Made by a program: the position numbers and the translations under genes. Below the pieces are notes generated by a model. That model did not search any database, had not been told where the DNA came from, and worked only from the letters and a program-made list of their open reading frames with translations. From Minisyncoccota bacterium (lineage in GTDB: Bacteria > Patescibacteriota > Minisyncoccia > UBA6257 > JAKLIH01), in contig JAQVPP010000001.1 in NCBI GenBank assembly GCA_028702045.1, forward strand, positions 1 through 44,301: a stretch of DNA of 44,301 nucleotides, in the 5' to 3' direction. Positions 1 to 44,301 of the stretch are shown in pieces (position 1 is the first letter of the stretch; each line of letters starts with the position of its first letter).

Positions 1-2
1 CA

Positions 3-548
3 ATTTATTTTCATGAAATAAAAAATGCATATAAAAGCCACAATATGAAAATATGTAAAAAACCTGAAGTGTCCCCATGAGGCTTAATTGATTTAGCTAT
101 TCATCACAAAAAATCATTAAATACAAAGAATAAGAGTGATAAAGATGTTATTTATTGTATTTTTGACGTAGATCAATTTTTCCAAGAAAATCAAAAAGAG
201 TTTTTAAAAGGGATAAAAAGGGCTCAAGAAAATGAAATATATTTAATTTTCTCTAATAAATGTTTCGAGTTATGACTATTACTACATTTTCAAGAAATAT
301 ATAACTGTATGAGTGCTAAAGAATTAGAGAGGCAACTAAAAAAATATATTCCTAAATATCATAAAGGATATAATATTTACCCTGAAATTAAAGATAAAAT
401 GCATAACGCAATAAGAAATAATAAAAAAATTTTTAATATTGATTATACAAAAATTGATTGGCAACAATGGTTAAGTGATAAAAGTAATCCCTCAACAAAT
501 TTTTATCAAATAATTGATAAAATACAAAAAATGCACGAAGAAAATTAA
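3..548 (+). CDS. RloB-like protein, C-terminal part (5' end outside window)
   Basis: Frame-3 ORF is open from the window edge. In-frame TGA at 78-80 and 273-275. The segment IYLIFSNKCFEL[TGA]LLLHF matches the RloB-family SNxCFE-W-LLLHF signature as I recall it. Ends in TAA at 546-548. Confidence 0.55.
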
Positions 549-571
549 AAACACTGAGTAAATCAGTGTTT

Positions 572-991
572 TTAATTAATAGTTATTGCCCTTTTTTCAT
601 ACTCAATTATTTCAATATTAATAATTAAGGGCTTATATTGTTTTAAAAACTTGGATCCATCAGCCCATTCTAAAACAATTAAATTATTATTATCATTAAC
701 CAACTCTTCTATTCCTAAGCTTTTTAAATTAATATCAATTTTATCAATAAACCTATAGCAGTCAAAGTGATGTAGGTTTTTATTTTTAGAAATATATGAT
801 TTAAGTATAGTAAAAGTAGGGGAGGTTATGTTTTTCTCTATATTTAATGCTTTAGCTATTCCTTTTGTAAACTCTGTTTTACCTGCACCCAACTCTCCAT
901 TTAAAATAATAATATTTGTACTCAAAGAATCTACTATTTCTTTAGCTATATTATGAGTATCTTCTACTGTATTTGATATATATATTTTCAT
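572..991 (-). CDS. tsaE: tRNA t6A biosynthesis ATPase TsaE (YjeE family)
   Basis: 139 aa. P-loop LNGELGAGKTEF, then SPTFTI and HFDCYR motifs typical of TsaE. Confidence 0.85.
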   Translation of the reverse strand: MKIYISNTVEDTHNIAKEIVDSLSTNIIILNGELGAGKTEFTKGIAKALNIEKNITSPTFTILKSYISKNKNLHHFDCYRFIDKIDINLKSLGIEELVNDNNNLIVLEWADGSKFLKQYKPLIINIEIIEYEKRAITIN

Positions 992-1078
992 AAAATAAAA
1001 ATATCATATTTTTTTAATTGTGTAAATTTGTTTTTTAGAGTATACTATCAATAGACTAACTTTAGAAAGGAGAATAGA

Positions 1079-1291
1079 ATGGATCCTAAATTGACAAACG
1101 AGGAAATAATTAGTTTTTGGGAGAAATTATTCCAAAAGGCAATGAATGAGGCTTCTGGGATGTCCTGGGAAGAATGGGACAAGGAGGAAGCAAATAGATG
1201 TGACTATTTTCTTCCTTCTCAACTGAACTATATCATCAGATGAGAAAGGAGTAGAAGCAAGTGTGTAAAAGGGACACTTGCTTTTTATTAG
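1079..1291 (+). CDS. small hypothetical protein (54 aa to the TGA, 70 aa if TGA is read through to TAG)
   Basis: ATG at 1079 is preceded by AAAGGAG (1066-1072). The acidic, Trp-rich product uses TGG three times. The only TGA (1241-1243) lies immediately before a terminator hairpin. The region is visibly GC-richer than its neighbours. Confidence 0.3.
1255..1288 (+). terminator. intrinsic terminator
   Basis: Stem AAGCAAGTGT / ACACTTGCTT with a 9-nt loop, followed by a T-run. Confidence 0.7.
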
Positions 1292-1363
1292 AAAAAATAA
1301 AAATATTACCTTCTTTTTTCAAAAATTTGATATACTTAATATATATAAAATTAAAATAAAATC

Positions 1364-1765
1364 ATGTTTTTAAAATTATATTTTATAGCCTTACCTATCT
1401 TTTTATTAATTGACGGTTTATGACTAGGCTTAATTGCTAAAAATTTTTATGCAAAACAAATAGGTTTATTAATGAAGACAAACATTAATTGAGTTTCTGC
1501 TTTTCTTTTCTATTTACTATTTATTATTGGTTTAGTTGTTTTTGTCTTAATTCCTGCCATAAAAAATAATTCATGGCAAAATGCCCTACTTTTAGGCTGT
1601 TTACTGGGCTGTATATGTTATGCAACATATGATTTGACTAATTTAGCTACATTAAAAAATTGACCAATTATAGTCACAATAGTAGATATTATCTGAGGAA
1701 CAGTATTAGGAGGAACAGTCTCTTTAGTAACATATTTTTTAGCTAAAACAATTTTTAAACTTTAA
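1364..1765 (+). CDS. small multi-pass membrane protein (DUF2177-like)
   Basis: Single frame with 4 in-frame TGA; ends in TAA. Hydrophobic throughout. YDLTNLATLKN[TGA]P and VDII[TGA]G resemble the DUF2177 pattern as I recall it. Confidence 0.5.
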
Positions 1766-1770
1766 GTATT

Positions 1771-2253
1771 ATGCAAGAAAAGATTAATGATATTTTCAAA
1801 TATTCAAAAAATAAAAAAAGACTTCTAGAGCTTGAAGAAAGTAATAAATTTGTTTTTCATGGATCTTATGGCGACTTAAACATATTACACCCCAAACAAG
1901 GATATAATTTAAATAAAAACACTAATGTAATGGAAAAAGACGGAGATCCAGCAGTGTTTGCTACTAATTTTTCAGAAATAGCCATATTTAGATCACTAAT
2001 TAATAAGCAAAACATAAAAGGACCAAGTTGTAGTTATTTTGGTATAAAAAAGGGTCATCTTTATTTTGCAGCAACACAAAATTTAATAGATGCCGCTAAA
2101 GATAAAACAGGTAAAATATATGTGCTAGATAAAAATAAATTTCAACCTCGCAACAACATAGAGGTAGTAAGTTATCAGTCTGTTTCACCTATTGAGGCAG
2201 TAGAAGTTGATTTTAATGATCTACCTCAAAACATAGAAATATTACAACGTTAG
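1771..2253 (+). CDS. hypothetical protein
   Basis: 160-aa ORF with no in-frame TGA and no motif I recognise. Confidence 0.5.
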   Translation: MQEKINDIFKYSKNKKRLLELEESNKFVFHGSYGDLNILHPKQGYNLNKNTNVMEKDGDPAVFATNFSEIAIFRSLINKQNIKGPSCSYFGIKKGHLYFAATQNLIDAAKDKTGKIYVLDKNKFQPRNNIEVVSYQSVSPIEAVEVDFNDLPQNIEILQR

Positions 2254-2319
2254 ACACCGTAAAAAGACATCTATATCTTTTTATGATAAGATGTATACAA
2301 TAAAAATAAAAAACACATT

Positions 2320-2700
2320 ATGATATTGATTCCTATTACACTTATTTTAGTTATATTAGTTATCTATTTTTTCCCTCAGATTCAGAAATTTTGAATCATG
2401 CAAAAAAGAATACAATCAATTAATAAAGTAGGCTTATTCCCTAAAAAAGAAATTAGTAAGATGATAAATTTCATATCAGCCAAACCAGGGGTAGATAGAT
2501 GTGAGGCAGTAAAAAGATTACTCAAGGCACATATAGAAATATTAACTACTCAATCTGAAAAAGAAGAAGGAGATAACGAAATGGCCTTTAACCTTTTCTT
2601 TTCAGAAAATGGAGAAATAAAAGTAGTACCTTTAAGTGAAGAAGAGAAAGAGGCTTTTAAGGCGGCTAAGAAAAATAATAAAACAAAAACAATAATTTAA
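2320..2700 (+). CDS. hypothetical protein with N-terminal transmembrane segment
   Basis: ATG at 2320 is in frame with track ORF 2398-2700 through a TGA at 2392-2394. The N-terminus MILIPITLILVILVIYFF is hydrophobic. Confidence 0.45.
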
Positions 2701-2705
2701 AAATT

Positions 2706-3608
2706 ATGAAAACAGACATAAAATTTAAAATTAAAAATGAAAATGATTATTTAACAATATATACAGATAGACCAGAAGTTATTTGTGGTGTAAATTTTGT
2801 ATATATACCACAAAATCATAAATTAATTGATAAATATAAAAATAAGATTAAAAACTATAACGAAGTTGCAGAGGCTAAAAAAGATATTAAAATAGAAGGT
2901 TTTAATCTTATTAATCCACTTACAAATACAGTAGTAGATATTTGACTAAGTAATGATAAAAAAGATGTTGTAATGGCAGTTCCAGCTCATAATGATGATG
3001 ATTTTGAGTTTGCAAGAAAACATAATATCAAAATGATTCCTGTAATAGAGCAAATCACAGGAACCCCAAGAGAAAATGAAAAATATAAACAAAGTATAGT
3101 GGCTGTGGTCAGAAACCCAAAAACAAATAAATATTTAACCATTAATTGGGGCAAAGATTTAGGTGGAAGACTCTTAATAGGTGGATCAATTAATGAAAAC
3201 GAAACACCACTAGACTGTGCTGTAAGAGAAATTAAAGAAGAAACTGGGTATAAAAATCTTAAATTTATTCAAGAAATATTTCCGATTAATCATCATTATT
3301 TTGCTTTTAGTAAGAATCAGGCCCATAACATAGATTGTACTGGTTTTTTATTTGATTTAATTGATGAAGAAAAAACAGAACAAAATCTAGATGAAGAAGA
3401 AAAATTTAAAGTTGAATGAGTTGAAAAAAGTACCATACAACAAGAAATTAAAGATGAGCTTCACAGTACTGTTTTTAAAAATTGTTTAAGCCCTAGGGCC
3501 TACACAGGAGATGGCAAAATAATAAATTCAGGAATTTTAAACGGTTTAAATAAAGAAGAAGCAACTAACTTAGTTATCAAATTTTTAAAAGAAAATGAAC
3601 AATGTTAA
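2706..3608 (+). CDS. LeuRS CP1 (editing-domain)-like protein with an inserted Nudix hydrolase domain
   Basis: Track ORFs 2706-2945 and 2973-3419 plus a tail to TAA at 3606-3608 share one frame, joined through TGA at 2943 and 3417.
- N-terminal part: YLTIYTDRPEVICGVNFVYIP...NPLTNTVVDI[W]L...VVMAVPAHNDDDFEFARKHNIKMIPVIEQ parallels LeuRS TTRPDT...IPVWAA...AVMAVPAHDQRDYEFA...IKPVI.
- Middle: Nudix box GGSINENETPLDCAVREIKEETGY.
- C-terminus: AYTGDGKIINSGILNGLNKEEA parallels LeuRS G-L-NSG-FNGL.
- No HIGH or KMSKS catalytic motifs. Confidence 0.7.
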
Positions 3609-4041
3609 TTTTTTTAAAAAAATTATATATAAATTTATTAAAATATACTGAAAAGTATTTAAACCACAAACCTGTGGTGTAAAAGTAATTATCGAAAATA
3701 AGGGAAAGCTTGTATATATAATTAATAATTATGGATCTAAATTAAAAAATTTACCAGGTGGCAAGATAGAAAAGAATGAAAACCCAATACAAGCAGGAAT
3801 TAGAGAAGTGAAAGAGGAATTAGATATAGATATTTTTGATATTCAAAATATAGATCTAATATTTTCAAATAAAGAAGGCAAAAGAGATACAATATTTATT
3901 ATATATGCTAAAACAAAAGCAGAAACCTTTAATATTGATAAGTTTGAAATACTAGAAGCAAATTGGTTTTCTTTAAATGATTTATCTGGTTTTTGTACAA
4001 CTGCACAAAAAATTTTAAAAATATTTTTAAAAAATAACTAA
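3595..4041 (+). CDS. Nudix hydrolase
   Basis: ATG at 3595 is in frame with track ORF 3808-4041 through a TGA at 3649-3651. Nudix box GGKIEKNENPIQAGIREVKEELDI. Overlaps the previous gene by 14 nt. Confidence 0.7.
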
Positions 4042-4067
4042 TAAAAACTCTTACAATAAATATTTAT

Positions 4068-4406
4068 ATGAACCATATTATGAAATTAGACCCAAAACCA
4101 TTTTATAAAATTAAAAACGGGCAAAAAGATACAGAATATCGTTTAAATGATAAAAAAAGAAAATCTATAAAAGTCGGGGATACAATAACTTTTTACAAAA
4201 GACCAGAAGAAAAAGAAAGAATAAAAGTTATAGTTGTAGGATTAAAATATTATGAGACTTTATTAGAAATGTTTACAGATAATTTTGAAAAAAATTTAAA
4301 AAATGAACATGTAAGTCCCCAGAAAGTTGTTGAAAACTTTTCTTATTATTCTGAAAAAGATATAAAAAGATATGGATGTGTGGCTATTAATATAAAATTA
4401 AAATAA
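4068..4406 (+). CDS. ASCH domain protein
   Basis: 112 aa. The N-terminal pattern KPFYKIKNGQKDTEYRLNDKKRKSIKVGDTITF is typical of ASCH/PUA-like domains. Confidence 0.6.
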   Translation: MNHIMKLDPKPFYKIKNGQKDTEYRLNDKKRKSIKVGDTITFYKRPEEKERIKVIVVGLKYYETLLEMFTDNFEKNLKNEHVSPQKVVENFSYYSEKDIKRYGCVAINIKLK

Positions 4407-4410
4407 AATT

Positions 4411-4887
4411 ATGGATGTAGATATAAAGAAAGCTAAAACAACAGACTTAAAAAGAATCCAAGAGTTAAGCTCAATGCTTTTACAAAAAGAATATGAAGAT
4501 TATCCAGATAAATATATAAATTTAGACTGACCTCTTAGTGAGGAATGCACACAATCTTTTAAAAACAGTATTTTAAGTGACGAGTGTTGTACGCTAATAG
4601 CTGTTGTAAAAAATAATGTAGTTGGACTTTTAAGTGGAGGTATTACTAAAGGAGAGGTATATAGAAATTTGCCTAAAACAGCAGAAGCAGGAATTATTTT
4701 TGTTTTAGAAGAATATAGGTCTCAAGGCATAGGTCAAAAATTATTTGATGAATTTTTTAATTGATGTAAGGCAAATAATGTTAAAAAAATTAAACTAGAA
4801 GTATCGGCTCAAAATGAAAAAGCCATTAAAATATATAAAAAAAATGGGTTTTGAGAATATACTTTGATTATGGAAAAAGATTTATAA
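4411..4887 (+). CDS. GNAT family N-acetyltransferase
   Basis: Single frame with 3 in-frame TGA. Acetyl-CoA motif RSQGIGQKLFDEFF, then EVSAQNEKAIKIYKKNGF. Absent from the track only because the TGAs cut it into short pieces. Confidence 0.7.
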
Positions 4888-4900
4888 AATATTACAATCA

Positions 4901-4926
4901 AAACACCTTTTTCAAAAGGTGTTTTT
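4901..4926 (+). terminator. intrinsic terminator
   Basis: AAACACCTTT / AAAGGTGTTT stem with a 4-nt loop and a T-run. Confidence 0.7.
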
Positions 4927-5032
4927 AAATAGATTTTTTTAAAAAAAGTATGATATAATTTCTATATACGATAATTTACTATGTATAGCAAAAGATCAAA
5001 ACAAAGGTTATAAAAATATTAATTATATTATT

Positions 5033-5752
5033 ATGATAAAATACTCAGATTTTAAAAAATTTTTCCTATATATCTTAATAGGAAGCCTTGTTATTGCTGC
5101 AGGAGTAGCAGTAGTTACAGTCTTGGTTGGAGAGTTTAATGAGGTATTATCTAGATCATTATGAACTATTGGTACGGCAGTTATTCACTCTCTAGTCAGC
5201 CTAGGTTTGTTATGAGATAATGATCGCCAAAATACATTTGAAAATTTTTCATTTTTCATTAACATATTGTTTTTCATAATTGGACTTAGTTTTATTACAT
5301 CAATTTTTGGAATTTGAAAGATATTTCCAATTGAGATAATTTGGAAACTATTTCAAAGCTATGCCATAATAGTTGCTACAGCTTTTCATGGAGATACTTT
5401 GTCCAAAGCTTTAGATAAAGAAAAATATATGAGTATGATTGCATATGCAAACTATATATTTGTAATTATAGTTGGACTTATGCTTCAGCCCATTATTTTC
5501 ATTGATAACGCAACAAGAGTTCTTGGTGATATGTATTTCAGAATTCTTGGCGCATCAGCAATAATTGACGGAACATTAAGTGTTTTATTAATTATTTTCT
5601 ATAAGTTATACATGAGTAAGCATCCAAAAATTCAAGAGAATCCTATGGATCCAGCAGTAGAAAATAAAAAACCAGCAGGCAAGAGTAGTATTTGAGTTTG
5701 ATTACTTATCATTTATTTAATAATACTAGTACTTAGATGATTGTTTTAAGGC
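5033..5752 (+). CDS. multi-pass membrane protein, unknown function
   Basis: ATG at 5033 is in frame with track ORF 5399-5695. Six in-frame TGA; ends in TAA at 5750-5752. Several hydrophobic segments. Confidence 0.5.
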
Positions 5753-5852
5753 AAGGATAAAAAACTCAAGAGACTTTTTAAAGGATATTATTGATTAACT
5801 TACCATATTTATAAAAATTCTACCAATAGGTAGGGTTTTTAATATACCTAAT

Positions 5853-5927
5853 TTGTTGCACTTCGAGTTTATATTCGCCCTGTGTTACTTGACAAATTTA
5901 TCAATATGTTGTATGTTAAAATATAAT
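5853..5927 (+). promoter_or_regulatory. promoter cassette copy 1: conserved upstream element plus TTGACA-17-TATGTT, upstream of cas4
   Basis: GTTGCACTTCGAGTTTATATTCGCC lies exactly 34 nt upstream of TTGACA (5889-5894). The same arrangement recurs at 31051-31118 and 38407-38472. Confidence 0.55.
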
Positions 5928-5950
5928 AAAATAAACAAAGTAATATTAAT

Positions 5951-6502
5951 ATGGAAGATTATATCCCAATAACAAAACTTAACGATTTTATTTTTTGTCC
6001 CCTTTCTTTATATTTTAGATCTTGTTATAACAAGTTTAAAGAAAATCTTTTTTATCAAGAGAAAATAATAGAGGGTAAAATGGAACATGAAAAAATACAC
6101 CAAGATAAATTAAAAAATAGGTGAAAATTAATCAATTTTCCAGTTTATAGCTCTTACTATAAATTATTTGGAAAAATAGATGAATATGATGAAATAACCC
6201 AAGAATTAATAGAGTATAAAAATAACATAAACAAAGTTTATGATGGATATAAAATGCAATTATATGCACAGGCAAGATGTCTTGAAACAATGGGATATCA
6301 AGTTAAAAAAATAAAACTAAAATCCATCCAAACAAAAGAAGAAATAGAAATTGCTTTGCCATCCCGTACGGAAATGAAAAAATTTGAAAAATTAATTGAA
6401 AATATTAGATATTATGATATTTTTAAATACTTAAAATACCAAAATAAATGTCAAAATAAATGTCGTAAATGTATATACAAAGAACTTTGTAACGATGATT
6501 AG
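5951..6502 (+). CDS. cas4: CRISPR-associated exonuclease Cas4
   Basis: - One in-frame TGA (6122-6124).
- N-terminal Cys (FCPLSLYF).
- GKID and IEYK, i.e. the D...ExK nuclease core.
- C-terminal Cys cluster CRKCIYKELC.
- Lies directly upstream of cas1-cas2. Confidence 0.8.
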
Positions 6503-6504
6503 TT

Positions 6505-7464
6505 ATGTTAACACTACCAGATTTTAAAGAAAAACAAATTTTATTTATAAAAGGCAACAATAATTTAGAAAATACATTAAAGTTTTCTAATGAAAATTTA
6601 ATATTTTATAAAAATGGGAAAAAACATAGCCAATTATCATGTTATAAAATTTTAGCTATATTTTTGTATGGAGATTTTTCTGTAACAACTGTCTTATTAA
6701 GAAAATTTGATGAATATGGAATAGCAGTTTTCTTTTTAAAAAATAATTTAATGTCATATTGCTATTTTAATTTAGGATTAGGAAGTAATTATCTATTAAG
6801 AATTAAACAATACAAGCAGGAAAACGAAATAAATATTGCTAAAAAAATTATTAGAAATAAAATATATAACTCGCATTTACTCCTCAAAAAATACAACTAT
6901 TGCAACAACTCATATAATTTAGACGATATTTTCTCTAAAATTACCAAGGCAGAGGATTTAAAAACATTATTAGGCATTGAGGGCAGTTTTTCTAGAAATT
7001 ATTTTTTAAATTTATTTTGTAATAAAGAAGTAAATCTGAATTGGCGAGGCAGACAACCTAGATTAAAACAAAATATGGAGAATGTTTTGTTAGATATAGG
7101 ATATACTTTTCTGTTTAATTTTATAGATTCAATTTTAAATTTATTTGGATTCGATACTTATAAAGGGTTTTGCCATCAAGTTTTTTTTAAAAGAAAATCA
7201 CTATCTTGCGATATTATGGAGCCTTTTAGGTGTATTATTGATGAAACACTATATTTAATGTTTAAAAATAAAGAAGTTAATTCATATGATTTTGATATAA
7301 AACAAAAAATTTATTCATTAAAATACAATTGTAGTAAAAAATATTGCCAAGCTTTTTTACAAGCAATTTTAAAAAATAAAATAGAAATTTATAAGTATAT
7401 TAGAAATTTCTATTACTATATATTAAACGATAAAGAAGATTTTAATAAATTTATTTTAAAATAA
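6505..7464 (+). CDS. cas1: CRISPR-associated endonuclease Cas1
   Basis: 319-aa ORF packed tightly between cas4 and cas2. Size and position are canonical for a type V-A adaptation module. Confidence 0.85.
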   Translation: MLTLPDFKEKQILFIKGNNNLENTLKFSNENLIFYKNGKKHSQLSCYKILAIFLYGDFSVTTVLLRKFDEYGIAVFFLKNNLMSYCYFNLGLGSNYLLRIKQYKQENEINIAKKIIRNKIYNSHLLLKKYNYCNNSYNLDDIFSKITKAEDLKTLLGIEGSFSRNYFLNLFCNKEVNLNWRGRQPRLKQNMENVLLDIGYTFLFNFIDSILNLFGFDTYKGFCHQVFFKRKSLSCDIMEPFRCIIDETLYLMFKNKEVNSYDFDIKQKIYSLKYNCSKKYCQAFLQAILKNKIEIYKYIRNFYYYILNDKEDFNKFILK

Positions 7465-7468
7465 AAAT

Positions 7469-7750
7469 ATGATTATAGTTTCATACGACATTACTAATGA
7501 CAAATTAAGGTCTCAATTTTCCAAACTGTTAAAAAAATATGGAAGAAGATTACAATTTTCAGTATACGAAATTAAAAATAGTGCACGAATTTTAAATAAT
7601 CTTATTGTAGAAGTAGAGTCTCGTTATAAACCAAGATTCTGTAATTTAGACAGTATTATTATTTTCCATTATTGCGAATCTTGTAGTAAAAAAATAAAAA
7701 GATATGGCTATGCAGTTCATGCAGAAAAAGAGCTAGTATTTTTTGAATAA
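7469..7750 (+). CDS. cas2: CRISPR-associated endoribonuclease Cas2
   Basis: 93 aa. The N-terminus MIIVSYDIT has the conserved Asp in strand 1. Lies immediately before the array leader. Confidence 0.85.
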   Translation: MIIVSYDITNDKLRSQFSKLLKKYGRRLQFSVYEIKNSARILNNLIVEVESRYKPRFCNLDSIIIFHYCESCSKKIKRYGYAVHAEKELVFFE

Positions 7751-7951
7751 AATAGTTGCAGAAAAAGCATTTATTTGGTATTATTAATATATTGATAAGA
7801 ACTTTAACAAATTATTCACTGTAGAAAATTGATAGAAATTGCCGTGTGTGTATTAAAAATAAATTAAAAACATGTTGACAAAAAAGAAAATTATGTCCAA
7901 ATATATTTATTGATTTGTAGATCATAACTTGACTTTTTTGTCAACTGTACT
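7751..7951 (+). promoter_or_regulatory. CRISPR leader (AT-rich) with candidate promoters
   Basis: 201-nt AT-rich gap between cas2 and repeat 1. TTGACA at 7875-7880 and TTGACT at 7929-7934; the -10 elements are weak. Also contains a partial repeat-like segment at 7897-7922. Confidence 0.5.
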
Positions 7952-10900
7952 ATCTAATACATATATTCAATTTCTACTTTTGTAGATATAGTATATCCAT
8001 ATTATAATTTTAAATCTAATACATATATTCAATTTCTACTTTTGTAGATATATTGAGTTGTGGTCTGTATGTGAAATCTAATACATATATTCAATTTCTA
8101 CTTTTGTAGATAGACCGAGTGTCCTTATGGAGCATATCATCTAATACATATATTCAATTTCTACTTTTGTAGATTAGGTCTGAGTTCATTTTACCCCTCA
8201 TTATCTAATACATATATTCAATTTCTACTTTTGTAGATTTAGCTCAGAGCTTTTCCCACCTAAATCATCTAATACATATATTCAATTTCTACTTTTGTAG
8301 ATATGAACAGAACCACTCTTATTATTTAGATCTAATACATATATTCAATTTCTACTTTTGTAGATAAACACCAACCATCCTCTGTAAATTACATCTAATA
8401 CATATATTCAATTTCTACTTTTGTAGATGTGAAGTCTATTTTATACTCCCCTATCTTATCTAATACATATATTCAATTTCTACTTTTGTAGATAAAACAA
8501 TAGCTACTGCATATTCTAAAATATCTAATACATATATTCAATTTCTACTTTTGTAGATGTGTCGCCGTCTGCTTTTGCTTCTGTATAATCTAATACATAT
8601 ATTCAATTTCTACTTTTGTAGATATATGTGCTACTTCAGTTTTTCTAAAAATCTAATACATATATTCAATTTCTACTTTTGTAGATCAAATGATTTCATT
8701 AAATGTACCAAGGCTATCTAATACATATATTCAATTTCTACTTTTGTAGATAGCCCCTAACATTCTCATTACAAGTGAATATCTAATACATATATTCAAT
8801 TTCTACTTTTGTAGATGATACCCATTGTATCATTGCTAATTCTGAATCTAATACATATATTCAATTTCTACTTTTGTAGATGTGGGGTTTTCTTTAAAAG
8901 TGTTTTATCTAATACATATATTCAATTTCTACTTTTGTAGATATAATGAGTACCAACGCCTACAAATAACATCTAATACATATATTCAATTTCTACTTTT
9001 GTAGATGAGGAGGCGACACTTAGTCCTGTATCACAATCTAATACATATATTCAATTTCTACTTTTGTAGATTAAACCGTAAAGGAGAAATGACCAGTTAT
9101 CTAATACATATATTCAATTTCTACTTTTGTAGATCTATCGCCAATTGCTTCTCCTATAACCATCTAATACATATATTCAATTTCTACTTTTGTAGATAGG
9201 AGCTTGAAATAACAAGACCAGTAAAGATCTAATACATATATTCAATTTCTACTTTTGTAGATGTTAAGATAAACATATATGCCGACAACATCTAATACAT
9301 ATATTCAATTTCTACTTTTGTAGATATAATAGAGTTACTACAACAACACAAATCTAATACATATATTCAATTTCTACTTTTGTAGATAAGATCAATAAAC
9401 AAGCTTGGAATAAAGCCATCTAATACATATATTCAATTTCTACTTTTGTAGATGTATGGGTTTAATTAACAACTATATTAATCTAATACATATATTCAAT
9501 TTCTACTTTTGTAGATAAGAGCCTAATTATTGGTATAATAAATCTAATACATATATTCAATTTCTACTTTTGTAGATATTTATATATTCATCTATACTAT
9601 TTAACTATCTAATACATATATTCAATTTCTACTTTTGTAGATTGGAAGTGTTATGGAAGTAGGTGACTAAATCTAATACATATATTCAATTTCTACTTTT
9701 GTAGATAGGGTAAAACAATTACGGCGCAAGCGCTATCTAATACATATATTCAATTTCTACTTTTGTAGATCTTGTTTTAATAGCTTTAAAATATTTGTAT
9801 CTAATACATATATTCAATTTCTACTTTTGTAGATACTATATTAGTAATTATATTATCAGTTATCTAATACATATATTCAATTTCTACTTTTGTAGATCAG
9901 AACTACCAAACTGCTGTGTTCAGGAATATCTAATACATATATTCAATTTCTACTTTTGTAGATCAGAACTACCAAACTGCTGTGTTCAGGAATATCTAAT
10001 ACATATATTCAATTTCTACTTTTGTAGATATTAAATCAACTAACATTCTTATATAGAATCTAATACATATATTCAATTTCTACTTTTGTAGATGTTTGTT
10101 TGTTAAACTTGATGAAAAAAATCTAATACATATATTCAATTTCTACTTTTGTAGATCAGGGCCTGAAATTTCAAGCTCCTGAAAATCTAATACATATATT
10201 CAATTTCTACTTTTGTAGATATGTAGGTGAAAGCCCAGTTGACCCAAAATCTAATACATATATTCAATTTCTACTTTTGTAGATGTAAGTGTTTTTGTGT
10301 TCGTTGTATTAAATCTAATACATATATTCAATTTCTACTTTTGTAGATGATAGATGAGTGAAGATTTCAAGAAAATCTAATACATATATTCAATTTCTAC
10401 TTTTGTAGATTAACCTATAAATATGGAGTGACTAACAGAATCTAATACATATATTCAATTTCTACTTTTGTAGATTAGACGGTGCTATATAACCCCGTCT
10501 AGATCTAATACATATATTCAATTTCTACTTTTGTAGATAAATACATTATATAGATAATCAAAACCATCTAATACATATATTCAATTTCTACTTTTGTAGA
10601 TAGAAGAAAAACTTAAAGATTTTTTTAATCTAATACATATATTCAATTTCTACTTTTGTAGATATATCTATTATATTATCTTTTTCAAACTATCTAATAC
10701 ATATATTCAATTTCTACTTTTGTAGATTTAGTGTATATACACTCTTGACGCTAGAAGATCTAATACATATATTCAATTTCTACTTTTGTAGATGAAAGTC
10801 TGTTGATGAAATAAAACAACATCTAATACATATATTCAATTTCTACTTTTGTAGATAATATACCAATGTAATTACTATCAAATCTAATACATATATTCAA

Positions 10901-12701
10901 TTTCTACTTTTGTAGATTGAAATAAAATCATAATGATTAATTGCTATCTAATACATATATTCAATTTCTACTTTTGTAGATCAAAAGAATGTAAGGTTGA
11001 GTACCTGGATATCTAATACATATATTCAATTTCTACTTTTGTAGATGGTGATAATTATTCCTCCAAACTTAAAATCTAATACATATATTCAATTTCTACT
11101 TTTGTAGATAGTGTATAGTATTCCATCTTCTTTAATTATCTAATACATATATTCAATTTCTACTTTTGTAGATATATGGACCACGGTACAGTAAGGCGTA
11201 TCTAATACATATATTCAATTTCTACTTTTGTAGATTTAAGTCTAGTGCTTCTAGTAGTGATTATCTAATACATATATTCAATTTCTACTTTTGTAGATTA
11301 GGTGTATAATAACAAGCACGCCGAACATCTAATACATATATTCAATTTCTACTTTTGTAGATTAAAAGAGTTAAAACATTGTATCTCTTGCATCTAATAC
11401 ATATATTCAATTTCTACTTTTGTAGATTAGGAATATAGTCCTTATATTCAAAATATAATCTAATACATATATTCAATTTCTACTTTTGTAGATAATGAAA
11501 GTTGTAGCATAATCTTGATAGGATCTAATACATATATTCAATTTCTACTTTTGTAGATTCTTCTGGTAGTATACTCATTTCTTCAGATCTAATACATATA
11601 TTCAATTTCTACTTTTGTAGATTTTTGTTATGTGGGGGAGTATGGTTTCATCTAATACATATATTCAATTTCTACTTTTGTAGATATTTGTTAAAGTTTT
11701 GTATAATATTTTATCTAATACATATATTCAATTTCTACTTTTGTAGATGGTGTTGGGGCTCATCATCAAAATAGATATCTAATACATATATTCAATTTCT
11801 ACTTTTGTAGATTTAGCAGGTATATTTGTATATGCTATTGGCATCTAATACATATATTCAATTTCTACTTTTGTAGATTAGAAGAAGAAGATAGGTTGTG
11901 AAAAATCTAATACATATATTCAATTTCTACTTTTGTAGATGTGGAGATAATGAAAAACCACCTATAGAATCTAATACATATATTCAATTTCTACTTTTGT
12001 AGATACATGTCTTCTTTACTCATTATTTGTATATCTAATACATATATTCAATTTCTACTTTTGTAGATCCTGTGCCTCTAAGGTGTCAAGTAAAAGTATC
12101 TAATACATATATTCAATTTCTACTTTTGTAGATTAGTTCTTCTGTGTTTAGTTGAACTTTGGATCTAATACATATATTCAATTTCTACTTTTGTAGATAC
12201 AATGGTAGTAAGGTATAAATGTACATCTAATACATATATTCAATTTCTACTTTTGTAGATTAAAGTATCTGTGGGAATTGGGTTGTAATCTAATACATAT
12301 ATTCAATTTCTACTTTTGTAGATACAATGGTAGTAAGGTATAAATGTACATCTAATACATATATTCAATTTCTACTTTTGTAGATTCTTTCTAAATCTAC
12401 CCAACTATCCATCTAATACATATATTCAATTTCTACTTTTGTAGATATTGTAAAGTTAAAGAATTAAGGCTAGCAATCTAATACATATATTCAATTTCTA
12501 CTTTTGTAGATTCCATACCAATTCTTCAATAGATTAAAAATCTAATACATATATTCAATTTCTACTTTTGTAGATAGATGATAGTGTAAAGATACAAAAG
12601 AATCTAATACATATATTCAATTTCTACTTTTGTAGATGTCCCCTGTTGCTTTAACTGGTATGTCGATCTAATACATATATTCAATTTCTACTTTTGTAGA
12701 T
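7952..12701 (+). CRISPR. Type V-A CRISPR array, 75 repeats / 74 spacers
   Basis: The 36-nt repeat ATCTAATACATATATTCAATTTCTACTTTTGTAGAT is identical in every copy I read. Spacers are 25-30 nt (manual count). The repeat 3' end AATTTCTACTTTTGTAGAT is the Cas12a crRNA handle (stem TCTAC/GTAGA), so the array is transcribed on the + strand. Confidence 0.98.
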
Positions 12702-12780
12702 AGAAACAGAAGAAAATTAATTAGAAAAAAGTAATAAATAATAGTGTTCTTATATAAAAGCGACACTTAGGAAAATTCAG

Positions 12781-12809
12781 TTGATATTTTAAAAATAAAA
12801 TGCTATATT
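12781..12809 (+). promoter_or_regulatory. sigma-70 type promoter between array and cas12a
   Basis: TTGATA (12781-12786), 17-nt spacer, TGcTATATT extended -10 (12801-12809). Confidence 0.5.
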
Positions 12810-12860
12810 AATTATGTCGCCTAAAATTCTTATCGAAAAATATAATATGAAAATAATTTC

Positions 12861-12935
12861 AAAAAAGAGTAGCAATTCCAAAAAAACTTAACCGTTTGGT
12901 AAGAAATTTTTGGGCGACAATTGCTACTCTTTTTT
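12861..12935. terminator. long hairpin with flanking A/T runs (bidirectional terminator or attenuator)
   Basis: The 17-nt perfect arms AAAAAAGAGTAGCAATT / AATTGCTACTCTTTTTT enclose a second helix CCAAAAA / TTTTTGG. Located 38 nt upstream of the cas12a ATG. Confidence 0.6.
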
Positions 12936-12972
12936 GTAAAAATAAAAATTATAATCAATATAAATAATAAAT

Positions 12973-15900
12973 ATGAACACAAAATATTTTTCAGATATTT
13001 TTAACAAATATCAAGTAAGTAAAACCATTAGGTTTAGTTTAAAGCCTCAAGGAAGAACGAGGCAAACCTTGGAGGACAACAATATTATACCTAAAGACTC
13101 TTTAATATACAAAAGTTATTTACAAACAAAACCATATCTTGATGACATCCACAGGAAAATTATTCAACAAGGTTTATCAAAAATAGAGATTGAGATTTTT
13201 AAACCAATTACAGAATTATATTATCAGAAAAATATAAAAACTAATAAACAGGACAAAGAATGAAAAAGCACGAGAATACAAACATGCAAAGAAATTAATA
13301 GATATTTTCAAGAAGAAAAAGATATTTTAAAAAAGAAATATGACTCAAAGAACAAAGATTTTATTTGTTCTGGTAAAGTTTTAAATTATCTAAAGGATGA
13401 ATACCCCGCAAATAAAAGTAAAATTTTTGAGCAACAAGGGTTCCCCAGTTTATTTATCGAATACCAAGGTAAACACAAATATATATTTGATGTATTTGAT
13501 AAAATAACAACATATTTAATTCAATTTAACAAAAACAGAGAAAATCTTTATGAAAATGGAGATAAACATTCTTCAGTAGCATCAAGAGTGCTCAATAATT
13601 TTATTACTTTTTTAAATAATATCGACAAATATAAAAAATTACAAACTATAGAAGAATTAAAATTTTCCTCGGAAGAAAAAGATATTTTTCAAATAGAAAA
13701 TTATGTTTTTGCTTTAACTCAAGATCAAGTAAATAATTACAATAAAAATGTAGGAATATTAAACAAAAAAATTAAAGAAGCACGAGATAAAAATAAAAAA
13801 CTAAATCAAGAAAATTTTATAAAATCAAATTATGTTTTGCTAACTACTTTAGATAAGCAAATTTTAGGTAAAGTGAGTGCGGAAGACAACACAATAAATA
13901 ATAACCAAGAATTAAAAAAAGAGTTTGAATTATTTATACATAAAAGCAATATTTTTAAAGACGATTTTAAAAAATTTATAGAAAATTTCAAAAAACACAT
14001 TTTTATTAAAGAATATGAACATATTTTTTTGTCAAAAAAAATTATAAATACAATTTCTTATAAGTGATTCAAAAACCCTGAAAGTTTTGAATTTGCATTA
14101 CCCCAATCTTCGTCAAGCAAAAATAAAGAATACCCGCATCTTAAATCAATGATTTCTTTGTCAGAAATACAAAATGCATTAAACAATAATACACAAGTAG
14201 AAGGAAAGATATTCAAAGACAAGTATTATGAAGATCTATTCAAAAATCAAAATACTTTAAATAATAAAGATAATTATTTTGATCAATTTTTAGAAATATG
14301 GGAATATGAAGTAAATAATTTAATCCAAAAAACTCAAGATAACAATATAGAGATTGACTGAAATATTTTTAATCAATGCACAAGAAAAGACAAAAAATAT
14401 CAAAACGAAGTAGGAAAAATGAAAACTACGATAGATAATTTTTTAAGAGTTTATCAAATGGCTAATTATTTTCATATTTCACAAAAAAATAAATTAGCCT
14501 TTTCAGACTATTTTTACGGAGAGTTTTATTCTTTTTTTAATGAGTATAGGTTTAACGAATTCTACAATGCAATTAAAAATTTTTTAACAAAAAAAGAAAA
14601 TCAAGAGAATAAAATTAAATTAAACTTTGATTGTGGAACACTTTTAAGCGGGTTTGATAAAAATAAAGAAAAGGATAATCTAGGGATAATTCTAAGAAAA
14701 AAACAAAAATACTACCTAGGTATTTTGGTTAAAGGATATACTTCTTGTTTTGAGGATAAAAACTTGCCAAAAGAAGGAACAGATTATTATGAAAAAATGA
14801 CTTATAAACTATTCCCAGGTGCATTTAAAATGATTCCAAAGATTGCATGGGCCCCAACAAATCAAAAGCTTTTTAATCCATCTGATCAGCTTAAAACATT
14901 AAGGCAAGAATACAAAGAATATCAAGATGCAAAAAAAACCCAGAAAAACAACAAAATTCAATTTAGCGCAACGAAATTAGCAAAACTTATAGAATATTAT
15001 CAAAAAGTTTTACAACTTAGTGGGCATCAATCAGAGTTTAATTTACAATGAAAAGATCCTGCTGAATATTCAGGATTAGGTGAATTTAACAATGAGATTG
15101 ATAAGCAAGGTTATAAAATTAATTTTGATCAAAAAATTAACAGTGATTATATAGATAAATTAGTAGAAGAGGGTAAGCTATATTTATTTCAGATATATAC
15201 TAAAGATTTTTCAGAAAAATCTAACAAAATAAATAAAAATTTAAATACTTTGTATTTTTTAAATTTATTCTCAGATGAAAATATTAAAAATAAAGAGAAA
15301 AAAATTAAATTGTCAGGTAATGCAGAAATATTTTTTAGGCCAAAAAACAAAAAACCTAATAAAAAAATTGATAACAAGGGCAATTCTATTGTAGACCATA
15401 AAAGATATGCAGAAGATGCATTTTTATTACATTTATCTATTGTTTTAAATAACAATGTTCCTTCTCCTCATGCAGGACTTGAAAAATCGTTTAATCAAAA
15501 TATTAATGAAAAAATTATTGGAGACAAAAATGTTAACATCATTGGAATAGATAGAGGAGAAAAACACTTATTATATTACAGTGTAATTAATCAAAATCAA
15601 GAAATATTAGAACAAGGTAGTTTGAATACTATTAATGGTAAACCTTATTTTGATTTATTAAATCAAAGAGAAAAAGAAAAACTAGGACAAAAGCAAAGTT
15701 GATTTGCCATAGGAAACATTAAAGATTTAAAAAAAGGGTATTTATCCGAAGTTGTTAAAAAAATATGTGATCTAGTGGTTCAATATAATGCCATTGTGGT
15801 TTTAGAAAACTTAAATATGAGATTCAAGCAAATTCGTGGGGGGATTGAAAAAAGTGTTTATCAACAATTTGAAAAAGCATTAATAGATAAATTAGGATAT

Positions 15901-16857
15901 TTAGTTTTTAAACAATTAAAAGCTAGTGAAGCAGGGGGGGTTATTAATGGATACCAACTTGTGGCCCCTTTTGAATCTTTTGAAAAAATGGGAAACCAAA
16001 CAGGCATCTTATTTTATACTCAAGCAAATTATACATCAATTACAGACCCTCTAACTGGTTTTAGAAAGAATATTTATATTAGTAATTCTTGAAGTCAAGA
16101 AAAAATAAAAGAAAACATCTATAAATTTACTAGAATTTATTGAGATGATATAGAAAAAAGCTTTGTATTTACTTATAATCCAAATGATTTTGTTAATCAA
16201 AAAATTAAAAAACAAAAGTTTAAATATCGAGATTGTAGTGTATATTCTAAAATACCCAGGATAAGAAGATATAGAAATGAGAAAGATCATTGAGAATATG
16301 AAGTAATAGACTTGAATAAAGAATTTAAAAACTTATTTGAAAGTTGAGGAATAAATTATAAAGCAGATAATATAGTCGAAGAGATTAAGAATAATGAAAA
16401 AAATTTAACAGGCAAAAAAACAATTTTTTTACAAAATAGTAGTATAAATAAAAATTTCTTTAACCAATTTATATATTTATTTAATTTAATATTACAAATA
16501 AGAAATTCTTTTTCCAAAAAATATATTATAGATATTGATAAAAATACAGGAAAAGAAACAATAACACAAAAGGGAGAAGATGTTGATTTTATAGCATCTC
16601 CAGTTAAGCCTTTCTTCTCAACTTTTGCTCAAGATTCTAAAAGTCAAATAATTTCTCCGCTAAATTTACAATCTATTAAAGAAAGAATTATAAGTAATGA
16701 CAAGGACAGAATAGCGAGGGAATTTAATGGAGACGCCAATGGTGCTTATAATATAGCTAGAAAAGGAATAATTCTATTAAACAAAATACGTGAAAACACC
16801 GAAAAACCAGATTTATATATTTTTAAGGAAGATTGAGACAAATTTAATAATCAATAA
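12973..16857 (+). CDS. cas12a: Cas12a (Cpf1) type V-A effector, 1294 codons, 10 in-frame TGA
   Basis: - Six track ORFs (12973-16092) plus a tail to TAA at 16855-16857 are all in frame 1.
- The only interruptions are TGA at 13261, 14065, 14359, 15049, 15700, 16090, 16141, 16291, 16345 and 16834.
- N-terminus KTIRFSLKPQGRT.
- FNKNRENLY motif.
- KLFPGAFKMIPK (PAM-interacting region).
- GKLYLFQIYTKDFS.
- RuvC-I IGIDRGEKHLLYY.
- RuvC-II AIVVLENLNMRFK.
- Nuc LQIRNS.
- RuvC-III GDANGAYNIARKG. Confidence 0.93.
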
Positions 16858-16859
16858 AA

Positions 16860-16892
16860 GAAAATGTGCTCAAAAGAGCACATTTTCTTTTT
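16860..16892 (+). terminator. intrinsic terminator after cas12a
   Basis: GAAAATGTGCTC / GAGCACATTTTC 12-bp stem, AAAA loop, T-run. Confidence 0.8.
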
Positions 16893-17002
16893 GTATTCTT
16901 ATATAAAGCCCCTTCCATTACGGAAAGGGGTTTTTATGTAAATACATTTTGAAAAAAAATAAAATATGATATAATAATAATATATAATTTAAATTAAAAA
17001 AT

Positions 17003-18679
17003 ATGAAAATTAATAAAAAAACCTTAATTTTTTTATTATTAATTATCTCAGTAATTATTACTATTTTTATGGTTTTTAACACAATTAAAAAACCAAACAT
17101 TCAAATAAAATTAAGTGCTCCAGAAAGTATAAAGTCAGGAGAAGTATTTGATTTGCAGATTGTTATTGAAAACAAATCAAATCTAAATATTAAAAACGCT
17201 GAAGTTTTTTTAAAAACTCCAAACTCAGTTAAGCTAATTGATTCTGACCCTAGTTTTGAAATTGAAAAACTAGACTCAAATGAAAAAGTTGAAAAAACCT
17301 TTGCTCTTCTTGGCACAGGAAAAGAATTGCAGGATCTAAACCTATCTGCAGTACTAAAGTATTCTCCAGAAAACATAAAAAGTTATTTTGAAATTAAGGA
17401 AGATATAGATGTCATAATCAGAGGCAACATTTTTGATTTAAAATTAACTGCCATATCTAAAACATTACCTGAAAATGATTTCAGAGTACTTGTAGAATAT
17501 GATAATTTATCAGGTAAATATTTTGATAACTTAAACTTACATCTACAAAGTTCGCTAAACTATAATGTAATTAACTCTACTATTCCTTTCAAAGACAATA
17601 GTTTCTATATAGGTGCTTTACCTAAAGAAACTAAAGGCACTTTAGAGATAATGAGTTCCTTCTCAGGCAAAGGTGGTAACGAGGAAAAACTCACATTCTG
17701 CCTAGGTTATGAGCACAATGGAGAATTCCTATGTATAGCTGAAAAGAATCTATATGTAGATGTGCTAGAGAATCCTCTAGAAGTTAATTTAAGTATACCT
17801 GATAATTTAAATCCAGGTGATACAGCTAAGATAGTAGTTACATATAAAAATAATTACACAGTTCCATTATCAAATCTAGAATTGAGTATTCTACTAGATC
17901 ATAAGTTATTTGATGCTTCTAAAATAAAAATAAATAATGGCTACTACAACTCATATTTGAAAACAGTATTTTTCAAACCAGCCAATATTCCATCACTAGC
18001 TAGAATTAGTTCTGGAGAACAAGGTCAAGTTAGTTTTGAGATAGGAGTTAAGGACAACTATATTATCAAGAGTTATACAGACAAAAACTTTAGCCTAAAT
18101 ACCAAAGCCTTTGTCCAAGGTAATGTTGTCTTAGATGGCAAGCACCAAAACATACAGGCTAGTGATCAACAACAAATAAAATTAAATACTAAAGTAGACT
18201 TTATCAACTATATGAAGTTTAGGGATAATGAGACTGGTATCATTAACTGTGGATCACTTCCATTAAAGCCAAATCAAGAAACTTGCTTTACTGTACACTG
18301 AGCGCTAAAGAACTACTATAACGACTTAAAGAATGTAAAGATAATAGCTAAACTATCACAGGGAGTAACCTATACAGGTAGATATATAGGTGGATCAGAT
18401 GTAGAGTATAATGCAGACAAACAAGAGTTTATCCTCTATCTAGATTCGGTTAAGGCTGGTAACGGCTTTATCATAAAACCAGATGAGTTCATTTTCCAAA
18501 TCAAAACAATCCCATCTACAAGTGATATAGATTTGCCAAAAAGTATCTTTGACAGTATCAATATAGAGGGAATAGATACATTTACCAATGAACAAATTAC
18601 CTTTAGTTTAAGTGGGTTTAACACCAATATCCTCAACGACTCTAGTATTTTGGGTGGATATAATATAGTATTTGAATAA
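17003..18679 (+). CDS. large secreted or cell-surface protein with N-terminal membrane anchor
   Basis: Track ORF 17003-18301 continues in frame through a TGA at 18299 to TAA at 18677-18679 (558 aa). N-terminal TM segment, then beta-rich repetitive sequence with no catalytic motif. Confidence 0.55.
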
Positions 18680-18688
18680 ATAAATATC

Positions 18689-19996
18689 ATGGAAAACAAA
18701 ACAGAAATATTAATCAATTTAGCAAAAAAAAGAGGCTTCATAAATCAATCATCTGAGATTTATGGAGGATTTTCCAGCTCATATGATTATGGTCCACTAG
18801 GATCTCTTCTAAAAAATAAATTAAAAGAACTTTGGCTAAATAATATGATTAAAAGTGATCTAGACATAGTTCCTATTGATTCAGCTATCATCATGTCTCC
18901 TAAGGTTTGAGAAGCATCAGGCCATGTCTCTAATTTTGTTGACAGTCTAGTAGAATGTAAGGAATGCCACAAAAGATTCAAACAAGATGATGTAAAAGAT
19001 AGTTGTCCTGTATGTGATGGAGAACTATCAGCTCCAAAGAAATTTAATATCTTAATGAAAACATATATTGGTCCAGTAGAGGATAGTGCTAGTCTTGCTT
19101 ACCTAAGAGGTGAGACATGCCAGGGTATTTTCACTAATTTTAAGTGAATCAAATCATCCATGAGGAAAAAAATACCTTTTGGTATAGCTCAAATAGGTAA
19201 GGCATTTAGAAATGAGATAACTCCAGGTAACTTTACTTTCAGAACAAGAGAGTTTGAGCAAATGGAGATGCAATATTTTGTTAACCCAGACAAAGCAGAC
19301 ATATATTTTGATCTTCTTAAACAAAAAAGAATGCAGTTCTATATTGACCTTGGATTTAAAAAAGAAAACCTAAGATTCAAAGATCATGATCATTTAGCTC
19401 ACTACTGTAAAAGGGGATGTGATATAGAGTATAACTTTCCTTTTGGCTGACAAGAGATAGAAGGTATACATAACAGAACTGACTTTGATCTTACTCAACA
19501 CTCTCTATATAGCAAAAAAGATTTACAGTATTTTGACGAAGATAGCAAAGAATCATACACCCCTTATGTGATAGAAACATCTTGTGGTTGTGATAGAGTA
19601 TTACTTGCTATCCTATATGATGCCTTAGACGGAGAAAATTTCTCTTTCCCATATATCTTAGCTCCATACAAGGTAGCAGTACTTCCTCTTGTAAAAAATA
19701 AAGAAAAAATTGTCAAAAAAGCAAAACAAGTATATACTCAATTAAAAGACAATTTTATGGTAGATTATGACCAAACAGGGTCAATAGGTAAAAGATATGC
19801 CAGACAAGATGAAATAGGTACCCCATATGCAATAACTATAGATTTCATGTCTTTAAAAAATAATACAGTAACTATCAGAGACCGTAAAACAAAAAAACAA
19901 TCACGCATTAAAATTAATCAATTAAATGATTACCTTTTAAATAATAAAAAGTCATCTTTTATACAAAAAATATATAACTTATTATGCAAGAAATAA
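18689..19996 (+). CDS. glyQS: glycine--tRNA ligase (class II, alpha2 type)
   Basis: Three track ORFs share one frame, joined through TGA at 18908, 19145 and 19448. Motifs: [67 protein letters not shown]. Confidence 0.9.
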
Positions 19997-20973
19997 AAAT
20001 TTCATGACAAACACTAATAAGAGTAGTATTACTCATCTTATTGTGTATAGGTGTCTGATATTTTAAAAATATTCTTCTAGCTGTACTTGCTGCTTTGATT
20101 TTATCAGCCAGCCTGGAAGGCCCAATTAGATTTTTTGAAAAATATAAATTTAAAAGAGGTCTGGCAGTTAGTATTACTTATTTTATGCTCTTACTAGTAA
20201 TAGCATCTGTTTTATATATTTTTATTCCTTTATTGTTTAACAATATAGTTAATTTAGTTTCCGAGTTTCCTCAACTAGCTACTTCAGAAGTTATCAACAT
20301 GGTATCCAAGTATGGAGAACTTAATTACTACCTAACCCAAGGAGGTCTTTTTGAAACAATACTAAATGTATATAAGAATGTATCTTTTATCTTTTCTTCT
20401 ATAGGTACCCTTACTTTAGTTTTCCTTTTCTCTTTTTATTTCTCTATTCAGAAAGATTGATTTAAAAACTTCTTAGCTTTTATGCTAGAAAATAATAAAT
20501 ATAAAAATTATGTTATTGATTTATGACAAAGAAGTGAAAATAAAATGAGAGTTTGGTTATATAGCCAATTAGTTATTAGTTTTTTCGTAGGTGCCTTAAC
20601 AGGTCTTGGTCTTCTAGTAGTAGGTAGTAATTATGCCTTGTTAGGAGGTCTTTTGATGGGAGTACTTGAGTTTATTCCATATATTGGTCCAATACTGGCT
20701 ACTTTGTCCATAGCCTTACTACATATATCTCAAGGCTGAGTTATTTTAGCTTTTGTTTTAGGTGTATCCATTGTTGTCCAATATATAGAAAATTTAATTT
20801 CCCCAATAATCAGAAGCAAACTATTTAAAATGGATCCAGTTATCATTATCTTTGGAATAGCTGTCTTTGGTAAAATAGCAGGTATACTTGGGGTAATTAT
20901 ATCTATTCCACTAATGTATATGATAATGGAGTTCGTACGTGATGTAAAAAAGAAAAAAATTAGTTTTGAATAA
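19984..20973 (+). CDS. AI-2E (PerM/YhhT) family membrane transporter
   Basis: ATG at 19984 is in frame with track ORFs 20095-20460 and 20545-20739. Five in-frame TGA; TAA at 20971-20973. Multi-pass hydrophobic profile with the EFIPYIGP motif. Confidence 0.65.
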
Positions 20974-21410
20974 TGACATACGCAGATAACAAAAAAGCAA
21001 AATTTGACTATCAAATACTTGATGAAATAGAAGCAGGTATAGTTTTAAAAGGATTTGAGGTAGCAGCAGTAAAAAAGAAAATGGTTAGCCTAAAAGGTAG
21101 CTATGCATATTTTCATTTAGGAGAAATGTTTTTGCTCAATATGCACATATCTCCATATCAAATAAAAAATATGCCTAAAGATTATGACCCTACCAGAACC
21201 AGAAAACTACTCCTAAACAAAAAAGAACTTGAAAAAATATATGCCAAAATAAAAGAAATGAACTTTACCCTTATCCCTTTAAAAATTTATTCAAAAAATG
21301 ATATAATTAAAGTACTAATAGGTATATGTAAAGGAAAGAAGAAATATGACAAGCGTGAAACAATAAAAAAAAGAGAATTTGAAAGAAAAATTTTAAAAAA
21401 TTTAAAATAA
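20973..21410 (+). CDS. smpB: SsrA-binding protein SmpB
   Basis: 145 aa. NKKAKFDY, GIVLKGFEV, RTRKLLLNKKE and LIPLKIY are typical of SmpB. Confidence 0.85.
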   Translation: MTYADNKKAKFDYQILDEIEAGIVLKGFEVAAVKKKMVSLKGSYAYFHLGEMFLLNMHISPYQIKNMPKDYDPTRTRKLLLNKKELEKIYAKIKEMNFTLIPLKIYSKNDIIKVLIGICKGKKKYDKRETIKKREFERKILKNLK

Positions 21411-21417
21411 ATAAATT

Positions 21418-22848
21418 ATGGATTTTAAAAGCGATCCAAAAGAAGAGGAGAGACTCTCTTTTGTGCAAAAACATAATCTAGACAGTCAGGAAAATGATGC
21501 TAAGTCTTTAGCTCAAGAATTAGATTTGCCATATATTTATTTATTAAAAACCCAAATACAAACAGACGCACTAAAAGAAGTTTCAAAAGAAACAGCTCAA
21601 AAATTAAAACTCATTTGTTTTAATAAAAGAGGTAGTATATTAGATATAGCCATTGTTAACCTATCTAAAGAAGTCAAGGAGTTGAAGCAAGAACTAGAGA
21701 AAAAAGATTTTGAGATAAATCTATATGTCTGCTCACTTGTTAGTTTTGATTATGCTTTAGAGAAGTATAGTCTAGTACCTAAGGATAGAGAAGTAATCAC
21801 AGGAGAAATCAATATTAGTGACTCAAAATATATTCCATTTAATGATTTAAATGAATTTGATTTGTCTAACTTAACAACTAACTTTGTTCTAAACATTATT
21901 TTAAAAAGTGCCATTTATTCTAATGTATCAGATATCCACATAAACCCTCAAAAAGAATCTTGTCAGATAAAGTTTAGAATAGATGGTTTGTTATATAATG
22001 TTTTAGAATTAAATAAAGAAGAATATACTCAAATCAAAAACAGAATTAAATTGTTAGCTAATTTAAAGATAAATATCTTAAATACTCCTCAAGATGGTAG
22101 GTTCACTATTCTTGATAAAGAAAATTATGAGGTAAGACTTTCATCTATTCCAGGTAACAATGGGGAGATCTTAGTCATGCGTATACTAGATCCAAGCAAG
22201 ATTACTTTAAAATTAAACGATCTAGGTATTAATGATTATGAATTAAAACTAATTAATCTAATTTTAAAATCAACCAATGGCGGAGTATTAGTCACAGGAC
22301 CAACAGGATCTGGTAAGACTACTACCCTATACGCTATGTTAAAGGAAAAATTAAACAAAGGCCTCAATATTACAACCATAGAAGATCCTATTGAATATAA
22401 AATTAAAGAGATAAATCAAACTCAAGTAAATGAGAAACAAGGATATGATTTTGCTAATGGACTAAGGTCTATAGTAAGACAAGATCCAGATATTATACTA
22501 GTAGGAGAGATACGTGATAGGGAGACTGCCCAGATAGCTAGTCAAGCATCACTTACAGGCCACTTACTCCTATCTACACTTCACACAAATGAAGCAGCAG
22601 CTACAATAATGAGGTTAAAGGAATTTGGTATAGACCATGATACCATATCTTCTTTTTTAAGAATAATCATAGCTCAAAGATTATGTAGAAAATTATGCCC
22701 TCATTGTATGGAAAAGTATGTCCCATCACAAGAAGTAAAGAATCAACTAAAGAATATATTAAGCATCTTGTCATACAAGACTGGAATTAATATTCCAGAT
22801 GATATTAAGTACTTATACAGGAGTAAAGGGTGTGAAAAGTGTAATAAT
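21418..22848 (+). CDS. PilB/GspE-type secretion ATPase, unit 1 (reading frame breaks at about 22848)
   Basis: - N-terminal T2SSE_N-like domain.
- Walker A GPTGSGKTTT.
- DPDIILVGEIRD.
- TGHLLLSTLHTN.
- Cys motif CPHC...GCEKCNN.
- Beyond 22848 this frame yields a non-homologous tail (LDTRDKQVFLKFYF...), whereas the -1 frame continues with the expected SRYKGQTGLFEVL. Confidence 0.8.
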
Positions 22849-24344
22849 CTAGATACAAGGGACAAACAGGTCTTTTTGAAGTTCTATTTTTCAACGATAT
22901 CATCAAAGATGCTGTAAAAAATAAAGAATCTTTAGAAAGTTTAAGAAAAATAGCTATAGAAGAAGGTATGATTCCATTAATTCATTCTGGAATCTTAAAA
23001 GCTATAGATGGCCAGACATCTCTTGAAGAAATATATAGAGTTTGTGGTGACATATCTTACGCCGAAGAACTGTATCAAAGCTTATTAGCTGATAAGTTAG
23101 ACAATAAGATAATATTAGATAATGATCTTTACGATAACATCCAAAAAGCATTATCAAATTTTGAAATAATTCAAGATTTAATTTCTAAATCAACTACCAA
23201 AACCATATTCCAAATAATTAATATTTGTGCTTTATTATATAATGCATCTGATATACATATTGAGCCACAAGAGGATAGGATTTCCATTAGATATAGGATA
23301 GATGGAATTTTAACAGACAAATTTACTTTACCAAAAGAAGAATATATTTCATTTGTTTCATACTTAAAACAACTAATTAATTTAGAAACAGATGCAGGTA
23401 ATATCAAAGAGGGCAGATATTCTGTAGAAAAAGATACTAAGACTGACATCAGAGTTTCTATTGTTCCTAGTGGATATGGAGAAACTATTGTTTTAAGATT
23501 CTTAAAAACAAATATAAACCTAGATCTAGACTCACTTGGCTTTGATACAGATGACATAGAAAAGATATATACAGCCAAAAATAATCCATCAGGAATAATA
23601 CTTGCTTGCGGTCCTACATCTTCAGGTAAAACCACTACAATCTACTCTATTTTAAAATTACTTAATGATAAATCCAAAAAGATCTTAACCATAGAAGATC
23701 CTATTGAGTATACAGTAGACAATGTTATTCAAACTCAAGTAGATATAGACAAGGATTACACCTTCTCTAACGCATTAAAGGGGTTTTTACGTCAAAATCC
23801 AGATATTATTCTAGTAGGAGAGATACGTGATAAAGAAACTGCTCAAGTAGCCGTACAGGCATCACTTACAGGTCACTTAATCTTATCTACTCTCCACACT
23901 ATAGATATTTCTTCATCACTTTTACGACTACAAAACTTTGATATTAATAAAGAGGAATTGCTAAATAGTATTAATTGCTTAATTGCTCAACGATTATCAA
24001 GAAGACTATGCCCACACTGTAAAAAGAAAGTATTATTAAATAATTTCCAAAAAGAAAAAATTCAGCAAGTCTTAAACATTACTCCTCCAGAATATATCTA
24101 TGAGGCAGTAGGTTGTGAGCAATGTTCTTTTACAGGGTACAAAGGTCAAATAGGTTTATTTGAAGTATTAGTGCTCAATGATAGTATCAGAAAGCAACTA
24201 ACTCAATCTCTAGAAGATAAAAACTTCAAAGAAACCATTTATTCTCTCACAGATTCTTTATTAAAGGATGCCTTAAATAAATTAATCCAAGGCAACACTG
24301 ATGTTAAGGAAATAGAAAGAGTTTTAGGAAATAAAATATTTTAA
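22848..24344 (+). CDS. continuation of unit 1 C-terminus fused in frame to a second complete PilB/GspE ATPase unit
   Basis: Frame 3 is open from 22848. It reads YKGQTGLFEVL...GMIPLIHSGILKAIDGQTSLEEIYRV (the canonical PilB C-terminus). With no stop, a second unit follows: SDIHIEPQ, GPTSSGKTTT, DPDIILVGEIRD, TGHLILSTLHT, CPHC...GCEQCSFTGYKGQIGLFEVL. Confidence 0.75.
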   Translation, partial: SRYKGQTGLFEVLFFNDIIKDAVKNKESLESLRKIAIEEGMIPLIHSGILKAIDGQTSLEEIYRVCGDISYAEELYQSLLADKLDNKIILDNDLYDNIQKALSNFEIIQDLISKSTTKTIFQIINICALLYNASDIHIEPQEDRISIRYRIDGILTDKFTLPKEEYISFVSYLKQLINLETDAGNIKEGRYSVEKDTKTDIRVSIVPSGYGETIVLRFLKTNINLDLDSLGFDTDDIEKIYTAKNNPSGIILACGPTSSGKTTTIYSILKLLNDKSKKILTIEDPIEYTVDNVIQTQVDIDKDYTFSNALKGFLRQNPDIILVGEIRDKETAQVAVQASLTGHLILSTLHTIDISSSLLRLQNFDINKEELLNSINCLIAQRLSRRLCPHCKKKVLLNNFQKEKIQQVLNITPPEYIYEAVGCEQCSFTGYKGQIGLFEVLVLNDSIRKQLTQSLEDKNFKETIYSLTDSLLKDALNKLIQGNTDVKEIERVLGNKIF

Positions 24345-24345
24345 C

Positions 24346-25251
24346 ATGGCACAAGAAAAATCACAAATAGAAAAAGAGAAAGAATTCAAGCAAAAAAATA
24401 TCATAATTAATTTTGCAGATTATGATTTTGAAGATTTCATTGAAACTTTAGTAGAGATGGCAACTAGTGAAAATGAAGAGCCTTTATCAGTATTAGGTGT
24501 ACCTAAGGCAACTCAGATGGTCCTAGATCGTCACAAGATTTCCGATCAACAAGTTTGAGATAATTTTAAAAAACTTTTAAAAAATACCAAAGTCAATGAC
24601 TTATTGAGATATCAGAAGTTTTTTGATATACAAGATAAAGCATTGCAAGATAATCTAAAAAAAGAAATAATAGACGCTTTTGTTTGTTTAGTAAATAAGG
24701 AAGATCTTATGCATGCTTTAGAGGTTAAGCATTTAATTTCTCAAGAAGATTTTGACAATTTATTACAAAATAAGATAAATGATAAAGTTCAGTCTCTTTT
24801 TGTAAAATATATTCAAACAGGAGAGATGAATCTTTTCGAGAATTTAATCAAAATATTTGATCTACAAGATACAAAGTATATCCCTTTAGACAACACAGAA
24901 TTAGCTTTAAAAGGAATAAGCTCTTGTTTAGATAATTCAAATATGGATGGATTTGTTAAAATAAAAGATACCTTTAAGTTAAGTACTCAAGAAATATTCC
25001 GAAATAATATTTTAAGAGCAAAAGCATTTAAATTATTAGGCAATAACCTAGAGCAAGGGGAGTTTAAGGAATTTAGTAAAAAATATAAACTTTTCCAACT
25101 TGATAAAGACGAGCTCATAAGTGACGATCAACTAAGAGAATCAGCCCTAAAAGGAATAGATAAAAACTTAAAAACCAGCTATAACTCTGCTCAGGCTATA
25201 TTAATAAAAGAATTCTTTAATTTCTCAATGAAAGAATTAGATAAAATATAG
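24346..25251 (+). CDS. hypothetical protein (301 aa)
   Basis: Track ORFs 24346-24558 and 24604-25251 share one frame, joined by a TGA at 24556. Starts 2 nt after the ATPase gene stop. Confidence 0.5.
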
Positions 25252-25331
25252 ATATATATACAGTAGGGCCTAGCCAAAACAAAAAGACAAAAGCCACTAA
25301 AAAATTAATTTTTCAAAACACTAGCTAAATA

Positions 25332-25360
25332 AAAAATCAATAGTATCTATTGATTTTTTT
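25332..25360 (+). terminator. intrinsic terminator
   Basis: AAATCAATAG / CTATTGATTT stem, TAT loop, T-run. Confidence 0.7.
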
Positions 25361-25393
25361 AAAAAACTTTGGTATTTTATTAGTATATAAAAT

Positions 25394-25478
25394 GCCCGAA
25401 TGCTGGAACTGGTAGACAGGACAGACTTAAAATCTGTTGAGATTTATTCTCGTGTGGGTTCGATTCCCTCTTCGGGCA
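25394..25478 (+). tRNA. tRNA-Leu (anticodon UAA), class II with long variable arm
   Basis: Acceptor GCCCGAA/TTCGGGC. Anticodon arm ACAGA-CTTAAAA-TCTGT. T-loop GGTTCGATTCC. CCA is not encoded. Confidence 0.9.
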
Positions 25479-25499
25479 CATTAAAAATAATTTTTAAAA

Positions 25500-26537
25500 A
25501 TGCAAAAACTATTCAAAATATTAATTTTTAGTGTATTGGTCTCAGTGTTTGCATATAATCTTGTAGATGCATATTTCTTGCTTGAAAAAGACTTTTTTTA
25601 TTTTCAAAAAGACGGGCAACCTATAAGTGATCAGGTAGAAATAAAATTAGAGTGCTTTAAAGAACAAGGTGGCACAAAAACAAAACTTAAACATTTTGAG
25701 GCAACTTGCCAGGAATATGGTTGTAGTTTTGATACAACAGGCTTATTTCAGCTTAACTATTCCTCAGATCTTTATAGAAGATGTAGTTTGATACTAACAA
25801 TTAATCAAGAAGAATATTCTATATATAACATTTTATTAAATAATCCTTACGACAACAGGTGTTTTCATCAAAACTGACATACTGGGATTAGTCGTAAGTT
25901 TTATACATATACTCCTGAGTATTTAGCGTGTATAGAAGAACATAAAAAAGAGTTTTATCCAGATGCTACAGAAAACAACAGGGGAGAATTTTTTTGTAAG
26001 AAATATATAGAAGGAGATTATTTAATAAAAACAGATCTATCTACAGAAAAAAATGGGCCATGTTGTCAATCTGGATATGTAATTAAAAACAATATATGCT
26101 ATAAATATCCAAAAATATGAGATCAATGTGTATTAAGATCTGATATAAAGATAAGGGAATGTAAAAAACTACTAAAAGATGTTACAGACAAGATACAAGT
26201 TAGCGAATATGGTGAACCATATCGTGGATGTAGAATTTTTGTAGATATAAGTAAACCAGGTAAAAAAATTAATCTAGACCAAATAGACAAGCAAAGAGAG
26301 CAAGATATATTCCAAAATAGTGTCATGAGTAAAGATACGGCAATAGAGGTAAACATAGAGGAAGTAGAGACAACAACCCAAGCAACAAAAGAAGTAACTA
26401 CCACAAAACAAGAAAGCAAAACACAACCAAGTACTGTACAAACAGAAACGATAGATAAAATCCCAAACAAACCTAGTGGAATAAAACAATTGTTTAGTAA
26501 GTTTGTTAATTTTATAAAACTTTTATTTAACAATTAA
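25500..26537 (+). CDS. Cys-rich secreted protein, unknown function
   Basis: Track ORFs 25500-25877 and 26325-26537 share one frame, with TGA at 25875 and 26118. Signal-like N-terminus, many Cys, and a Thr/Gln-rich low-complexity C-terminal part. Confidence 0.5.
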
Positions 26538-26616
26538 TAAAAATAAAAGTATTCAAAAAAGTTGTATATTTTGTATTTTTTTGGTAAAATATAGAATATT
26601 GAAAAAATAAGAAAAT

Positions 26617-27126
26617 ATGGATAAAAATTATTATAACGACATATACGATCAACATATTAATGAAGTATATAGGTTTGTTTTTTTAAGAACTAATTCACAA
26701 GAAGCATCTCAAGACATATGTTCAGATGTATTTTTTAAGTTTTATAATAGCACAAAAAACAAGCCAGCTAAGTATTTAAAAAATCCAAGAGCCTTTATCT
26801 ATAAGATAGCCAGAAACAAGGTAATAGACTACTACAGAACTAATAAAAAGAATCTATCCTTTGATGATCTAAAGGAAGACTCTGTTATAGAGGATGCTTT
26901 AGTTGATAACTCTTTCGAAGAAAAATTAAATCAAGAAGACTTAAAACAAGTTATCCAAAGAGGTTTGCAACAAATAAAGCCACTATATGCTGATATCATT
27001 ATATATAAGTTTGTTGAGGAATTAAGTAATCAAGAAATATCAAACATCTTAAGCAAAACAGAGAGTAATGTAAGAGTATTAATCCACAGATCACTAAAGG
27101 CCCTAAAAGATAAAATTAAATTTTAA
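26617..27126 (+). CDS. sigma-70 family (ECF-type) RNA polymerase sigma factor
   Basis: 169 aa. Region 2 pattern VYRFVFLRT...DICSDVF...IARNKVIDYYR. Region 4 pattern LSNQEISNILSKTESNVRVLIHRSLKALK. Confidence 0.8.
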   Translation: MDKNYYNDIYDQHINEVYRFVFLRTNSQEASQDICSDVFFKFYNSTKNKPAKYLKNPRAFIYKIARNKVIDYYRTNKKNLSFDDLKEDSVIEDALVDNSFEEKLNQEDLKQVIQRGLQQIKPLYADIIIYKFVEELSNQEISNILSKTESNVRVLIHRSLKALKDKIKF

Positions 27127-27179
27127 AAGATAAAATTTTCATATTTTATCTTTTTTTAAAAAATATAAATAATATCAAT

Positions 27180-28469
27180 ATGTATAAATATAAAATAACA
27201 GAGCTAAACAATGGTTTAAGAATAATAACAGTTCCTAATAAAGATAAAAGAACCTGTCTTTTTAAAATAATTGTAAAAACAGGAGCAGAGTATGAGAAAT
27301 ATGACCAACAGGGTATATCGCATTTTATAGAACATACATTTTTTAAAGGAACCAAGGAGAAAACAAAACAAGAAATATATACAGAAGTAGAGTCTTATGG
27401 AGGAAAGATTAACGGTAGAACAGATAATTTAATTACCCAATATTTCATATGAGCTCCAAGTAGATACCAAAATAACATAATAGATTTATTATCTGATATT
27501 TTCTTAAATTTTAACTATACCAACAAAACTATAGAAGAAGAAAAGGGTGTTGTTTTAGCAGAGATATTAAGAAAAAAAGAAAAAGTTGATTTCAATAATT
27601 CAATATTATTAAGAAAAAGTTTTTTTGGAGAAAGCAATCCAGGTGGCTGACCAACTCTAGGTGATCAAAAAAGTATTAAAAATATGAACAGGGAAATCAT
27701 TGCTAAATATATAAAAGATAATTATATAGCAAGTAATATTGTTATTTTAATGGCAGGAAATATTAATGAAAAACAAGTTATACAAAGAATATCTAGTAAA
27801 TTTAATCATTTGCCACTAGTTAAAAGTAAAAAGAAAAATAAAGTTAAATTTATCAATACAAGTCAAGAGGTTATAATAAATAAAAATCATCAAAAACAAG
27901 TAAAAATTGAAATTTGATTTCCTTTTAAAGATATGTTTTCTGAAGACAAGTATCCAGCAAAACTAATATGTAGTCTTAATAACCACAGAGGTTGAGACAA
28001 AAGTTTAAAATATCAGCTTAGAGAGTTAAATAGTTTAATATACTCTATGAGTATAAGAACAAATTGTTTTTTAGACTATGGATTTTTTTGCATCACAATT
28101 CCAACTGATAAGAATAATATTGAAAAATGTCTAGATATAACCCTAAAACAACTCAATTATTTAAAGAATAATAAAATTGATAAAAAAATAATACAAGAGA
28201 GGGTTACATCTCTAATTAATAATACAGATTTTGCGTTTGATAATTTTTATGAAAGAGCCAAAAACATAGCTGAATCGATAGTTCTAAAGAATAAATATGA
28301 AGAACTAGAGAGTATTATGGAAAAATTTAAAAAAATAAATCAAAATGATTTGCAAAAAGTAGCTAAACAAACATTTAATTTTGATAAAATGAAAATATGT
28401 ATTAGCGGTAATGTAGATAAAAAGGAGACTGTTTCTAAAGTAAAAGAAATTATAAGAAAAAACTCCTAA
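27180..28469 (+). CDS. M16 family zinc peptidase (pitrilysin-like)
   Basis: Three track ORFs share one frame with 4 in-frame TGA. Zinc motif HFIEH (HxxEH) followed by FKGT. Confidence 0.8.
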
Positions 28470-28482
28470 AATATAGTATAAT

Positions 28483-28511
28483 TAATATAAACAAAATAAA
28501 ATAATATTATG
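28483..28511 (+). repeat. 29-nt exact repeat spanning a start codon (copy 1)
   Basis: TAATATAAACAAAATAAAATAATATTATG is identical to 29335-29363. Each copy ends in the ATG of one of two consecutive genes. Confidence 0.8.
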
Positions 28512-29342
28512 AATAATTTTGAAAATCAAGGATCAGCAGGTGAAGAAACAATACAAAAACAAATACAAGATAGTGCTAGACTTCACATAGACCCAGAAAA
28601 AATAGCCTATGATGAAGGCTCTATTGATGAAAATACAATGGCTGTTATTATGGATGTAATGCCAGAAAATTACCAAGTTTTAGAAAAACTAGGACCAAAC
28701 AGTCTAATAGATGGAAATGTTTTACTAGCAGATATTCCAGACCTACAGCTGGAGCAAAACACCATATACACTAAAAATGTAAACCTGATTAGATGTGATG
28801 GTCTTGAGGCTATTCCCGAGGGCAGTGTTTTTGCTAAAGTAGATAAAAATGACAGAACTTCATATATTCTTAATATTCAAAAGTGTAAAAATTTAAAACA
28901 ACTTGCCTCAAGAAGTATGTTTGATTATAAAGTAACAGTGAGTGATTGTCCTTCATTAACATCTTTAGGTCAAAATAATATTTTTCAAGATATGGTGAAA
29001 ATATCAAACTGTTCTGAGATGAGAGAAATAGAGGACAATACTACATTTAGATCATCTGTAATATTGGAAAATTTAGATAACTTTGAGAGTATAGGAGACA
29101 ACATATCTTTATCAGGCGGTATTGAAGTTTCTAATTGTCCTAATCTTAAAAGTATAGACAAACATATTAGACTAGGTGACAAAGTAGTTATTAAGAATTG
29201 TCCTAATCTCACTAATATTTCTCAAGACGTTATATTTACTGAGGGTACTAGTATAGAAATAGATAATATAGATCAATTTAACAGTCAGACAAAAGAAATG
29301 TTGCAAGCATTAGAAACAAAAGGTCTCATTCAAATAATATAA
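28509..29342 (+). CDS. leucine-rich-repeat-like protein with repeated xNC(P/S)xLxxI units
   Basis: Repeats VSDCPSLTSLGQ, ISNCSEMREIED, VSNCPNLKSIDK and IKNCPNLTNISQ recur at roughly 20-25 aa spacing. Confidence 0.5.
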   Translation: MNNFENQGSAGEETIQKQIQDSARLHIDPEKIAYDEGSIDENTMAVIMDVMPENYQVLEKLGPNSLIDGNVLLADIPDLQLEQNTIYTKNVNLIRCDGLEAIPEGSVFAKVDKNDRTSYILNIQKCKNLKQLASRSMFDYKVTVSDCPSLTSLGQNNIFQDMVKISNCSEMREIEDNTTFRSSVILENLDNFESIGDNISLSGGIEVSNCPNLKSIDKHIRLGDKVVIKNCPNLTNISQDVIFTEGTSIEIDNIDQFNSQTKEMLQALETKGLIQII

Positions 29343-29363
29343 ACAAAATAAAATAATATTATG
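29335..29363 (+). repeat. 29-nt exact repeat spanning a start codon (copy 2)
   Basis: Identical to 28483-28511. Confidence 0.8.
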
Positions 29364-30842
29364 TCACTAAAGCAAACTAAGAAATCAATTTTTGATTATA
29401 TAGCCTCCATGAGTTATGGAATAATGAAATTAGTCCGTATTTTAAAAGATAAGGCATTTGCTTTTTATGGGAAAATTCTTTTAAAAGATATTCAAAAAAA
29501 TATGTACATCATAAGCATCACTGGAACTAAAGGTAAGACAACAACTATAGATGTACTTTGTCATATACTCAAAGCTTTAAATATTAAATTTTGTGCATAT
29601 ACTACAAGTTTTGAGATAGTTAATGATAAGAAAACAGATCATGTAGACAAATCATCTTTTTTAAGTAAGCAATCAAGGTCTACTATGCCAGGTAGGGCAG
29701 CAGTACATAAGTTTATCAAAAAAGGATATGATAATGGTGCCAGAGTTGCCATCATAGAATCCACCTCAGTAGGGCTATATCAACATAGGGGTGACTATAT
29801 TGAGTGAGATTTAGCAGGATTCACAAATCTACAACCAGAGCATCTAGAGATGCATGGAAACAGTTTTGAGAAATACAAAAAAGCTAAAGGAATTTTATTT
29901 AGACAACTAGGTAATCACAAGGATAAAAGAATTGAAAATGAAAAAGTCTGCAAAACAATCATAGCTAATCTAGATGATGAAGTATCTGAGTACTTTCTAT
30001 CTTTTTCAGCTAAAGAAAAAATTGGTTTTTGTCTAGATAAAAATATAGAGCAAAAAAGTAAAATTATGGGCATAGATTTATTTAAACCAGATTCTTATCA
30101 AATAGACAATTCTGGAATAAACCTATTCTTTGAAAAAGATAATTTAATCATCAAATCTCCACTACTTGGTAAGTTCAATGCATATAACCTTATGTTAGCC
30201 TACTTAATTGCGTATAAAGTAGTTAATACTTTTAAGCTTGATAATGTAAAAGAGACAATATTAGAGTCAATACAAAATTATCAAGGTCCAGAAGGCAGAA
30301 TGAACTTTCTCAAAACAACAGACGGCCTAACCATAGTAGTTGATTATGCTCACACACCTGATTCTTTAGAAAATGTATATTCCACTCTTCAGAAATTAAA
30401 CTACAACAAAACTATTGGCATATTAGGTTCATGTGGAACTATGTTACGTGCAGTCAATCTACAGGGCATAACCAAGTCAGGAGGAGTAAGAGATATGGGC
30501 AAGCGTAAAGTTATGGGTCAAGTAGTAGAAAAATATTGTGATAAAATTATATTAACTAATGAGGATCCATATGGTGAAAATATTATAGATATTATAAACG
30601 ATATAGCTCAAGGTATAGAGAATAAAGATAAAATAATTAAAATAGAAGACAGGCAAGAAGCAATTAAGCGAGGAATTGATTTATTAGAAAAAGGAGATGT
30701 TCTAGTCATTACAGGCAAGGGCAGTGAAAAATCAATTGCCATAGAAGGAGGCTTGCGCGGAAACCTTATCGAGCAAGAATGAAAGGGTGATTATAATATA
30801 GCCCTAGACTATCTAAAAGAAAAAGATAAAACAATAATATAA
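29361..30842 (+). CDS. Mur ligase family protein (MurE-like)
   Basis: Track ORFs 29361-29807 and 29850-30782 share one frame, with TGA at 29805 and 30780; TAA at 30840-30842. Motifs: ITGTKGKTTT P-loop, FTNLQPEHLEMHG, DYAHTPDSLE. Confidence 0.75.
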
Positions 30843-30868
30843 AAGAGACTTATGTCTCTTTTTTTATT
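30842..30868 (+). terminator. intrinsic terminator
   Basis: AAGAGAC / GTCTCTT stem, TTAT loop, T-run. Confidence 0.7.
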
Positions 30869-30917
30869 ACCTCTTGTATTTTTTTAAAAATTTGGTATAA
30901 TAGAAAGGTATAAAAAA

Positions 30918-30991
30918 GGGCGATTAGCTCAGCTGGTTAGAGCATCTGGTTTACATCCAGGGGGTCAAGGGTTCGAATCCTTTATCGCCCA
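30918..30991 (+). tRNA. tRNA-Val (anticodon UAC)
   Basis: Acceptor GGGCGAT/ATCGCCC. D-arm GCTCAGCTGGTTAGAGC. Anticodon loop TTTACAT. T-arm AAGGGTTCGAATCCTTT. Confidence 0.92.
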
Positions 30992-30995
30992 CATA

Positions 30996-31018
30996 AAAGA
31001 GATTTAATCTCTTTTTTT
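30996..31018 (+). terminator. intrinsic terminator after tRNA-Val
   Basis: AAAGAGAT / ATCTCTTT stem with a T-run. Confidence 0.7.
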
Positions 31019-31050
31019 ATTGAAACTAGTCTTAAAGGTGTTTGAATCTT

Positions 31051-31118
31051 TTGTTGCATTTTGGGGTAGAATCCGCCATGTTGAAATTGACAAATTTAAT
31101 AAAGTATGATATAGTAAT
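31051..31118 (+). promoter_or_regulatory. promoter cassette copy 2
   Basis: GTTGCATTTTGGGGTAGAATCCGCC lies 34 nt upstream of TTGACA (31087-31092), followed by a 17-nt spacer and TGaTATAGT. Confidence 0.55.
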
Positions 31119-31175
31119 ATTAGTTTAAAAAAACACAATTGCTCCAAATGTATTGGGGCAAAAGGAGAAAATATA

Positions 31176-31619
31176 ATGAATCAGTTCCAAACAAGAGCTG
31201 TTTATGATGTATTTCCATTCTTAGTCTGTGAAAATTTATATTCCTTAAACTCTTTAGAAATAAAGAGATTGTGTATTCAACATTGCGAAAGCATTGTAGC
31301 TTTTTGGGAAGATGACAATAGAGGCATAACCCAATCTTTTTGTGAGATTAAAGGGTATGCCGAAAATTATCAGCCTATTTTTACAGAAAGTTCAACCCCA
31401 GGGGAGGAAGGAATTAGTTTAGGAGAGATATTGTTTATTTTAGAATCAAAAATAAACGATATTAAGTATATTTTTGTGCATGAGTATGAGTCCAATTATT
31501 ATCATGGCACAATATTCATTTTAAATAATGATATTAAGTGCCAAATAAAAGACTATTTGGCTCAAAAAATAAAAGAGGAAGGAGATAGATTGGCTCAAAA
31601 AATAAAAGAAATTGAGTAA
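31176..31619 (+). CDS. hypothetical protein (147 aa)
   Basis: AAAAGGAG lies upstream of the ATG. No TGA. A C-terminal 20-nt direct repeat encodes LAQKIKE twice. No recognisable domain. Confidence 0.5.
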   Translation: MNQFQTRAVYDVFPFLVCENLYSLNSLEIKRLCIQHCESIVAFWEDDNRGITQSFCEIKGYAENYQPIFTESSTPGEEGISLGEILFILESKINDIKYIFVHEYESNYYHGTIFILNNDIKCQIKDYLAQKIKEEGDRLAQKIKEIE

Positions 31620-31645
31620 AAATTAAGTTTTACTTAATTGAATAA

Positions 31646-31675
31646 AATAGGGATATATACATATCCCTATTTTTT
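31646..31675 (+). terminator. intrinsic terminator
   Basis: AATAGGGATAT / ATATCCCTATT stem with a T-run. Confidence 0.75.
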
Positions 31676-31726
31676 ATTGAAAAAAAAGATATATTTTGCT
31701 AAACTTAACAAAACTAAATAAAAAAT

Positions 31727-32791
31727 ATGAATTTATCAGTAGGAATAGTAGGATTGCCTAATGTAGGTAAGTCAACATTATTTAACACATTAACCAAAAA
31801 CAAAGCAGATATTGCTAATTATCCATTTTGCACAATAGACCCAAACATAGGTATTGTAGAAGTACCTGATTTTAGACTAGACAAATTAAGTTCTTTTAGT
31901 AATTCAGCTAAAACTATACCAGCTATAGTTAAGTTTGTTGATATAGCTGGACTTGTTAAAGGAGCAAATAAAGGAGAAGGATTAGGTAATCAATTTTTAT
32001 CTAACATTCGTGAAACTCATTCTATCATATATGTATTACGTGCTTTTAAAAATGAAAAGATTTTAAATGTCCTGGACAAAGTAAATGTAATTGAGTCTAA
32101 AGAAATACTAGATACAGAACTTGCTTTAAAAGATCTAGAGACAATAGAAAAAAGACTTTTCTCTTTAAAAAAGGATGCTAAAAGAGGTAACAAAGACGCT
32201 ATTAAAGAAGTAGAGGTATTAGAGAATATAGAGAGTAAGCTAAAAGAAGGGAATTTAATCAGAGATCTAGATCTATCAGATAATGATAGACAAATACTTA
32301 AGCAATACTCTTTCTTAACAGCTAAACCTTGTCTTTTTGTCCTAAATGGCAAAGATGATGAGGTGGATCCAGAAATAAAAGAATATTTTACTAAAAATAA
32401 TTTCAAGTATATCATCATAGATATTCGTGATGAGTATGATATTGCTAACTTATCTGATTTAGAAAAAGAAGAGCTAGGCATAGAAAATAAATCAGAACTA
32501 GATATACTTATTAGAGAATCATACAAGCTTCTAGATTTGATTACTTTTTTCACAACAGGACAAGATGAGACAAGGGCCTGAACAATCAAAAATAATACAA
32601 AAGCTCCAGACGCAGCAGGTGTAATTCATAATGATTTTAAAGAAAGATTTATTAAAGCAGATACTATTAATTGGCAAACACTAATTGATTCTGTATCTTG
32701 AGAAAATGCTAGAAGCTTAGGATTAATCAGATCAGAAGGCAAGGAATATTTAGTACAAGATGGAGATGTTCTAGAAATTAAACATAATTAA
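31727..32791 (+). CDS. ychF: redox-regulated ATPase YchF
   Basis: Track ORF 31727-32581 continues in frame through TGA at 32579 and 32699 to TAA at 32789-32791. Motifs: GIVGLPNVGKSTLFN, FCTIDPN, VDIAGLVKGA, and C-terminal GKEYLVQDGDV. Confidence 0.9.
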
Positions 32792-32792
32792 T

Positions 32793-33647
32793 ATGATATT
32801 TGATTCACACACACATTTACAATTCAATGCTTTTGAAAACGATCTCAATGATCTTGTTTTCAAATTAAAACAAAATAATATTTATTTAATCAATGTGGGG
32901 TCCAATATAGAAAACTCTATTAAGTCTATAGAGTTAAGTAAGCAATATGATTTTATGTATTCTTCTGTAGGCATACATCCAGTATCAGTTTTACCACAAG
33001 AGAGCCTATATGATAAAGATGAGAGCAAAGAAAAAATAGACGAGACAAAACAAGTAGTAGATAATAATTTTGAAAAACTCATTCTTAATGAGAAGGTGAT
33101 AGCAGTAGGAGAATGTGGCCTAGATTATTCATATATAGAACACTTAAACTTAAGTGAAGAAGAAAAGGAAAATCTTAAACAAAAACAAATTAATATTTTT
33201 AAAGATCAAATAAGATTAGCTCAAAAACATAACAAAACTCTTATCCTGCATATAAGAGATCTGTATAAAGAGGCAATAAACATATTAAAACAAGAAAACT
33301 TTACACAAAAAGCAATATTTCATTTTTTTAAAGGAGATAAAGATATAGTAGAAGAGATATTAAAGAATCCAAATTGATTTTTTGGTTTTTCAGGAATAAT
33401 CACATATTCAGATTCCCTTAACAATATAATCAAAATGATACCCCTAAGTAGAATGTTAATTGAAACAGATGCTCCATATGTCTCTCCAGTGCCAAACAGG
33501 GGACAAAGAAACGATCCAACCAATTTAAAATATATTATTCAGAAAATTAGCACTATTCTTGATGTTACAATGCAAGAAGTAGAAGATCAAACATTTCAAA
33601 ATGCTTTTTATGTGTACAACTTAGAGAATTTGACAAATTTAAGATAA
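32793..33647 (+). CDS. tatD: TatD family metal-dependent hydrolase
   Basis: Track ORFs 32793-33377 and 33435-33647 share one frame, joined by a TGA at 33375. Motifs: DSHTHL, GIHP, GECGLDY, LETDAPYVSPVPNRGQRNDP. Confidence 0.85.
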
Positions 33648-33658
33648 TTTGGTATAAT
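33630..33658 (+). promoter_or_regulatory. consensus sigma-70 promoter (TTGACA-17-TGgTATAAT)
   Basis: Perfect -35 and -10 elements with an extended -10, overlapping the last codons of tatD. Confidence 0.65.
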
Positions 33659-33663
33659 ACACT

Positions 33664-33755
33664 TATGATTAAATATAATAATTTAACCAACAGGGAGGGT
33701 TATCGACGGAGATATCCATGAGGATAGACTCACAATAGACAACCCTCCCTTTTTT
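33664..33755 (+). ncRNA. candidate small transcript A (about 90 nt) ending in a GGGAGGG...CCCTCCC-T6 hairpin
   Basis: Consensus promoter immediately upstream. Long hairpin at 33693-33749 followed by TTTTTT. No credible ORF or ribosome-binding site. Confidence 0.35.
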
Positions 33756-33784
33756 ATTAAAAATATACAATTTTGTCACAGGTA

Positions 33785-33813
33785 TTGACAAATTAAACTA
33801 TATATGATATAAT
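33785..33813 (+). promoter_or_regulatory. consensus sigma-70 promoter (TTGACA-17-TGaTATAAT)
   Basis: Perfect -35 and -10 elements with an extended -10. Confidence 0.65.
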
Positions 33814-33819
33814 GGTATT

Positions 33820-33984
33820 ATAAAAATATAAACAAGGAGGTACCCTATGAATTTAGGGAATCATCCCCCTTAACATAGGGGGAATCTATGGTATATTATA
33901 ATATACCATAGAGTTAATATTGTTTATAATAACGCACATGGGAGGGCATCGTAAGCTCCAAGGCACACGACCCTCCCTTTTTTA
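33820..33984 (+). ncRNA. candidate small transcript B (about 165 nt), or an attenuator leader of rplS
   Basis: Three successive hairpins:
- TCCCCCT / AGGGGGA.
- A 26-bp perfect palindrome at 33886-33911.
- GGGAGGG...CCCTCCC plus a T-run.
The only ORF is an 8-codon one (MNLGNHPP) after AAGGAGG. Confidence 0.35.
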
Positions 33985-34061
33985 TTTTAAGGTAAAAATA
34001 TTGACTAAAACCTTATTTTATGTTAAATTTAACATATTAAATATGAAATAATTGAATTATT

Positions 34062-34544
34062 ATGAATTTACAAATAATAGATAAATGGATAAAAGATAAT
34101 TTTGCTAGCAAAACAAATCACAAAGTAAATGTTGGTGATACTGTTAAGGTAGTTATCAGATTAAATGAGCAAGCTAAAAATAAAGCTCAAAAAACTCAAA
34201 TTATCCATGGCTTAGTCATAGCTAAAAAACATGGCTCAGAAATAGGATCAACTATTACTATTAGAAGAATTGTTTCTGGTATAGGTATTGAGTGGATCTT
34301 ACCACTTAACTCTCCAGATATTATTAGTCTAGAAGTTTTAAAATCTTCAAAAGTTAGAAAATCAAAACTTTATTTTCTTAGAGACAAGACTATTAAAGAA
34401 ACTAAGTCTAAATTAAGAAAGAGTACTACTAGAGTAGAAAGTAACGAAGATATTTTTGAAGAAGAAGCAGAACCAGAAATAGAAGAAGAAATTGCTACAA
34501 CAGAGGAAACTACAGAAAGTACACAACCTGTTGAAGAAAAGTAA
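34062..34544 (+). CDS. rplS: 50S ribosomal protein L19 with acidic C-terminal extension
   Basis: The VGDTVKVVIRLNE...QIIHGLVIAKKHGS...TITIRRIVSGIGIEWILPLNSP pattern is typical of L19. It carries an extra Glu-rich tail of about 45 aa. Confidence 0.88.
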   Translation: MNLQIIDKWIKDNFASKTNHKVNVGDTVKVVIRLNEQAKNKAQKTQIIHGLVIAKKHGSEIGSTITIRRIVSGIGIEWILPLNSPDIISLEVLKSSKVRKSKLYFLRDKTIKETKSKLRKSTTRVESNEDIFEEEAEPEIEEEIATTEETTESTQPVEEK

Positions 34545-34550
34545 AATAAA

Positions 34551-34574
34551 AACAGGTTGTTTAACCTGTTTTTT
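34551..34574 (+). terminator. intrinsic terminator after rplS
   Basis: ACAGGTT / AACCTGT stem with a T-run. Confidence 0.65.
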
Positions 34575-34578
34575 CTTT

Positions 34579-34663
34579 GCCTAGGTGGTGGAATTGGCAG
34601 ACACGCTACCCTAAGGAGGTAGTGAGATTTATTCTCGTGCGAGTTCAACTCTCGCCCTGGGCA
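34579..34663 (+). tRNA. tRNA-Leu with anticodon AAG (A34), class II
   Basis: Acceptor GCCTAGG/CCTGGGC (one G-U pair). Anticodon arm CTACC-CTAAGGA-GGTAG, in the same register as E. coli tRNA-Leu(CAG). Long variable arm. T-arm GCGAGTTCAACTCTCGC. Confidence 0.85.
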
Positions 34664-34686
34664 CATATAAATTAAAAATAAATAAC

Positions 34687-35190
34687 ATGGAAAAACCAAA
34701 TAAAAAAACTTTTAAACAATTAGGGGCTTTGATTGTTATCATTGTCTTTGTTTTAGGGTCATATGGTATCTTTTTCGTATTAAATAATACTCAACCTACT
34801 ACAGTAGAGTTATCCGAAGAAGAGTTGCAGGAATTAATAGATAATCAAGATATAGAGATATTAAGTGAGCCTACACAAGCAACCTCTAATAATCAAGAAG
34901 ATTCTTCTGTTGAAGATCCAGATATGATTTTATTTTATTCTCAATCATGTCCACATTGTCATAATGTAAACAACTTTATCAAAGAGAATAATATTGATGA
35001 AAAAATCAATATATTACAGCTTGATGCTAGTGGAAAGTATAATGAGCTATTTGTAGAAAAAGTTAAAGAGTGTAATTTAGATTCTCAAGGATATGGCGTC
35101 CCATTTCTATTCTATAATCCAGAAGACAAAGGCTGTGTCATGGGAGACACTCCAATTATAGACTTTTTAAAAGATTATCTTAGTCTTTAA
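34687..35190 (+). CDS. membrane-anchored thioredoxin/glutaredoxin-fold protein (CPHC)
   Basis: N-terminal TM segment, then FYSQSCPHCHNV CxxC motif, then a GVPFLF motif. Confidence 0.65.
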   Translation: MEKPNKKTFKQLGALIVIIVFVLGSYGIFFVLNNTQPTTVELSEEELQELIDNQDIEILSEPTQATSNNQEDSSVEDPDMILFYSQSCPHCHNVNNFIKENNIDEKINILQLDASGKYNELFVEKVKECNLDSQGYGVPFLFYNPEDKGCVMGDTPIIDFLKDYLSL

Positions 35191-36418
35191 AATTATATTT
35201 CTTATATAACAACTTATGATAATTTATAGCAAACCTATGAGATTCGTCTTGTAGGTTTTTTAAAATATAAAAAACACTATTATCCAAATCTTTTCATTTT
35301 ATTTTTTTATCAGGGAAAACTAGTTCTTGTTTTCCCTTAGCCATACCAGCTATCTTAATATCAGGGAATAATGGACTTATCACTCTTACCGCAGTATTTA
35401 CTTGAGCTATACCTCCATCTATGATTACTACATCAGGCAAAGTCCAGTCATGAGTAAATCTTCTTTTTAAAACCTCTTCATGCATAAGTACATCATTTGG
35501 CTCTAAAGGACTGTATTTAATTTTAAATTTCTTGTACTCACTTTTATTGATTCCCTTATCATCAAAAACAACCATAGATCCTGTAGCAAATTTACCCATA
35601 ATATTAGATATATCATACATCTCAATACGTATATCTTTTTTATTATCTATATCAAATAATTTTAAAAGTTCTTTAGTTTCATAATTATCCTGTAATACAT
35701 TCTTATGTTCAAAAACTTGTTTTATACCTAAGTATTGTTTTTTCAGATCGTTAGCTATTTCAAAATTTTGTTTAATAATATTCTTATTTATTTCTTTTTC
35801 AATTTTATTTAAAATAGATGTTCGCTTACCAAGCAATATATTTTTAATATTTGATATGTTTTGCCTATATTTCTTAACATCACTAGCTGTATATTTAGCA
35901 TCTTTTTGGCAACAAAACCCATAACATAAATTAAGTTGGGAATTTAAGCACATATGTTTATGCATATTCTTACATGTACAATAGGGAAACACATCTCTTA
36001 AGTAACTTAGTAGGCTTTTTAGCTGAGTAGAATTAGTAAAAGGTCCTAAATAAGTAGAGCTTAGGTTTGTTTTATTTTTCCTAACAAAAATACGAGGAAA
36101 AGTATCCTTTGTTATTTCTACAAAAGAGTAATTAGCATCACTCTTAAATACAGTATTTAAAAAGGGCTGATATTTTTTAATCAAAAAAGATTCTTTGATT
36201 AATGCCTCTGCCTCTGTATCAGTCAAAACTAATTTTAAATCAGTAGCTTTCTTATTTATCTGGATATTTTTCTTATTATTTTGATTAATATATGATTTGA
36301 GTCTTTTATTTAGATCTTTTGCCTTACCTACATATATGATTTCTTTATTTTGCATAAAAAGATAGACTCCAGCAGAGTTAGGACTATCTTTTATCTTTTG
36401 CAAAACTTTATTTATCAT
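35180..36418 (-). CDS. uvrC: UvrC-like excinuclease subunit, short form (412 aa) lacking the C-terminal HhH domain
   Basis: - Track ORF 35294-36418 continues through a TGA at 35294-35296 to TAA (complement of 35180-35182).
- GIY-YIG N-terminus GVYLFMQNKEIIYVGKAKDLNKRLKSY.
- Endonuclease-domain motifs IEMYDISNIMG and VIIDGGIAQVN.
- Ends with LQDESHRFAINYH. Confidence 0.75.
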
Positions 36419-36463
36419 GTTTTTATTTTTATTATACCATATTTACACACAAACTTAAAACTA

Positions 36464-36492
36464 TTGACTTTTTAAAACATCTTTGATATCAT
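36464..36492 (+). promoter_or_regulatory. sigma-70 promoter (TTGACT-17-TGaTATCAT)
   Basis: Good -35 element, 17-nt spacer and extended -10. Divergent from uvrC. Confidence 0.55.
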
Positions 36493-36498
36493 TTTAAT

Positions 36499-36611
36499 AA
36501 GATATATTTTTCCCCGTAGACCACGCCATATCCAAGATGGGATATCTAAGTGGGAGGGGATCTAGCTAACCTATAAGGGTTAAAAACAAGGAGGGTCACG
36601 AGACCCTCCTT
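36499..36611 (+). ncRNA. candidate small transcript C (about 110 nt)
   Basis: GC-rich segment with hairpins ATATCC/GGATAT and AAGGAGGGTC/GACCCTCCTT. No ORF. Confidence 0.3.
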
Positions 36612-36613
36612 AT

Positions 36614-36661
36614 CTATTTATATCATAAAAGTGCAATATGTGTGGTGACATTATCATAGGG
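36614..36661 (+). repeat. 48-nt direct repeat R1 (43/48 identical to 38794-38841)
   Basis: TATTTATATCATAAAAGTGCAATATGTGTGGTGACATTATCATAGGGG. A partial internal duplicate, GACATTATCATATGGG, follows it. Confidence 0.8.
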
Positions 36662-36708
36662 GATTACCATGACATTATCATATGGGAGTCACAGTGTTCG
36701 GGCAACCT

Positions 36709-36737
36709 ATTGACTTTTATTACTTTTTAATGTAGAA
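36709..36737 (+). promoter_or_regulatory. promoter of abiEi-abiEii (TTGACT-17-TAGAAT)
   Basis: Spacing and hexamers are close to consensus. Located 33 nt upstream of the abiEi ATG. Confidence 0.5.
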
Positions 36738-36769
36738 TTAGTATATAAAGTATACTAAAAGTAAATCAA

Positions 36770-37408
36770 ATGGGAAAAAATATAAAAGATATCGTAAAAA
36801 ATATGCCTTTATTTTCCAAACAAAATATAGCAATATATTATAAAGGGAAAATTAATACATTAAACGCTCAGATTAAATATGCTTTTAAGACTGGTGATAT
36901 TTTAAAGCTTAAAAATGGACTTTACATGTCTAATGATTTTTATATTAGAACTAAAGATAAAGATGGTTTAAAAGAATATATTGCTAGTCAATTAAAAAGT
37001 CCTTCTTATTTAAGTCGAGAATATGTTATGCAAAAATATAATTTACTAACAGAAGCAATATATGGCATTACTTCGGTTACGTTAAAAACTAGGAAACAAT
37101 ATCAGAATTTTTTAGGATCTTTTATTTATTATTCTATAAAAAAAGATTTTTATTTTGGATATGATGAAAAAAGATTTCTTTCTAATGTTTATTTTGAAGC
37201 TAATAAATCTAAGGCAGTTTTTGATTATTTATATCTTAAAAAAAATATTAGTAAAAATTTAAAGCAAGAAATTTTGGAAGATTTGCGTATTAATTGAGAA
37301 AATTTTTCAAAAAATGATTTTAATTTATTTTATGATTATTGTTTAAAATCAAAATCCAAAAAAATGAAACGTATTGCCAATATTTTAAAAAAAAGTATTT
37401 ATAAATAA
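36770..37408 (+). CDS. abiEi: AbiEi-like antitoxin / transcriptional regulator
   Basis: Track ORF 36770-37297 continues through a TGA at 37295 to TAA at 37406-37408. About 210 aa and lies directly upstream of an AbiEii/DUF1814 gene. The LKNGLYM segment resembles the AbiEi N-terminal domain. Confidence 0.55.
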
Positions 37409-37413
37409 AAAAT

Positions 37414-38247
37414 ATGATTTTACAAGAATTAAAAACAATTGTTGATAATAAAATCCAAGCTGATATACCCAAAGAAGCAATTCGGAATCTTTTAAAACAA
37501 CATCTTCAGTATTATTTTTTGAATTTTTTATATAATTCTGATTATGGCAGACATCTAATTTTTATTGGTGGCAGTGCCTTACGTGTTTGTTATGGTTTAA
37601 ATAGATTATCTGAAGATATTGATATGGATATTGAAAAAGGAGCTACTATTAATAAAAAAGAGTTAGCAGAAGATATATTAAAATATTTTAAACAAAAATT
37701 TTTATTTAATAATTTAGAATATTCCATCTCTGGTCATTATGAAAAAATATATTTTAAGTTTCCTATTCTTAAAGAATTAGGTCTTGCTGCTGATAATGAC
37801 TCTGATAAACTTTATGTTAAATTAGAAATATCAGATGCAATTTCTGGATCCTATACAACTGAGTTAACAGCTATTTCCGCTCTAGGTTTTAATTTTATAA
37901 TTAGAAATTACAATCTAGAGACATTAATGGCTTCTAAAATCTGTGCAATTTTTACACGCAAATATTTTAAAGGTAAAGACGATAACTATAATTTTAAAGG
38001 TAGGGATTACTTTGATCTTCTCTGGTATTTGCAAAAAGGGATAATTCCAAATATGGAATTTATTAAAGACACTTTAAAAATTGATAATTTAGAAGAATTA
38101 TATTTAAAATTAAATGATTTAGTTCAAAAAATTAATATTAAATATTTGAAAGAAGATTTAGTTCCACTTTTTGAAGATGGGGCTTTTATTGAAAAATATT
38201 GCGAGAATTATAAAACAATGGCTCAACAATTCTTATCTAAAAAATAA
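37414..38247 (+). CDS. abiEii: AbiEii/AbiGii family nucleotidyltransferase toxin (DUF1814)
   Basis: 277 aa. The LIFIGGSALRVCYGLNRLSEDIDMD motif is typical of the family (GG-AL...R-S-D-D). Confidence 0.75.
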   Translation: MILQELKTIVDNKIQADIPKEAIRNLLKQHLQYYFLNFLYNSDYGRHLIFIGGSALRVCYGLNRLSEDIDMDIEKGATINKKELAEDILKYFKQKFLFNNLEYSISGHYEKIYFKFPILKELGLAADNDSDKLYVKLEISDAISGSYTTELTAISALGFNFIIRNYNLETLMASKICAIFTRKYFKGKDDNYNFKGRDYFDLLWYLQKGIIPNMEFIKDTLKIDNLEELYLKLNDLVQKINIKYLKEDLVPLFEDGAFIEKYCENYKTMAQQFLSKK

Positions 38248-38406
38248 AATTTTTATTAATAATTTTACCTATAAGTAATTAATGGTTGATTAATAATATT
38301 AATTACTAAAAAGAGTAATTTAGCTTACTAAGTTTGTTATAAATTTATTATACCAAAAAAAGAGTCTTTTTTAATTAAATTGGTTTATTATATATTTTAT
38401 CTTACT

Positions 38407-38472
38407 GTTGCACTTCGGAGTAGAATCCGCCCTTAGGGGGTTGACAATTTAATAAAAGTATGTTAACATAAT
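38407..38472 (+). promoter_or_regulatory. promoter cassette copy 3
   Basis: GTTGCACTTCGGAGTAGAATCCGCC lies 34 nt upstream of TTGACA (38441-38446), followed by a 17-nt spacer and TGtTAACAT. Confidence 0.55.
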
Positions 38473-38476
38473 TTTA

Positions 38477-38747
38477 TCAATATTTTGGCTTCCTCTTGCC
38501 AAAAAAGAGGAGAGCAAGAAAGGACATTAATGAAAATTATTAGTGAAAATCAAAAAAAGAGAACCAGAGAAGTTGTAGTGGTGAGAGGGAACAAGTCCCG
38601 AACACTGCACATAAAAAAAATAGGAGGACAATGGTTCTCTTTCTTGGGGATTGATCAAAAAGGAAAAAGGATTTTTAAGCCCTTTTCTCCTTAATTCTCC
38701 CCACTCGCACTAAGACCCAAACGAGTATAAATAAGGGTCTTTTTTTA
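38477..38747 (+). other. GC-rich transcription unit D: either a structured RNA of about 270 nt or a 54-aa basic peptide (ATG 38530 to TAA 38694)
   Basis: Driven by cassette copy 3 and ends in the terminator AAGACCC/GGGTCTT plus T7 (38712-38747). An internal hairpin CCTCTT/AAGAGG and the AGAGGAG...ATG arrangement leave coding status unresolved. Confidence 0.35.
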
Positions 38748-38793
38748 TTTCCTCTTTTACTTATATGTATCTAGTTGCTTGTAACGATTTTCT

Positions 38794-38841
38794 TATTTAT
38801 ATCATAAAAATGAAATATGTGCGGTGACATTACCTTAGGGG
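38794..38841 (+). repeat. 48-nt direct repeat R2
   Basis: TATTTATATCATAAAAATGAAATATGTGCGGTGACATTACCTTAGGGG. Abuts TTGACA at 38843. Confidence 0.8.
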
Positions 38842-38842
38842 G

Positions 38843-38871
38843 TTGACAAAAAATAATCAATATGGTATATT
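38843..38871 (+). promoter_or_regulatory. sigma-70 promoter (TTGACA-17-TGgTATATT)
   Basis: Consensus -35 element, 17-nt spacer and extended -10. Confidence 0.6.
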
Positions 38872-38877
38872 ACTAAA

Positions 38878-39067
38878 GTAAAAATAAACAGCACAATAAC
38901 CTGTAGGCAACAGACTTTTTAATTTTTTAAATATATTGAAAAAAATATAAGTCTTGTAAGGGTTGTCGTTGATGGGTATATCTGGTTCCGACTGGGTTAC
39001 GCCTCTTCACTTCTCGTGATTCTTTACTCTAAGTAAAGATTTTGCCTGCGGATTATTGTGTTTTTTT
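38878..39067 (+). ncRNA. candidate structured ncRNA E (about 190 nt)
   Basis: - A 19-bp closing helix, CACAATAACCTGTAGGCAA (38892-38910) with TTGCCTGCGGATTATTGTG (39042-39060), has 2 G-U pairs and 1 mismatch.
- Internal hairpins AGACTT/AAGTCT and TCTTTACT/AGTAAAGA.
- A T7 run follows.
- No ORF. Confidence 0.45.
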
Positions 39068-39137
39068 ATTAAAAAAGTTTGAAAATTTTTAAAATAATAT
39101 GTTAAACTTAATATATATTAAGTTTAATTTTTAATGT

Positions 39138-39809
39138 ATGAAAAATAAAAACAAATTAATCAATATTTTATTTATCCTTTTAGTTTTATTTGTTTTAGGT
39201 TTTTTTATTCAAAAGAATTTTTTCCAAAAACCTATTCCAAAGAATCAATTACTTGAATTATCTAAAAAAGGGAATGGAAAAAATGAATTAAAAGTAGTTC
39301 TTGAGTATGGATGTCATTTTGCTAGAGATTATTATTTAGAAACAATATATCCAAATGAAAATAAGCTTTTACAAAATAATATACATATTATTTATGATCT
39401 AATTTCATTAAACTATACAGAACCATCATTTCCTGCAGTTAAGGCAGTCTATTGTGCTAATGAGCAAAATAAGTTTTTTGAATTAAACAACATATTCTTC
39501 AATCAAGCATCCAATGCAGACACAATTAAGGATGTATTCACAGAGGAAAATATTATTAATTTATCCAAGCAAGTAAAAATGAATCAAGATCAATTTCAAG
39601 AATGTTTCTTAAGTGATAAGTATGATGAGTATATATATAATCATAGTAGAGAATATATATCTAACCTAAAAGAAGATGAGAGATTTGGTTTTCCTTCTAC
39701 TTATCTTAATCAAGAAATTTTGACAATTAATCTAAATGCTCAACAATTACCTTTAGGATATACTAGTTTTGATGAATTAAATAATATTATACAAACAAAA
39801 TTAAAATAA
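39138..39809 (+). CDS. membrane-anchored DsbA-like thioredoxin-fold protein with degenerate active site
   Basis: N-terminal TM segment. VVLEYGCHFARDYY sits where DsbA-family proteins carry CxxC; here it is CHFA, with a single Cys. The later YCANEQNKFFELNNIFF resembles the DsbA helical insert. Confidence 0.4.
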   Translation: MKNKNKLINILFILLVLFVLGFFIQKNFFQKPIPKNQLLELSKKGNGKNELKVVLEYGCHFARDYYLETIYPNENKLLQNNIHIIYDLISLNYTEPSFPAVKAVYCANEQNKFFELNNIFFNQASNADTIKDVFTEENIINLSKQVKMNQDQFQECFLSDKYDEYIYNHSREYISNLKEDERFGFPSTYLNQEILTINLNAQQLPLGYTSFDELNNIIQTKLK

Positions 39810-39813
39810 CAAT

Positions 39814-40710
39814 ATGTTTGAAAAAAAATTAATAATAGTTGGAGATGATTTAGCTAAAGACTTGTCCAAAAGTCTAAAAGCAAATTATCTACCAGTAGAG
39901 CACAGGACTTTTCCTGATGGAGAAATTAAGCCTAGGATTTTAAAACTATCCAAAGCTAAAGTCGGAGTTCTTCTTTTAGATATGTATCAAGATGAAGATA
40001 TTAATGCATATATTATCCGTTTCTTAATCTTAGCTAACAGGCTAAAACAAGAGTGTAATAAGCTTATTGGTATTATTCCATACTTACCATATGCCAGACA
40101 GGACAAAGAGTTCAAGCCAGGTGACAGTATATCAGCTAAAATAATTGGAGGATTTATTAGCCAATACTGTGATTATTTCTTAACTATAAACCCTCATGAG
40201 CACAGACTAATTTTATCAGAAATGGTTACTTGTTTGTCTAAGTCTCTTTCTATTTTCCCAGAATGTGCAAAAGAGTTTAGTGATGTAAAAGATCCATTAG
40301 TCATAGGTCCAGATTCAGAAGCAGCTGCTTTTGTTAAGAGTTTTGTTCAAAACATAGAGATGGAGACAGTTGTTTGTGAGAAAAAGAGAGACATCACTCA
40401 TGGTACAGTACAAGTATCTGTACCCAAAGAAGTAAGTCTTAAGGACAGGAACCTTATCATAGTTGATGATGTAGTTTCTACAGGAGGTACTTTATTAAAA
40501 CTAGTCTTGCAGTTAAAAGAACATCAGCCAAAATCAATTAGCTATGTATTTGCTCATGGACTTTTAGTAGGCGATACAGAAGATATGTTGAAAAAAACTA
40601 ATCCACTTAAAATAGTTGCTTCTAATTCTATTAGAAATGAGTTTGGTGTTGTAGATTGTATTCCTATACTAAAACAAGAAATAGAAAATTATTTAAAATT
40701 AATAAAATAA
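39814..40710 (+). CDS. prs: ribose-phosphate pyrophosphokinase
   Basis: FPDGE, the YARQDK-type loop (LPYARQDKEF) and the PRPP-binding motif IIVDDVVSTGGTL. Confidence 0.85.
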   Translation: MFEKKLIIVGDDLAKDLSKSLKANYLPVEHRTFPDGEIKPRILKLSKAKVGVLLLDMYQDEDINAYIIRFLILANRLKQECNKLIGIIPYLPYARQDKEFKPGDSISAKIIGGFISQYCDYFLTINPHEHRLILSEMVTCLSKSLSIFPECAKEFSDVKDPLVIGPDSEAAAFVKSFVQNIEMETVVCEKKRDITHGTVQVSVPKEVSLKDRNLIIVDDVVSTGGTLLKLVLQLKEHQPKSISYVFAHGLLVGDTEDMLKKTNPLKIVASNSIRNEFGVVDCIPILKQEIENYLKLIK

Positions 40711-40711
40711 T

Positions 40712-42202
40712 ATGAATTATTTTCCTTTAAAAACAAAGCATATAGATATAGACACTGATGATGGTTTCAAGGTTGTTGTAAATGACAACACTGCTTTAAA
40801 ATATTCTTTAAAAAATAAAGATACTATTTATTTTTATTTCAATAATCAAGAGGTATATGCTGAAGTATTTACCACAGCCTCACTACTAGGTGATGATGAG
40901 ATAGGTCTATGTCAAGGACTAAGAGAAATATATGATATCCCAGAAAATGAAATTTTAAAAATATATTTTGCAGAAGAGTCTCTAGGTTTAAAAGCTATTC
41001 ACAAAAAACTTTTAGGCAACAGATTAACTTATGAGGATTGTTTAAACATAATGAACGATCTAGTAGTTAACAAGATTAATGATGTAGAGACTGCCTTTTT
41101 CATTGCTCTTGGTTTTCAGAAAAATCCATTTACAATTCAAGAACTCTGTTATCTATCCAAAGCACAAGCCGTAGTAGGTGATTGCTTAAAGTTTAATGGC
41201 ATAGTTGCAGACAAGCACTCTGTAGGAGGTCTCAGTGGTAATAGGACTACACCTATAGTTGTAGCTATTGTTGCTAGTTTTAATATTATTATCCCTAAAA
41301 CATCATCTCGTGCCATTACTTCAGTGGCAGGTACAGCCGATACTTTAGAGACAATAATGGATGTATCTTTTAGCACTAATGAGATATATAAGCTAATTGA
41401 AAAAAACAATGCTTGTATGATCTGGGGAGGGGCCATCAACTTATCTCCAACTGATGATATTTTTATTAAAATAACCAAAGATTTAGGCATAGAACCAACA
41501 TATAAATTAATTACTAGTATCTTATCTAAAAAAATAGCTACAGGCGTTAATAGATTAATTATAGATATCCCAGTTAATAAAACAGCCAAAGTAAAAAGCA
41601 TAAAAGAGGCCCTAAAGGTTAAAAAAATGTTTGAAAAAGTGTCAAAGTTTTTAAAAATTAAAACAAAAGTTATTATCTCTAAATCAACAGGTATAATAGG
41701 TAATGGTGTAGGTCCTGCACTAGAGATTAGAGATGTCTTGCGTGTACTTCAGCAAAAAGAAAATAGATCAATAGATCTAGAAGACAAGGCAGTTAATCTA
41801 GCAGGAAGCTTACTTAACTTATGTGGAATAAAAAATGGAGTTAAGCAGGCTAGAGAAAGTCTAAAAACAGGTAAAGCCTTGCTCAAGTTTAGGGAAATCA
41901 TAGATGCACAAAATGGTGACTATAATATAGATTCTGAAGATATACAATTAGCTAAATATTCATATGAGTTTAAGTTAAATAAAAAGGGCATAGTCCCTGA
42001 GTATAATAATGATGACATAGTAGATTTATGTAAGATGCTAGGTGCTCCACAAAACAAGCGCTCTGGAATATATTTTAATAAAAAAACCAATGAAAATTAT
42101 ACCTATGATGATGTTATCTTTACCATATATTCAGACAATGAGAGTAGGATAAATATAGCTAAAGATATTATTAAAGAAACTTTTGATCCATTATTTAAAT
42201 AG
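40712..42202 (+). CDS. AMP phosphorylase / thymidine phosphorylase family protein (archaeal DeoA-like, with N-terminal extension)
   Basis: 496 aa. DKHSVGGLSGNRTTPIVVAIVAS...PKTSSRAITSVAGTADTLE is typical of the family. The extra N-terminal domain of about 85 aa matches archaeal/CPR AMP phosphorylases. Confidence 0.75.
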   Translation: MNYFPLKTKHIDIDTDDGFKVVVNDNTALKYSLKNKDTIYFYFNNQEVYAEVFTTASLLGDDEIGLCQGLREIYDIPENEILKIYFAEESLGLKAIHKKLLGNRLTYEDCLNIMNDLVVNKINDVETAFFIALGFQKNPFTIQELCYLSKAQAVVGDCLKFNGIVADKHSVGGLSGNRTTPIVVAIVASFNIIIPKTSSRAITSVAGTADTLETIMDVSFSTNEIYKLIEKNNACMIWGGAINLSPTDDIFIKITKDLGIEPTYKLITSILSKKIATGVNRLIIDIPVNKTAKVKSIKEALKVKKMFEKVSKFLKIKTKVIISKSTGIIGNGVGPALEIRDVLRVLQQKENRSIDLEDKAVNLAGSLLNLCGIKNGVKQARESLKTGKALLKFREIIDAQNGDYNIDSEDIQLAKYSYEFKLNKKGIVPEYNNDDIVDLCKMLGAPQNKRSGIYFNKKTNENYTYDDVIFTIYSDNESRINIAKDIIKETFDPLFK

Positions 42203-42204
42203 AG

Positions 42205-42239
42205 AAAAAAACCAAATTAGTTGTCTAATTTGGTTTTTT
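42205..42239 (+). terminator. intrinsic terminator
   Basis: AAACCAAATTAG / CTAATTTGGTTT stem, TTGT loop, T-run. Confidence 0.8.
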
Positions 42240-42422
42240 ATGGTAAACTAATCTTGTATATGTTATACATATACAAAGCTAATTAATCATTTAACCTATT
42301 AATTCAGAAATATTTGTAATTAAGTGGATTGAAATTTTAACTGTGAAATTATTTAAACTTTTAAATTTTAAAAATCTAATGATATTCTGCAAAGAATAGG
42401 TTTTTTAATAATAAAAACTAAC

Positions 42423-43967
42423 ATGATAGACTATATAATTTTTACAATAGCTGGTATTGCAGTTGGTTATTTAATTAAGCATATTTCTGTAAAATCAAAA
42501 AACAATTCTATAGAAACAAAATTAAATTCAACTATACAAGCTAAAAAGGAAGAGGCTAAGAAAATAATCCTAGACTCCAAGGAAGAATCTAAAAAAATAA
42601 TTTTAGAAGCTGAAGAAAAAGCAGCTGATATCTTAAAGGAATTAAGAAAAGAAGAATCAGTTATCAAAGATAAGTTAAATAAAACTGAGGACAGACTTCT
42701 TAAAAAAGAGGAGTTTATAGATCAAAAACAACTAAACATTGATAAAGAAAAAGAAAAACTTAATCAAGATATTGAGAAAGTTCAAAGCATCAAAGAAAGT
42801 ATTGAAAAAATAAAACAAGAAACAGAAGAAAAGTTAAATAAAGTATCAGGTCTTTCTAAAGAAGAGGCTAAGAATCTTTTATTACAAAAAATAGAAGATG
42901 AGTCAAAAGATGATCTTTACCAATATGTTAAAAAATTAGAAACAACCAATAAGGAAGAAATAGAGAAAAAGGTTCAAAATATAATGCAAACAGCAGTACA
43001 GCGTTATGCTCATGAGAATAATTCTGAAAACCTAATCACAACAGTTGCCTTGCCAAATGAAGAAATCAAAGGTAGGATAATTGGTAAGGAGGGAAGAAAT
43101 ATACATCATTTTGAAAAAATCACAGGAGTAGAGTTAATTATAGATGACACTCCAGATGTTATTACTATCTCATCATTTAACCCTGTAAGAAGAGAAGTGG
43201 CTCGTTTGGCTTTAGAAAAATTAATTCAAGATGGTAGGATTCAGCCAGCTAAAATAGAAGAAAAAGTAGCTTGAGCAGAAGAAGAGATCAAGAAATTAAT
43301 TAAAAAAGCAGGCGAAGATGCTATTTATGAAATAGGTATATTAGATTTACCACAAGAATTAACTTTCTTACTTGGTAGATTAAACTACAGAACCAGTTAT
43401 GGCCAAAATGTACTCAGACACTCTTTGGAAGTAGCTAGTTTGGCCTCCATGATTGCTTTAGAGCTAGGGGCTAATGTAGATGTAGCTAAAAAATCAGGAT
43501 TACTTCATGATATAGGTAAATCCATTGATTATGAAACAGAAGGTACTCATGTTGAGCTAGGTAAGAGGATTTTACAAAAATATGGCGTTAAAAAGGAAAT
43601 TATTGATGCCATGGAGTCTCATCATGAAGATGTACCTATTAGTAGCTTAGAAGGGGCTATTATAGCTGCTGCAGACGCTATTTCTGCTTCACGTCCAGGT
43701 GCAAGAAAAGAGTCTTTGGAAAAATACTTAAAAAGACTACATGATCTTGAGGAAATTGCTAATGTATTTAACAAAGTAAAGAAGAGTTATGCTATACAAG
43801 CTGGTAGAGAGATTAGAGTATTTGTTGATGCAGAGAATACAGATGACTACACACCCCTAAAACTAGCTAAAGACATTGCTAAAAAAATAGAAGAAGAACT
43901 AAAATACCCAGGTGAGATTAAGGTCGTAATCATTCGTGAGAAAAGAGCTATAGAATACGCAAGATAA
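42423..43967 (+). CDS. rny: ribonuclease Y
   Basis: - Track ORFs 42423-43274 and 43425-43967 share one frame, joined by a TGA at 43272.
- N-terminal TM segment and coiled coil.
- KH domain [11 protein letters not shown].
- [22 protein letters not shown].
- HD domain LLHDIGK. Confidence 0.92.
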
Positions 43968-44044
43968 AAAAAACGTTGATTTTATTTGACTTTTTTAAAT
44001 TTTCTGTTAGAATCTTAATAATAAATTAATTAAATTTTTGTACT

Positions 44045-44301
44045 ATGAAAAAAGACAATATGGTAGAAATTGTTCAAGACCAATTAAAAGTAACAAAAAA
44101 AGATGCAGAGAATGTTGTTAACACATTAATTGAACAAATGATCTCTACACTTAAGAAAGGTGAAGACATCACAATTTCAGGTTTTGGAACATTCGTAGTA
44201 AAGCATCAAGAAGCTAGAATGGGAGTTAATCCAAAAACAGGTGAAAAAATTAGAATTGCTGCTAAAAAGGCTGTTAAGTTCAGAGCAGCTAAAGGCCTAA
44301 A
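44045..44301 (+). CDS. hup: HU/IHF family DNA-binding protein (3' end outside window)
   Basis: ISGFGTFVVKHQEARMGVNPKTGEKIRIAAKKAVKFRAAKGL is typical of HU. Confidence 0.85.
   Translation, partial: MKKDNMVEIVQDQLKVTKKDAENVVNTLIEQMISTLKKGEDITISGFGTFVVKHQEARMGVNPKTGEKIRIAAKKAVKFRAAKGL

Follow-up and report, generated by a model that had tools for sequence, protein, structure and literature searches.

UGA as a tryptophan codon in a Patescibacteriota contig: single-contig support for a published reassignment

The genes on the DNA studied here raise a simple question: are the TGA triplets that interrupt them stop codons, and if not, which amino acid do they encode? The window, by which we mean the whole stretch of DNA that was analysed, is one entire NCBI contig of 44,301 bp (positions 1..44301) with a GC content of 27%. 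Taking TGA as sense, we found that it holds 38 ORFs with 11,566 codons, nearly all of them on the + strand, and that genes otherwise split become continuous; the longest ORF grows from 500 to 1297 codons. A stretch without genes at 38.2-39.2 kb gave no credible Rfam family even at relaxed thresholds. These ORFs contain 54 in-frame TGA, spread over 21 of the 38 genes, and 19 in-frame TGG. TAA ends 34 of them and TAG the other four (89.5% and 10.5%), while none ends in TGA, a tally that describes the window and not the genome. The ORF-coverage statistic alone does not discriminate between readings, because taking TAA as sense also inflates coverage in DNA of 27% GC. Sequence homology, however, runs unbroken across the TGAs in Cas12a, GlyRS, YchF, the M16 peptidase, TatD, MurE and the LeuRS editing domain. 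That TGA is a sense codon and that all the merged genes end in TAA or TAG was the starting point of the original prediction, whose counts of TGA in cas12a (10), the AI-2E/PerM gene (5), the M16 peptidase gene (4) and the GlyRS gene (3) are exact.

Which amino acid TGA stands for is suggested by the residues that homologues carry at the same positions. In cas12a (12973..16857, + strand, 1294 codons), five of the 10 TGA codons (365, 910, 1057, 1107 and 1288) fall on tryptophan or aromatic columns and none on a glycine column; tryptophan is found in 13 of 13 homologues at codon 910 (15700-15702) and in 12 of 13 at codon 1288 (16834-16836). Three Cas12a sites had been read as tryptophan from the sequence, and the alignments agree at all of them, with W in 13/13 homologues at QKQS-X-FAIGNIKD, in 8/10 at KDH-X and in 12/13 at KED-X-DKF. 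Glycyl-tRNA synthetase (GlyRS; 18689..19996, + strand) has three TGA codons. Codon 74 (18908-18910), in the motif PKV-X-EASGH, is aligned with tryptophan in all 120 homologues, and codon 254 (19448-19450), in FPFG-X-QEIEG, in 108 of the 120, as had been predicted for both. The third, codon 153 (19145-19147), is tryptophan in the 18 nearest homologues and asparagine in most of the others. GlyRS homologues contain 8.4 +/- 0.9 tryptophan residues, and the copy in the window has one TGG and three TGA.

The same pattern extends to other genes on the + strand. Upstream of glyS, a gene for a 558-aa membrane-anchored protein (17003..18679) has TGA at codon 433 (18299-18301), where nine of nine syntenic homologues have tryptophan. 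The YchF GTPase (31727..32791) has two TGA codons: codon 285 (32579-32581), the predicted tryptophan of ETRA-X-T, is tryptophan in 27 of 27 homologues and is itself TGA in the homologue of Malacoplasma, and codon 325 is aromatic among CPR relatives. In a protein that joins a LeuRS editing domain (CP1) to a NUDIX domain (2706..3608), codon 80 (2943-2945), at the site VDI-X-L, pairs with the tryptophan of IPVWAAN in E. coli LeuRS, again in line with what had been proposed. Codon 149 of the MurE-like Mur ligase (29361..30842; TGA at 29805-29807) corresponds to F, F, I and F in solved MurE structures.

Some columns are mixed, and three sites had been set apart in the original prediction as positions where glycine is common. 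One of the three, IEI-X-FPF in the M16 peptidase (27180..28469, + strand, four TGA), is indeed glycine-like: at this codon, 246 (27915-27917), glycine is found in 20 of 25 homologues, the two nearest having S and I. The other two are not. Codon 195 (33375-33377) of the TatD-family hydrolase (32793..33647, + strand) is aromatic, with F or Y in PDB chains and F in six of eight loci; and codon 272 of the M16 peptidase (HRG-X-D) is M or L in a MAFFT protein alignment, or S in 7/10 and M in 3/10 when loci are searched with tblastn. Of the remaining M16 sites, codon 157 (27648-27650) is tryptophan in the nearest homologues and codon 91 is lysine. In the AI-2E family (PerM-like) transporter (19984..20973, + strand, five TGA), codons 8 and 181 are tryptophan in 4/6 homologues, codon 25 is L, Y or F, codon 159 (20458-20460) is glycine in 4/6 and codon 252 has mixed residues. 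We would caution that PDB-only alignments were misleading at GlyRS codon 153, where they gave asparagine, and at M16 codon 272, where they gave glycine through a gap; deeper alignments corrected both columns, to tryptophan in the nearest homologues and to M/L, respectively.

To weigh these columns together, we made a Codetta-like tally over the 28 TGA columns that have at least four aligned homologues each. The summed log-odds are +44.3 nats for tryptophan, -14.3 for phenylalanine, the next best, and -34.8 for glycine. Tryptophan is the most frequent residue in 10 of the 28 columns and reaches at least 50% in nine, and aromatic residues together reach at least 50% in 15. Columns that favour neither tryptophan nor glycine include M16 codon 91 (K), Cas12a codon 1040 (A/E) and M16 codon 272 (M/L).

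That TGA and TGG are synonymous is further suggested by their interchange at one invariant site. AMP phosphorylase (40712..42202, + strand) has no TGA in the window; its Trp238, encoded by TGG at 41423-41425, is tryptophan in 117 of 117 homologues, and the codon is TGA in two metagenomic relatives whose proteins are 81% (L032) and 69% (L033) identical. In RNase Y (42423..43967, + strand), TGA codon 284 (43272-43274) is common to the window and L032; a PDB search returned no structure covering this region. Taken together with the column statistics, we consider it very probable that the contig derives from a member of the Patescibacteriota (CPR), class Minisyncoccia/Paceibacteria, with genetic code 4, in which UGA has changed genome-wide from stop to tryptophan.

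How UGA would be read is suggested by the literature on the family JAKLIH01 and by other bacteria that use code 4. By analogy with them, UGA may be decoded by a tRNA-Trp with a UCA anticodon, and release factor 2 would have been lost. Strong A+T mutational pressure, at 27% GC, may then have turned about three quarters of the tryptophan codons from TGG to TGA; in the window TGA accounts for 74% of them.

The alternative that survives best, although we regard it as improbable, is that UGA is tryptophan without a dedicated tRNA-Trp(UCA), being read either by a near-cognate tRNA-Trp(CCA), for example one whose anticodon stem has 4 bp, or in a context-dependent manner with some UGA still serving as stops. 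The window itself leaves room for this reading, as none of its 44,301 bp encodes a tRNA with a UCA anticodon; the only tRNAs there are tRNA-Leu(UAA) (25394..25479, + strand), tRNA-Val(UAC) (30918-30992) and tRNA-Leu(AAG) (34579-34664). No tRNA-Trp of any kind was found in the window or in the contigs of three recoded relatives. Moreover, a tRNA(UCA) is reported in just two of four JAKLIH01 genomes, and Ca. Zinderia depends solely on a tRNA-Trp(CCA) whose stem is 4 bp long (PMC13092985). Against these points, the anticodon stem of the JAKLIH01 tRNA-Trp(CCA) has 5 bp and GCA_028702045.1 is listed with a tRNA(UCA) (PMC13092985), while the JAKLIH01 genomes lacking it are incomplete MAGs. Near-cognate reading would be hard to sustain with TGA at 74% of tryptophan codons, and the lack of TGA at the end of any of the 38 ORFs in the window argues against context-dependent stops.

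Far less probable than decoding without tRNA-Trp(UCA) is a glycine reading of UGA (table 25) like that of Absconditabacterales/BD1-5 (JAEDAM01), with the tryptophan-like alignments being coincidental. Until 2026 no recoding other than table 25 was known among CPR bacteria, and two of the 28 columns, M16 codon 246 and PerM codon 159, are dominated by glycine (at least 50%). The summed log-odds, however, are strongly negative for glycine, and in a control 51 of 84 GGN codons of the window (61%) fall on glycine-dominated columns compared with one of 17 TGA codons (6%). If TGA were glycine, tryptophan would be left at 0.16% of residues, the share of TGG among codons, compared with 0.63% when TGA and TGG are counted together, and the interchange of TGG and TGA at an invariant tryptophan would go against it as well. 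The closest relatives are Paceibacteria, not JAEDAM01: YchF, GlyRS and AMP phosphorylase have their best matches, at 55-60% identity, in Paceibacteria/Parcubacteria MAGs, and the best matches that carry a name are Paceibacterota, Nealsonbacteria, Parcubacteria and Minisyncoccia, which points away from Absconditabacterales/BD1-5. We therefore regard the glycine reading as effectively refuted, and the choice of table 4 over table 25 in the original prediction holds. So does its description of the host as CPR-like rather than Mollicute: YchF is 41% identical to that of Malacoplasma compared with 59-47% for Patescibacteria, which argues against a Mollicutes affiliation, and the gene content is CPR-like, with AMP phosphorylase, a PilB pair and few biosynthetic genes.

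The weakest alternative is that the TGAs are true stops in pseudogenes or in assembly or frameshift artefacts of a decaying genome, or else selenocysteine codons. It could appeal to the fragments deposited under NCBI's table-11 annotation (e.g. the 90-aa MDD4122700.1), but in our view the column statistics and the conservation in relatives refute it. Frame and homology run on past all tested TGAs in the essential GlyRS, YchF and RNase Y, TGA is specific to tryptophan columns, independent relatives recovered from different samples have TGA at matching positions, and 54 sites in 21 of 38 genes, lying on tryptophan or aromatic columns, are far too many for selenocysteine.

UGA as tryptophan in the window can be compared with recoded systems already described. 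A UGA-to-Trp reassignment in JAKLIH01 (order UBA6257, class Minisyncoccia) was reported in April 2026 (Nucleic Acids Res 2026;54(7):gkag327; PMC13092985). RF2 is absent and UGA stops are unused in all four JAKLIH01 genomes of that study, GCA_028702045.1 (genus JAQVPP01) is one of the two with a tRNA(UCA), and its published stop usage is 88.2% TAA and 11.8% TAG, with 150 columns reported in support of UGA as tryptophan (PMC13092985). The contig very probably belongs to this assembly or to a neighbouring one submitted to NCBI in the same batch: accession pairs in the published table climb by a steady ~94 proteins per GCA unit, and interpolation puts MDD4122700 at about GCA_0287017xx, some 300 units from GCA_028702045.1, whose stop usage is also close to that of the window. 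The window resembles JAKLIH01 in phylum and class, as judged by best matches, in the reassignment itself, in the lack of UGA stops and in a UAA share of about 88% among stops; for both, gene calls at NCBI or GTDB were wrongly made with the standard code. The JAKLIH01 paper (PMC13092985) gives no account of the gene content of the contig, such as its type V-A CRISPR locus. In May 2026 the gTranslate preprint extended the reassignment to a further 12 JAKLIH01 genomes and to the genus GCA-2747955 (bioRxiv 10.64898/2026.05.24.727570), assigning code 4 within Minisyncoccia on the basis of Codetta columns, tRNA-Trp(UCA) and the absence of prfB. GCA-2747955 is a second, separate lineage in which some members still use code 11, and nothing ties the window to it.

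Recoded systems further away share only part of this picture. Absconditabacterales/BD1-5 are also CPR bacteria with small A+T-rich genomes, UGA as a sense codon and RF2 lost, but they belong to a different class and read UGA as glycine, whereas the TGA codons of the window do not fall on glycine columns. Table 4 is used by Mycoplasmatales and by the reduced endosymbionts Hodgkinia, Zinderia, Nasuia, Stammera and Pinguicoccus/Organicella. These share with the window the reassignment, its presumed route through A+T pressure, tRNA-Trp(UCA) and RF2 loss, and a preference for TGA over TGG for tryptophan, but they belong to unrelated phyla, while the proteins of the window are nearest to those of Paceibacteria.

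It is conceivable, though rather unlikely, that the contig or another recoded genome, GCA_964507765.1 (L119), lies outside both JAKLIH01 and GCA-2747955 and represents a further independent UGA-to-Trp reassignment in Minisyncoccia. L119 has no TGA stops among 12 complete genes, and its GlyRS is only 59% identical to that of the window. A neighbour-joining tree of GlyRS gave no exclusive clade of the window and L119, with 64% bootstrap for a mixed sister group. A metagenome scan with GlyRS gave, among the matches listed, only standard-code relatives at no more than 59% identity, and two standard-code relatives (L120 and L121) have a PCRF/RF-1 gene near glyS. If the contig or L119 did lie outside the published lineages, the capture of a stop codon by tryptophan would be recurrent within Minisyncoccia.

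UGA as tryptophan in this window is thus real, was correctly read from the sequence and is already known. With the 2026 publications on UGA-to-Trp in Patescibacteriota, the novelty that the original prediction implied is gone, and the window stands as a single-contig confirmation of a published recoding rather than as a discovery. It has practical consequences nonetheless. The NCBI record of the contig, whose source is a MAG labelled 'Candidatus Paceibacterota bacterium', was translated with table 11, which leaves Cas12a, with its 10 UGA codons, GlyRS, the M16 peptidase and some 18 further genes fragmented or missed; the M16 peptidase entry mentioned above, MDD4122700.1, stops at the first TGA. 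Truncated proteins of this kind pass into databases derived from the record, and anyone who searches the lineage for Cas12a orthologues or metabolic capacities needs gene calls made with table 4. At the level of the phylum, Patescibacteriota is the only bacterial phylum known to contain codes 4, 11 and 25 (gTranslate preprint, bioRxiv 10.64898/2026.05.24.727570), and UGA has been captured by two different amino acids inside it.

Read with the standard bacterial code (table 11), the 44,301-bp window (27% GC) gives a series of broken genes. When TGA is taken as a sense codon, 38 orderly ORFs appear, nearly all on the + strand, and the longest ORF grows from 500 to 1297 codons. By itself ORF coverage discriminates poorly at this A+T content, since it also rises when TAA is treated as sense. 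The decisive point is that in-frame homology runs on across every testable TGA, which bears out the original prediction that TGA is a sense codon here. The prediction was also exact in its per-gene TGA counts (10 in cas12a, 5 in the AI-2E/PerM transporter gene, 4 in the M16 peptidase gene and 3 in the GlyRS gene), and the merged genes end in TAA or TAG as it stated: the 38 ORFs use 34 TAA, 4 TAG and no TGA. The 11,566 sense codons include 54 in-frame TGA, distributed over 21 genes, and 19 TGG. If both encode Trp, TGA accounts for 74% of Trp codons, and the Trp content is 0.63% of residues compared with 0.16% from TGG alone. GlyRS homologues have 8.4 ± 0.9 Trp residues; the window GlyRS has one TGG and three TGA.

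The amino acid inserted at TGA was examined by translating each TGA of a window gene as X and aligning the resulting proteins with 14 homologues of Cas12a, 120 of GlyRS and 25 M16 peptidases from an exhaustive HMMER search. YchF and other genes were compared in at least 109 related genomic loci, and TatD, MurE and LeuRS with solved structures. In the 28 TGA columns with at least four aligned residues, Trp was the most frequent residue in 10 and reached 50% in 9, aromatic residues reached 50% in 15, and Gly did so in only 2. Summed column log-odds, calculated in the manner of Codetta, were +44.3 nats for Trp, −14.3 for the second-best residue, Phe, and −34.8 for Gly. As controls, 51 of 84 true Gly codons of the window fell on Gly-dominated columns compared with 1 of 17 TGA codons, and Trp-dominated columns held about 2% of Phe/Leu codons compared with 5 of 17 TGA codons.

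The individual sites agree with these sums. Trp is found in 120/120 homologues at GlyRS codon 74 and 108/120 at codon 254, in 27/27 at YchF codon 285, in 13/13 and 12/13 at Cas12a codons 910 and 1288, and in 9/9 at codon 433 of the 558-residue protein encoded upstream of glyS, while codon 80 of the LeuRS editing domain lies opposite the Trp of the E. coli IPVWAAN motif. The column of YchF codon 285 also carries a TGA in Malacoplasma, a code-4 organism. GlyRS codon 153 is Asn-like in PDB chains and most homologues, and the 18 nearest homologues, among them every member of the neighbour-joining sister group, all have Trp there. These results confirm that UGA in this contig is a frequent sense codon standing for Trp rather than a termination signal, and support the interpretation that it is read as Trp rather than Gly.

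Three TGA codons had been singled out as lying where Gly is common, and one of them stood. At M16 codon 246 (27915-27917) Gly is found in 20 of 25 homologues, with Ser and Ile in the two nearest. The TatD position aligns with Phe/Tyr, and the M16 HRG-X-D position with Met/Leu after removal of a gap in the PDB alignment. The only other TGA on a Gly-dominated column is PerM codon 159 (20458-20460; Gly in 4 of 6). Genuine replacement of Gly by Trp in divergent regions is the probable explanation of both, and they are the places to look at should ambiguous decoding be suspected.

That UGA means Trp is further argued by synonymous exchange between close relatives. The AMP phosphorylase gene has no TGA in the window, and served as query for a search that yielded two closer relatives, metagenomic contigs L032 and L033, which are syntenic with the window over 39.1-44.3 kb and whose enzymes are 81% and 69% identical, respectively, to that of the window; L033 came from sea water over a South China Sea cold seep. 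Trp238 of this enzyme, conserved in 117/117 homologues, is encoded by TGG in the window and by TGA in both relatives, a swap expected under no other meaning of UGA. Codon 284 of RNase Y is TGA in the window and L032 alike.

A gene-free segment at 38840-39075 (L032:130-380) is ∼95% identical to L032, compared with 70-86% for the flanking proteins. It contains a sigma-70-like promoter (TTGACA, 17 nt, TATATT) followed by a predicted transcript of ∼175 nt, whose 5′ and 3′ ends would pair in a long closing stem ahead of a terminal U-run (predicted fold −54.8 kcal/mol, z = −4.65). The segment matched no Rfam family, even at relaxed thresholds, and is a candidate for an unknown structured RNA. The motif CCTTAGGGGGTTGACA occurs at 38430 and 38833. 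Its copy at 38430 heads a ∼270-nt stretch (38425-38750) without an ORF, with 33-38% GC compared with 27% and a fold z of −3.55, that closes with a clear intrinsic terminator (38712-38750). This stretch matched nothing in Rfam, was not called as a tmRNA, and may be another small RNA gene.

A second recoded genome was found in a public MAG contig (GCA_964507765.1, CAZDQI010000015.1; 26.8% GC), which has 51 TGA and 12 TGG in 4,498 codons and whose complete genes all terminate in TAA or TAG. Seven TGA of its GlyRS gene lie at Trp columns, and three of these coincide with TGA columns of the window. PerM and SmpB of the window are closer to this contig than to standard-code loci; as the GlyRS proteins are only 59% identical, it should belong to another genus or to a lineage further removed.

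The best matches of YchF, GlyRS and AMP phosphorylase were all Paceibacteria/Parcubacteria MAGs. YchF is 59% identical to one MAG, 55% to a Nealsonbacteria MAG and 41% to Malacoplasma, in line with the view that the organism is CPR-like and not a Mollicute; best-match identity is at most 60% for GlyRS, and at most 49% for AMP phosphorylase outside the clade. Among the matches listed, L120 and L121, which come nearest to the window in GlyRS, are standard-code loci with a PCRF/RF-1-domain gene just 3′ of glyS (L120:12121-12894, L121:12390-13262), followed by ftsE and ftsX. This gene is probably prfB, its called ORF shortened by the programmed frameshift. The corresponding position in the window is occupied by PerM, SmpB and PilB genes. 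The region is not syntenic, and the gene is therefore uninformative on RF2 loss.

The window also carries a complete type V-A CRISPR-Cas locus (5951-16857) in the unusual order cas4, cas1, cas2, array, cas12a. In the array (7952-12701), a 36-nt repeat with the 3′ end AATTTCTACTTTTGTAGAT recurs 75 times without variation. Of the 74 spacers, which are 25-30 nt long, 72 are unique, and none of the 74 matched the rest of the window. There is one TGA in cas4, and the product of cas12a (12973-16857) is 41% identical to its closest homologue. By exact sequence the window is the whole of an NCBI contig from a 'Candidatus Pacebacteria/Paceibacterota bacterium' MAG. The NCBI record (proteins MDD4122684-MDD4122711) is annotated with table 11, so this Cas12a cannot show up as a single protein. 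For the M16 peptidase the record gives a 90-residue 'insulinase family protein' (MDD4122700.1, 27180-27452) ending at the first TGA, and other fragments are found in protein databases, such as a 140-residue JGI fragment 98% identical to M16 residues 290-429. The public record is mistranslated, and among the things it conceals is the full-length Cas12a that accompanies the 75-repeat array.

Elsewhere, a stand-alone LeuRS editing (CP1) domain is fused to a NUDIX hydrolase domain (2706-3608), an unusual architecture that might be a trans-editing factor; a second NUDIX gene follows (3595-4041). Defence and toxin-antitoxin genes lie at 3-548, encoding a RloB-like protein cut by the contig start, and at 36770-38247, where the gene of an AbiEii-family nucleotidyltransferase toxin (37414-38247) is preceded by that of a likely AbiEi-type partner (36770-37408), whose product had no Pfam hit.

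The only tRNAs of the window are Leu(UAA), Val(UAC) and Leu(AAG). The last (34579-34664) was called by ARAGORN and scored 49.5 bits in a local Rfam search, having been missed by the Rfam scan of the whole window. A34 is uncommon in bacterial tRNAs except tRNA-Arg(ACG), and this tRNA may point to a reduced tRNA complement in which wobble is expanded.

Publications of 2026 have already described the phenomenon and its occurrence in family JAKLIH01 (order UBA6257, class Minisyncoccia), and they probably cover this very genome. UGA-to-Trp reassignment was reported for four JAKLIH01 genomes, all with strong Codetta support and without RF2 or UGA stops, two of them with tRNA(UCA) (PMC13092985). GCA_028702045.1 (genus JAQVPP01) is listed there with 150 Codetta columns, tRNA(UCA) present, RF2 absent, and 88.2% UAA and 11.8% UAG stops (PMC13092985), compared with 89.5% and 10.5% in the window. 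Supplementary Table 2 of that paper gives GCA numbers alongside RF2 protein accessions of one NCBI batch (028695015 and MDD3491526, 028711005 and MDD4994759, 028719125 and MDD5760862), which advance by 94.0 and 94.3 proteins per accession unit over the two intervals. On this scale MDD4122700 falls at about GCA_0287017xx, ∼300 units away from GCA_028702045.1 and ∼10,000 from GCA_028691405.1, also of this batch. The window would then probably come from GCA_028702045.1 itself, and with still higher probability from its family. The gTranslate preprint of May 2026 added 12 JAKLIH01 genomes and the genus GCA-2747955, which makes Patescibacteriota the first phylum known with tables 4, 11 and 25 (bioRxiv 10.64898/2026.05.24.727570). 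By analogy with Mycoplasmatales and reduced endosymbionts, and from what is reported for the family, UGA would be decoded by a tRNA-Trp(UCA), RF2 would have been lost, and A+T mutational pressure would have driven the change from TGG to TGA.

What the first reader, a model, noticed from the sequence alone, without database searches (positions are those of the whole stretch)
2706..3608. Free-standing LeuRS CP1 editing-domain homologue with a Nudix domain inserted into it
- The 300-aa product starts at the beginning of the LeuRS CP1 domain (TDRPEV in place of TTRPDT).
- It runs through the MAVPAHNDDDFEFARKHNI...PVIEQ segment and is then interrupted by a complete Nudix fold (GGSINENETPLDCAVREIKEETGY).
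- It resumes with the LeuRS segment AYTGDGKIINSGILNGLNKEEA and stops.
- There are no HIGH/KMSKS catalytic-core or anticodon-binding parts, so it is not a LeuRS.
- The threonine-rich editing motif is altered (T to D and T to V), while the universally conserved Asp before YEF/FEF is retained.
- Stand-alone editing modules are known for Ala, Pro and Thr systems (AlaX, YbaK/ProX, ThrRS-ed). I am not aware of a stand-alone CP1 module, or of a CP1-Nudix chimera.
Basis: partly seen in the sequence, partly recalled or inferred. Interest (0 to 1): 0.7.

Follow-up and report, generated by a model that had tools for sequence, protein, structure and literature searches.

The report
Stand-alone LeuRS editing-domain relic carrying Nudix
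This is a real 300-residue gene, read with TGA as tryptophan, made of a leucyl-tRNA synthetase editing domain with a Nudix hydrolase inserted in it. It looks like a module released from synthetases that carry the same insert and kept for its Nudix half, not as a new proofreading factor.

Summary
Window 2706-3608 (+) is one 300-aa ORF, provided two in-frame TGA codons are read as Trp, which the data support. Residues 1-115 and 263-300 form a LeuRS CP1 editing fold. Residues 116-262 are a complete Nudix domain with a perfect Nudix box, inserted in a CP1 surface loop. The 44-kb window holds no other LeuRS part.

The architecture is not unique. More than 50 species of gut Bacilli and Candidate Phyla Radiation (CPR) bacteria have full-length LeuRS with the same Nudix insert at the same CP1 site. 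I found no paper describing this.

Stand-alone CP1-Nudix genes arose from these synthetases several times. Every stand-alone copy has damaged editing motifs, while the Nudix box is intact in 14 of 16. At equal Nudix divergence their CP1 half is far more diverged (41% against 71% identity).

In one genome a stand-alone copy sits directly upstream of a normal leuS whose CP1 looks swapped.

Best reading: a Nudix pyrophosphohydrolase on a vestigial CP1 scaffold. Trans-editing is unlikely but not excluded. The substrate is unknown.

Side finding: this Paceibacteria-type CPR genome reads TGA as Trp.

The parts
2706..3608 (+). CDS of the 300-aa stand-alone CP1-Nudix protein (ATG 2706, TAA 3606-3608), read with TGA = Trp
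   Evidence: An identical protein, P0001, exists in an independent Logan assembly. AF2 model: pLDDT 94.8, pTM 0.87.
2706..3050 (+). N-terminal part of the CP1 (LeuRS editing) fold, aa 1-115
   Evidence: PF13603 stretch 4-129. Aligns to E. coli and S. pneumoniae CP1. Foldseek TM 0.75-0.77, normalised to the isolated CP1 domains.
2763..2780 (+). Degenerate threonine-rich editing motif, TDRPEV, in place of TTRPDT (aa 20-25)
   Evidence: All 50 LeuRS-embedded homologues keep TTR[PCA]DT.
2943..2945 (+). In-frame TGA, codon 80, read as Trp
   Evidence: This column is Y, W or F in 62 of 68 family members.
2985..3011 (+). AHNDDDFEF (aa 94-102). The first Asp of AHDxRD has become Asn and the second, universally conserved Asp (D99) is kept. 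The YGTGA loop that precedes this motif in LeuRS is deleted.
3051..3491 (+). Inserted Nudix domain, aa 116-262
   Evidence: PF00293 stretch 128-248, E=2.9e-13. Best PDB matches: 2azw (TM 0.81 normalised to the target; profile E=5.5e-11).
3183..3251 (+). Nudix box GSINENETPLDCAVREIKEETGY, an exact match to GX5EX7REUXEEXGU (aa 160-182)
   Evidence: Read from the sequence. R, E, EE and G are invariant or nearly so in alignments A1 and A3.
3417..3419 (+). In-frame TGA, codon 238, read as Trp
   Evidence: This column is W in 67 of 68 family members.
3492..3605 (+). C-terminal part of the CP1 fold, aa 263-300. It ends where a LeuRS would continue into the catalytic core.
   Evidence: Aligns to the last 30-35 residues of isolated CP1 domains. 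In full-length homologues the sequence continues with K.NY+LRDW...
3595..4041 (+). Context: a second, separate Nudix gene (148 aa) that overlaps the 3' end of the CP1-Nudix gene by 14 nt
   Evidence: PF00293 E=8.8e-13. Only 27% identical to the inserted Nudix.
4068..4887 (+). Context: an ASCH-domain gene (4068-4406) and a GNAT acetyltransferase gene (4411-4887) on the same strand
   Evidence: No + strand terminator-like site lies between 900 and 6000.

Best explanation
The gene encodes a stand-alone module that was released from a leucyl-tRNA synthetase of the kind that carries a Nudix hydrolase inside its CP1 editing domain. It now most likely works as a Nudix-type nucleoside-polyphosphate pyrophosphohydrolase, related to the NudB / RppH / Ap4A-hydrolase group. 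Its role is probably house-cleaning of nucleotides or nucleotide-capped molecules.

The CP1 half survives mainly as the structural frame into which the Nudix domain is threaded. It no longer acts as a canonical post-transfer editing site for mischarged tRNA-Leu.

Shown:
- The domain anatomy.
- The derivation from Nudix-bearing LeuRS.
- Repeated independent origin of stand-alone copies.
- Decay of the editing motifs.
- Conservation of the Nudix catalytic box.

Inferred:
- That the Nudix domain is catalytically active.
- Its substrate class.
- That CP1 is only a scaffold.
For: 1. Both domains are real and form a confidently predicted two-domain fold.

2. Full-length LeuRS of about 940-1200 aa with the Nudix at the same CP1 site occurs in about 55 species-level genomes, in gut Bacilli MAGs and in CPR groups such as Saccharibacteria and Paceibacteria. 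An exhaustive search gave 227 cluster representatives at E<1e-10.

3. Stand-alone copies are scattered among LeuRS clades in the tree: P0020 with L038 (bootstrap 96), P0150 with L050 (100), and P0002 with P0004 (83) inside the gut-Bacilli clade. There is also one old clade made only of stand-alones. P0124 still has the LeuRS N-terminus (..LVEFPYPSG) fused directly to CP1, which is the mark of an internal deletion.

4. All 50 embedded copies keep TTR[PCA]DT and YGTGA[IV]MAVPAHD.RD. All 16 stand-alones have lost at least one of these elements. The Nudix box is intact in 14 of 16.

5. At 60-70% Nudix identity, LeuRS-LeuRS pairs are 71% identical in CP1, but stand-alone-LeuRS pairs only 41%. The window protein against L005 is 67% identical in Nudix and 36% in CP1.

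6. In L001 the stand-alone gene lies 16 bp upstream of a complete 806-aa leuS. That leuS is 78-88% identical to Nudix-bearing relatives in its N- and C-terminal parts but only 45-50% in CP1. This indicates a CP1 swap in which the old CP1-Nudix was kept as a separate gene.

7. There is a house-cleaning theme. A CPR LeuRS (P0160) carries both a Nudix and a Ham1 (ITPase) insert. In L058 a Ham1 gene lies directly upstream of the stand-alone CP1-Nudix.

8. The closest Nudix relatives are 2azw, Ap4A hydrolases, NudB and RppH.
Against: - No biochemistry exists for any member, and Nudix substrate class cannot be read reliably from sequence. All NCBIfam matches fall far below their curated cutoffs.
- The window protein keeps the conserved Asp (D99), one of the two Thr, and the MAVPAH core, so a residual or altered deacylase activity is not excluded.
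- CP1 is retained in full length in every stand-alone copy. That could mean it still binds something, such as the tRNA acceptor end or LeuRS, rather than being only a scaffold.
- The NJ tree has weak support at many nodes, including the placement of the window protein (bootstrap 11-38).
- I could not inspect model coordinates to see whether the two active sites face each other.
Confidence: 0.55

Rival explanations
1. It is a free-standing trans-editing factor. The CP1 half hydrolyses mischarged or otherwise aberrant aminoacyl-tRNA-Leu in trans, perhaps with altered amino-acid specificity, and the Nudix domain is an accessory.
For: - The CP1 fold is intact.
- The conserved Asp that anchors the substrate amino group in LeuRS is kept in the window protein and in 11 of 16 stand-alones.
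- Recombinant CP1 domains solved as separate crystal structures (2ajg, 3o0a, 4k47) show that the domain folds on its own.
Against: - T248 has become D and T252 has become V, the GTG loop is deleted, and AHD has become AHN.
- The same kinds of loss occur in all 16 stand-alones but in none of 50 embedded copies.
- From my knowledge of E. coli LeuRS mutagenesis, T247/T248 and T252 are needed for catalysis and specificity in editing.
- The CP1 half is under visibly relaxed or changed constraint.
- In L001 a full LeuRS with its own CP1 lies next door.
Confidence: 0.15
2. It is a Nudix enzyme aimed at the tRNA or at the synthetase. The remodelled CP1 still docks the tRNA acceptor end or LeuRS and presents a nucleotide-linked substrate to the Nudix site. 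Candidate substrates are Ap4A or aminoacyl-adenylate by-products, or a 5'-triphosphate or NAD cap on the neighbouring 5' end. This would be the same job the insert does inside LeuRS.
For: - The insert sits at one fixed site of CP1 in more than 50 LeuRS.
- A related Nudix is inserted in ProRS of DPANN-type archaea. Together with the LeuRS inserts this suggests a link to synthetase chemistry.
- pTM of 0.87 predicts a fixed arrangement of the two domains.
- RppH and Ap4A hydrolases are among the nearest Nudix relatives.
- CP1 is never lost from the stand-alones.
Against: - Other LeuRS carry Nudix copies at other positions, as well as Ham1 and alpha/beta-hydrolase inserts. That fits hitch-hiking of general house-cleaning enzymes better than a CP1-specific mechanism.
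- CP1 pocket residues are not conserved among the stand-alones.
Confidence: 0.15
3. It is a decaying relic with no function: a leftover of a duplicated or replaced leuS that has not yet been deleted.
For: - Stand-alones arise from LeuRS by deletion, as P0124 shows.
- The editing motifs are decayed.
- Stand-alone branches in the tree are long.
Against: - The 300-codon frame is open although a stop is expected about every 14 codons (P about 2e-10).
- The Nudix box is perfect.
- Two Trp codons have become TGA without breaking the frame, so the gene has been maintained under this genome's code.
- A deep clade made only of stand-alones, at about 20-35% identity to the window protein, keeps its length and its Nudix box.
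- pLDDT is 94.8.
Confidence: 0.08
4. It is a piece of a split LeuRS whose other pieces are encoded elsewhere and assemble with it.
For: Split LeuRS is known (Aquifex aeolicus alpha/beta; chains named 'Leucyl-tRNA synthetase subunit alpha' appear). The rest of this genome was not available.
Against: - No LeuRS N- or C-terminal parts lie anywhere in the 44-kb window.
- The editing motifs that every working LeuRS in the set keeps are lost here.
- The L001 homologue coexists with a complete leuS.
Confidence: 0.03

Closest known systems
CP1 editing domain of bacterial leucyl-tRNA synthetase (Pfam PF13603; structures 2ajg, 4k47, 3o0a)
   Same: - Same fold and clear sequence homology over both halves.
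- The MAVPAH core and the conserved Asp are kept.
   Different: - It is free-standing, not embedded between the two halves of the Rossmann fold.
- The T-rich motif is degenerate (TDRPEV), the GTG loop is deleted, and AHD has become AHN.
- A 145-residue Nudix domain is inserted in a surface loop.
Full-length LeuRS with a Nudix domain in CP1. This architecture is common in gut Bacilli and CPR MAGs (e.g. L003-L062, P0007, P0026). I found no description of it in the searchable literature.
   Same: - Same Nudix subfamily at the same insertion point.
- The window's Nudix is 50-67% identical to those of gut-Bacilli LeuRS.
   Different: - Those are complete synthetases with intact editing motifs.
- The window gene has no catalytic core or anticodon-binding domain, and its CP1 half has diverged to 36-44% identity.
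Free-standing trans-editing proteins (AlaX, YbaK/ProXp, ThrRS-ed, DTD)
   Same: An autonomous homologue of a synthetase editing domain, encoded as a separate gene.
   Different: - Those keep the catalytic residues of the parent editing site and are shown deacylases. Here the parent's catalytic motifs are eroded and a second enzyme domain is inserted.
- The 2024 review PMC11295145 shows CP1 only as a synthetase-embedded editing domain, separately from the free-standing editing enzymes.
Small Nudix hydrolases of the NudB / RppH / Ap4A-hydrolase type (2azw, 1f3y, 3i7u, 2o1c)
   Same: - The Nudix fold and a perfect GX5EX7REUXEEXGU box.
- They are the best profile and structure matches.
   Different: - All matches are below the curated family cutoffs, so it is not an equivalog of any named enzyme.
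- It is threaded into another domain rather than free.

Membership tests
LeuRS CP1 editing domain (PF13603) | Profile match above the curated cutoff, and the CP1 fold | tested here: met
   93 bits against a cutoff of 25, E=2e-26. Foldseek TM 0.75-0.77 normalised to the isolated CP1 domains 2ajg and 4k47.
LeuRS CP1 editing domain (PF13603) | Threonine-rich motif TTRPDT, including the specificity Thr (T252 in E. coli numbering) | tested here: not met
   The window has TDRPEV: the second Thr is Asp and the T252 equivalent is Val. All 50 embedded homologues keep TTR[PCA]DT.
LeuRS CP1 editing domain (PF13603) | YGTGA loop before MAVPAHD | tested here: not met
   The loop is deleted..DIWLSNDKKDVVMAVPAHN.. 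against ..SDYVLxxYGTGAIMAVPAHD...
LeuRS CP1 editing domain (PF13603) | Universally conserved Asp of AHDxRD (D345 in E. coli numbering) | tested here: met
   D99 in AHNDDD. The preceding Asp (D342 equivalent) is Asn.
LeuRS CP1 editing domain (PF13603) | Hydrolysis of mischarged tRNA-Leu | not testable with these tools
   This needs a deacylation assay.
Leucyl-tRNA synthetase (TIGR00396) | Rossmann catalytic core with HIGH and KMSKS, and an anticodon-binding domain | tested here: not met
   72.5 bits against a cutoff of 548. Only model positions 228-377 of 843 are matched. No N- or C-terminal LeuRS parts occur in the window.
Nudix hydrolase superfamily (PF00293) | Profile match and the Nudix fold | tested here: met
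   50.4 bits against a cutoff of 21.1. 2azw matches at TM 0.81 normalised to the target.
Nudix hydrolase superfamily (PF00293) | Nudix box GX5EX7REUXEEXGU | tested here: met
   G160-SINEN-E166-TPLDCAV-R174 E175-I-K-E178 E179-T-G181-Y182.
Named Nudix subfamilies (MutT, NudB, RppH, NudC, ADPRase, Ap4A hydrolase) | Score above the curated equivalog cutoff | tested here: not met
   Best for the window protein are NudB at 29.9 bits (cutoff 103), MutT at 27.1 (cutoff 97.9) and RppH at 19.7 (cutoff 118).
Free-standing aminoacyl-tRNA trans-editing factors | An autonomous editing-domain homologue that keeps the parent's catalytic residues | tested here: inconclusive
   It is autonomous. The catalytic residues are only partly kept. 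Activity is untested.
Known anti-phage defence proteins (PADLOC) | A specific model match | tested here: not met
   Only a weak, generic Nudix match to the candidate family PDC-S07, E=4.6e-5.

The most novel reading that the evidence does not exclude
The CP1-Nudix module, inside LeuRS and as this free protein, could be a new kind of synthetase-linked quality control. The CP1 fold would dock the tRNA acceptor end or an adenylate, and the Nudix site would cleave a nucleotide-linked species there. Candidates are Ap4A or aminoacyl-adenylate by-products, or a 5'-triphosphate or NAD cap on the tRNA. The stand-alone copies would be trans-acting versions with a re-tuned pocket.
Probability: 0.12. Interest if true: 0.85.

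Novelty: new variant of a known kind. Interest (0 to 1): 0.6.

Why it matters
- It would be the first natural free-standing homologue of a class I (CP1) synthetase editing domain to be examined.
- It exposes an apparently undescribed and widespread architecture: LeuRS with a Nudix domain, and sometimes a Ham1 domain, built into it. This occurs in reduced-genome bacteria, both CPR and gut Bacilli. A related Nudix insert occurs in ProRS whose closest relatives are from DPANN archaea.
- The repeated release of the module, each time with a decayed editing site and a conserved Nudix site, is a clear case of an inserted domain outliving its host enzyme.
- It warns against reading editing-domain homology as editing function.
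- It also gives a concrete target for biochemistry: what Nudix activity is important enough to be wired into an essential synthetase?

Tried and rejected
It worked with the 6-sequence alignment A2.
- The window's own genome is not among the GTDB representatives (best hit 51% identical), so its leuS could not be located.
- NCBI holds only TGA-free proteins of this MAG, so a LeuRS protein record is unlikely to exist there.
- P0003, the closest LeuRS fragment with a Nudix, comes from a different run (SRR29267488), not from the window's organism.
- The first bootstrap script timed out. It was redone with a fast distance calculation.
- The promoter and terminator scan was uninformative: promoter-like sites are at chance level and there is no + strand terminator.
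- PADLOC gave only a generic Nudix match, so a defence-system reading was dropped.
- The neighbouring Nudix gene is not a recent duplicate of the insert (27% identity).
- Five literature searches found nothing on LeuRS-Nudix or on natural stand-alone CP1.
- I considered code 25 (TGA = Gly), which is the known CPR recoding, and rejected it. TGA sites fall on invariant Trp columns.
- I could not obtain model coordinates, so the relative orientation of the two active sites is unknown.

Full report
**1. The observation**

With the bacterial code, window 2706-3608 (+) splits into ORFs of 79 and 148 aa, because two in-frame TGA codons lie at 2943-2945 and 3417-3419.

Reading TGA as a sense codon raises the summed length of listed ORFs of at least 80 aa, over all six frames, from 9.8k to 15.5k residues. 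Window genes hold 54 in-frame TGA against 20 TGG, and no gene ends in TGA.

TGA means Trp, not Gly:
- Codon 238 of this gene falls on a column that is W in 67 of 68 family members. Codon 80 falls on a column that is mostly Y, W or F.
- The two TGA sites of the window's YchF are W in 113/113 and 110/113 homologues.
- They align to W and to an aromatic residue in solved YchF structures. A GlyRS TGA aligns to the W of VWxASGH.

An open frame of 300 codons has a probability of about 2e-10 at this base composition.

A separate Logan assembly of run SRR22315503 is 100% identical over 3139 bp, covering window 1438-4576, so the junctions are not an assembly chimera.

**2. Anatomy**

- Pfam gives PF13603 (LeuRS editing domain) at E=2e-26 in two stretches, and PF00293 (NUDIX) at E=2.9e-13 over residues 128-248.
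- Against solved structures, residues 4-120 and 261-296 align to the two ends of isolated CP1 domains (E. coli 2ajg, S. pneumoniae 4k47). Those ends are only 3-6 residues apart in the chains, so about 145 residues are inserted in a CP1 surface loop.
- The Nudix box G160-x5-E-x7-REIKEETGY fits GX5EX7REUXEEXGU exactly.
- An AlphaFold2 model built on 15 family members has pLDDT 94.8 and pTM 0.87.
- Foldseek finds LeuRS CP1 domains (TM 0.75-0.77 normalised to the target) and the Nudix protein 2azw (TM 0.81).
- There is no catalytic core. The leuS model TIGR00396 is matched only at positions 228-377 of 843, at 72.5 bits against a cutoff of 548.
- tblastn with the N- and C-terminal parts of a LeuRS finds nothing else in the 44-kb window.

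The gene lies in a run of same-strand genes. Two small unknown ORFs come first. A second Nudix gene overlaps its end by 14 nt and is only 27% identical to the insert. An ASCH gene and a GNAT gene follow.

**3. The family**

The first homologue search returned many LeuRS fragments with the architecture catalytic core + CP1 + Nudix, several of them from CPR bacteria.

The exhaustive search found 826 cluster representatives at E<1e-3, and 227 at E<1e-10. Most of the best are proteins of 900-1200 aa matched over query residues 4-296 in a single stretch.

A scan of one genome per species returned about 55 loci in which the match lies inside a complete leuS of about 940-1200 aa. These are in gut 'Bacilli' MAGs (goat, rabbit, mouse, rumen; GC 25-32%, standard code) and in Saccharibacteria, Paceibacteria, Magasanikbacteria, Kaiserbacteria and other CPR groups.

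So a Nudix domain in CP1 is a regular feature of LeuRS in these lineages. I found no paper that mentions it.

Stand-alone genes are rarer:
- the window gene;
- L001 (276 aa);
- L058 (about 291 aa);
- about a dozen more cluster representatives of 273-354 aa with the same N- and C-terminal limits.

P0150 may instead be a fragment of a LeuRS. It starts within the ..NWIG.. motif and has nearly intact editing motifs.

**4. What separates stand-alone from embedded copies**

- All 50 embedded copies keep TTR[PCA]DT and YGTGA[IV]MAVPAHD[EDQ]RD[YF].FA.
- All 16 stand-alones have lost at least one element. The T252 equivalent (E. coli numbering) is V, L, M, I or A in 12 of them. The GTG loop is usually gone. 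AHD is AHN, AHI or AHS in 10 of them.
- The Nudix box is intact in 14 of 16 stand-alones.
- At matched Nudix divergence (60-70% identity), LeuRS-LeuRS pairs are 71% identical in CP1, and stand-alone-LeuRS pairs 41%. At more than 70% Nudix identity the figures are 73% and 37%.
- The window protein is 50-67% identical to gut-Bacilli LeuRS in the Nudix half but only 35-44% in the CP1 half.

From my knowledge of E. coli LeuRS mutagenesis, T247/T248 and T252 are needed for catalysis and specificity in editing, and D345 anchors the substrate amino group. The window protein keeps only T247 and D345.

**5. Origin**

In a neighbour-joining tree the stand-alones are scattered among LeuRS clades:
- P0020 with L038 (bootstrap 96);
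- P0150 with L050 (100);
- P0002 with P0004 (83), nested in the gut-Bacilli clade;
- the window protein with P0121, next to L003 and L004, with weak support.

There is also one deep clade made only of stand-alones.

P0124 still begins with the LeuRS N-terminus (..LVEFPYPSG) joined directly to CP1, which is the mark of an internal deletion.

In L001 the stand-alone gene lies 16 bp upstream of a complete 806-aa leuS that has no Nudix. That leuS is 78-88% identical to Nudix-bearing relatives in its N- and C-terminal parts, but only 45-50% in CP1, which is no closer than to distant CPR enzymes. The simplest reading is that CP1 was swapped and the old CP1-Nudix module was kept as its own gene.

**6. 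Function**

The Nudix half is what selection preserves.

Its nearest relatives are the uncharacterised 2azw, Ap4A hydrolases, NudB and RppH. All are below the curated family cutoffs, so the substrate is open.

Two observations point to nucleotide house-cleaning:
- A CPR LeuRS (P0160) carries both a Nudix and a Ham1 (ITPase) insert. Other LeuRS carry extra Nudix copies or an alpha/beta-hydrolase.
- In L058 a Ham1 gene lies directly upstream of the stand-alone gene.

A related Nudix is also inserted in a small family of ProRS whose nearest relatives are from DPANN archaea. This fits either of two readings: essential synthetases serve as carriers for house-cleaning domains in reduced genomes, or the insert is linked to synthetase by-products such as Ap4A.

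I therefore rank the readings as follows:
- A Nudix pyrophosphohydrolase on a vestigial CP1 frame: 0.55.
- A trans-editing deacylase: 0.15.
- A Nudix aimed at the tRNA or the synthetase: 0.15.
- A functionless relic: 0.08. This is made unlikely by the open frame, the perfect Nudix box, the adoption of TGA for Trp, and the old stand-alone clade.
- A split LeuRS: 0.03.

**7. Limits**

- The rest of this genome was not available. It is an NCBI MAG labelled Candidatus Pacebacteria, and its YchF is closest to Paceibacteria-type CPR proteins. Whether it has a normal leuS is therefore untested.
- The tree is a distance tree with weak support at many nodes.
- Model coordinates could not be inspected.
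- No activity has been measured for any member.

**8. Verdict**

The anatomy is right. The uniqueness of the chimera and the implied editing role are not.
- This is a new variant of known kinds: the Nudix hydrolase superfamily and synthetase editing-domain paralogues. It opens a wider, apparently undescribed phenomenon.

Noticed in passing
whole window (e.g. YchF 31727-32791, GlyRS 18689-19996, Cas12a-like 12973-16857): The contig is a CPR bacterium. NCBI labels it Ca. Pacebacteria, and its YchF is nearest to Paceibacteria-type proteins. It reads TGA as Trp: 54 in-frame TGA, no TGA stops, and TGA on invariant W columns. Known CPR recoding is TGA to Gly (PMC8629427). A 2026 paper lists TGA to Trp in only four phyla, none of them Patescibacteria (PMC13462651). 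NCBI appears to have annotated this MAG with code 11, because only TGA-free proteins are on record. No tRNA-Trp(UCA) lies in the window.
   Followed up: partly
L003-L062 (e.g. L003:9299-12148, L025:9317-12124, L030:9212-12124): Full-length LeuRS with a Nudix domain inserted in CP1 is widespread in gut Bacilli MAGs and in many CPR groups, with all editing motifs intact. I found no literature on it.
   Followed up: yes
proteins P0160, P0143, P0145, P0130, P0122; L029:4958-8572: Some CPR LeuRS carry further inserts: a Ham1/ITPase domain (P0160, residues 984-1167), an alpha/beta-hydrolase (P0143), two or three Nudix stretches, some of them before CP1 (P0145, P0130, P0122), and a tandem Nudix (L029).
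   Followed up: partly
proteins P0075, P0394-P0397, P0454: A small family of ProRS (641-643 aa) has a related Nudix domain inserted between the anticodon-binding domain and the C-terminal domain. Their nearest Nudix-less relatives are ProRS of Nanoarchaeota and Woesearchaeota.
   Followed up: partly
L001:10001-13268: A stand-alone CP1-Nudix gene lies immediately upstream of a normal 806-aa leuS. The CP1 of that leuS is as distant from its close relatives as from CPR enzymes (45-50% identity), while the rest of the protein is 78-88% identical. This is an apparent CP1 module swap. The T-rich motif of this LeuRS is also unusual (TTCIET).
   Followed up: partly
L058:9191-10738: A Ham1-family gene lies directly upstream of a stand-alone CP1-Nudix gene in a Clostridia MAG. 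There is no leuS within 10 kb.
   Followed up: partly
window 45-548, 5951-7750 and 12973-16857: There is an RloB/AbiLii-like gene at the left end. ORFs that I judged Cas4-, Cas1- and Cas2-like from their sequences lie at 5951-7750. A 1294-aa ORF that looks Cas12a-like from its N-terminal sequence and holds 10 in-frame TGA codons lies at 12973-16857. The Cas assignments and any CRISPR array were not tested.
   Followed up: no
window 3595-4887: Downstream of the finding lie a second Nudix gene (its box ends ..REVKEELDI, with Asp in place of the usual Gly), an ASCH-domain gene and a GNAT acetyltransferase gene, all closely spaced on the same strand. Whether they act together with the CP1-Nudix protein is unknown.
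   Followed up: no
L050 (whole contig, 6934 bp): The contig is a near-perfect palindrome, with the same LeuRS mirrored on both strands. This is probably an assembly artefact in that MAG.
   Followed up: no

What the first reader, a model, noticed from the sequence alone, without database searches (positions are those of the whole stretch)
5951..16857. Type V-A locus with inverted architecture: adaptation genes, then a 4.75-kb array, then cas12a
In the characterised V-A loci I know (Francisella, Acidaminococcus, Lachnospiraceae), the order is cas12a-cas4-cas1-cas2-array. Here cas12a lies downstream of the array on the same strand, separated from it by a 271-nt spacer region with its own promoter and a strong hairpin. 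Effector expression may therefore depend on read-through from the array transcript or on the small intervening unit. The effector is also uncoupled from the promoter cassette that drives cas4-cas1-cas2.
Basis: partly seen in the sequence, partly recalled or inferred. Interest (0 to 1): 0.65.

Follow-up and report, generated by a model that had tools for sequence, protein, structure and literature searches.

The report
Rearranged Cas12a locus with conserved leader RNA
A complete CRISPR-Cas12a immune system in a recoded (TGA = tryptophan) candidate-phyla bacterium has its effector gene moved behind the spacer array, and the short unit in front of that gene is a conserved, switch-like RNA leader that precedes cas12a in about 80 related systems and may control how much Cas12a is made.

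Summary
cas12a is intact only if TGA is read as Trp; the whole window uses that code.

The order is rare. Of 147 Cas12a loci compared, 61 complete ones are cas12a-cas4-cas1-cas2-array. Only this window has the adaptation genes and array upstream.

The gap is not a by-product of the rearrangement. It holds a promoter plus a ~125-nt structured RNA ending in a hairpin and T-run. This unit lies directly upstream of cas12a in 15 genome loci and 66 metagenome loci of Patescibacteria-type V-A systems. Covariation is strong (24 of 32 pairs compensatory). A second, mutually exclusive 5'-3' helix also covaries. It has no Rfam match, is not repeat-like (so not CreR or SRU), and has no anti-repeat (so not tracrRNA).

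So cas12a moved together with its own regulatory leader. The adaptation genes were the ones left without it.

I read the unit as a transcription-attenuating leader. That reading is inferred, not shown. The gene order alone is a minor variant; the leader motif is the more interesting result.

The parts
5889..5927 (+). Promoter-like hexamers upstream of cas4 (TTGACA-17-TATGTT and TTATCA-18-TATAAT).
   Evidence: Consensus scan. The function is inferred. In canonical loci cas4 follows cas12a directly and has no such intergenic region.
5951..6502 (+). cas4 (183 aa, one in-frame TGA read as Trp).
   Evidence: Pfam Cas_Cas4. NCBIfam type V Cas4, 147 bits against a cut-off of 70.
6505..7464 (+). cas1 (319 aa).
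   Evidence: Pfam Cas_Cas1, E = 2e-48. NCBIfam type V Cas1, 297 bits against a cut-off of 300. The nearest homologues are 46-51% identical, and the named ones are type V Cas1 of Patescibacteria.
7469..7750 (+). cas2 (93 aa).
   Evidence: Pfam CRISPR_Cas2. NCBIfam cas2.
7751..7951 (+). CRISPR leader between cas2 and repeat 1.
   Evidence: It aligns with the leaders of seven canonical relatives and shares their motifs, including GATAGAAATTGCCGTGTGTGTATT and an inverted repeat before repeat 1 (A5). It matches the L003 leader at 91% over 35 nt.
7952..12701 (+). CRISPR array: 75 identical 36-bp repeats and 74 spacers of 25-30 bp, in crRNA-sense orientation.
   Evidence: Two spacers are duplicated. 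No spacer matches elsewhere in the window, in the phage collection, or in three exact scans of viral contigs.
12781..12809 (+). Promoter of the cas12a leader (TTGATA-17-TATATT, with TG upstream of the -10 box).
   Evidence: In relatives, the -10 box ends 4-5 nt before the start of the RNA model in 20 of 22 well-scoring cases.
12813..12939 (+). Conserved cas12a leader RNA motif. 5' segment A: 12814-12831. Long hairpin: 12860-12936, with outer stem 12860-12876 / 12920-12936. Inner hairpin: 12887-12903. Near-invariant GGGCGACA: 12912-12919. Segment A', complementary to A: 12902-12920. T-run: 12930-12935.
   Evidence: Covariance model hit of 96 bits, E = 6e-18. Covariation. The A:A' duplex is -19 kcal/mol, z = -6.8. 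No Rfam family matches.
12973..16857 (+). cas12a (1294 aa, 10 in-frame TGA read as Trp).
   Evidence: The RuvC residues D860, E945 and D1254 and the Nuc residue R1177 fall in conserved columns. The nearest relatives are 39-45% identical.
16856..16891 (+). Terminator-like hairpin (16 pairs) directly after the cas12a stop codon; it reads the same on both strands.

Best explanation
This is a complete and apparently active type V-A CRISPR-Cas locus. It sits on the chromosome of a Patescibacteria (Paceibacteria/Minisyncoccia-like) bacterium that reads TGA as tryptophan.

The locus is made of two modules that relatives also have, but their order is swapped. Module 1 is cas4-cas1-cas2-leader-array and is unchanged. 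Module 2 is [promoter - structured leader RNA - cas12a]. It normally heads the operon. Here it lies downstream of the array.

The 271-nt gap is therefore the usual 5' control region of cas12a. Transcription starts at about 12814, just downstream of the promoter at 12781-12809. The roughly 125-nt leader can fold in two ways. One fold is a long hairpin followed by a U-run, which is an intrinsic terminator. In the other, the 5' end clamps onto the 3' side of the inner stem; in most relatives an upstream segment also sequesters the 5' arm of the terminator.

I infer that this is a transcription attenuator that sets how much cas12a mRNA is made. In canonical loci it would control the whole cas operon. 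In this window it also acts as the stop, or gate, for pre-crRNA transcripts leaving the array.

Shown: the anatomy, the rarity of the order, and the conservation, covariation and genomic linkage of the leader.

Inferred: the transcription start, termination, the switching behaviour and the signal that drives it.
For: Anatomy and protein identity.

TGA is Trp: TGA falls on the invariant W910 and the nearly invariant W1288 of Cas12a and never aligns with Gly. The called genes contain 55 TGA and 22 TGG codons. GlyRS is about 60% identical to Paceibacterota and Parcubacteria proteins.

Rarity of the order: 61 complete loci are canonical, 16 are canonical but cut before the array, 6 have cas12a plus array only, 1 has arrays on both sides, and 1 has cas1 upstream without an array. 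Only the window has cas1 and the array both upstream (details).

Module 1 is canonical: the CRISPR leader is homologous to the leaders of relatives.

Leader motif: blastn links the gap to the region upstream of cas12a in six loci. The covariance model finds it in 15 loci and nowhere else in 1.44 Mb. A pattern scan found 66 metagenome loci, with cas12a downstream on the same strand in 47; in nearly all the others the match lies within a few hundred bases of a contig end.

Structure: 97.1% of cells are paired, 24 of 32 pairs show compensatory changes, 0 of 500 shuffles reach this, and slid controls reach 34-55%.

Alternative A:A' helix: median -27 kcal/mol over 20 bp. Its variable parts pair better within a locus than between loci (-9.9 against -5.3 kcal/mol, p = 1e-8).

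Two states: transcripts truncated before the 3' terminator arm fold with the A:A' clamp in all 14 loci tested, and most also form an antiterminator hairpin. The full-length energies of the two states lie within 0-8 kcal/mol.

Fixed position of the -10 box.

No room for a second promoter: in some loci the cas12a ATG lies only about 20 nt after the T-run (L097, L094, L134).
Against: There are no expression data. The transcription start, termination and switching are all predictions.

The window's own copy is AU-rich and lacks the antiterminator hairpin seen in most relatives.

A TATAAT at 12950-12955 could give cas12a a separate promoter with only a -10 box, downstream of the terminator.

The alignment used for the pair counts was fitted to the model's structure, which biases the counts towards that structure.

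The rearrangement rests on a single contig with no close relative. The best Cas1 match is 51% identical and the best Cas12a match 45%. A chimeric join inside the 75 identical repeats therefore cannot be excluded.
Confidence: 0.62

Rival explanations
1. The conserved unit is an independent small RNA gene with its own promoter and terminator. It acts in trans, for example by binding Cas12a or another factor. cas12a is then transcribed from a separate promoter downstream of it.
For: The unit has a promoter at a fixed distance and ends in a hairpin with a T-run. The window has a TATAAT at 12950-12955, between the T-run and the ATG (read directly). In many relatives segment A contains UAGAU or GUAGAU, which resembles the 3' end of the crRNA handle.
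Against: In several loci the ATG lies only about 20 nt after the T-run, with no -10 box between them. That leaves no room for a second promoter. The resemblance to the handle is absent from the window's own copy. There is no complementarity to the repeat.
Confidence: 0.2
2. The hairpin is only a strong bidirectional intrinsic terminator that insulates the locus from its neighbours. It is conserved because it travels with the cassette and has no switching function.
For: The hairpin is long and stable and has A-runs and T-runs on its two sides. It also scores weakly on the reverse strand. In the window it would stop pre-crRNA transcripts.
Against: A plain terminator does not explain three features: the near-invariant unpaired GGGCGAC, the covarying 15-20 bp pairing with a 5' segment about 90 nt upstream, and the promoter fixed just before that segment. 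A constitutive terminator about 20 nt before the ATG would also silence cas12a.
Confidence: 0.1
3. The inverted order is an assembly artefact. Two loci or strains sharing the same repeat were joined inside the array. One possible case is an array-cas12a locus, such as L023, joined to a separate cas4-cas1-cas2-array locus.
For: All 75 repeats are identical, so a join inside the array would leave no trace. Two spacers are duplicated. No second contig shows this order.
Against: Both flanks use TGA as Trp and have similar composition, 22-34% GC. Repeats of 36 bp separated by unique spacers assemble well at ordinary k-mer sizes (general knowledge, not tested here). Even a chimera of this kind would still need an array directly upstream of the cas12a leader, which is itself unusual.
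Confidence: 0.08

Closest known systems
Canonical type V-A loci, e.g. Francisella novicida U112, and the Patescibacteria relatives L003, L004, L015 and L145
   Same: The gene set is the same: Cas12a, type V Cas4, Cas1 and Cas2. The repeat handle AAUUUCUACUUUUGUAGAU is the same, with the L145 repeat identical over 33 nt and the L003 repeat differing at one base. The CRISPR leader is homologous. All parts lie on one strand.
   Different: cas12a and its leader lie downstream of the array instead of upstream of cas4. This is a circular permutation of the usual order. cas4 has acquired its own 200-nt upstream region. The genes are written in a code where TGA is Trp.
CreR (crRNA-like Cas-regulating RNA upstream of Moraxella bovoculi cas12a; bioRxiv 10.1101/2023.03.10.532045) and the standalone repeat units upstream of cas12a (PMC10120712)
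   Same: A small non-coding unit immediately upstream of cas12a, conserved within clades and proposed to tune Cas12a expression.
   Different: CreR and the standalone units are defined by a repeat-like handle. This motif has no TCTAC...GTAGA sequence and no repeat-like stretch. Any action would be through RNA folding and termination in cis, not through Cas12a-guided promoter binding.
Riboswitch or attenuator leaders with competing terminator and antiterminator folds
   Same: It lies in a 5' leader, ends in a hairpin with a U-run, has two mutually exclusive conserved pairings, and has near-isoenergetic states.
   Different: No ligand or protein partner is known, no Rfam family matches, and it is linked to a defence gene rather than to metabolism.
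tracrRNA and scoutRNA of other type V subtypes
   Same: A small structured RNA encoded next to the effector gene, with its own promoter and terminator.
   Different: There is no anti-repeat. Complementarity between the element and the repeat is no better than for shuffled repeats (median z = +0.86). Cas12a needs no tracrRNA (established knowledge, also stated in PMC10120712).
L023, a minimal locus with array - cas12a - array (uncultured Bacteroidales)
   Same: A sense-oriented array lies directly upstream of cas12a.
   Different: L023 has no adaptation genes and no leader motif, and it has a second array downstream.

Membership tests
Type V-A CRISPR-Cas | Cas12a effector with a RuvC D-E-D triad and a Nuc arginine. 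| tested here: met
   NCBIfam cas_Cpf1 scores 643 bits against a cut-off of 300. Pfam finds the RuvC_1, NUC and PI domains. D860, E945, D1254 and R1177 fall in invariant or nearly invariant columns.
Type V-A CRISPR-Cas | Repeat whose 3' 19 nt form the crRNA handle AAUUUCUAC-loop-GUAGAU, transcribed in the same direction as the cas genes. | tested here: met
   75 exact copies on the + strand.
Type V-A CRISPR-Cas | Adaptation module made of type V Cas4, Cas1 and Cas2. | tested here: met
   Cas4 scores 147 bits (cut-off 70). Cas1 scores 297 bits, 3 bits under its cut-off of 300, and also passes the general cas1 model. Cas2 is recognised.
Type V-A CRISPR-Cas | No tracrRNA (no anti-repeat in the locus). 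| tested here: met
   Complementarity between the leader and the repeat does not exceed that of shuffled repeats.
Type V-A CRISPR-Cas | Pre-crRNA processing site: the His-Lys-Lys residues H843, K852 and K869 of FnCas12a (numbering recalled from the literature). | tested here: inconclusive
   The two Lys positions align. The His column is a gap or a Lys in the window and in its whole clade (P0001-P0004, P0008, P0010). The alignment in this short variable stretch is uncertain.
Type V-A CRISPR-Cas | T-rich 5' PAM and DNA interference. | not testable with these tools
   No protospacer was found.
Canonical V-A operon order (cas12a-cas4-cas1-cas2-array) | cas12a lies upstream of the adaptation genes and the array lies last. 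| tested here: not met
   The order here is cas4-cas1-cas2-array-cas12a. It is the only such case among 147 loci.
CreR / standalone repeat unit | A repeat-like sequence giving a crRNA-type handle. | tested here: not met
   There is no match to the repeat outside the array, at up to 8 errors over 36 nt within 7701-13100 or at up to 3 mismatches over the 19-nt handle across the whole window. No TCTAC...GTAGA lies upstream of cas12a in the motif-bearing loci.
Intrinsic (Rho-independent) terminator | A stable hairpin immediately followed by a U-run. | tested here: met
   Hairpin at 12860-12936, then TTTTTT. The feature is conserved in relatives except L007. Actual termination was not tested.
Attenuator / riboswitch-like leader | Conserved, mutually exclusive terminator and anti-terminator pairings in a 5' leader. 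| tested here: met
   Terminator fold. The A:A' helix covaries. Alternative folds. This is in silico evidence only.
Attenuator / riboswitch-like leader | A defined effector (ligand, protein or RNA) that shifts the equilibrium. | not testable with these tools
   None has been identified.
Genetic code 4 (TGA = Trp) | In-frame TGA at conserved Trp positions. | tested here: met
   Of the 10 TGA codons in Cas12a, two fall on W910 and W1288, which are invariant or nearly invariant in homologues. The others fall on columns rich in W, Y or F, or on variable columns, and none falls on Gly. The conserved W motifs of GlyRS and YchF were read by eye.
Genetic code 4 (TGA = Trp) | Presence of tRNA-Trp(UCA) and loss of release factor 2. 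| not testable with these tools
   Neither gene is in this 44-kb window. The only tRNAs are Leu(UAA), Val(UAC) and Leu(AAG).

The most novel reading that the evidence does not exclude
The roughly 125-nt unit upstream of cas12a is a previously undescribed class of cis-regulatory RNA. It would be a bistable terminator/antiterminator leader specific to Patescibacteria type V-A systems. It would couple cas12a transcription (the whole cas operon in canonical loci) to a cellular signal such as free Cas12a, crRNA load or infection state. This would be a third route to Cas autoregulation, alongside tracr-L and CreR. In this window it would also gate pre-crRNA read-through into cas12a.
Probability: 0.35. 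Interest if true: 0.75.

Novelty: new variant of a known kind. Interest (0 to 1): 0.52.

Why it matters
The gene order alone shows that V-A loci are built from two separable modules, each carrying its own control region. It also provides a natural case in which the adaptation genes and the effector are regulated separately.

The leader motif matters more. Only one way of controlling cas12a in natural hosts is known so far, CreR in Moraxella. A conserved, covarying RNA switch found in about 80 uncultured Patescibacteria systems gives a concrete object to test in vitro. It is also a compact natural part that could be used to tune Cas12a expression.

The locus is also a Cas12a written in a TGA = Trp code. 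Standard gene callers therefore split it and databases miss it.

Tried and rejected
1. Close relatives of the window, to see whether the order is a lineage trait: none exist in the collections. The protein-pattern scan of metagenome contigs returned nothing. Several of its patterns contained Trp, which this genome writes as TGA. The best Cas1 match is 51% identical.

2. Spacer targets, to confirm activity and the PAM: no self-match, nothing credible among 50,697 phage records, and no exact hits in viral contigs for three spacers.

3. Rfam: no family matches the window copy or the more typical L015 copy.

4. tracrRNA-like anti-repeat: rejected.

5. CreR or standalone repeat: rejected. The 3' arm in the window (AATTGCTACTCTTTTTTGTAAAAAT) looks repeat-like, but the resemblance is not shared by relatives, whose arm is AACCGTCGTCCC while their repeats are the same.

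6. A degenerate repeat in the CRISPR leader (TTTGTAGAT at 7913-7921): it aligns with a conserved leader motif in relatives, so it is not evidence for a reversed array.

7. HDV-like ribozyme topology: considered from memory and rejected, because there is no P4/J4-2 region and the first helix is 17-20 bp long.

8. Sequence duplicated between the four intergenic regions of the locus, as a trace of the rearrangement: none found.

9. The motif in viral contigs: none found.

Full report
**1. What is there**

Read with TGA as a sense codon, the + strand between 5951 and 16857 carries these parts in order:
- cas4, 5951-6502
- cas1, 6505-7464
- cas2, 7469-7750
- a 201-nt leader
- a 4750-bp array, 7952-12701
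- a 271-nt gap
- cas12a, 12973-16857, 1294 aa

Under the standard bacterial code, cas12a falls into six ORFs because it contains ten in-frame TGA codons.

The array has 75 repeats that are identical to the base and 74 spacers of 25-30 bp. Two spacers are duplicated. The repeat ends in the Cas12a handle AATTTCTACTTTTGTAGAT, in sense orientation. The handle occurs 75 times against 0.2 expected by chance.

The proteins are identified by Pfam, by NCBIfam and by solved Cas12a structures at E = 1e-127. In NCBIfam, type V Cas4 scores 147 bits against a cut-off of 70. Type V Cas1 scores 297 against 300. Cas12a/Cpf1 scores 643 against 300. The RuvC acidic residues and the Nuc arginine sit in invariant or nearly invariant columns.

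**2. The host and its code**

TGA encodes tryptophan here. In Cas12a, TGA falls on W910 (invariant in 13 of 13 homologues) and on W1288 (12 of 13). The other eight TGA codons fall on columns rich in W, Y or F, or on variable columns. None falls on glycine. The called genes hold 55 TGA and 22 TGG codons.

The window is chromosomal. It carries GlyRS, SmpB, two PilB-type ATPases, MurE, YchF, TatD, L19, UvrC, PRPP synthase, an AMP/thymidine-phosphorylase-like enzyme and RNase Y. GC content is 27%. GlyRS is about 60% identical to proteins of Paceibacterota and Parcubacteria.

A TGA-to-Trp code in Patescibacteriota (class Minisyncoccia) was first reported in a 2026 preprint (10.64898/2026.05.24.727570). 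A 2026 paper had still listed only four phyla with this code (PMC13462651). The recoding is therefore known, but very recent. It explains why this Cas12a is absent from the protein collection while the TGA-free Cas1 is present.

**3. Is the order unusual?**

Yes. I fetched the 80 species-representative genome loci whose Cas12a is closest to this one. A DNA pattern later brought in 66 metagenome loci. I located cas12a, cas4, cas1, cas2 and the arrays in all of them. The counts are:

| Layout | Loci |
|---|---|
| cas12a-cas4-cas1-cas2-array, complete | 61 |
| Same order, contig ends before the array | 16 |
| cas12a followed by an array, no adaptation genes | 6 |
| Arrays on both sides of cas12a (L023) | 1 |
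| cas1-cas2, repeat relics, a minus-strand gene, then cas12a (L026) | 1 |
| Adaptation genes and array both upstream of cas12a (the window) | 1 |

The remaining 61 loci are contigs too short or too truncated to classify: 40 carry cas12a without a detectable cas1 or array, and 21 carry no cas12a at all.

The contigs that encode the closest Cas12a proteins (41% identity) and the closest Cas1 proteins (48-50%) are all canonical.

The survey is biased towards relatives of this Cas12a. It is not a census of all V-A loci.

**4. Which part moved?**

The cas2-leader-array junction is the ordinary one. The 201-nt leader aligns with the leaders of seven canonical relatives and shares their motifs. It matches the L003 leader at 91% over 35 nt. 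The L003 repeat differs from the window repeat at one base, and the L145 repeat is identical over 33 nt.

The block cas4-cas1-cas2-leader-array is therefore intact. What has been relocated is cas12a together with whatever precedes it.

**5. The 271-nt gap is a conserved cas12a leader**

A blastn of the gap against all fetched loci hit the region just upstream of cas12a in six canonical loci. Reading the upstream regions showed a shared element in 14 loci.

The element has the following parts, in order:
- a sigma-70-like promoter
- an RNA that begins at a conserved (U)GUCGCC segment (A)
- a variable stretch (V)
- a long hairpin with an outer stem (P:P')
- an inner stem
- a conserved small hairpin (CUUAACCGUUUGGUAAG)
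- a near-invariant unpaired GGGCGAC
- a U-run

RNAalifold predicts 32 pairs, 23 of them with compensatory changes.

A covariance model built from these sequences finds the element in 15 loci, always on the cas12a strand and directly upstream. It finds no independent plus-strand copy anywhere else in 1.44 Mb; the other hits are weak reverse-strand matches to the same hairpins and a marginal partial copy in L006.

An exact-pattern scan of metagenome contigs gave 66 more loci. cas12a lies downstream on the same strand in 47 of them. In nearly all the others the match lies within a few hundred bases of a contig end, so the downstream gene cannot be seen. Viral contigs gave no hits.

On 66 aligned copies, 97.1% of cells pair and 24 of 32 pairs carry compensatory changes. 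No shuffle out of 500 reaches this, and slid controls give 34-55% pairing. One caveat applies: this alignment was fitted to the model.

Rfam has no matching family.

**6. A second, competing pairing**

In every locus the 5' segment A is complementary to A'. A' comprises the 3' strand at the base of the small hairpin, the 3' strand of the inner stem, and GGGCGACA. The duplex is 15-20 bp, with z between -3 and -9 against shuffles. Across 66 unique copies the median is -27 kcal/mol over 20 bp.

Compensatory changes are visible by eye:
- GAUCGCC with GGCGAUC in L007
- GUCCCC with GGGGAC in L073
- UAAAAUUCUU with AGAAAUUUUU in the window

With the invariant core excluded, the variable parts pair better within a locus than between loci (-9.9 against -5.3 kcal/mol, p = 1e-8).

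A:A' and the inner stem use the same nucleotides, so the two cannot form together.

Transcripts truncated before the 3' arm of the terminator fold with the A:A' clamp in all 14 loci tested. In most of these, V also pairs with the 5' arm of the terminator, forming an antiterminator. The two full-length states differ by only 0-8 kcal/mol. The window's copy has the clamp but not the V antiterminator.

**7. Leader or separate gene?**

The -10 box ends 4-5 nt before the start of the model in 20 of the 22 copies with a good promoter match. This places the transcription start at segment A.

The distance from the end of the element to the predicted cas12a start has a median of 69 nt. In some loci it is only about 20 nt from the T-run, with no -10 box in between (L097, L094, L134). 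In those loci cas12a can only be transcribed through the element. This makes the element a cis-acting leader.

In the window the distance is 37 nt. A TATAAT at 12950-12955 leaves some room for a second start site.

**8. What it is not**

It is not a tracrRNA. Complementarity to the locus's own repeat is no better than to shuffled repeats (median z = +0.86).

It is not CreR or a standalone repeat unit. Those are the known small elements upstream of cas12a (10.1101/2023.03.10.532045; PMC10120712), and they are defined by a repeat-like handle. No such sequence is present here.

In many relatives segment A contains UAGAU or GUAGAU, and A' contains AUCUAU. This faintly recalls the stem of the handle. 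The window's copy lacks these sequences, so I give this little weight.

**9. How the locus most likely works**

Shown: the two modules, their order, and the conserved, covarying, cas12a-linked leader.

Inferred:
- The array is transcribed rightwards from the cas2-side leader.
- No terminator-like site lies between the last repeat and the cas12a leader. Pre-crRNA transcripts therefore run into the leader hairpin, where they either stop or continue.
- cas12a is transcribed mainly from its own promoter at 12781-12809. Its level is set by the balance between the two folds of the leader.
- cas4-cas1-cas2 are expressed from the promoter-like site at 5889-5927.
- The locus ends at the hairpin at 16856-16891.

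The signal that the leader reads is unknown. Feedback from Cas12a or from crRNA load is the obvious guess, by analogy with CreR and tracr-L, but nothing here tests it.

**10. Caveats**

The rearrangement is seen on one contig from a lineage with no close relative in any collection searched.

A chimeric join within 75 identical repeats cannot be excluded without reads. Both flanks do share the rare code and a similar composition.

No protospacer was found. Activity is therefore inferred only from the intact genes and the long, perfectly homogeneous array.

**11. Verdict**

The order is truly rare, but the effector is not stranded. It moved with its own conserved control region.

As a gene-order variant the finding is modest. 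The conserved leader motif that it exposed is the part worth following up.

Noticed in passing
Whole window, e.g. cas12a 12973-16857, GlyRS 18689-19996, YchF 31727-32791: TGA is used as a Trp codon throughout (55 TGA against 22 TGG). The genome's GlyRS is closest to Paceibacterota proteins. A TGA = Trp code in Patescibacteriota was first reported only in a 2026 preprint (10.64898/2026.05.24.727570). Table-11 gene calling splits cas12a into six ORFs, and the protein is missing from the large protein collection.
   Followed up: partly
cas12a residues about 788-812 (window about 15334-15408): The His that aligns with the pre-crRNA-processing His of other Cas12a proteins is absent from the window and from its whole clade (P0001-P0004, P0008, P0010), while the two Lys positions align. 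This may point to a different processing chemistry or a slower rate. The alignment in this stretch is uncertain.
   Followed up: partly
Protein P0008 (a database Cas12a homologue): It has Trp where every other Cas12a has Gly (IWIDRWEK, NWDANWAYNIARKW). This looks like a gene from a TGA = Gly (code 25) organism that was translated with TGA = Trp.
   Followed up: no
Window 9898-9927 = 9964-9993, and 12199-12224 = 12324-12349: There are two duplicated spacers, one tandem and one with a single spacer between the copies. Recombination between repeats or an assembly ambiguity could each explain this.
   Followed up: no
L091:1-1500, L023:1297-5994, L026:1-6233: Other non-canonical V-A layouts turned up. 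In L091, cas4 and cas1 lie on the opposite strand upstream of the leader motif. L023 is array - cas12a - array with no adaptation genes. L026 is cas1-cas2, repeat relics, a minus-strand gene, then cas12a.
   Followed up: partly
L085:5297-9454 (GCA_017880035.1): The Cas12a next to one of the closest Cas1 proteins (50% identity) is called as two fragments of 709 and 349 aa with a gap of about 1 kb between them. The leader motif is present upstream at 5117-5245. The gene may be disrupted, recoded or masked.
   Followed up: no
Window 36770-38247: An AbiEii-family nucleotidyltransferase toxin (37414-38247; Pfam, 87 bits) is preceded by a 212-aa ORF with no family match. This is probably an AbiE-type toxin-antitoxin defence pair.
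   Followed up: partly
Window 45-548 and 2706-3608: An RloB-like protein lies near the left end of the window (Pfam, 103 bits). There is also an unusual fusion of a LeuRS editing domain with a NUDIX hydrolase domain.
   Followed up: no
Window 17003-18679: The 558-aa protein immediately downstream of cas12a has an N-terminal hydrophobic segment and no Pfam match. There is no evidence that it belongs to the CRISPR locus.
   Followed up: no

Follow-up and report, generated by a model that had tools for sequence, protein, structure and literature searches.

A cas12a gene with ten in-frame UGA codons, read as tryptophan, at the end of a type V-A CRISPR locus in a probable Minisyncoccia-type bacterium

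The window, a stretch of DNA of 44,301 nucleotides, carries a type V-A CRISPR-Cas locus that, judged from its sequence, is complete and has cas12a as its last gene. Its elements are arranged as cas4-cas1-cas2, leader, array and cas12a, a permutation of the usual order, so that the adaptation genes, the leader and the array all lie upstream of cas12a (Table 1). The NCBIfam models for the type V adaptation genes matched cas4 with 147 bits (TIGR04328, cas4_PREFRAN; cut-off 70) and cas1 with 297 bits, slightly below the cut-off of 300 (TIGR04329, cas1_PREFRAN); the generic model TIGR00287 matched cas1 with 138 bits (cut-off 71.7), and cas2 scored 48 bits with TIGR01573 (cut-off 24.5). Tandem Repeats Finder (TRF) gave the array a period of 64, and its spacers have a GC content of 32%, with two of them duplicated. 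The 3′ end of the repeat is AATTTCTACTTTTGTAGAT, the Cas12a handle, which folds into a 5-bp UCUAC/GUAGA stem with a 4-nt loop, as in Cas12a handles; this is the canonical crRNA handle that a sequence-only reading of the DNA had announced, and it lies in the array, outside the cas12a gene itself. The 75 identical repeats and the large size of the array suggest that the system is active. An Rfam search found no other RNA near the CRISPR locus. The long hairpin in the gap between the array and cas12a has a predicted energy of −31.8 kcal/mol (z-score −8.1 against shuffles) and may be a terminator-like or 5′-UTR structure. Promoter-like sites numbered 68, against 85 expected from shuffled sequence, and because they are not in excess we make no promoter claim.

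Table 1. Features of the CRISPR-Cas locus and of the cas12a gene, in positions of the window.
Feature	Position	Strand	Basis or remark
cas4, type V subtype, 1 in-frame UGA	5951..6502	+	Pfam Cas_Cas4 6e-9
cas1	6505..7464	+	Pfam Cas_Cas1 2e-48
cas2, 93 aa	7469..7750	+	Pfam CRISPR_Cas2 1e-15
AT-rich leader, cas2 to first repeat	7751..7951	+	read from sequence
CRISPR array, 75 identical 36-nt repeats (ATCTAATACATATATTCAATTTCTACTTTTGTAGAT), 74 spacers of 25-30 nt	7952..12701	+	TRF and exact parsing
Long hairpin followed by a U-run, array-cas12a gap	12860..12936	+	RNA fold
cas12a	12973..16857	+	1294 codons, 10 UGA = Trp
WED segment SGFDKNKEKDN (aa 559-569)	14647..14679	+	aligns to GWDVNKETDN of ReChb and Lb2Cas12a
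PI-domain loop KMIPK (aa 619-623)	14827..14841	+	aligns to KMLPK of canonical Cas12a
WED-III linker, expected place of pre-crRNA RNase triad	15337..15408	+	alignments
RuvC-I motif IGIDRGE (aa 857-863, D860)	15541..15561	+	motif and alignment
RuvC-II motif VVLENLN (aa 942-948, E945)	15796..15816	+	invariant column, alignment A1
Nuc-domain motif LQIRNS (aa 1174-1179, R1177)	16492..16509	+	R1177 column nearly invariant
RuvC-III motif GDANGAY (aa 1253-1259, D1254)	16729..16749	+	invariant column, alignment A1
Bidirectional intrinsic-terminator-like hairpin, 16-bp stem, directly 3′ of the cas12a stop	16856..16891	.	

With UGA read through, as had been proposed from the sequence alone, cas12a is a single ATG-to-TAA frame of 1294 sense positions, including ten TGA, followed by a TAA stop codon (16855-16857). 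The ATG at 12973 is the earliest possible start because an in-frame TAA lies upstream at 12961. The TGA triplets fall at codons 97, 365, 463, 693, 910, 1040, 1057, 1107, 1125 and 1288 (nt 13261, 14065, 14359, 15049, 15700, 16090, 16141, 16291, 16345 and 16834, respectively), and neither TAA nor TAG occurs within the frame. They delimit pieces of 96, 267, 97, 229, 216, 129, 16, 49, 17, 162 and 6 codons; seven of these reach at least 60 codons, in agreement with the claim that the standard code shatters the gene into at least seven fragments. Under table 11, six distinct ORFs that have a start codon and reach 60 aa or more appear in the same frame, and the statement that standard annotation misses such genes applies to cas12a, which table 11 breaks. 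Aligned with full-length Cas12a homologues, the product of read-through extends over 99-100% of their length and needs no frameshift; the open frame is therefore not a matter of chance, and neither a frameshift nor a TAA or TAG stop had been overlooked within the 1294 codons. The only form in which a public protein collection has the window's RNase Y is a 283-aa fragment truncated at a UGA (P0242).

The translated protein is a member of the Cas12a family. It matched the NCBIfam equivalog model TIGR04330 (cas_Cpf1) with 643.2 bits, against a cut-off of 300, and a phmmer search of the PDB matched 26 Cas12a sequences (best E = 1.3e-127, aligned residues 4-1183); Pfam detected RuvC_1 (5e-78), NUC (6.5e-14) and Cpf1_PI-like (aa 616-714, 1.7e-12). 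These matches agree with the sequence-only reading, which had called the gene an intact Cas12a orthologue and had named the three RuvC motifs, LQIRNS and KMIPK, each of which we located in the translated frame. No loss of catalytic residues was seen on alignment: the columns of D860, E945, D1254 and R1177 are invariant or nearly invariant. R1177 is the equivalent of Fn R1218 and As R1226, and we take the segment SGFDKNKEKDN to be the counterpart of the PAM-reading segment S542/K548/N552 of AsCas12a. At the sequence level the PAM-reading segments of the PI and WED domains are conserved, and Cas12a function is predicted from conservation.

The UGA columns proved, as had been suggested, to be informative about the encoded amino acid, and between tables 4 and 25 they select table 4. 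Column 910 holds W in 13/13 homologues covering it and column 1288 in 12/13, and columns 365, 1057 and 1107 hold W in the three closest relatives; columns 97, 463 and 1040 are variable or gapped, with Ala at 1040 in the three closest relatives. When BLOSUM62 scores were summed over the UGA columns against 74 standard-code Cas12a sequences, W ranked first of the 20 amino acids; in the controls, three cas12a genes of code 25, G came first (+66 to +73) and W scored about −110. In the window's YchF, 'etraXti' (X = UGA) aligned with 'evraWti', and the GlyRS codons UGA74 and UGA254 face W in 120/120 and 111/120 homologues, respectively. This column analysis refutes the reading of cas12a as a decayed pseudogene in a standard-code genome, with ten true premature stops, to which we leave next to no probability. 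Table 11 does interrupt the frame ten times, but every interruption (10/10) is a TGA, the codons sit on conserved Trp or aromatic columns, and essential genes of the window (GlyRS, YchF, RNase Y, a Mur ligase and UvrC) likewise have in-frame TGA at Trp columns; the retention of all catalytic residues and the identity of the 75 repeats likewise speak against decay. Absconditabacteria and BD1-5 (GTDB class JAEDAM01) are the classical recoded CPR lineages, with UGA as glycine (code 25), and the host of the window is likewise a low-GC member of the Patescibacteria. To our knowledge, UGA-to-Gly was the sole recoding known in this phylum before 2026, and public genomes hold cas12a genes with about 45 UGA codons for Gly (L060, L064, L079). 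A glycine reading of the window is nevertheless highly improbable: Gly occurs at none of the ten cas12a UGA columns among homologues, nor at those of GlyRS and YchF; its column score is −21.0 against +28.1 for Trp; and cas12a has 10 TGA against 45-47 in the code-25 genes. Across the 38 genes of the window, 54 TGA and 19 TGG together account for 0.63% of codons, a frequency like that of Trp, whereas GGN codons number 508 in the same genes. A tRNA-Trp(UCA) gene was absent from the 44-kb window, where tRNA-Leu(UAA), tRNA-Val(UAC) and tRNA-Leu(AAG) were the only tRNA genes found. We conclude from these comparisons that UGA in the window is to be read as Trp (code 4), not Gly.

The closest relatives of the protein are Cas12a of CPR bacteria, at about 41-47% identity, and a neighbour-joining tree places it inside the CPR Cas12a clade. 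Its identity does not exceed about 47% in comparison with 185,000 GTDB species genomes and a collection of 5.8 billion proteins, and a scan of GTDB species representatives gave nothing above about 42-51%. One apparent close relative (L027, 51% over its best segment) was rejected, its gene being frameshifted or split and its genome having 41% GC. Searched against JGI metagenomes, the full repeat found a single relative of 1.4 kb (L082), with 85.5% DNA identity (Cas1 87% and Cas2 93.5% identical in amino acids), an identical repeat, a leader conserved including its TTGACA box, and a different first spacer. The best matches of GlyRS (60%) and RNase Y (62%) carry, without exception, the labels Paceibacterota, Minisyncoccia or Parcubacteria. 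Because of these two proteins and of the Cas12a relatives, we assign the host to the Patescibacteria/CPR, of Paceibacteria/Minisyncoccia type, and the gene is very probably an intact Cas12a of such a host, with UGA read as Trp. The host is a tiny uncultured bacterium; short Logan contigs of SRR22315503 and SRR22315506 carry an identical RNase Y, whereas no record matched the PilB-like ATPase exactly.

In the window protein the WED-III linker is short, and in it IDNKG and VDHKRY replace the H...NKN...IKD[KR]RY found in the canonical Cas12a sequences of the alignment. Among the Fn residues H843/K852/K869, only the equivalent of K852 (K802, in IDNKG) aligns in what is an uncertain loop alignment; in the same uncertain alignment a Lys occupies the column of His (Fn H843) and an Asp that of K869, with a His adjacent (VDHKRY). 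Because the His/Lys/Lys triad is replaced by the clade-specific VDHKRY, the mode of pre-crRNA cutting is uncertain. The frame and the DNase might be intact while the crRNA is matured non-canonically, either at an RNase site displaced to His809 of VDHKRY or by a host RNase, in which case the protein would be a variant Cas12a and not a textbook one. The exchange of the motif for a short linker with [VI][DN]HKRY, which is clade-wide and extends to about 30 CPR-clade Cas12a, favours this possibility; we hold it to be rather unlikely. The loop is hard to align, so that catalysis could fall to Lys or His residues close by (KNKKPNKKIDNKG...DHKRY), the repeat keeps the exact canonical handle and the stem recognised by the Cas12a RNase, and members of the CPR clade have been counted as ordinary Cas12a since 2015 (PMC6509639, citing Zetsche et al. 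2015). Far less probable is a recent arrival of the locus by horizontal transfer or its location on a mobile element such as a phage or plasmid. In favour of this, few CPR bacteria have CRISPR-Cas (PMC6509639), the placement of the array before cas12a is unusual, and further defence genes are present in the window (AbiEii, 37414-38247; RloB, 45-548). However, housekeeping genes lie on both sides (TsaE, GlyRS, SmpB, YchF, L19, UvrC and RNase Y), the closest relatives likewise come from CPR bacteria, the GC content of cas12a is 24.1% against 27.0% for the window, and its TGA:TGG ratio of 10:2 matches the 44:17 of the other 37 genes (54:19 overall). In addition, at least five ancestral Trp columns are now TGA, which requires evolution inside a UGA = Trp host. 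Since GC and TGA:TGG ratio match the rest of the window, we regard cas12a as a long-time resident of the recoded lineage.

Searches for protospacers gave no exact match in IMG/VR for eight spacers (full length or 22-nt PAM-proximal part), chance-level matches only (E 0.03 or worse) when the whole array was compared by blastn with INPHARED phages, and only chance matches of 15-20 nt when the spacers were compared with 80 retrieved loci and with the remainder of the window. Because protospacers were not found, we can only infer the PAM and the targets; the PAM is predicted to be T-rich and 5′. In the model that we propose, Cas4-Cas1-Cas2 would insert spacers of 25-30 nt at the leader end of the array, which would be transcribed on the + strand, and the UCUAC-UUUU-GUAGA pseudoknot handle of each repeat would be bound by Cas12a without a tracrRNA. 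The protein would read its PAM via the conserved K565 (NKEK) and K619 (KMIPK) contacts and form an R-loop, after which both DNA strands would be cut by the single RuvC site (D860/E945/D1254), with R1177 of the Nuc domain assisting.

The window Cas12a is a divergent sequence in a well-known enzyme family, not a new type of system, and it leaves the known workings of Cas12a and of recoding unchanged. At the level of a single gene, it independently supports the reassignment of UGA to Trp that was first reported for Patescibacteria in 2026, and ten UGA on Trp columns, as opposed to about 45 on Gly columns, make a simple single-gene discriminator of the code in CPR cas12a. The effector has evolved in a UGA = Trp host for so long that most of its Trp codons are now UGA, and a large array of 75 repeats, all identical, has been kept in a lineage where CRISPR is rare. 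This divergent Cas12a (at most about 47%) is invisible to standard-code pipelines, and the gene becomes testable once its ten TGA are rewritten as TGG. It is conceivable, if doubtful, that this is the first described native CRISPR-Cas system in UGA-to-Trp Patescibacteria (Minisyncoccia), and that its effector represents a CPR-wide Cas12a subclass whose RNase site for crRNA maturation has moved or is of another kind ([VI][DN]HKRY for H/K/K). Were this true, crRNA biogenesis would be mechanistically unlike that of Fn, As and Lb Cas12a, and UGA recoding would be a barrier that restricts the effector to code-4 hosts, and perhaps its phages as well.

Compared with the structurally solved type V-A enzymes of Francisella novicida, Acidaminococcus sp. 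and Lachnospiraceae bacterium (Fn, As and Lachnospiraceae Cas12a, or Cpf1), the window protein shows full-length homology (E 1e-100 to 1e-127) and shares the RuvC D/E/D residues, the Nuc Arg, KM(L/I)PK and NKEK, and a Trp that is conserved in the lid/bridge region (W910). The systems also have in common the AAUUUCUAC-N4-GUAGAU repeat handle, which needs no tracrRNA, and a cas4-cas1-cas2 adaptation module. In contrast, the window protein is only about 30% identical to these enzymes, its gene writes ten Trp codons as UGA, its WED-III linker is short with the RNase triad not conserved, and cas12a lies 3′ of the array and not upstream of cas4. Cas12a of Parcubacteria, Dojkabacteria and Roizmanbacteria go back to Zetsche et al. 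2015, as cited in PMC6509639. The CPR Cas12a of GTDB loci L002-L009 and L022 belong to the same tree clade at 41-47% identity, have the short linker with [VI][DN]HKRY in common with the window protein, and come from similarly small low-GC genomes; however, the code of these relatives is the standard one (their longest frames contain 0-3 TGA), and CPR loci such as L001 and L003 have the usual cas12a-cas4-cas1-cas2-array order. The two closest CPR proteins (P0002 and P0003) are without the KMLPK loop, which the window protein retains.

Among recoded bacteria, UGA-to-Trp reassignment was reported in 2026 in Minisyncoccia, namely in family JAKLIH01, of order UBA6257, and in genus GCA-2747955 (excerpts of PMC13092985 and bioRxiv 10.64898/2026.05.24.727570). 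In these excerpts the JAKLIH01 stop codons are given as about 0% UGA, 88% UAA and 12% UAG, and CRISPR-Cas is not mentioned for the UGA-to-Trp lineages. The window resembles JAKLIH01 in its UGA = Trp code and its stop usage (34 TAA and 4 TAG in 38 genes), and the best matches of GlyRS and RNase Y give the same phylum and class signal. A GTDB contig of 25% GC (L028, JAQUMQ01) has a cas12a with six UGA on Trp columns, and its product is only 34% identical to the window Cas12a. The cas12a genes of code-25 Patescibacteria (L060, CP060226; L064, UBA6164; L079, INTA.CYC.027; and the P0007 cluster) are likewise intact, fragmented by standard annotation and part of the same broad CPR Cas12a radiation, but they carry 45-47 UGA on Gly columns where the window gene carries its ten on Trp columns. 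P0007 stands mistranslated in public protein sets, with W at conserved Gly positions (IWIDRWE). The cas9 genes of Mollicutes (code 4) have a mean of 9 UGA codons and a maximum of 18, have ameliorated to a low GC content and are not expressible in standard-code hosts (PMC6882279). They, too, are class 2 effector genes of UGA = Trp bacteria, although they belong to type II, with a tracrRNA, in the phylum Bacillota, and the recoding event is an independent one. A UGA-recoded class 2 effector is thus not unprecedented, having forerunners both in Mollicute cas9 and in cas12a with UGA as Gly.

Translation of positions 12973-16857 on the + strand gives a single frame of 1294 sense positions with ten internal stops and an eleventh, the terminal TAA at 16855-16857. 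All ten internal stops are TGA (codons 97, 365, 463, 693, 910, 1040, 1057, 1107, 1125 and 1288), and the 1294 codons scanned contain no internal TAA or TAG. The ATG at 12973 is the earliest possible start, because an in-frame TAA lies at 12961. No frameshift was seen, homologues cover 99-100% of the length, and no long frame lies opposite the gene on the reverse strand. These results bear out, down to the exact coordinates, the proposal of the sequence-only reading that this is an intact cas12a once UGA is read through. That reading had also predicted at least seven fragments under the standard code; the TGA-bounded pieces are 96, 267, 97, 229, 216, 129, 16, 49, 17, 162 and 6 codons long, seven of them spanning 60 codons or more, and listing ORFs in the same frame under table 11 yields six, each with a start codon and 60 aa or longer.

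The read-through product is a new, rather divergent member of Cas12a (type V-A). Its score with the NCBIfam equivalog TIGR04330 (type V CRISPR-associated protein Cas12a/Cpf1) is 643 bits (cut-off 300), and Pfam matches to RuvC_1 (5e-78), NUC (6.5e-14) and Cpf1_PI-like (1.7e-12) were found. Twenty-six distinct structure-solved Cas12a sequences match it, among them ReChb (1.3e-127, aligned over residues 4-1183), Lb2Cas12a (5e-122), FnCas12a (7e-119), AsCas12a (4e-109) and LbCas12a (6e-102). In an 11-sequence Cas12a alignment, E945 of RuvC-II (VVLENLN) and D1254 of RuvC-III (GDANGAY) are invariant, and D860 of RuvC-I (IGIDRGE) and R1177 of Nuc (LQIRNS) nearly so. Both KMIPK, a loop of the PI domain (aa 619-623), and SGFDKNKEKDN in the WED domain (aa 559-569) align with the canonical PAM-contact segments. 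Thus the three RuvC motifs, the Nuc motif and the PAM-interacting segment listed from inspection alone were all located in the protein and aligned to Cas12a. The best full-length homologues in a collection of 5.8 billion public proteins are 41% identical, and the best among 501 Cas12a-encoding stretches from GTDB species genomes are 40-47% identical over conserved columns. A neighbour-joining tree places the protein in a CPR Cas12a clade with loci L002-L009 and L022.

One region departs from the canonical pattern. In canonical Cas12a, the segment H...NKN...IKD[KR]RY contains the residues of the pre-crRNA RNase (H843, K852 and K869 in Fn; H800, K809 and K860 in As; H759, K768 and K785 in Lb). 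At this position the window protein has a short linker, RPKNKKPNKKIDNKGNSIVDHKRY (aa 789-812, nucleotides 15337-15408). Only the middle Lys of the triad aligns; the His column is occupied by Lys and the last Lys column by Asp, with a His beside it, in a loop that is hard to align. The same short linker and a recurrent [VI][DN]HKRY are present in about 30 CPR-clade Cas12a proteins, including the code-25 ones; [VI][DN]HKRY may represent a relocated catalytic His. The sequences without the canonical motif are the window protein and those of loci L002-L026, L028, L032, L040, L060, L064 and L079. That a clade-wide variant RNase site here accompanies a CRISPR system that would be the first recorded from code-4 Patescibacteria is a possibility that we regard with some doubt.

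To determine which amino acid UGA encodes, the ten UGA positions were masked as X and the protein was aligned to standard-code translations of its homologues. Every one of the 13 homologues that span column 910 has W there, and 12 of 13 have W at column 1288; at columns 365, 1057 and 1107 the three closest relatives all have W, and most of the remaining homologues have W or Y. Aromatic residues predominate at columns 693 and 1125, hydrophobic residues occupy column 97, gaps make up most of column 463, and column 1040 varies, with Ala in the three closest relatives. Reading UGA as Gly (table 25) was rejected, since none of the ten columns in this masked alignment is Gly and, when BLOSUM62 scores against 74 standard-code GTDB Cas12a proteins were summed over the UGA columns, Trp ranked first of 20 amino acids (+28.1) and Gly scored -21.0. 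As controls for the Gly outcome, three cas12a genes of code-25 genomes were scored; there, Gly ranked first (+66 to +73) and Trp fell to about -110. Other genes in the window behave as cas12a does: YchF reads etraXti (X being UGA) where the E. coli and H. influenzae proteins read evraWti, and in GlyRS UGA74 corresponds to W in 120 of 120 homologues and UGA254 in 111 of 120. Across the 38 delimited genes, 54 TGA and 19 TGG codons together make up 0.63% of codons, compared with 508 Gly GGN codons, and the stop codons are TAA (34) or TAG (4). The placement of UGA in Trp columns, the Trp-like frequency of TGA plus TGG and the lack of TGA terminators therefore show that the window uses table 4, with UGA as Trp, rather than table 25; the UGA columns did reveal the encoded amino acid, as had been anticipated.

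The effector lies downstream of the array in a locus (5951-16857) ordered cas4-cas1-cas2-leader-array-cas12a. This permutes the usual cas12a-cas4-cas1-cas2-array order, which is found for example in the closest Woesebacteria locus and nearest relative (L001/L003). The array repeats are 36 nt long and perfectly identical, including the last one (ATCTAATACATATATTCAATTTCTACTTTTGTAGAT). The canonical Cas12a crRNA handle that the sequence-only reading had reported is made up of the final 19 nt (3′ end) of the repeat, and the predicted fold agrees, with a 5-bp UCUAC/GUAGA stem and a 4-nt loop; its orientation is in accord with + strand transcription from the leader. The spacers are 25-30 nt long with a GC content of 32% (27% for the window), and two are duplicated: spacer 31 equals the adjacent 32 (9898-9993) and spacer 67 equals 69 (12199-12349). 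None of the 74 has a self-target within the window, and no protospacers were found in IMG/VR for the eight spacers compared with it, in INPHARED or in the compared loci. The long, highly stable hairpin preceding cas12a, which has no Rfam match, may end the array transcript or be a structure of the 5′ UTR.

Features of the type V-A locus surrounding cas12a
Feature	Position	Strand	Details
cas4	5951-6502	+	TIGR04328 (type V Cas4), 147 bits; cut-off 70
cas1	6505-7464	+	TIGR04329, 297 bits against a cut-off of 300; generic cas1 passes
cas2	7469-7750	+	
Leader	between cas2 and array	+	200 nt
CRISPR array	7952-12701	+	75 repeats, 74 spacers
Hairpin with U-run	12860-12936		between last repeat and cas12a start; -31.8 kcal/mol, z = -8.1
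Terminator-like hairpin	directly after cas12a stop codon		bidirectional, 16 bp

A 1392-bp JGI metagenome contig (L082, Ga0172377_10289309) shares 85.5% DNA identity with the window over cas1, cas2, the leader and the first repeat (6620-7987). Its Cas1 and Cas2 are 87% and 93.5% identical to those of the window, the repeat is identical and the first spacer is different. The leader is kept, with its TTGACA box and a partial remnant of the repeat (TTTGTAGAT). Such a pattern would be expected of a conserved system that acquires spacers.

The window is chromosomal. Housekeeping genes lie on both sides of cas12a; they encode TsaE, GlyRS, SmpB, a Mur ligase, YchF, TatD, ribosomal protein L19, UvrC, RNase Y, PRPP synthase, a thymidine/AMP-phosphorylase-like protein, an ECF-type sigma factor and two T2SSE/PilB-type ATPases. 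Every named match among the best for GlyRS (~60% identity) and RNase Y (~62%) belongs to the Patescibacteria (Paceibacterota, Minisyncoccia, Parcubacteria, Nealsonbacteria, Wolfebacteria and similar names), and CPR MAGs are likewise the source of the nearest Cas12a relatives. The two ATPase genes are in tandem (21418-24344) and have no in-frame UGA; the first matches Pfam T2SSE (4e-104), and the second frame can be read from 22848, before the first gene ends at 22917, although its first ATG is at 22968. The PRPP-synthase-like gene adjoins the phosphorylase-like gene (39814-42202), a pair that calls to mind the nucleoside-salvage pathway of CPR bacteria (title of PMC5113843). An AbiEii nucleotidyltransferase toxin gene (37414-38247, Pfam 2e-24) has a likely antitoxin ORF just upstream (region 36770-38247), and an RloB-like protein is encoded at the left edge (45-548, Pfam 4e-29). 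Full-length, 100% identical copies of RNase Y (42423-43967) occur on short Logan contigs from SRR22315503 and SRR22315506 (P0150, L083, L084), where gene calling had read UGA as Trp. For the window itself, the protein collection has RNase Y only as a truncated entry of 283 aa that stops at the UGA (P0242), a direct illustration of the annotation problem raised in the sequence-only reading.

Recent horizontal arrival of cas12a was also considered. The GC content of the gene (24.1%) matches its surroundings, as does its TGA:TGG ratio (10:2, against 44:17 in the other 37 genes), and in at least five columns where standard-code relatives have TGG for Trp, this gene has TGA. Such substitutions require that cas12a evolved within a UGA = Trp host, which makes a recent arrival unlikely.

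The intact code-4 effector ORF, its conserved DNase centre and PAM-contact segments, the complete adaptation module, the large uniform array with a Cas12a handle and the conservation of the module in L082 provide the basis for a model of how the system would operate. We propose that Cas4-Cas1-Cas2 would acquire spacers at the leader end and that the array would be transcribed on the + strand. Cas12a would then bind the crRNA via its handle, without a tracrRNA, and read a T-rich 5′ PAM, and R-loop formation would be followed by a staggered double-strand cut by RuvC and Nuc.

Among 80 compared loci, four have a cas12a that is continuous only with UGA read through. Three of these, L060 (CP060226.1), L064 (DIUG01000052.1) and L079 (SAAG01000006.1), carry 45-47 UGA codons and are assigned to code 25 because these fall on Gly columns. 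The fourth, L028 (JAQUMQ010000100.1), is a 25%-GC contig whose Cas12a is 34% identical to that of the window; it is assigned to code 4 because its UGA codons fall on Trp columns (five of six), and its Actinomycetota label is probably wrong. The opposite annotation error also exists: a public Cas12a cluster (P0007, 43 members, contigs of ~340 kb) shows W where Gly is conserved (IWIDRWE, NWDANWAY, NWDANWAYNIARKW), being a code-25 gene translated with table 4. No paper in the literature searched mentions Cas12a and Gracilibacteria together. Recoded class 2 effectors are already known from Mollicutes, whose cas9 genes average nine UGA codons (PMC6882279). UGA-to-Trp recoding in Patescibacteria was first reported in 2026, for family JAKLIH01 (order UBA6257) and genus GCA-2747955 within class Minisyncoccia (PMC13092985; bioRxiv 10.64898/2026.05.24.727570); the stops given there for JAKLIH01 (0% UGA, ~82-88% UAA, ~12-18% UAG) are similar to those of the window. 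The window cas12a offers a candidate enzyme and corroborates, at the level of a gene, a recoding recognised only in that year, and it is unsurprising in principle, because CPR Cas12a, recoded Cas9 and code-25 cas12a already exist.
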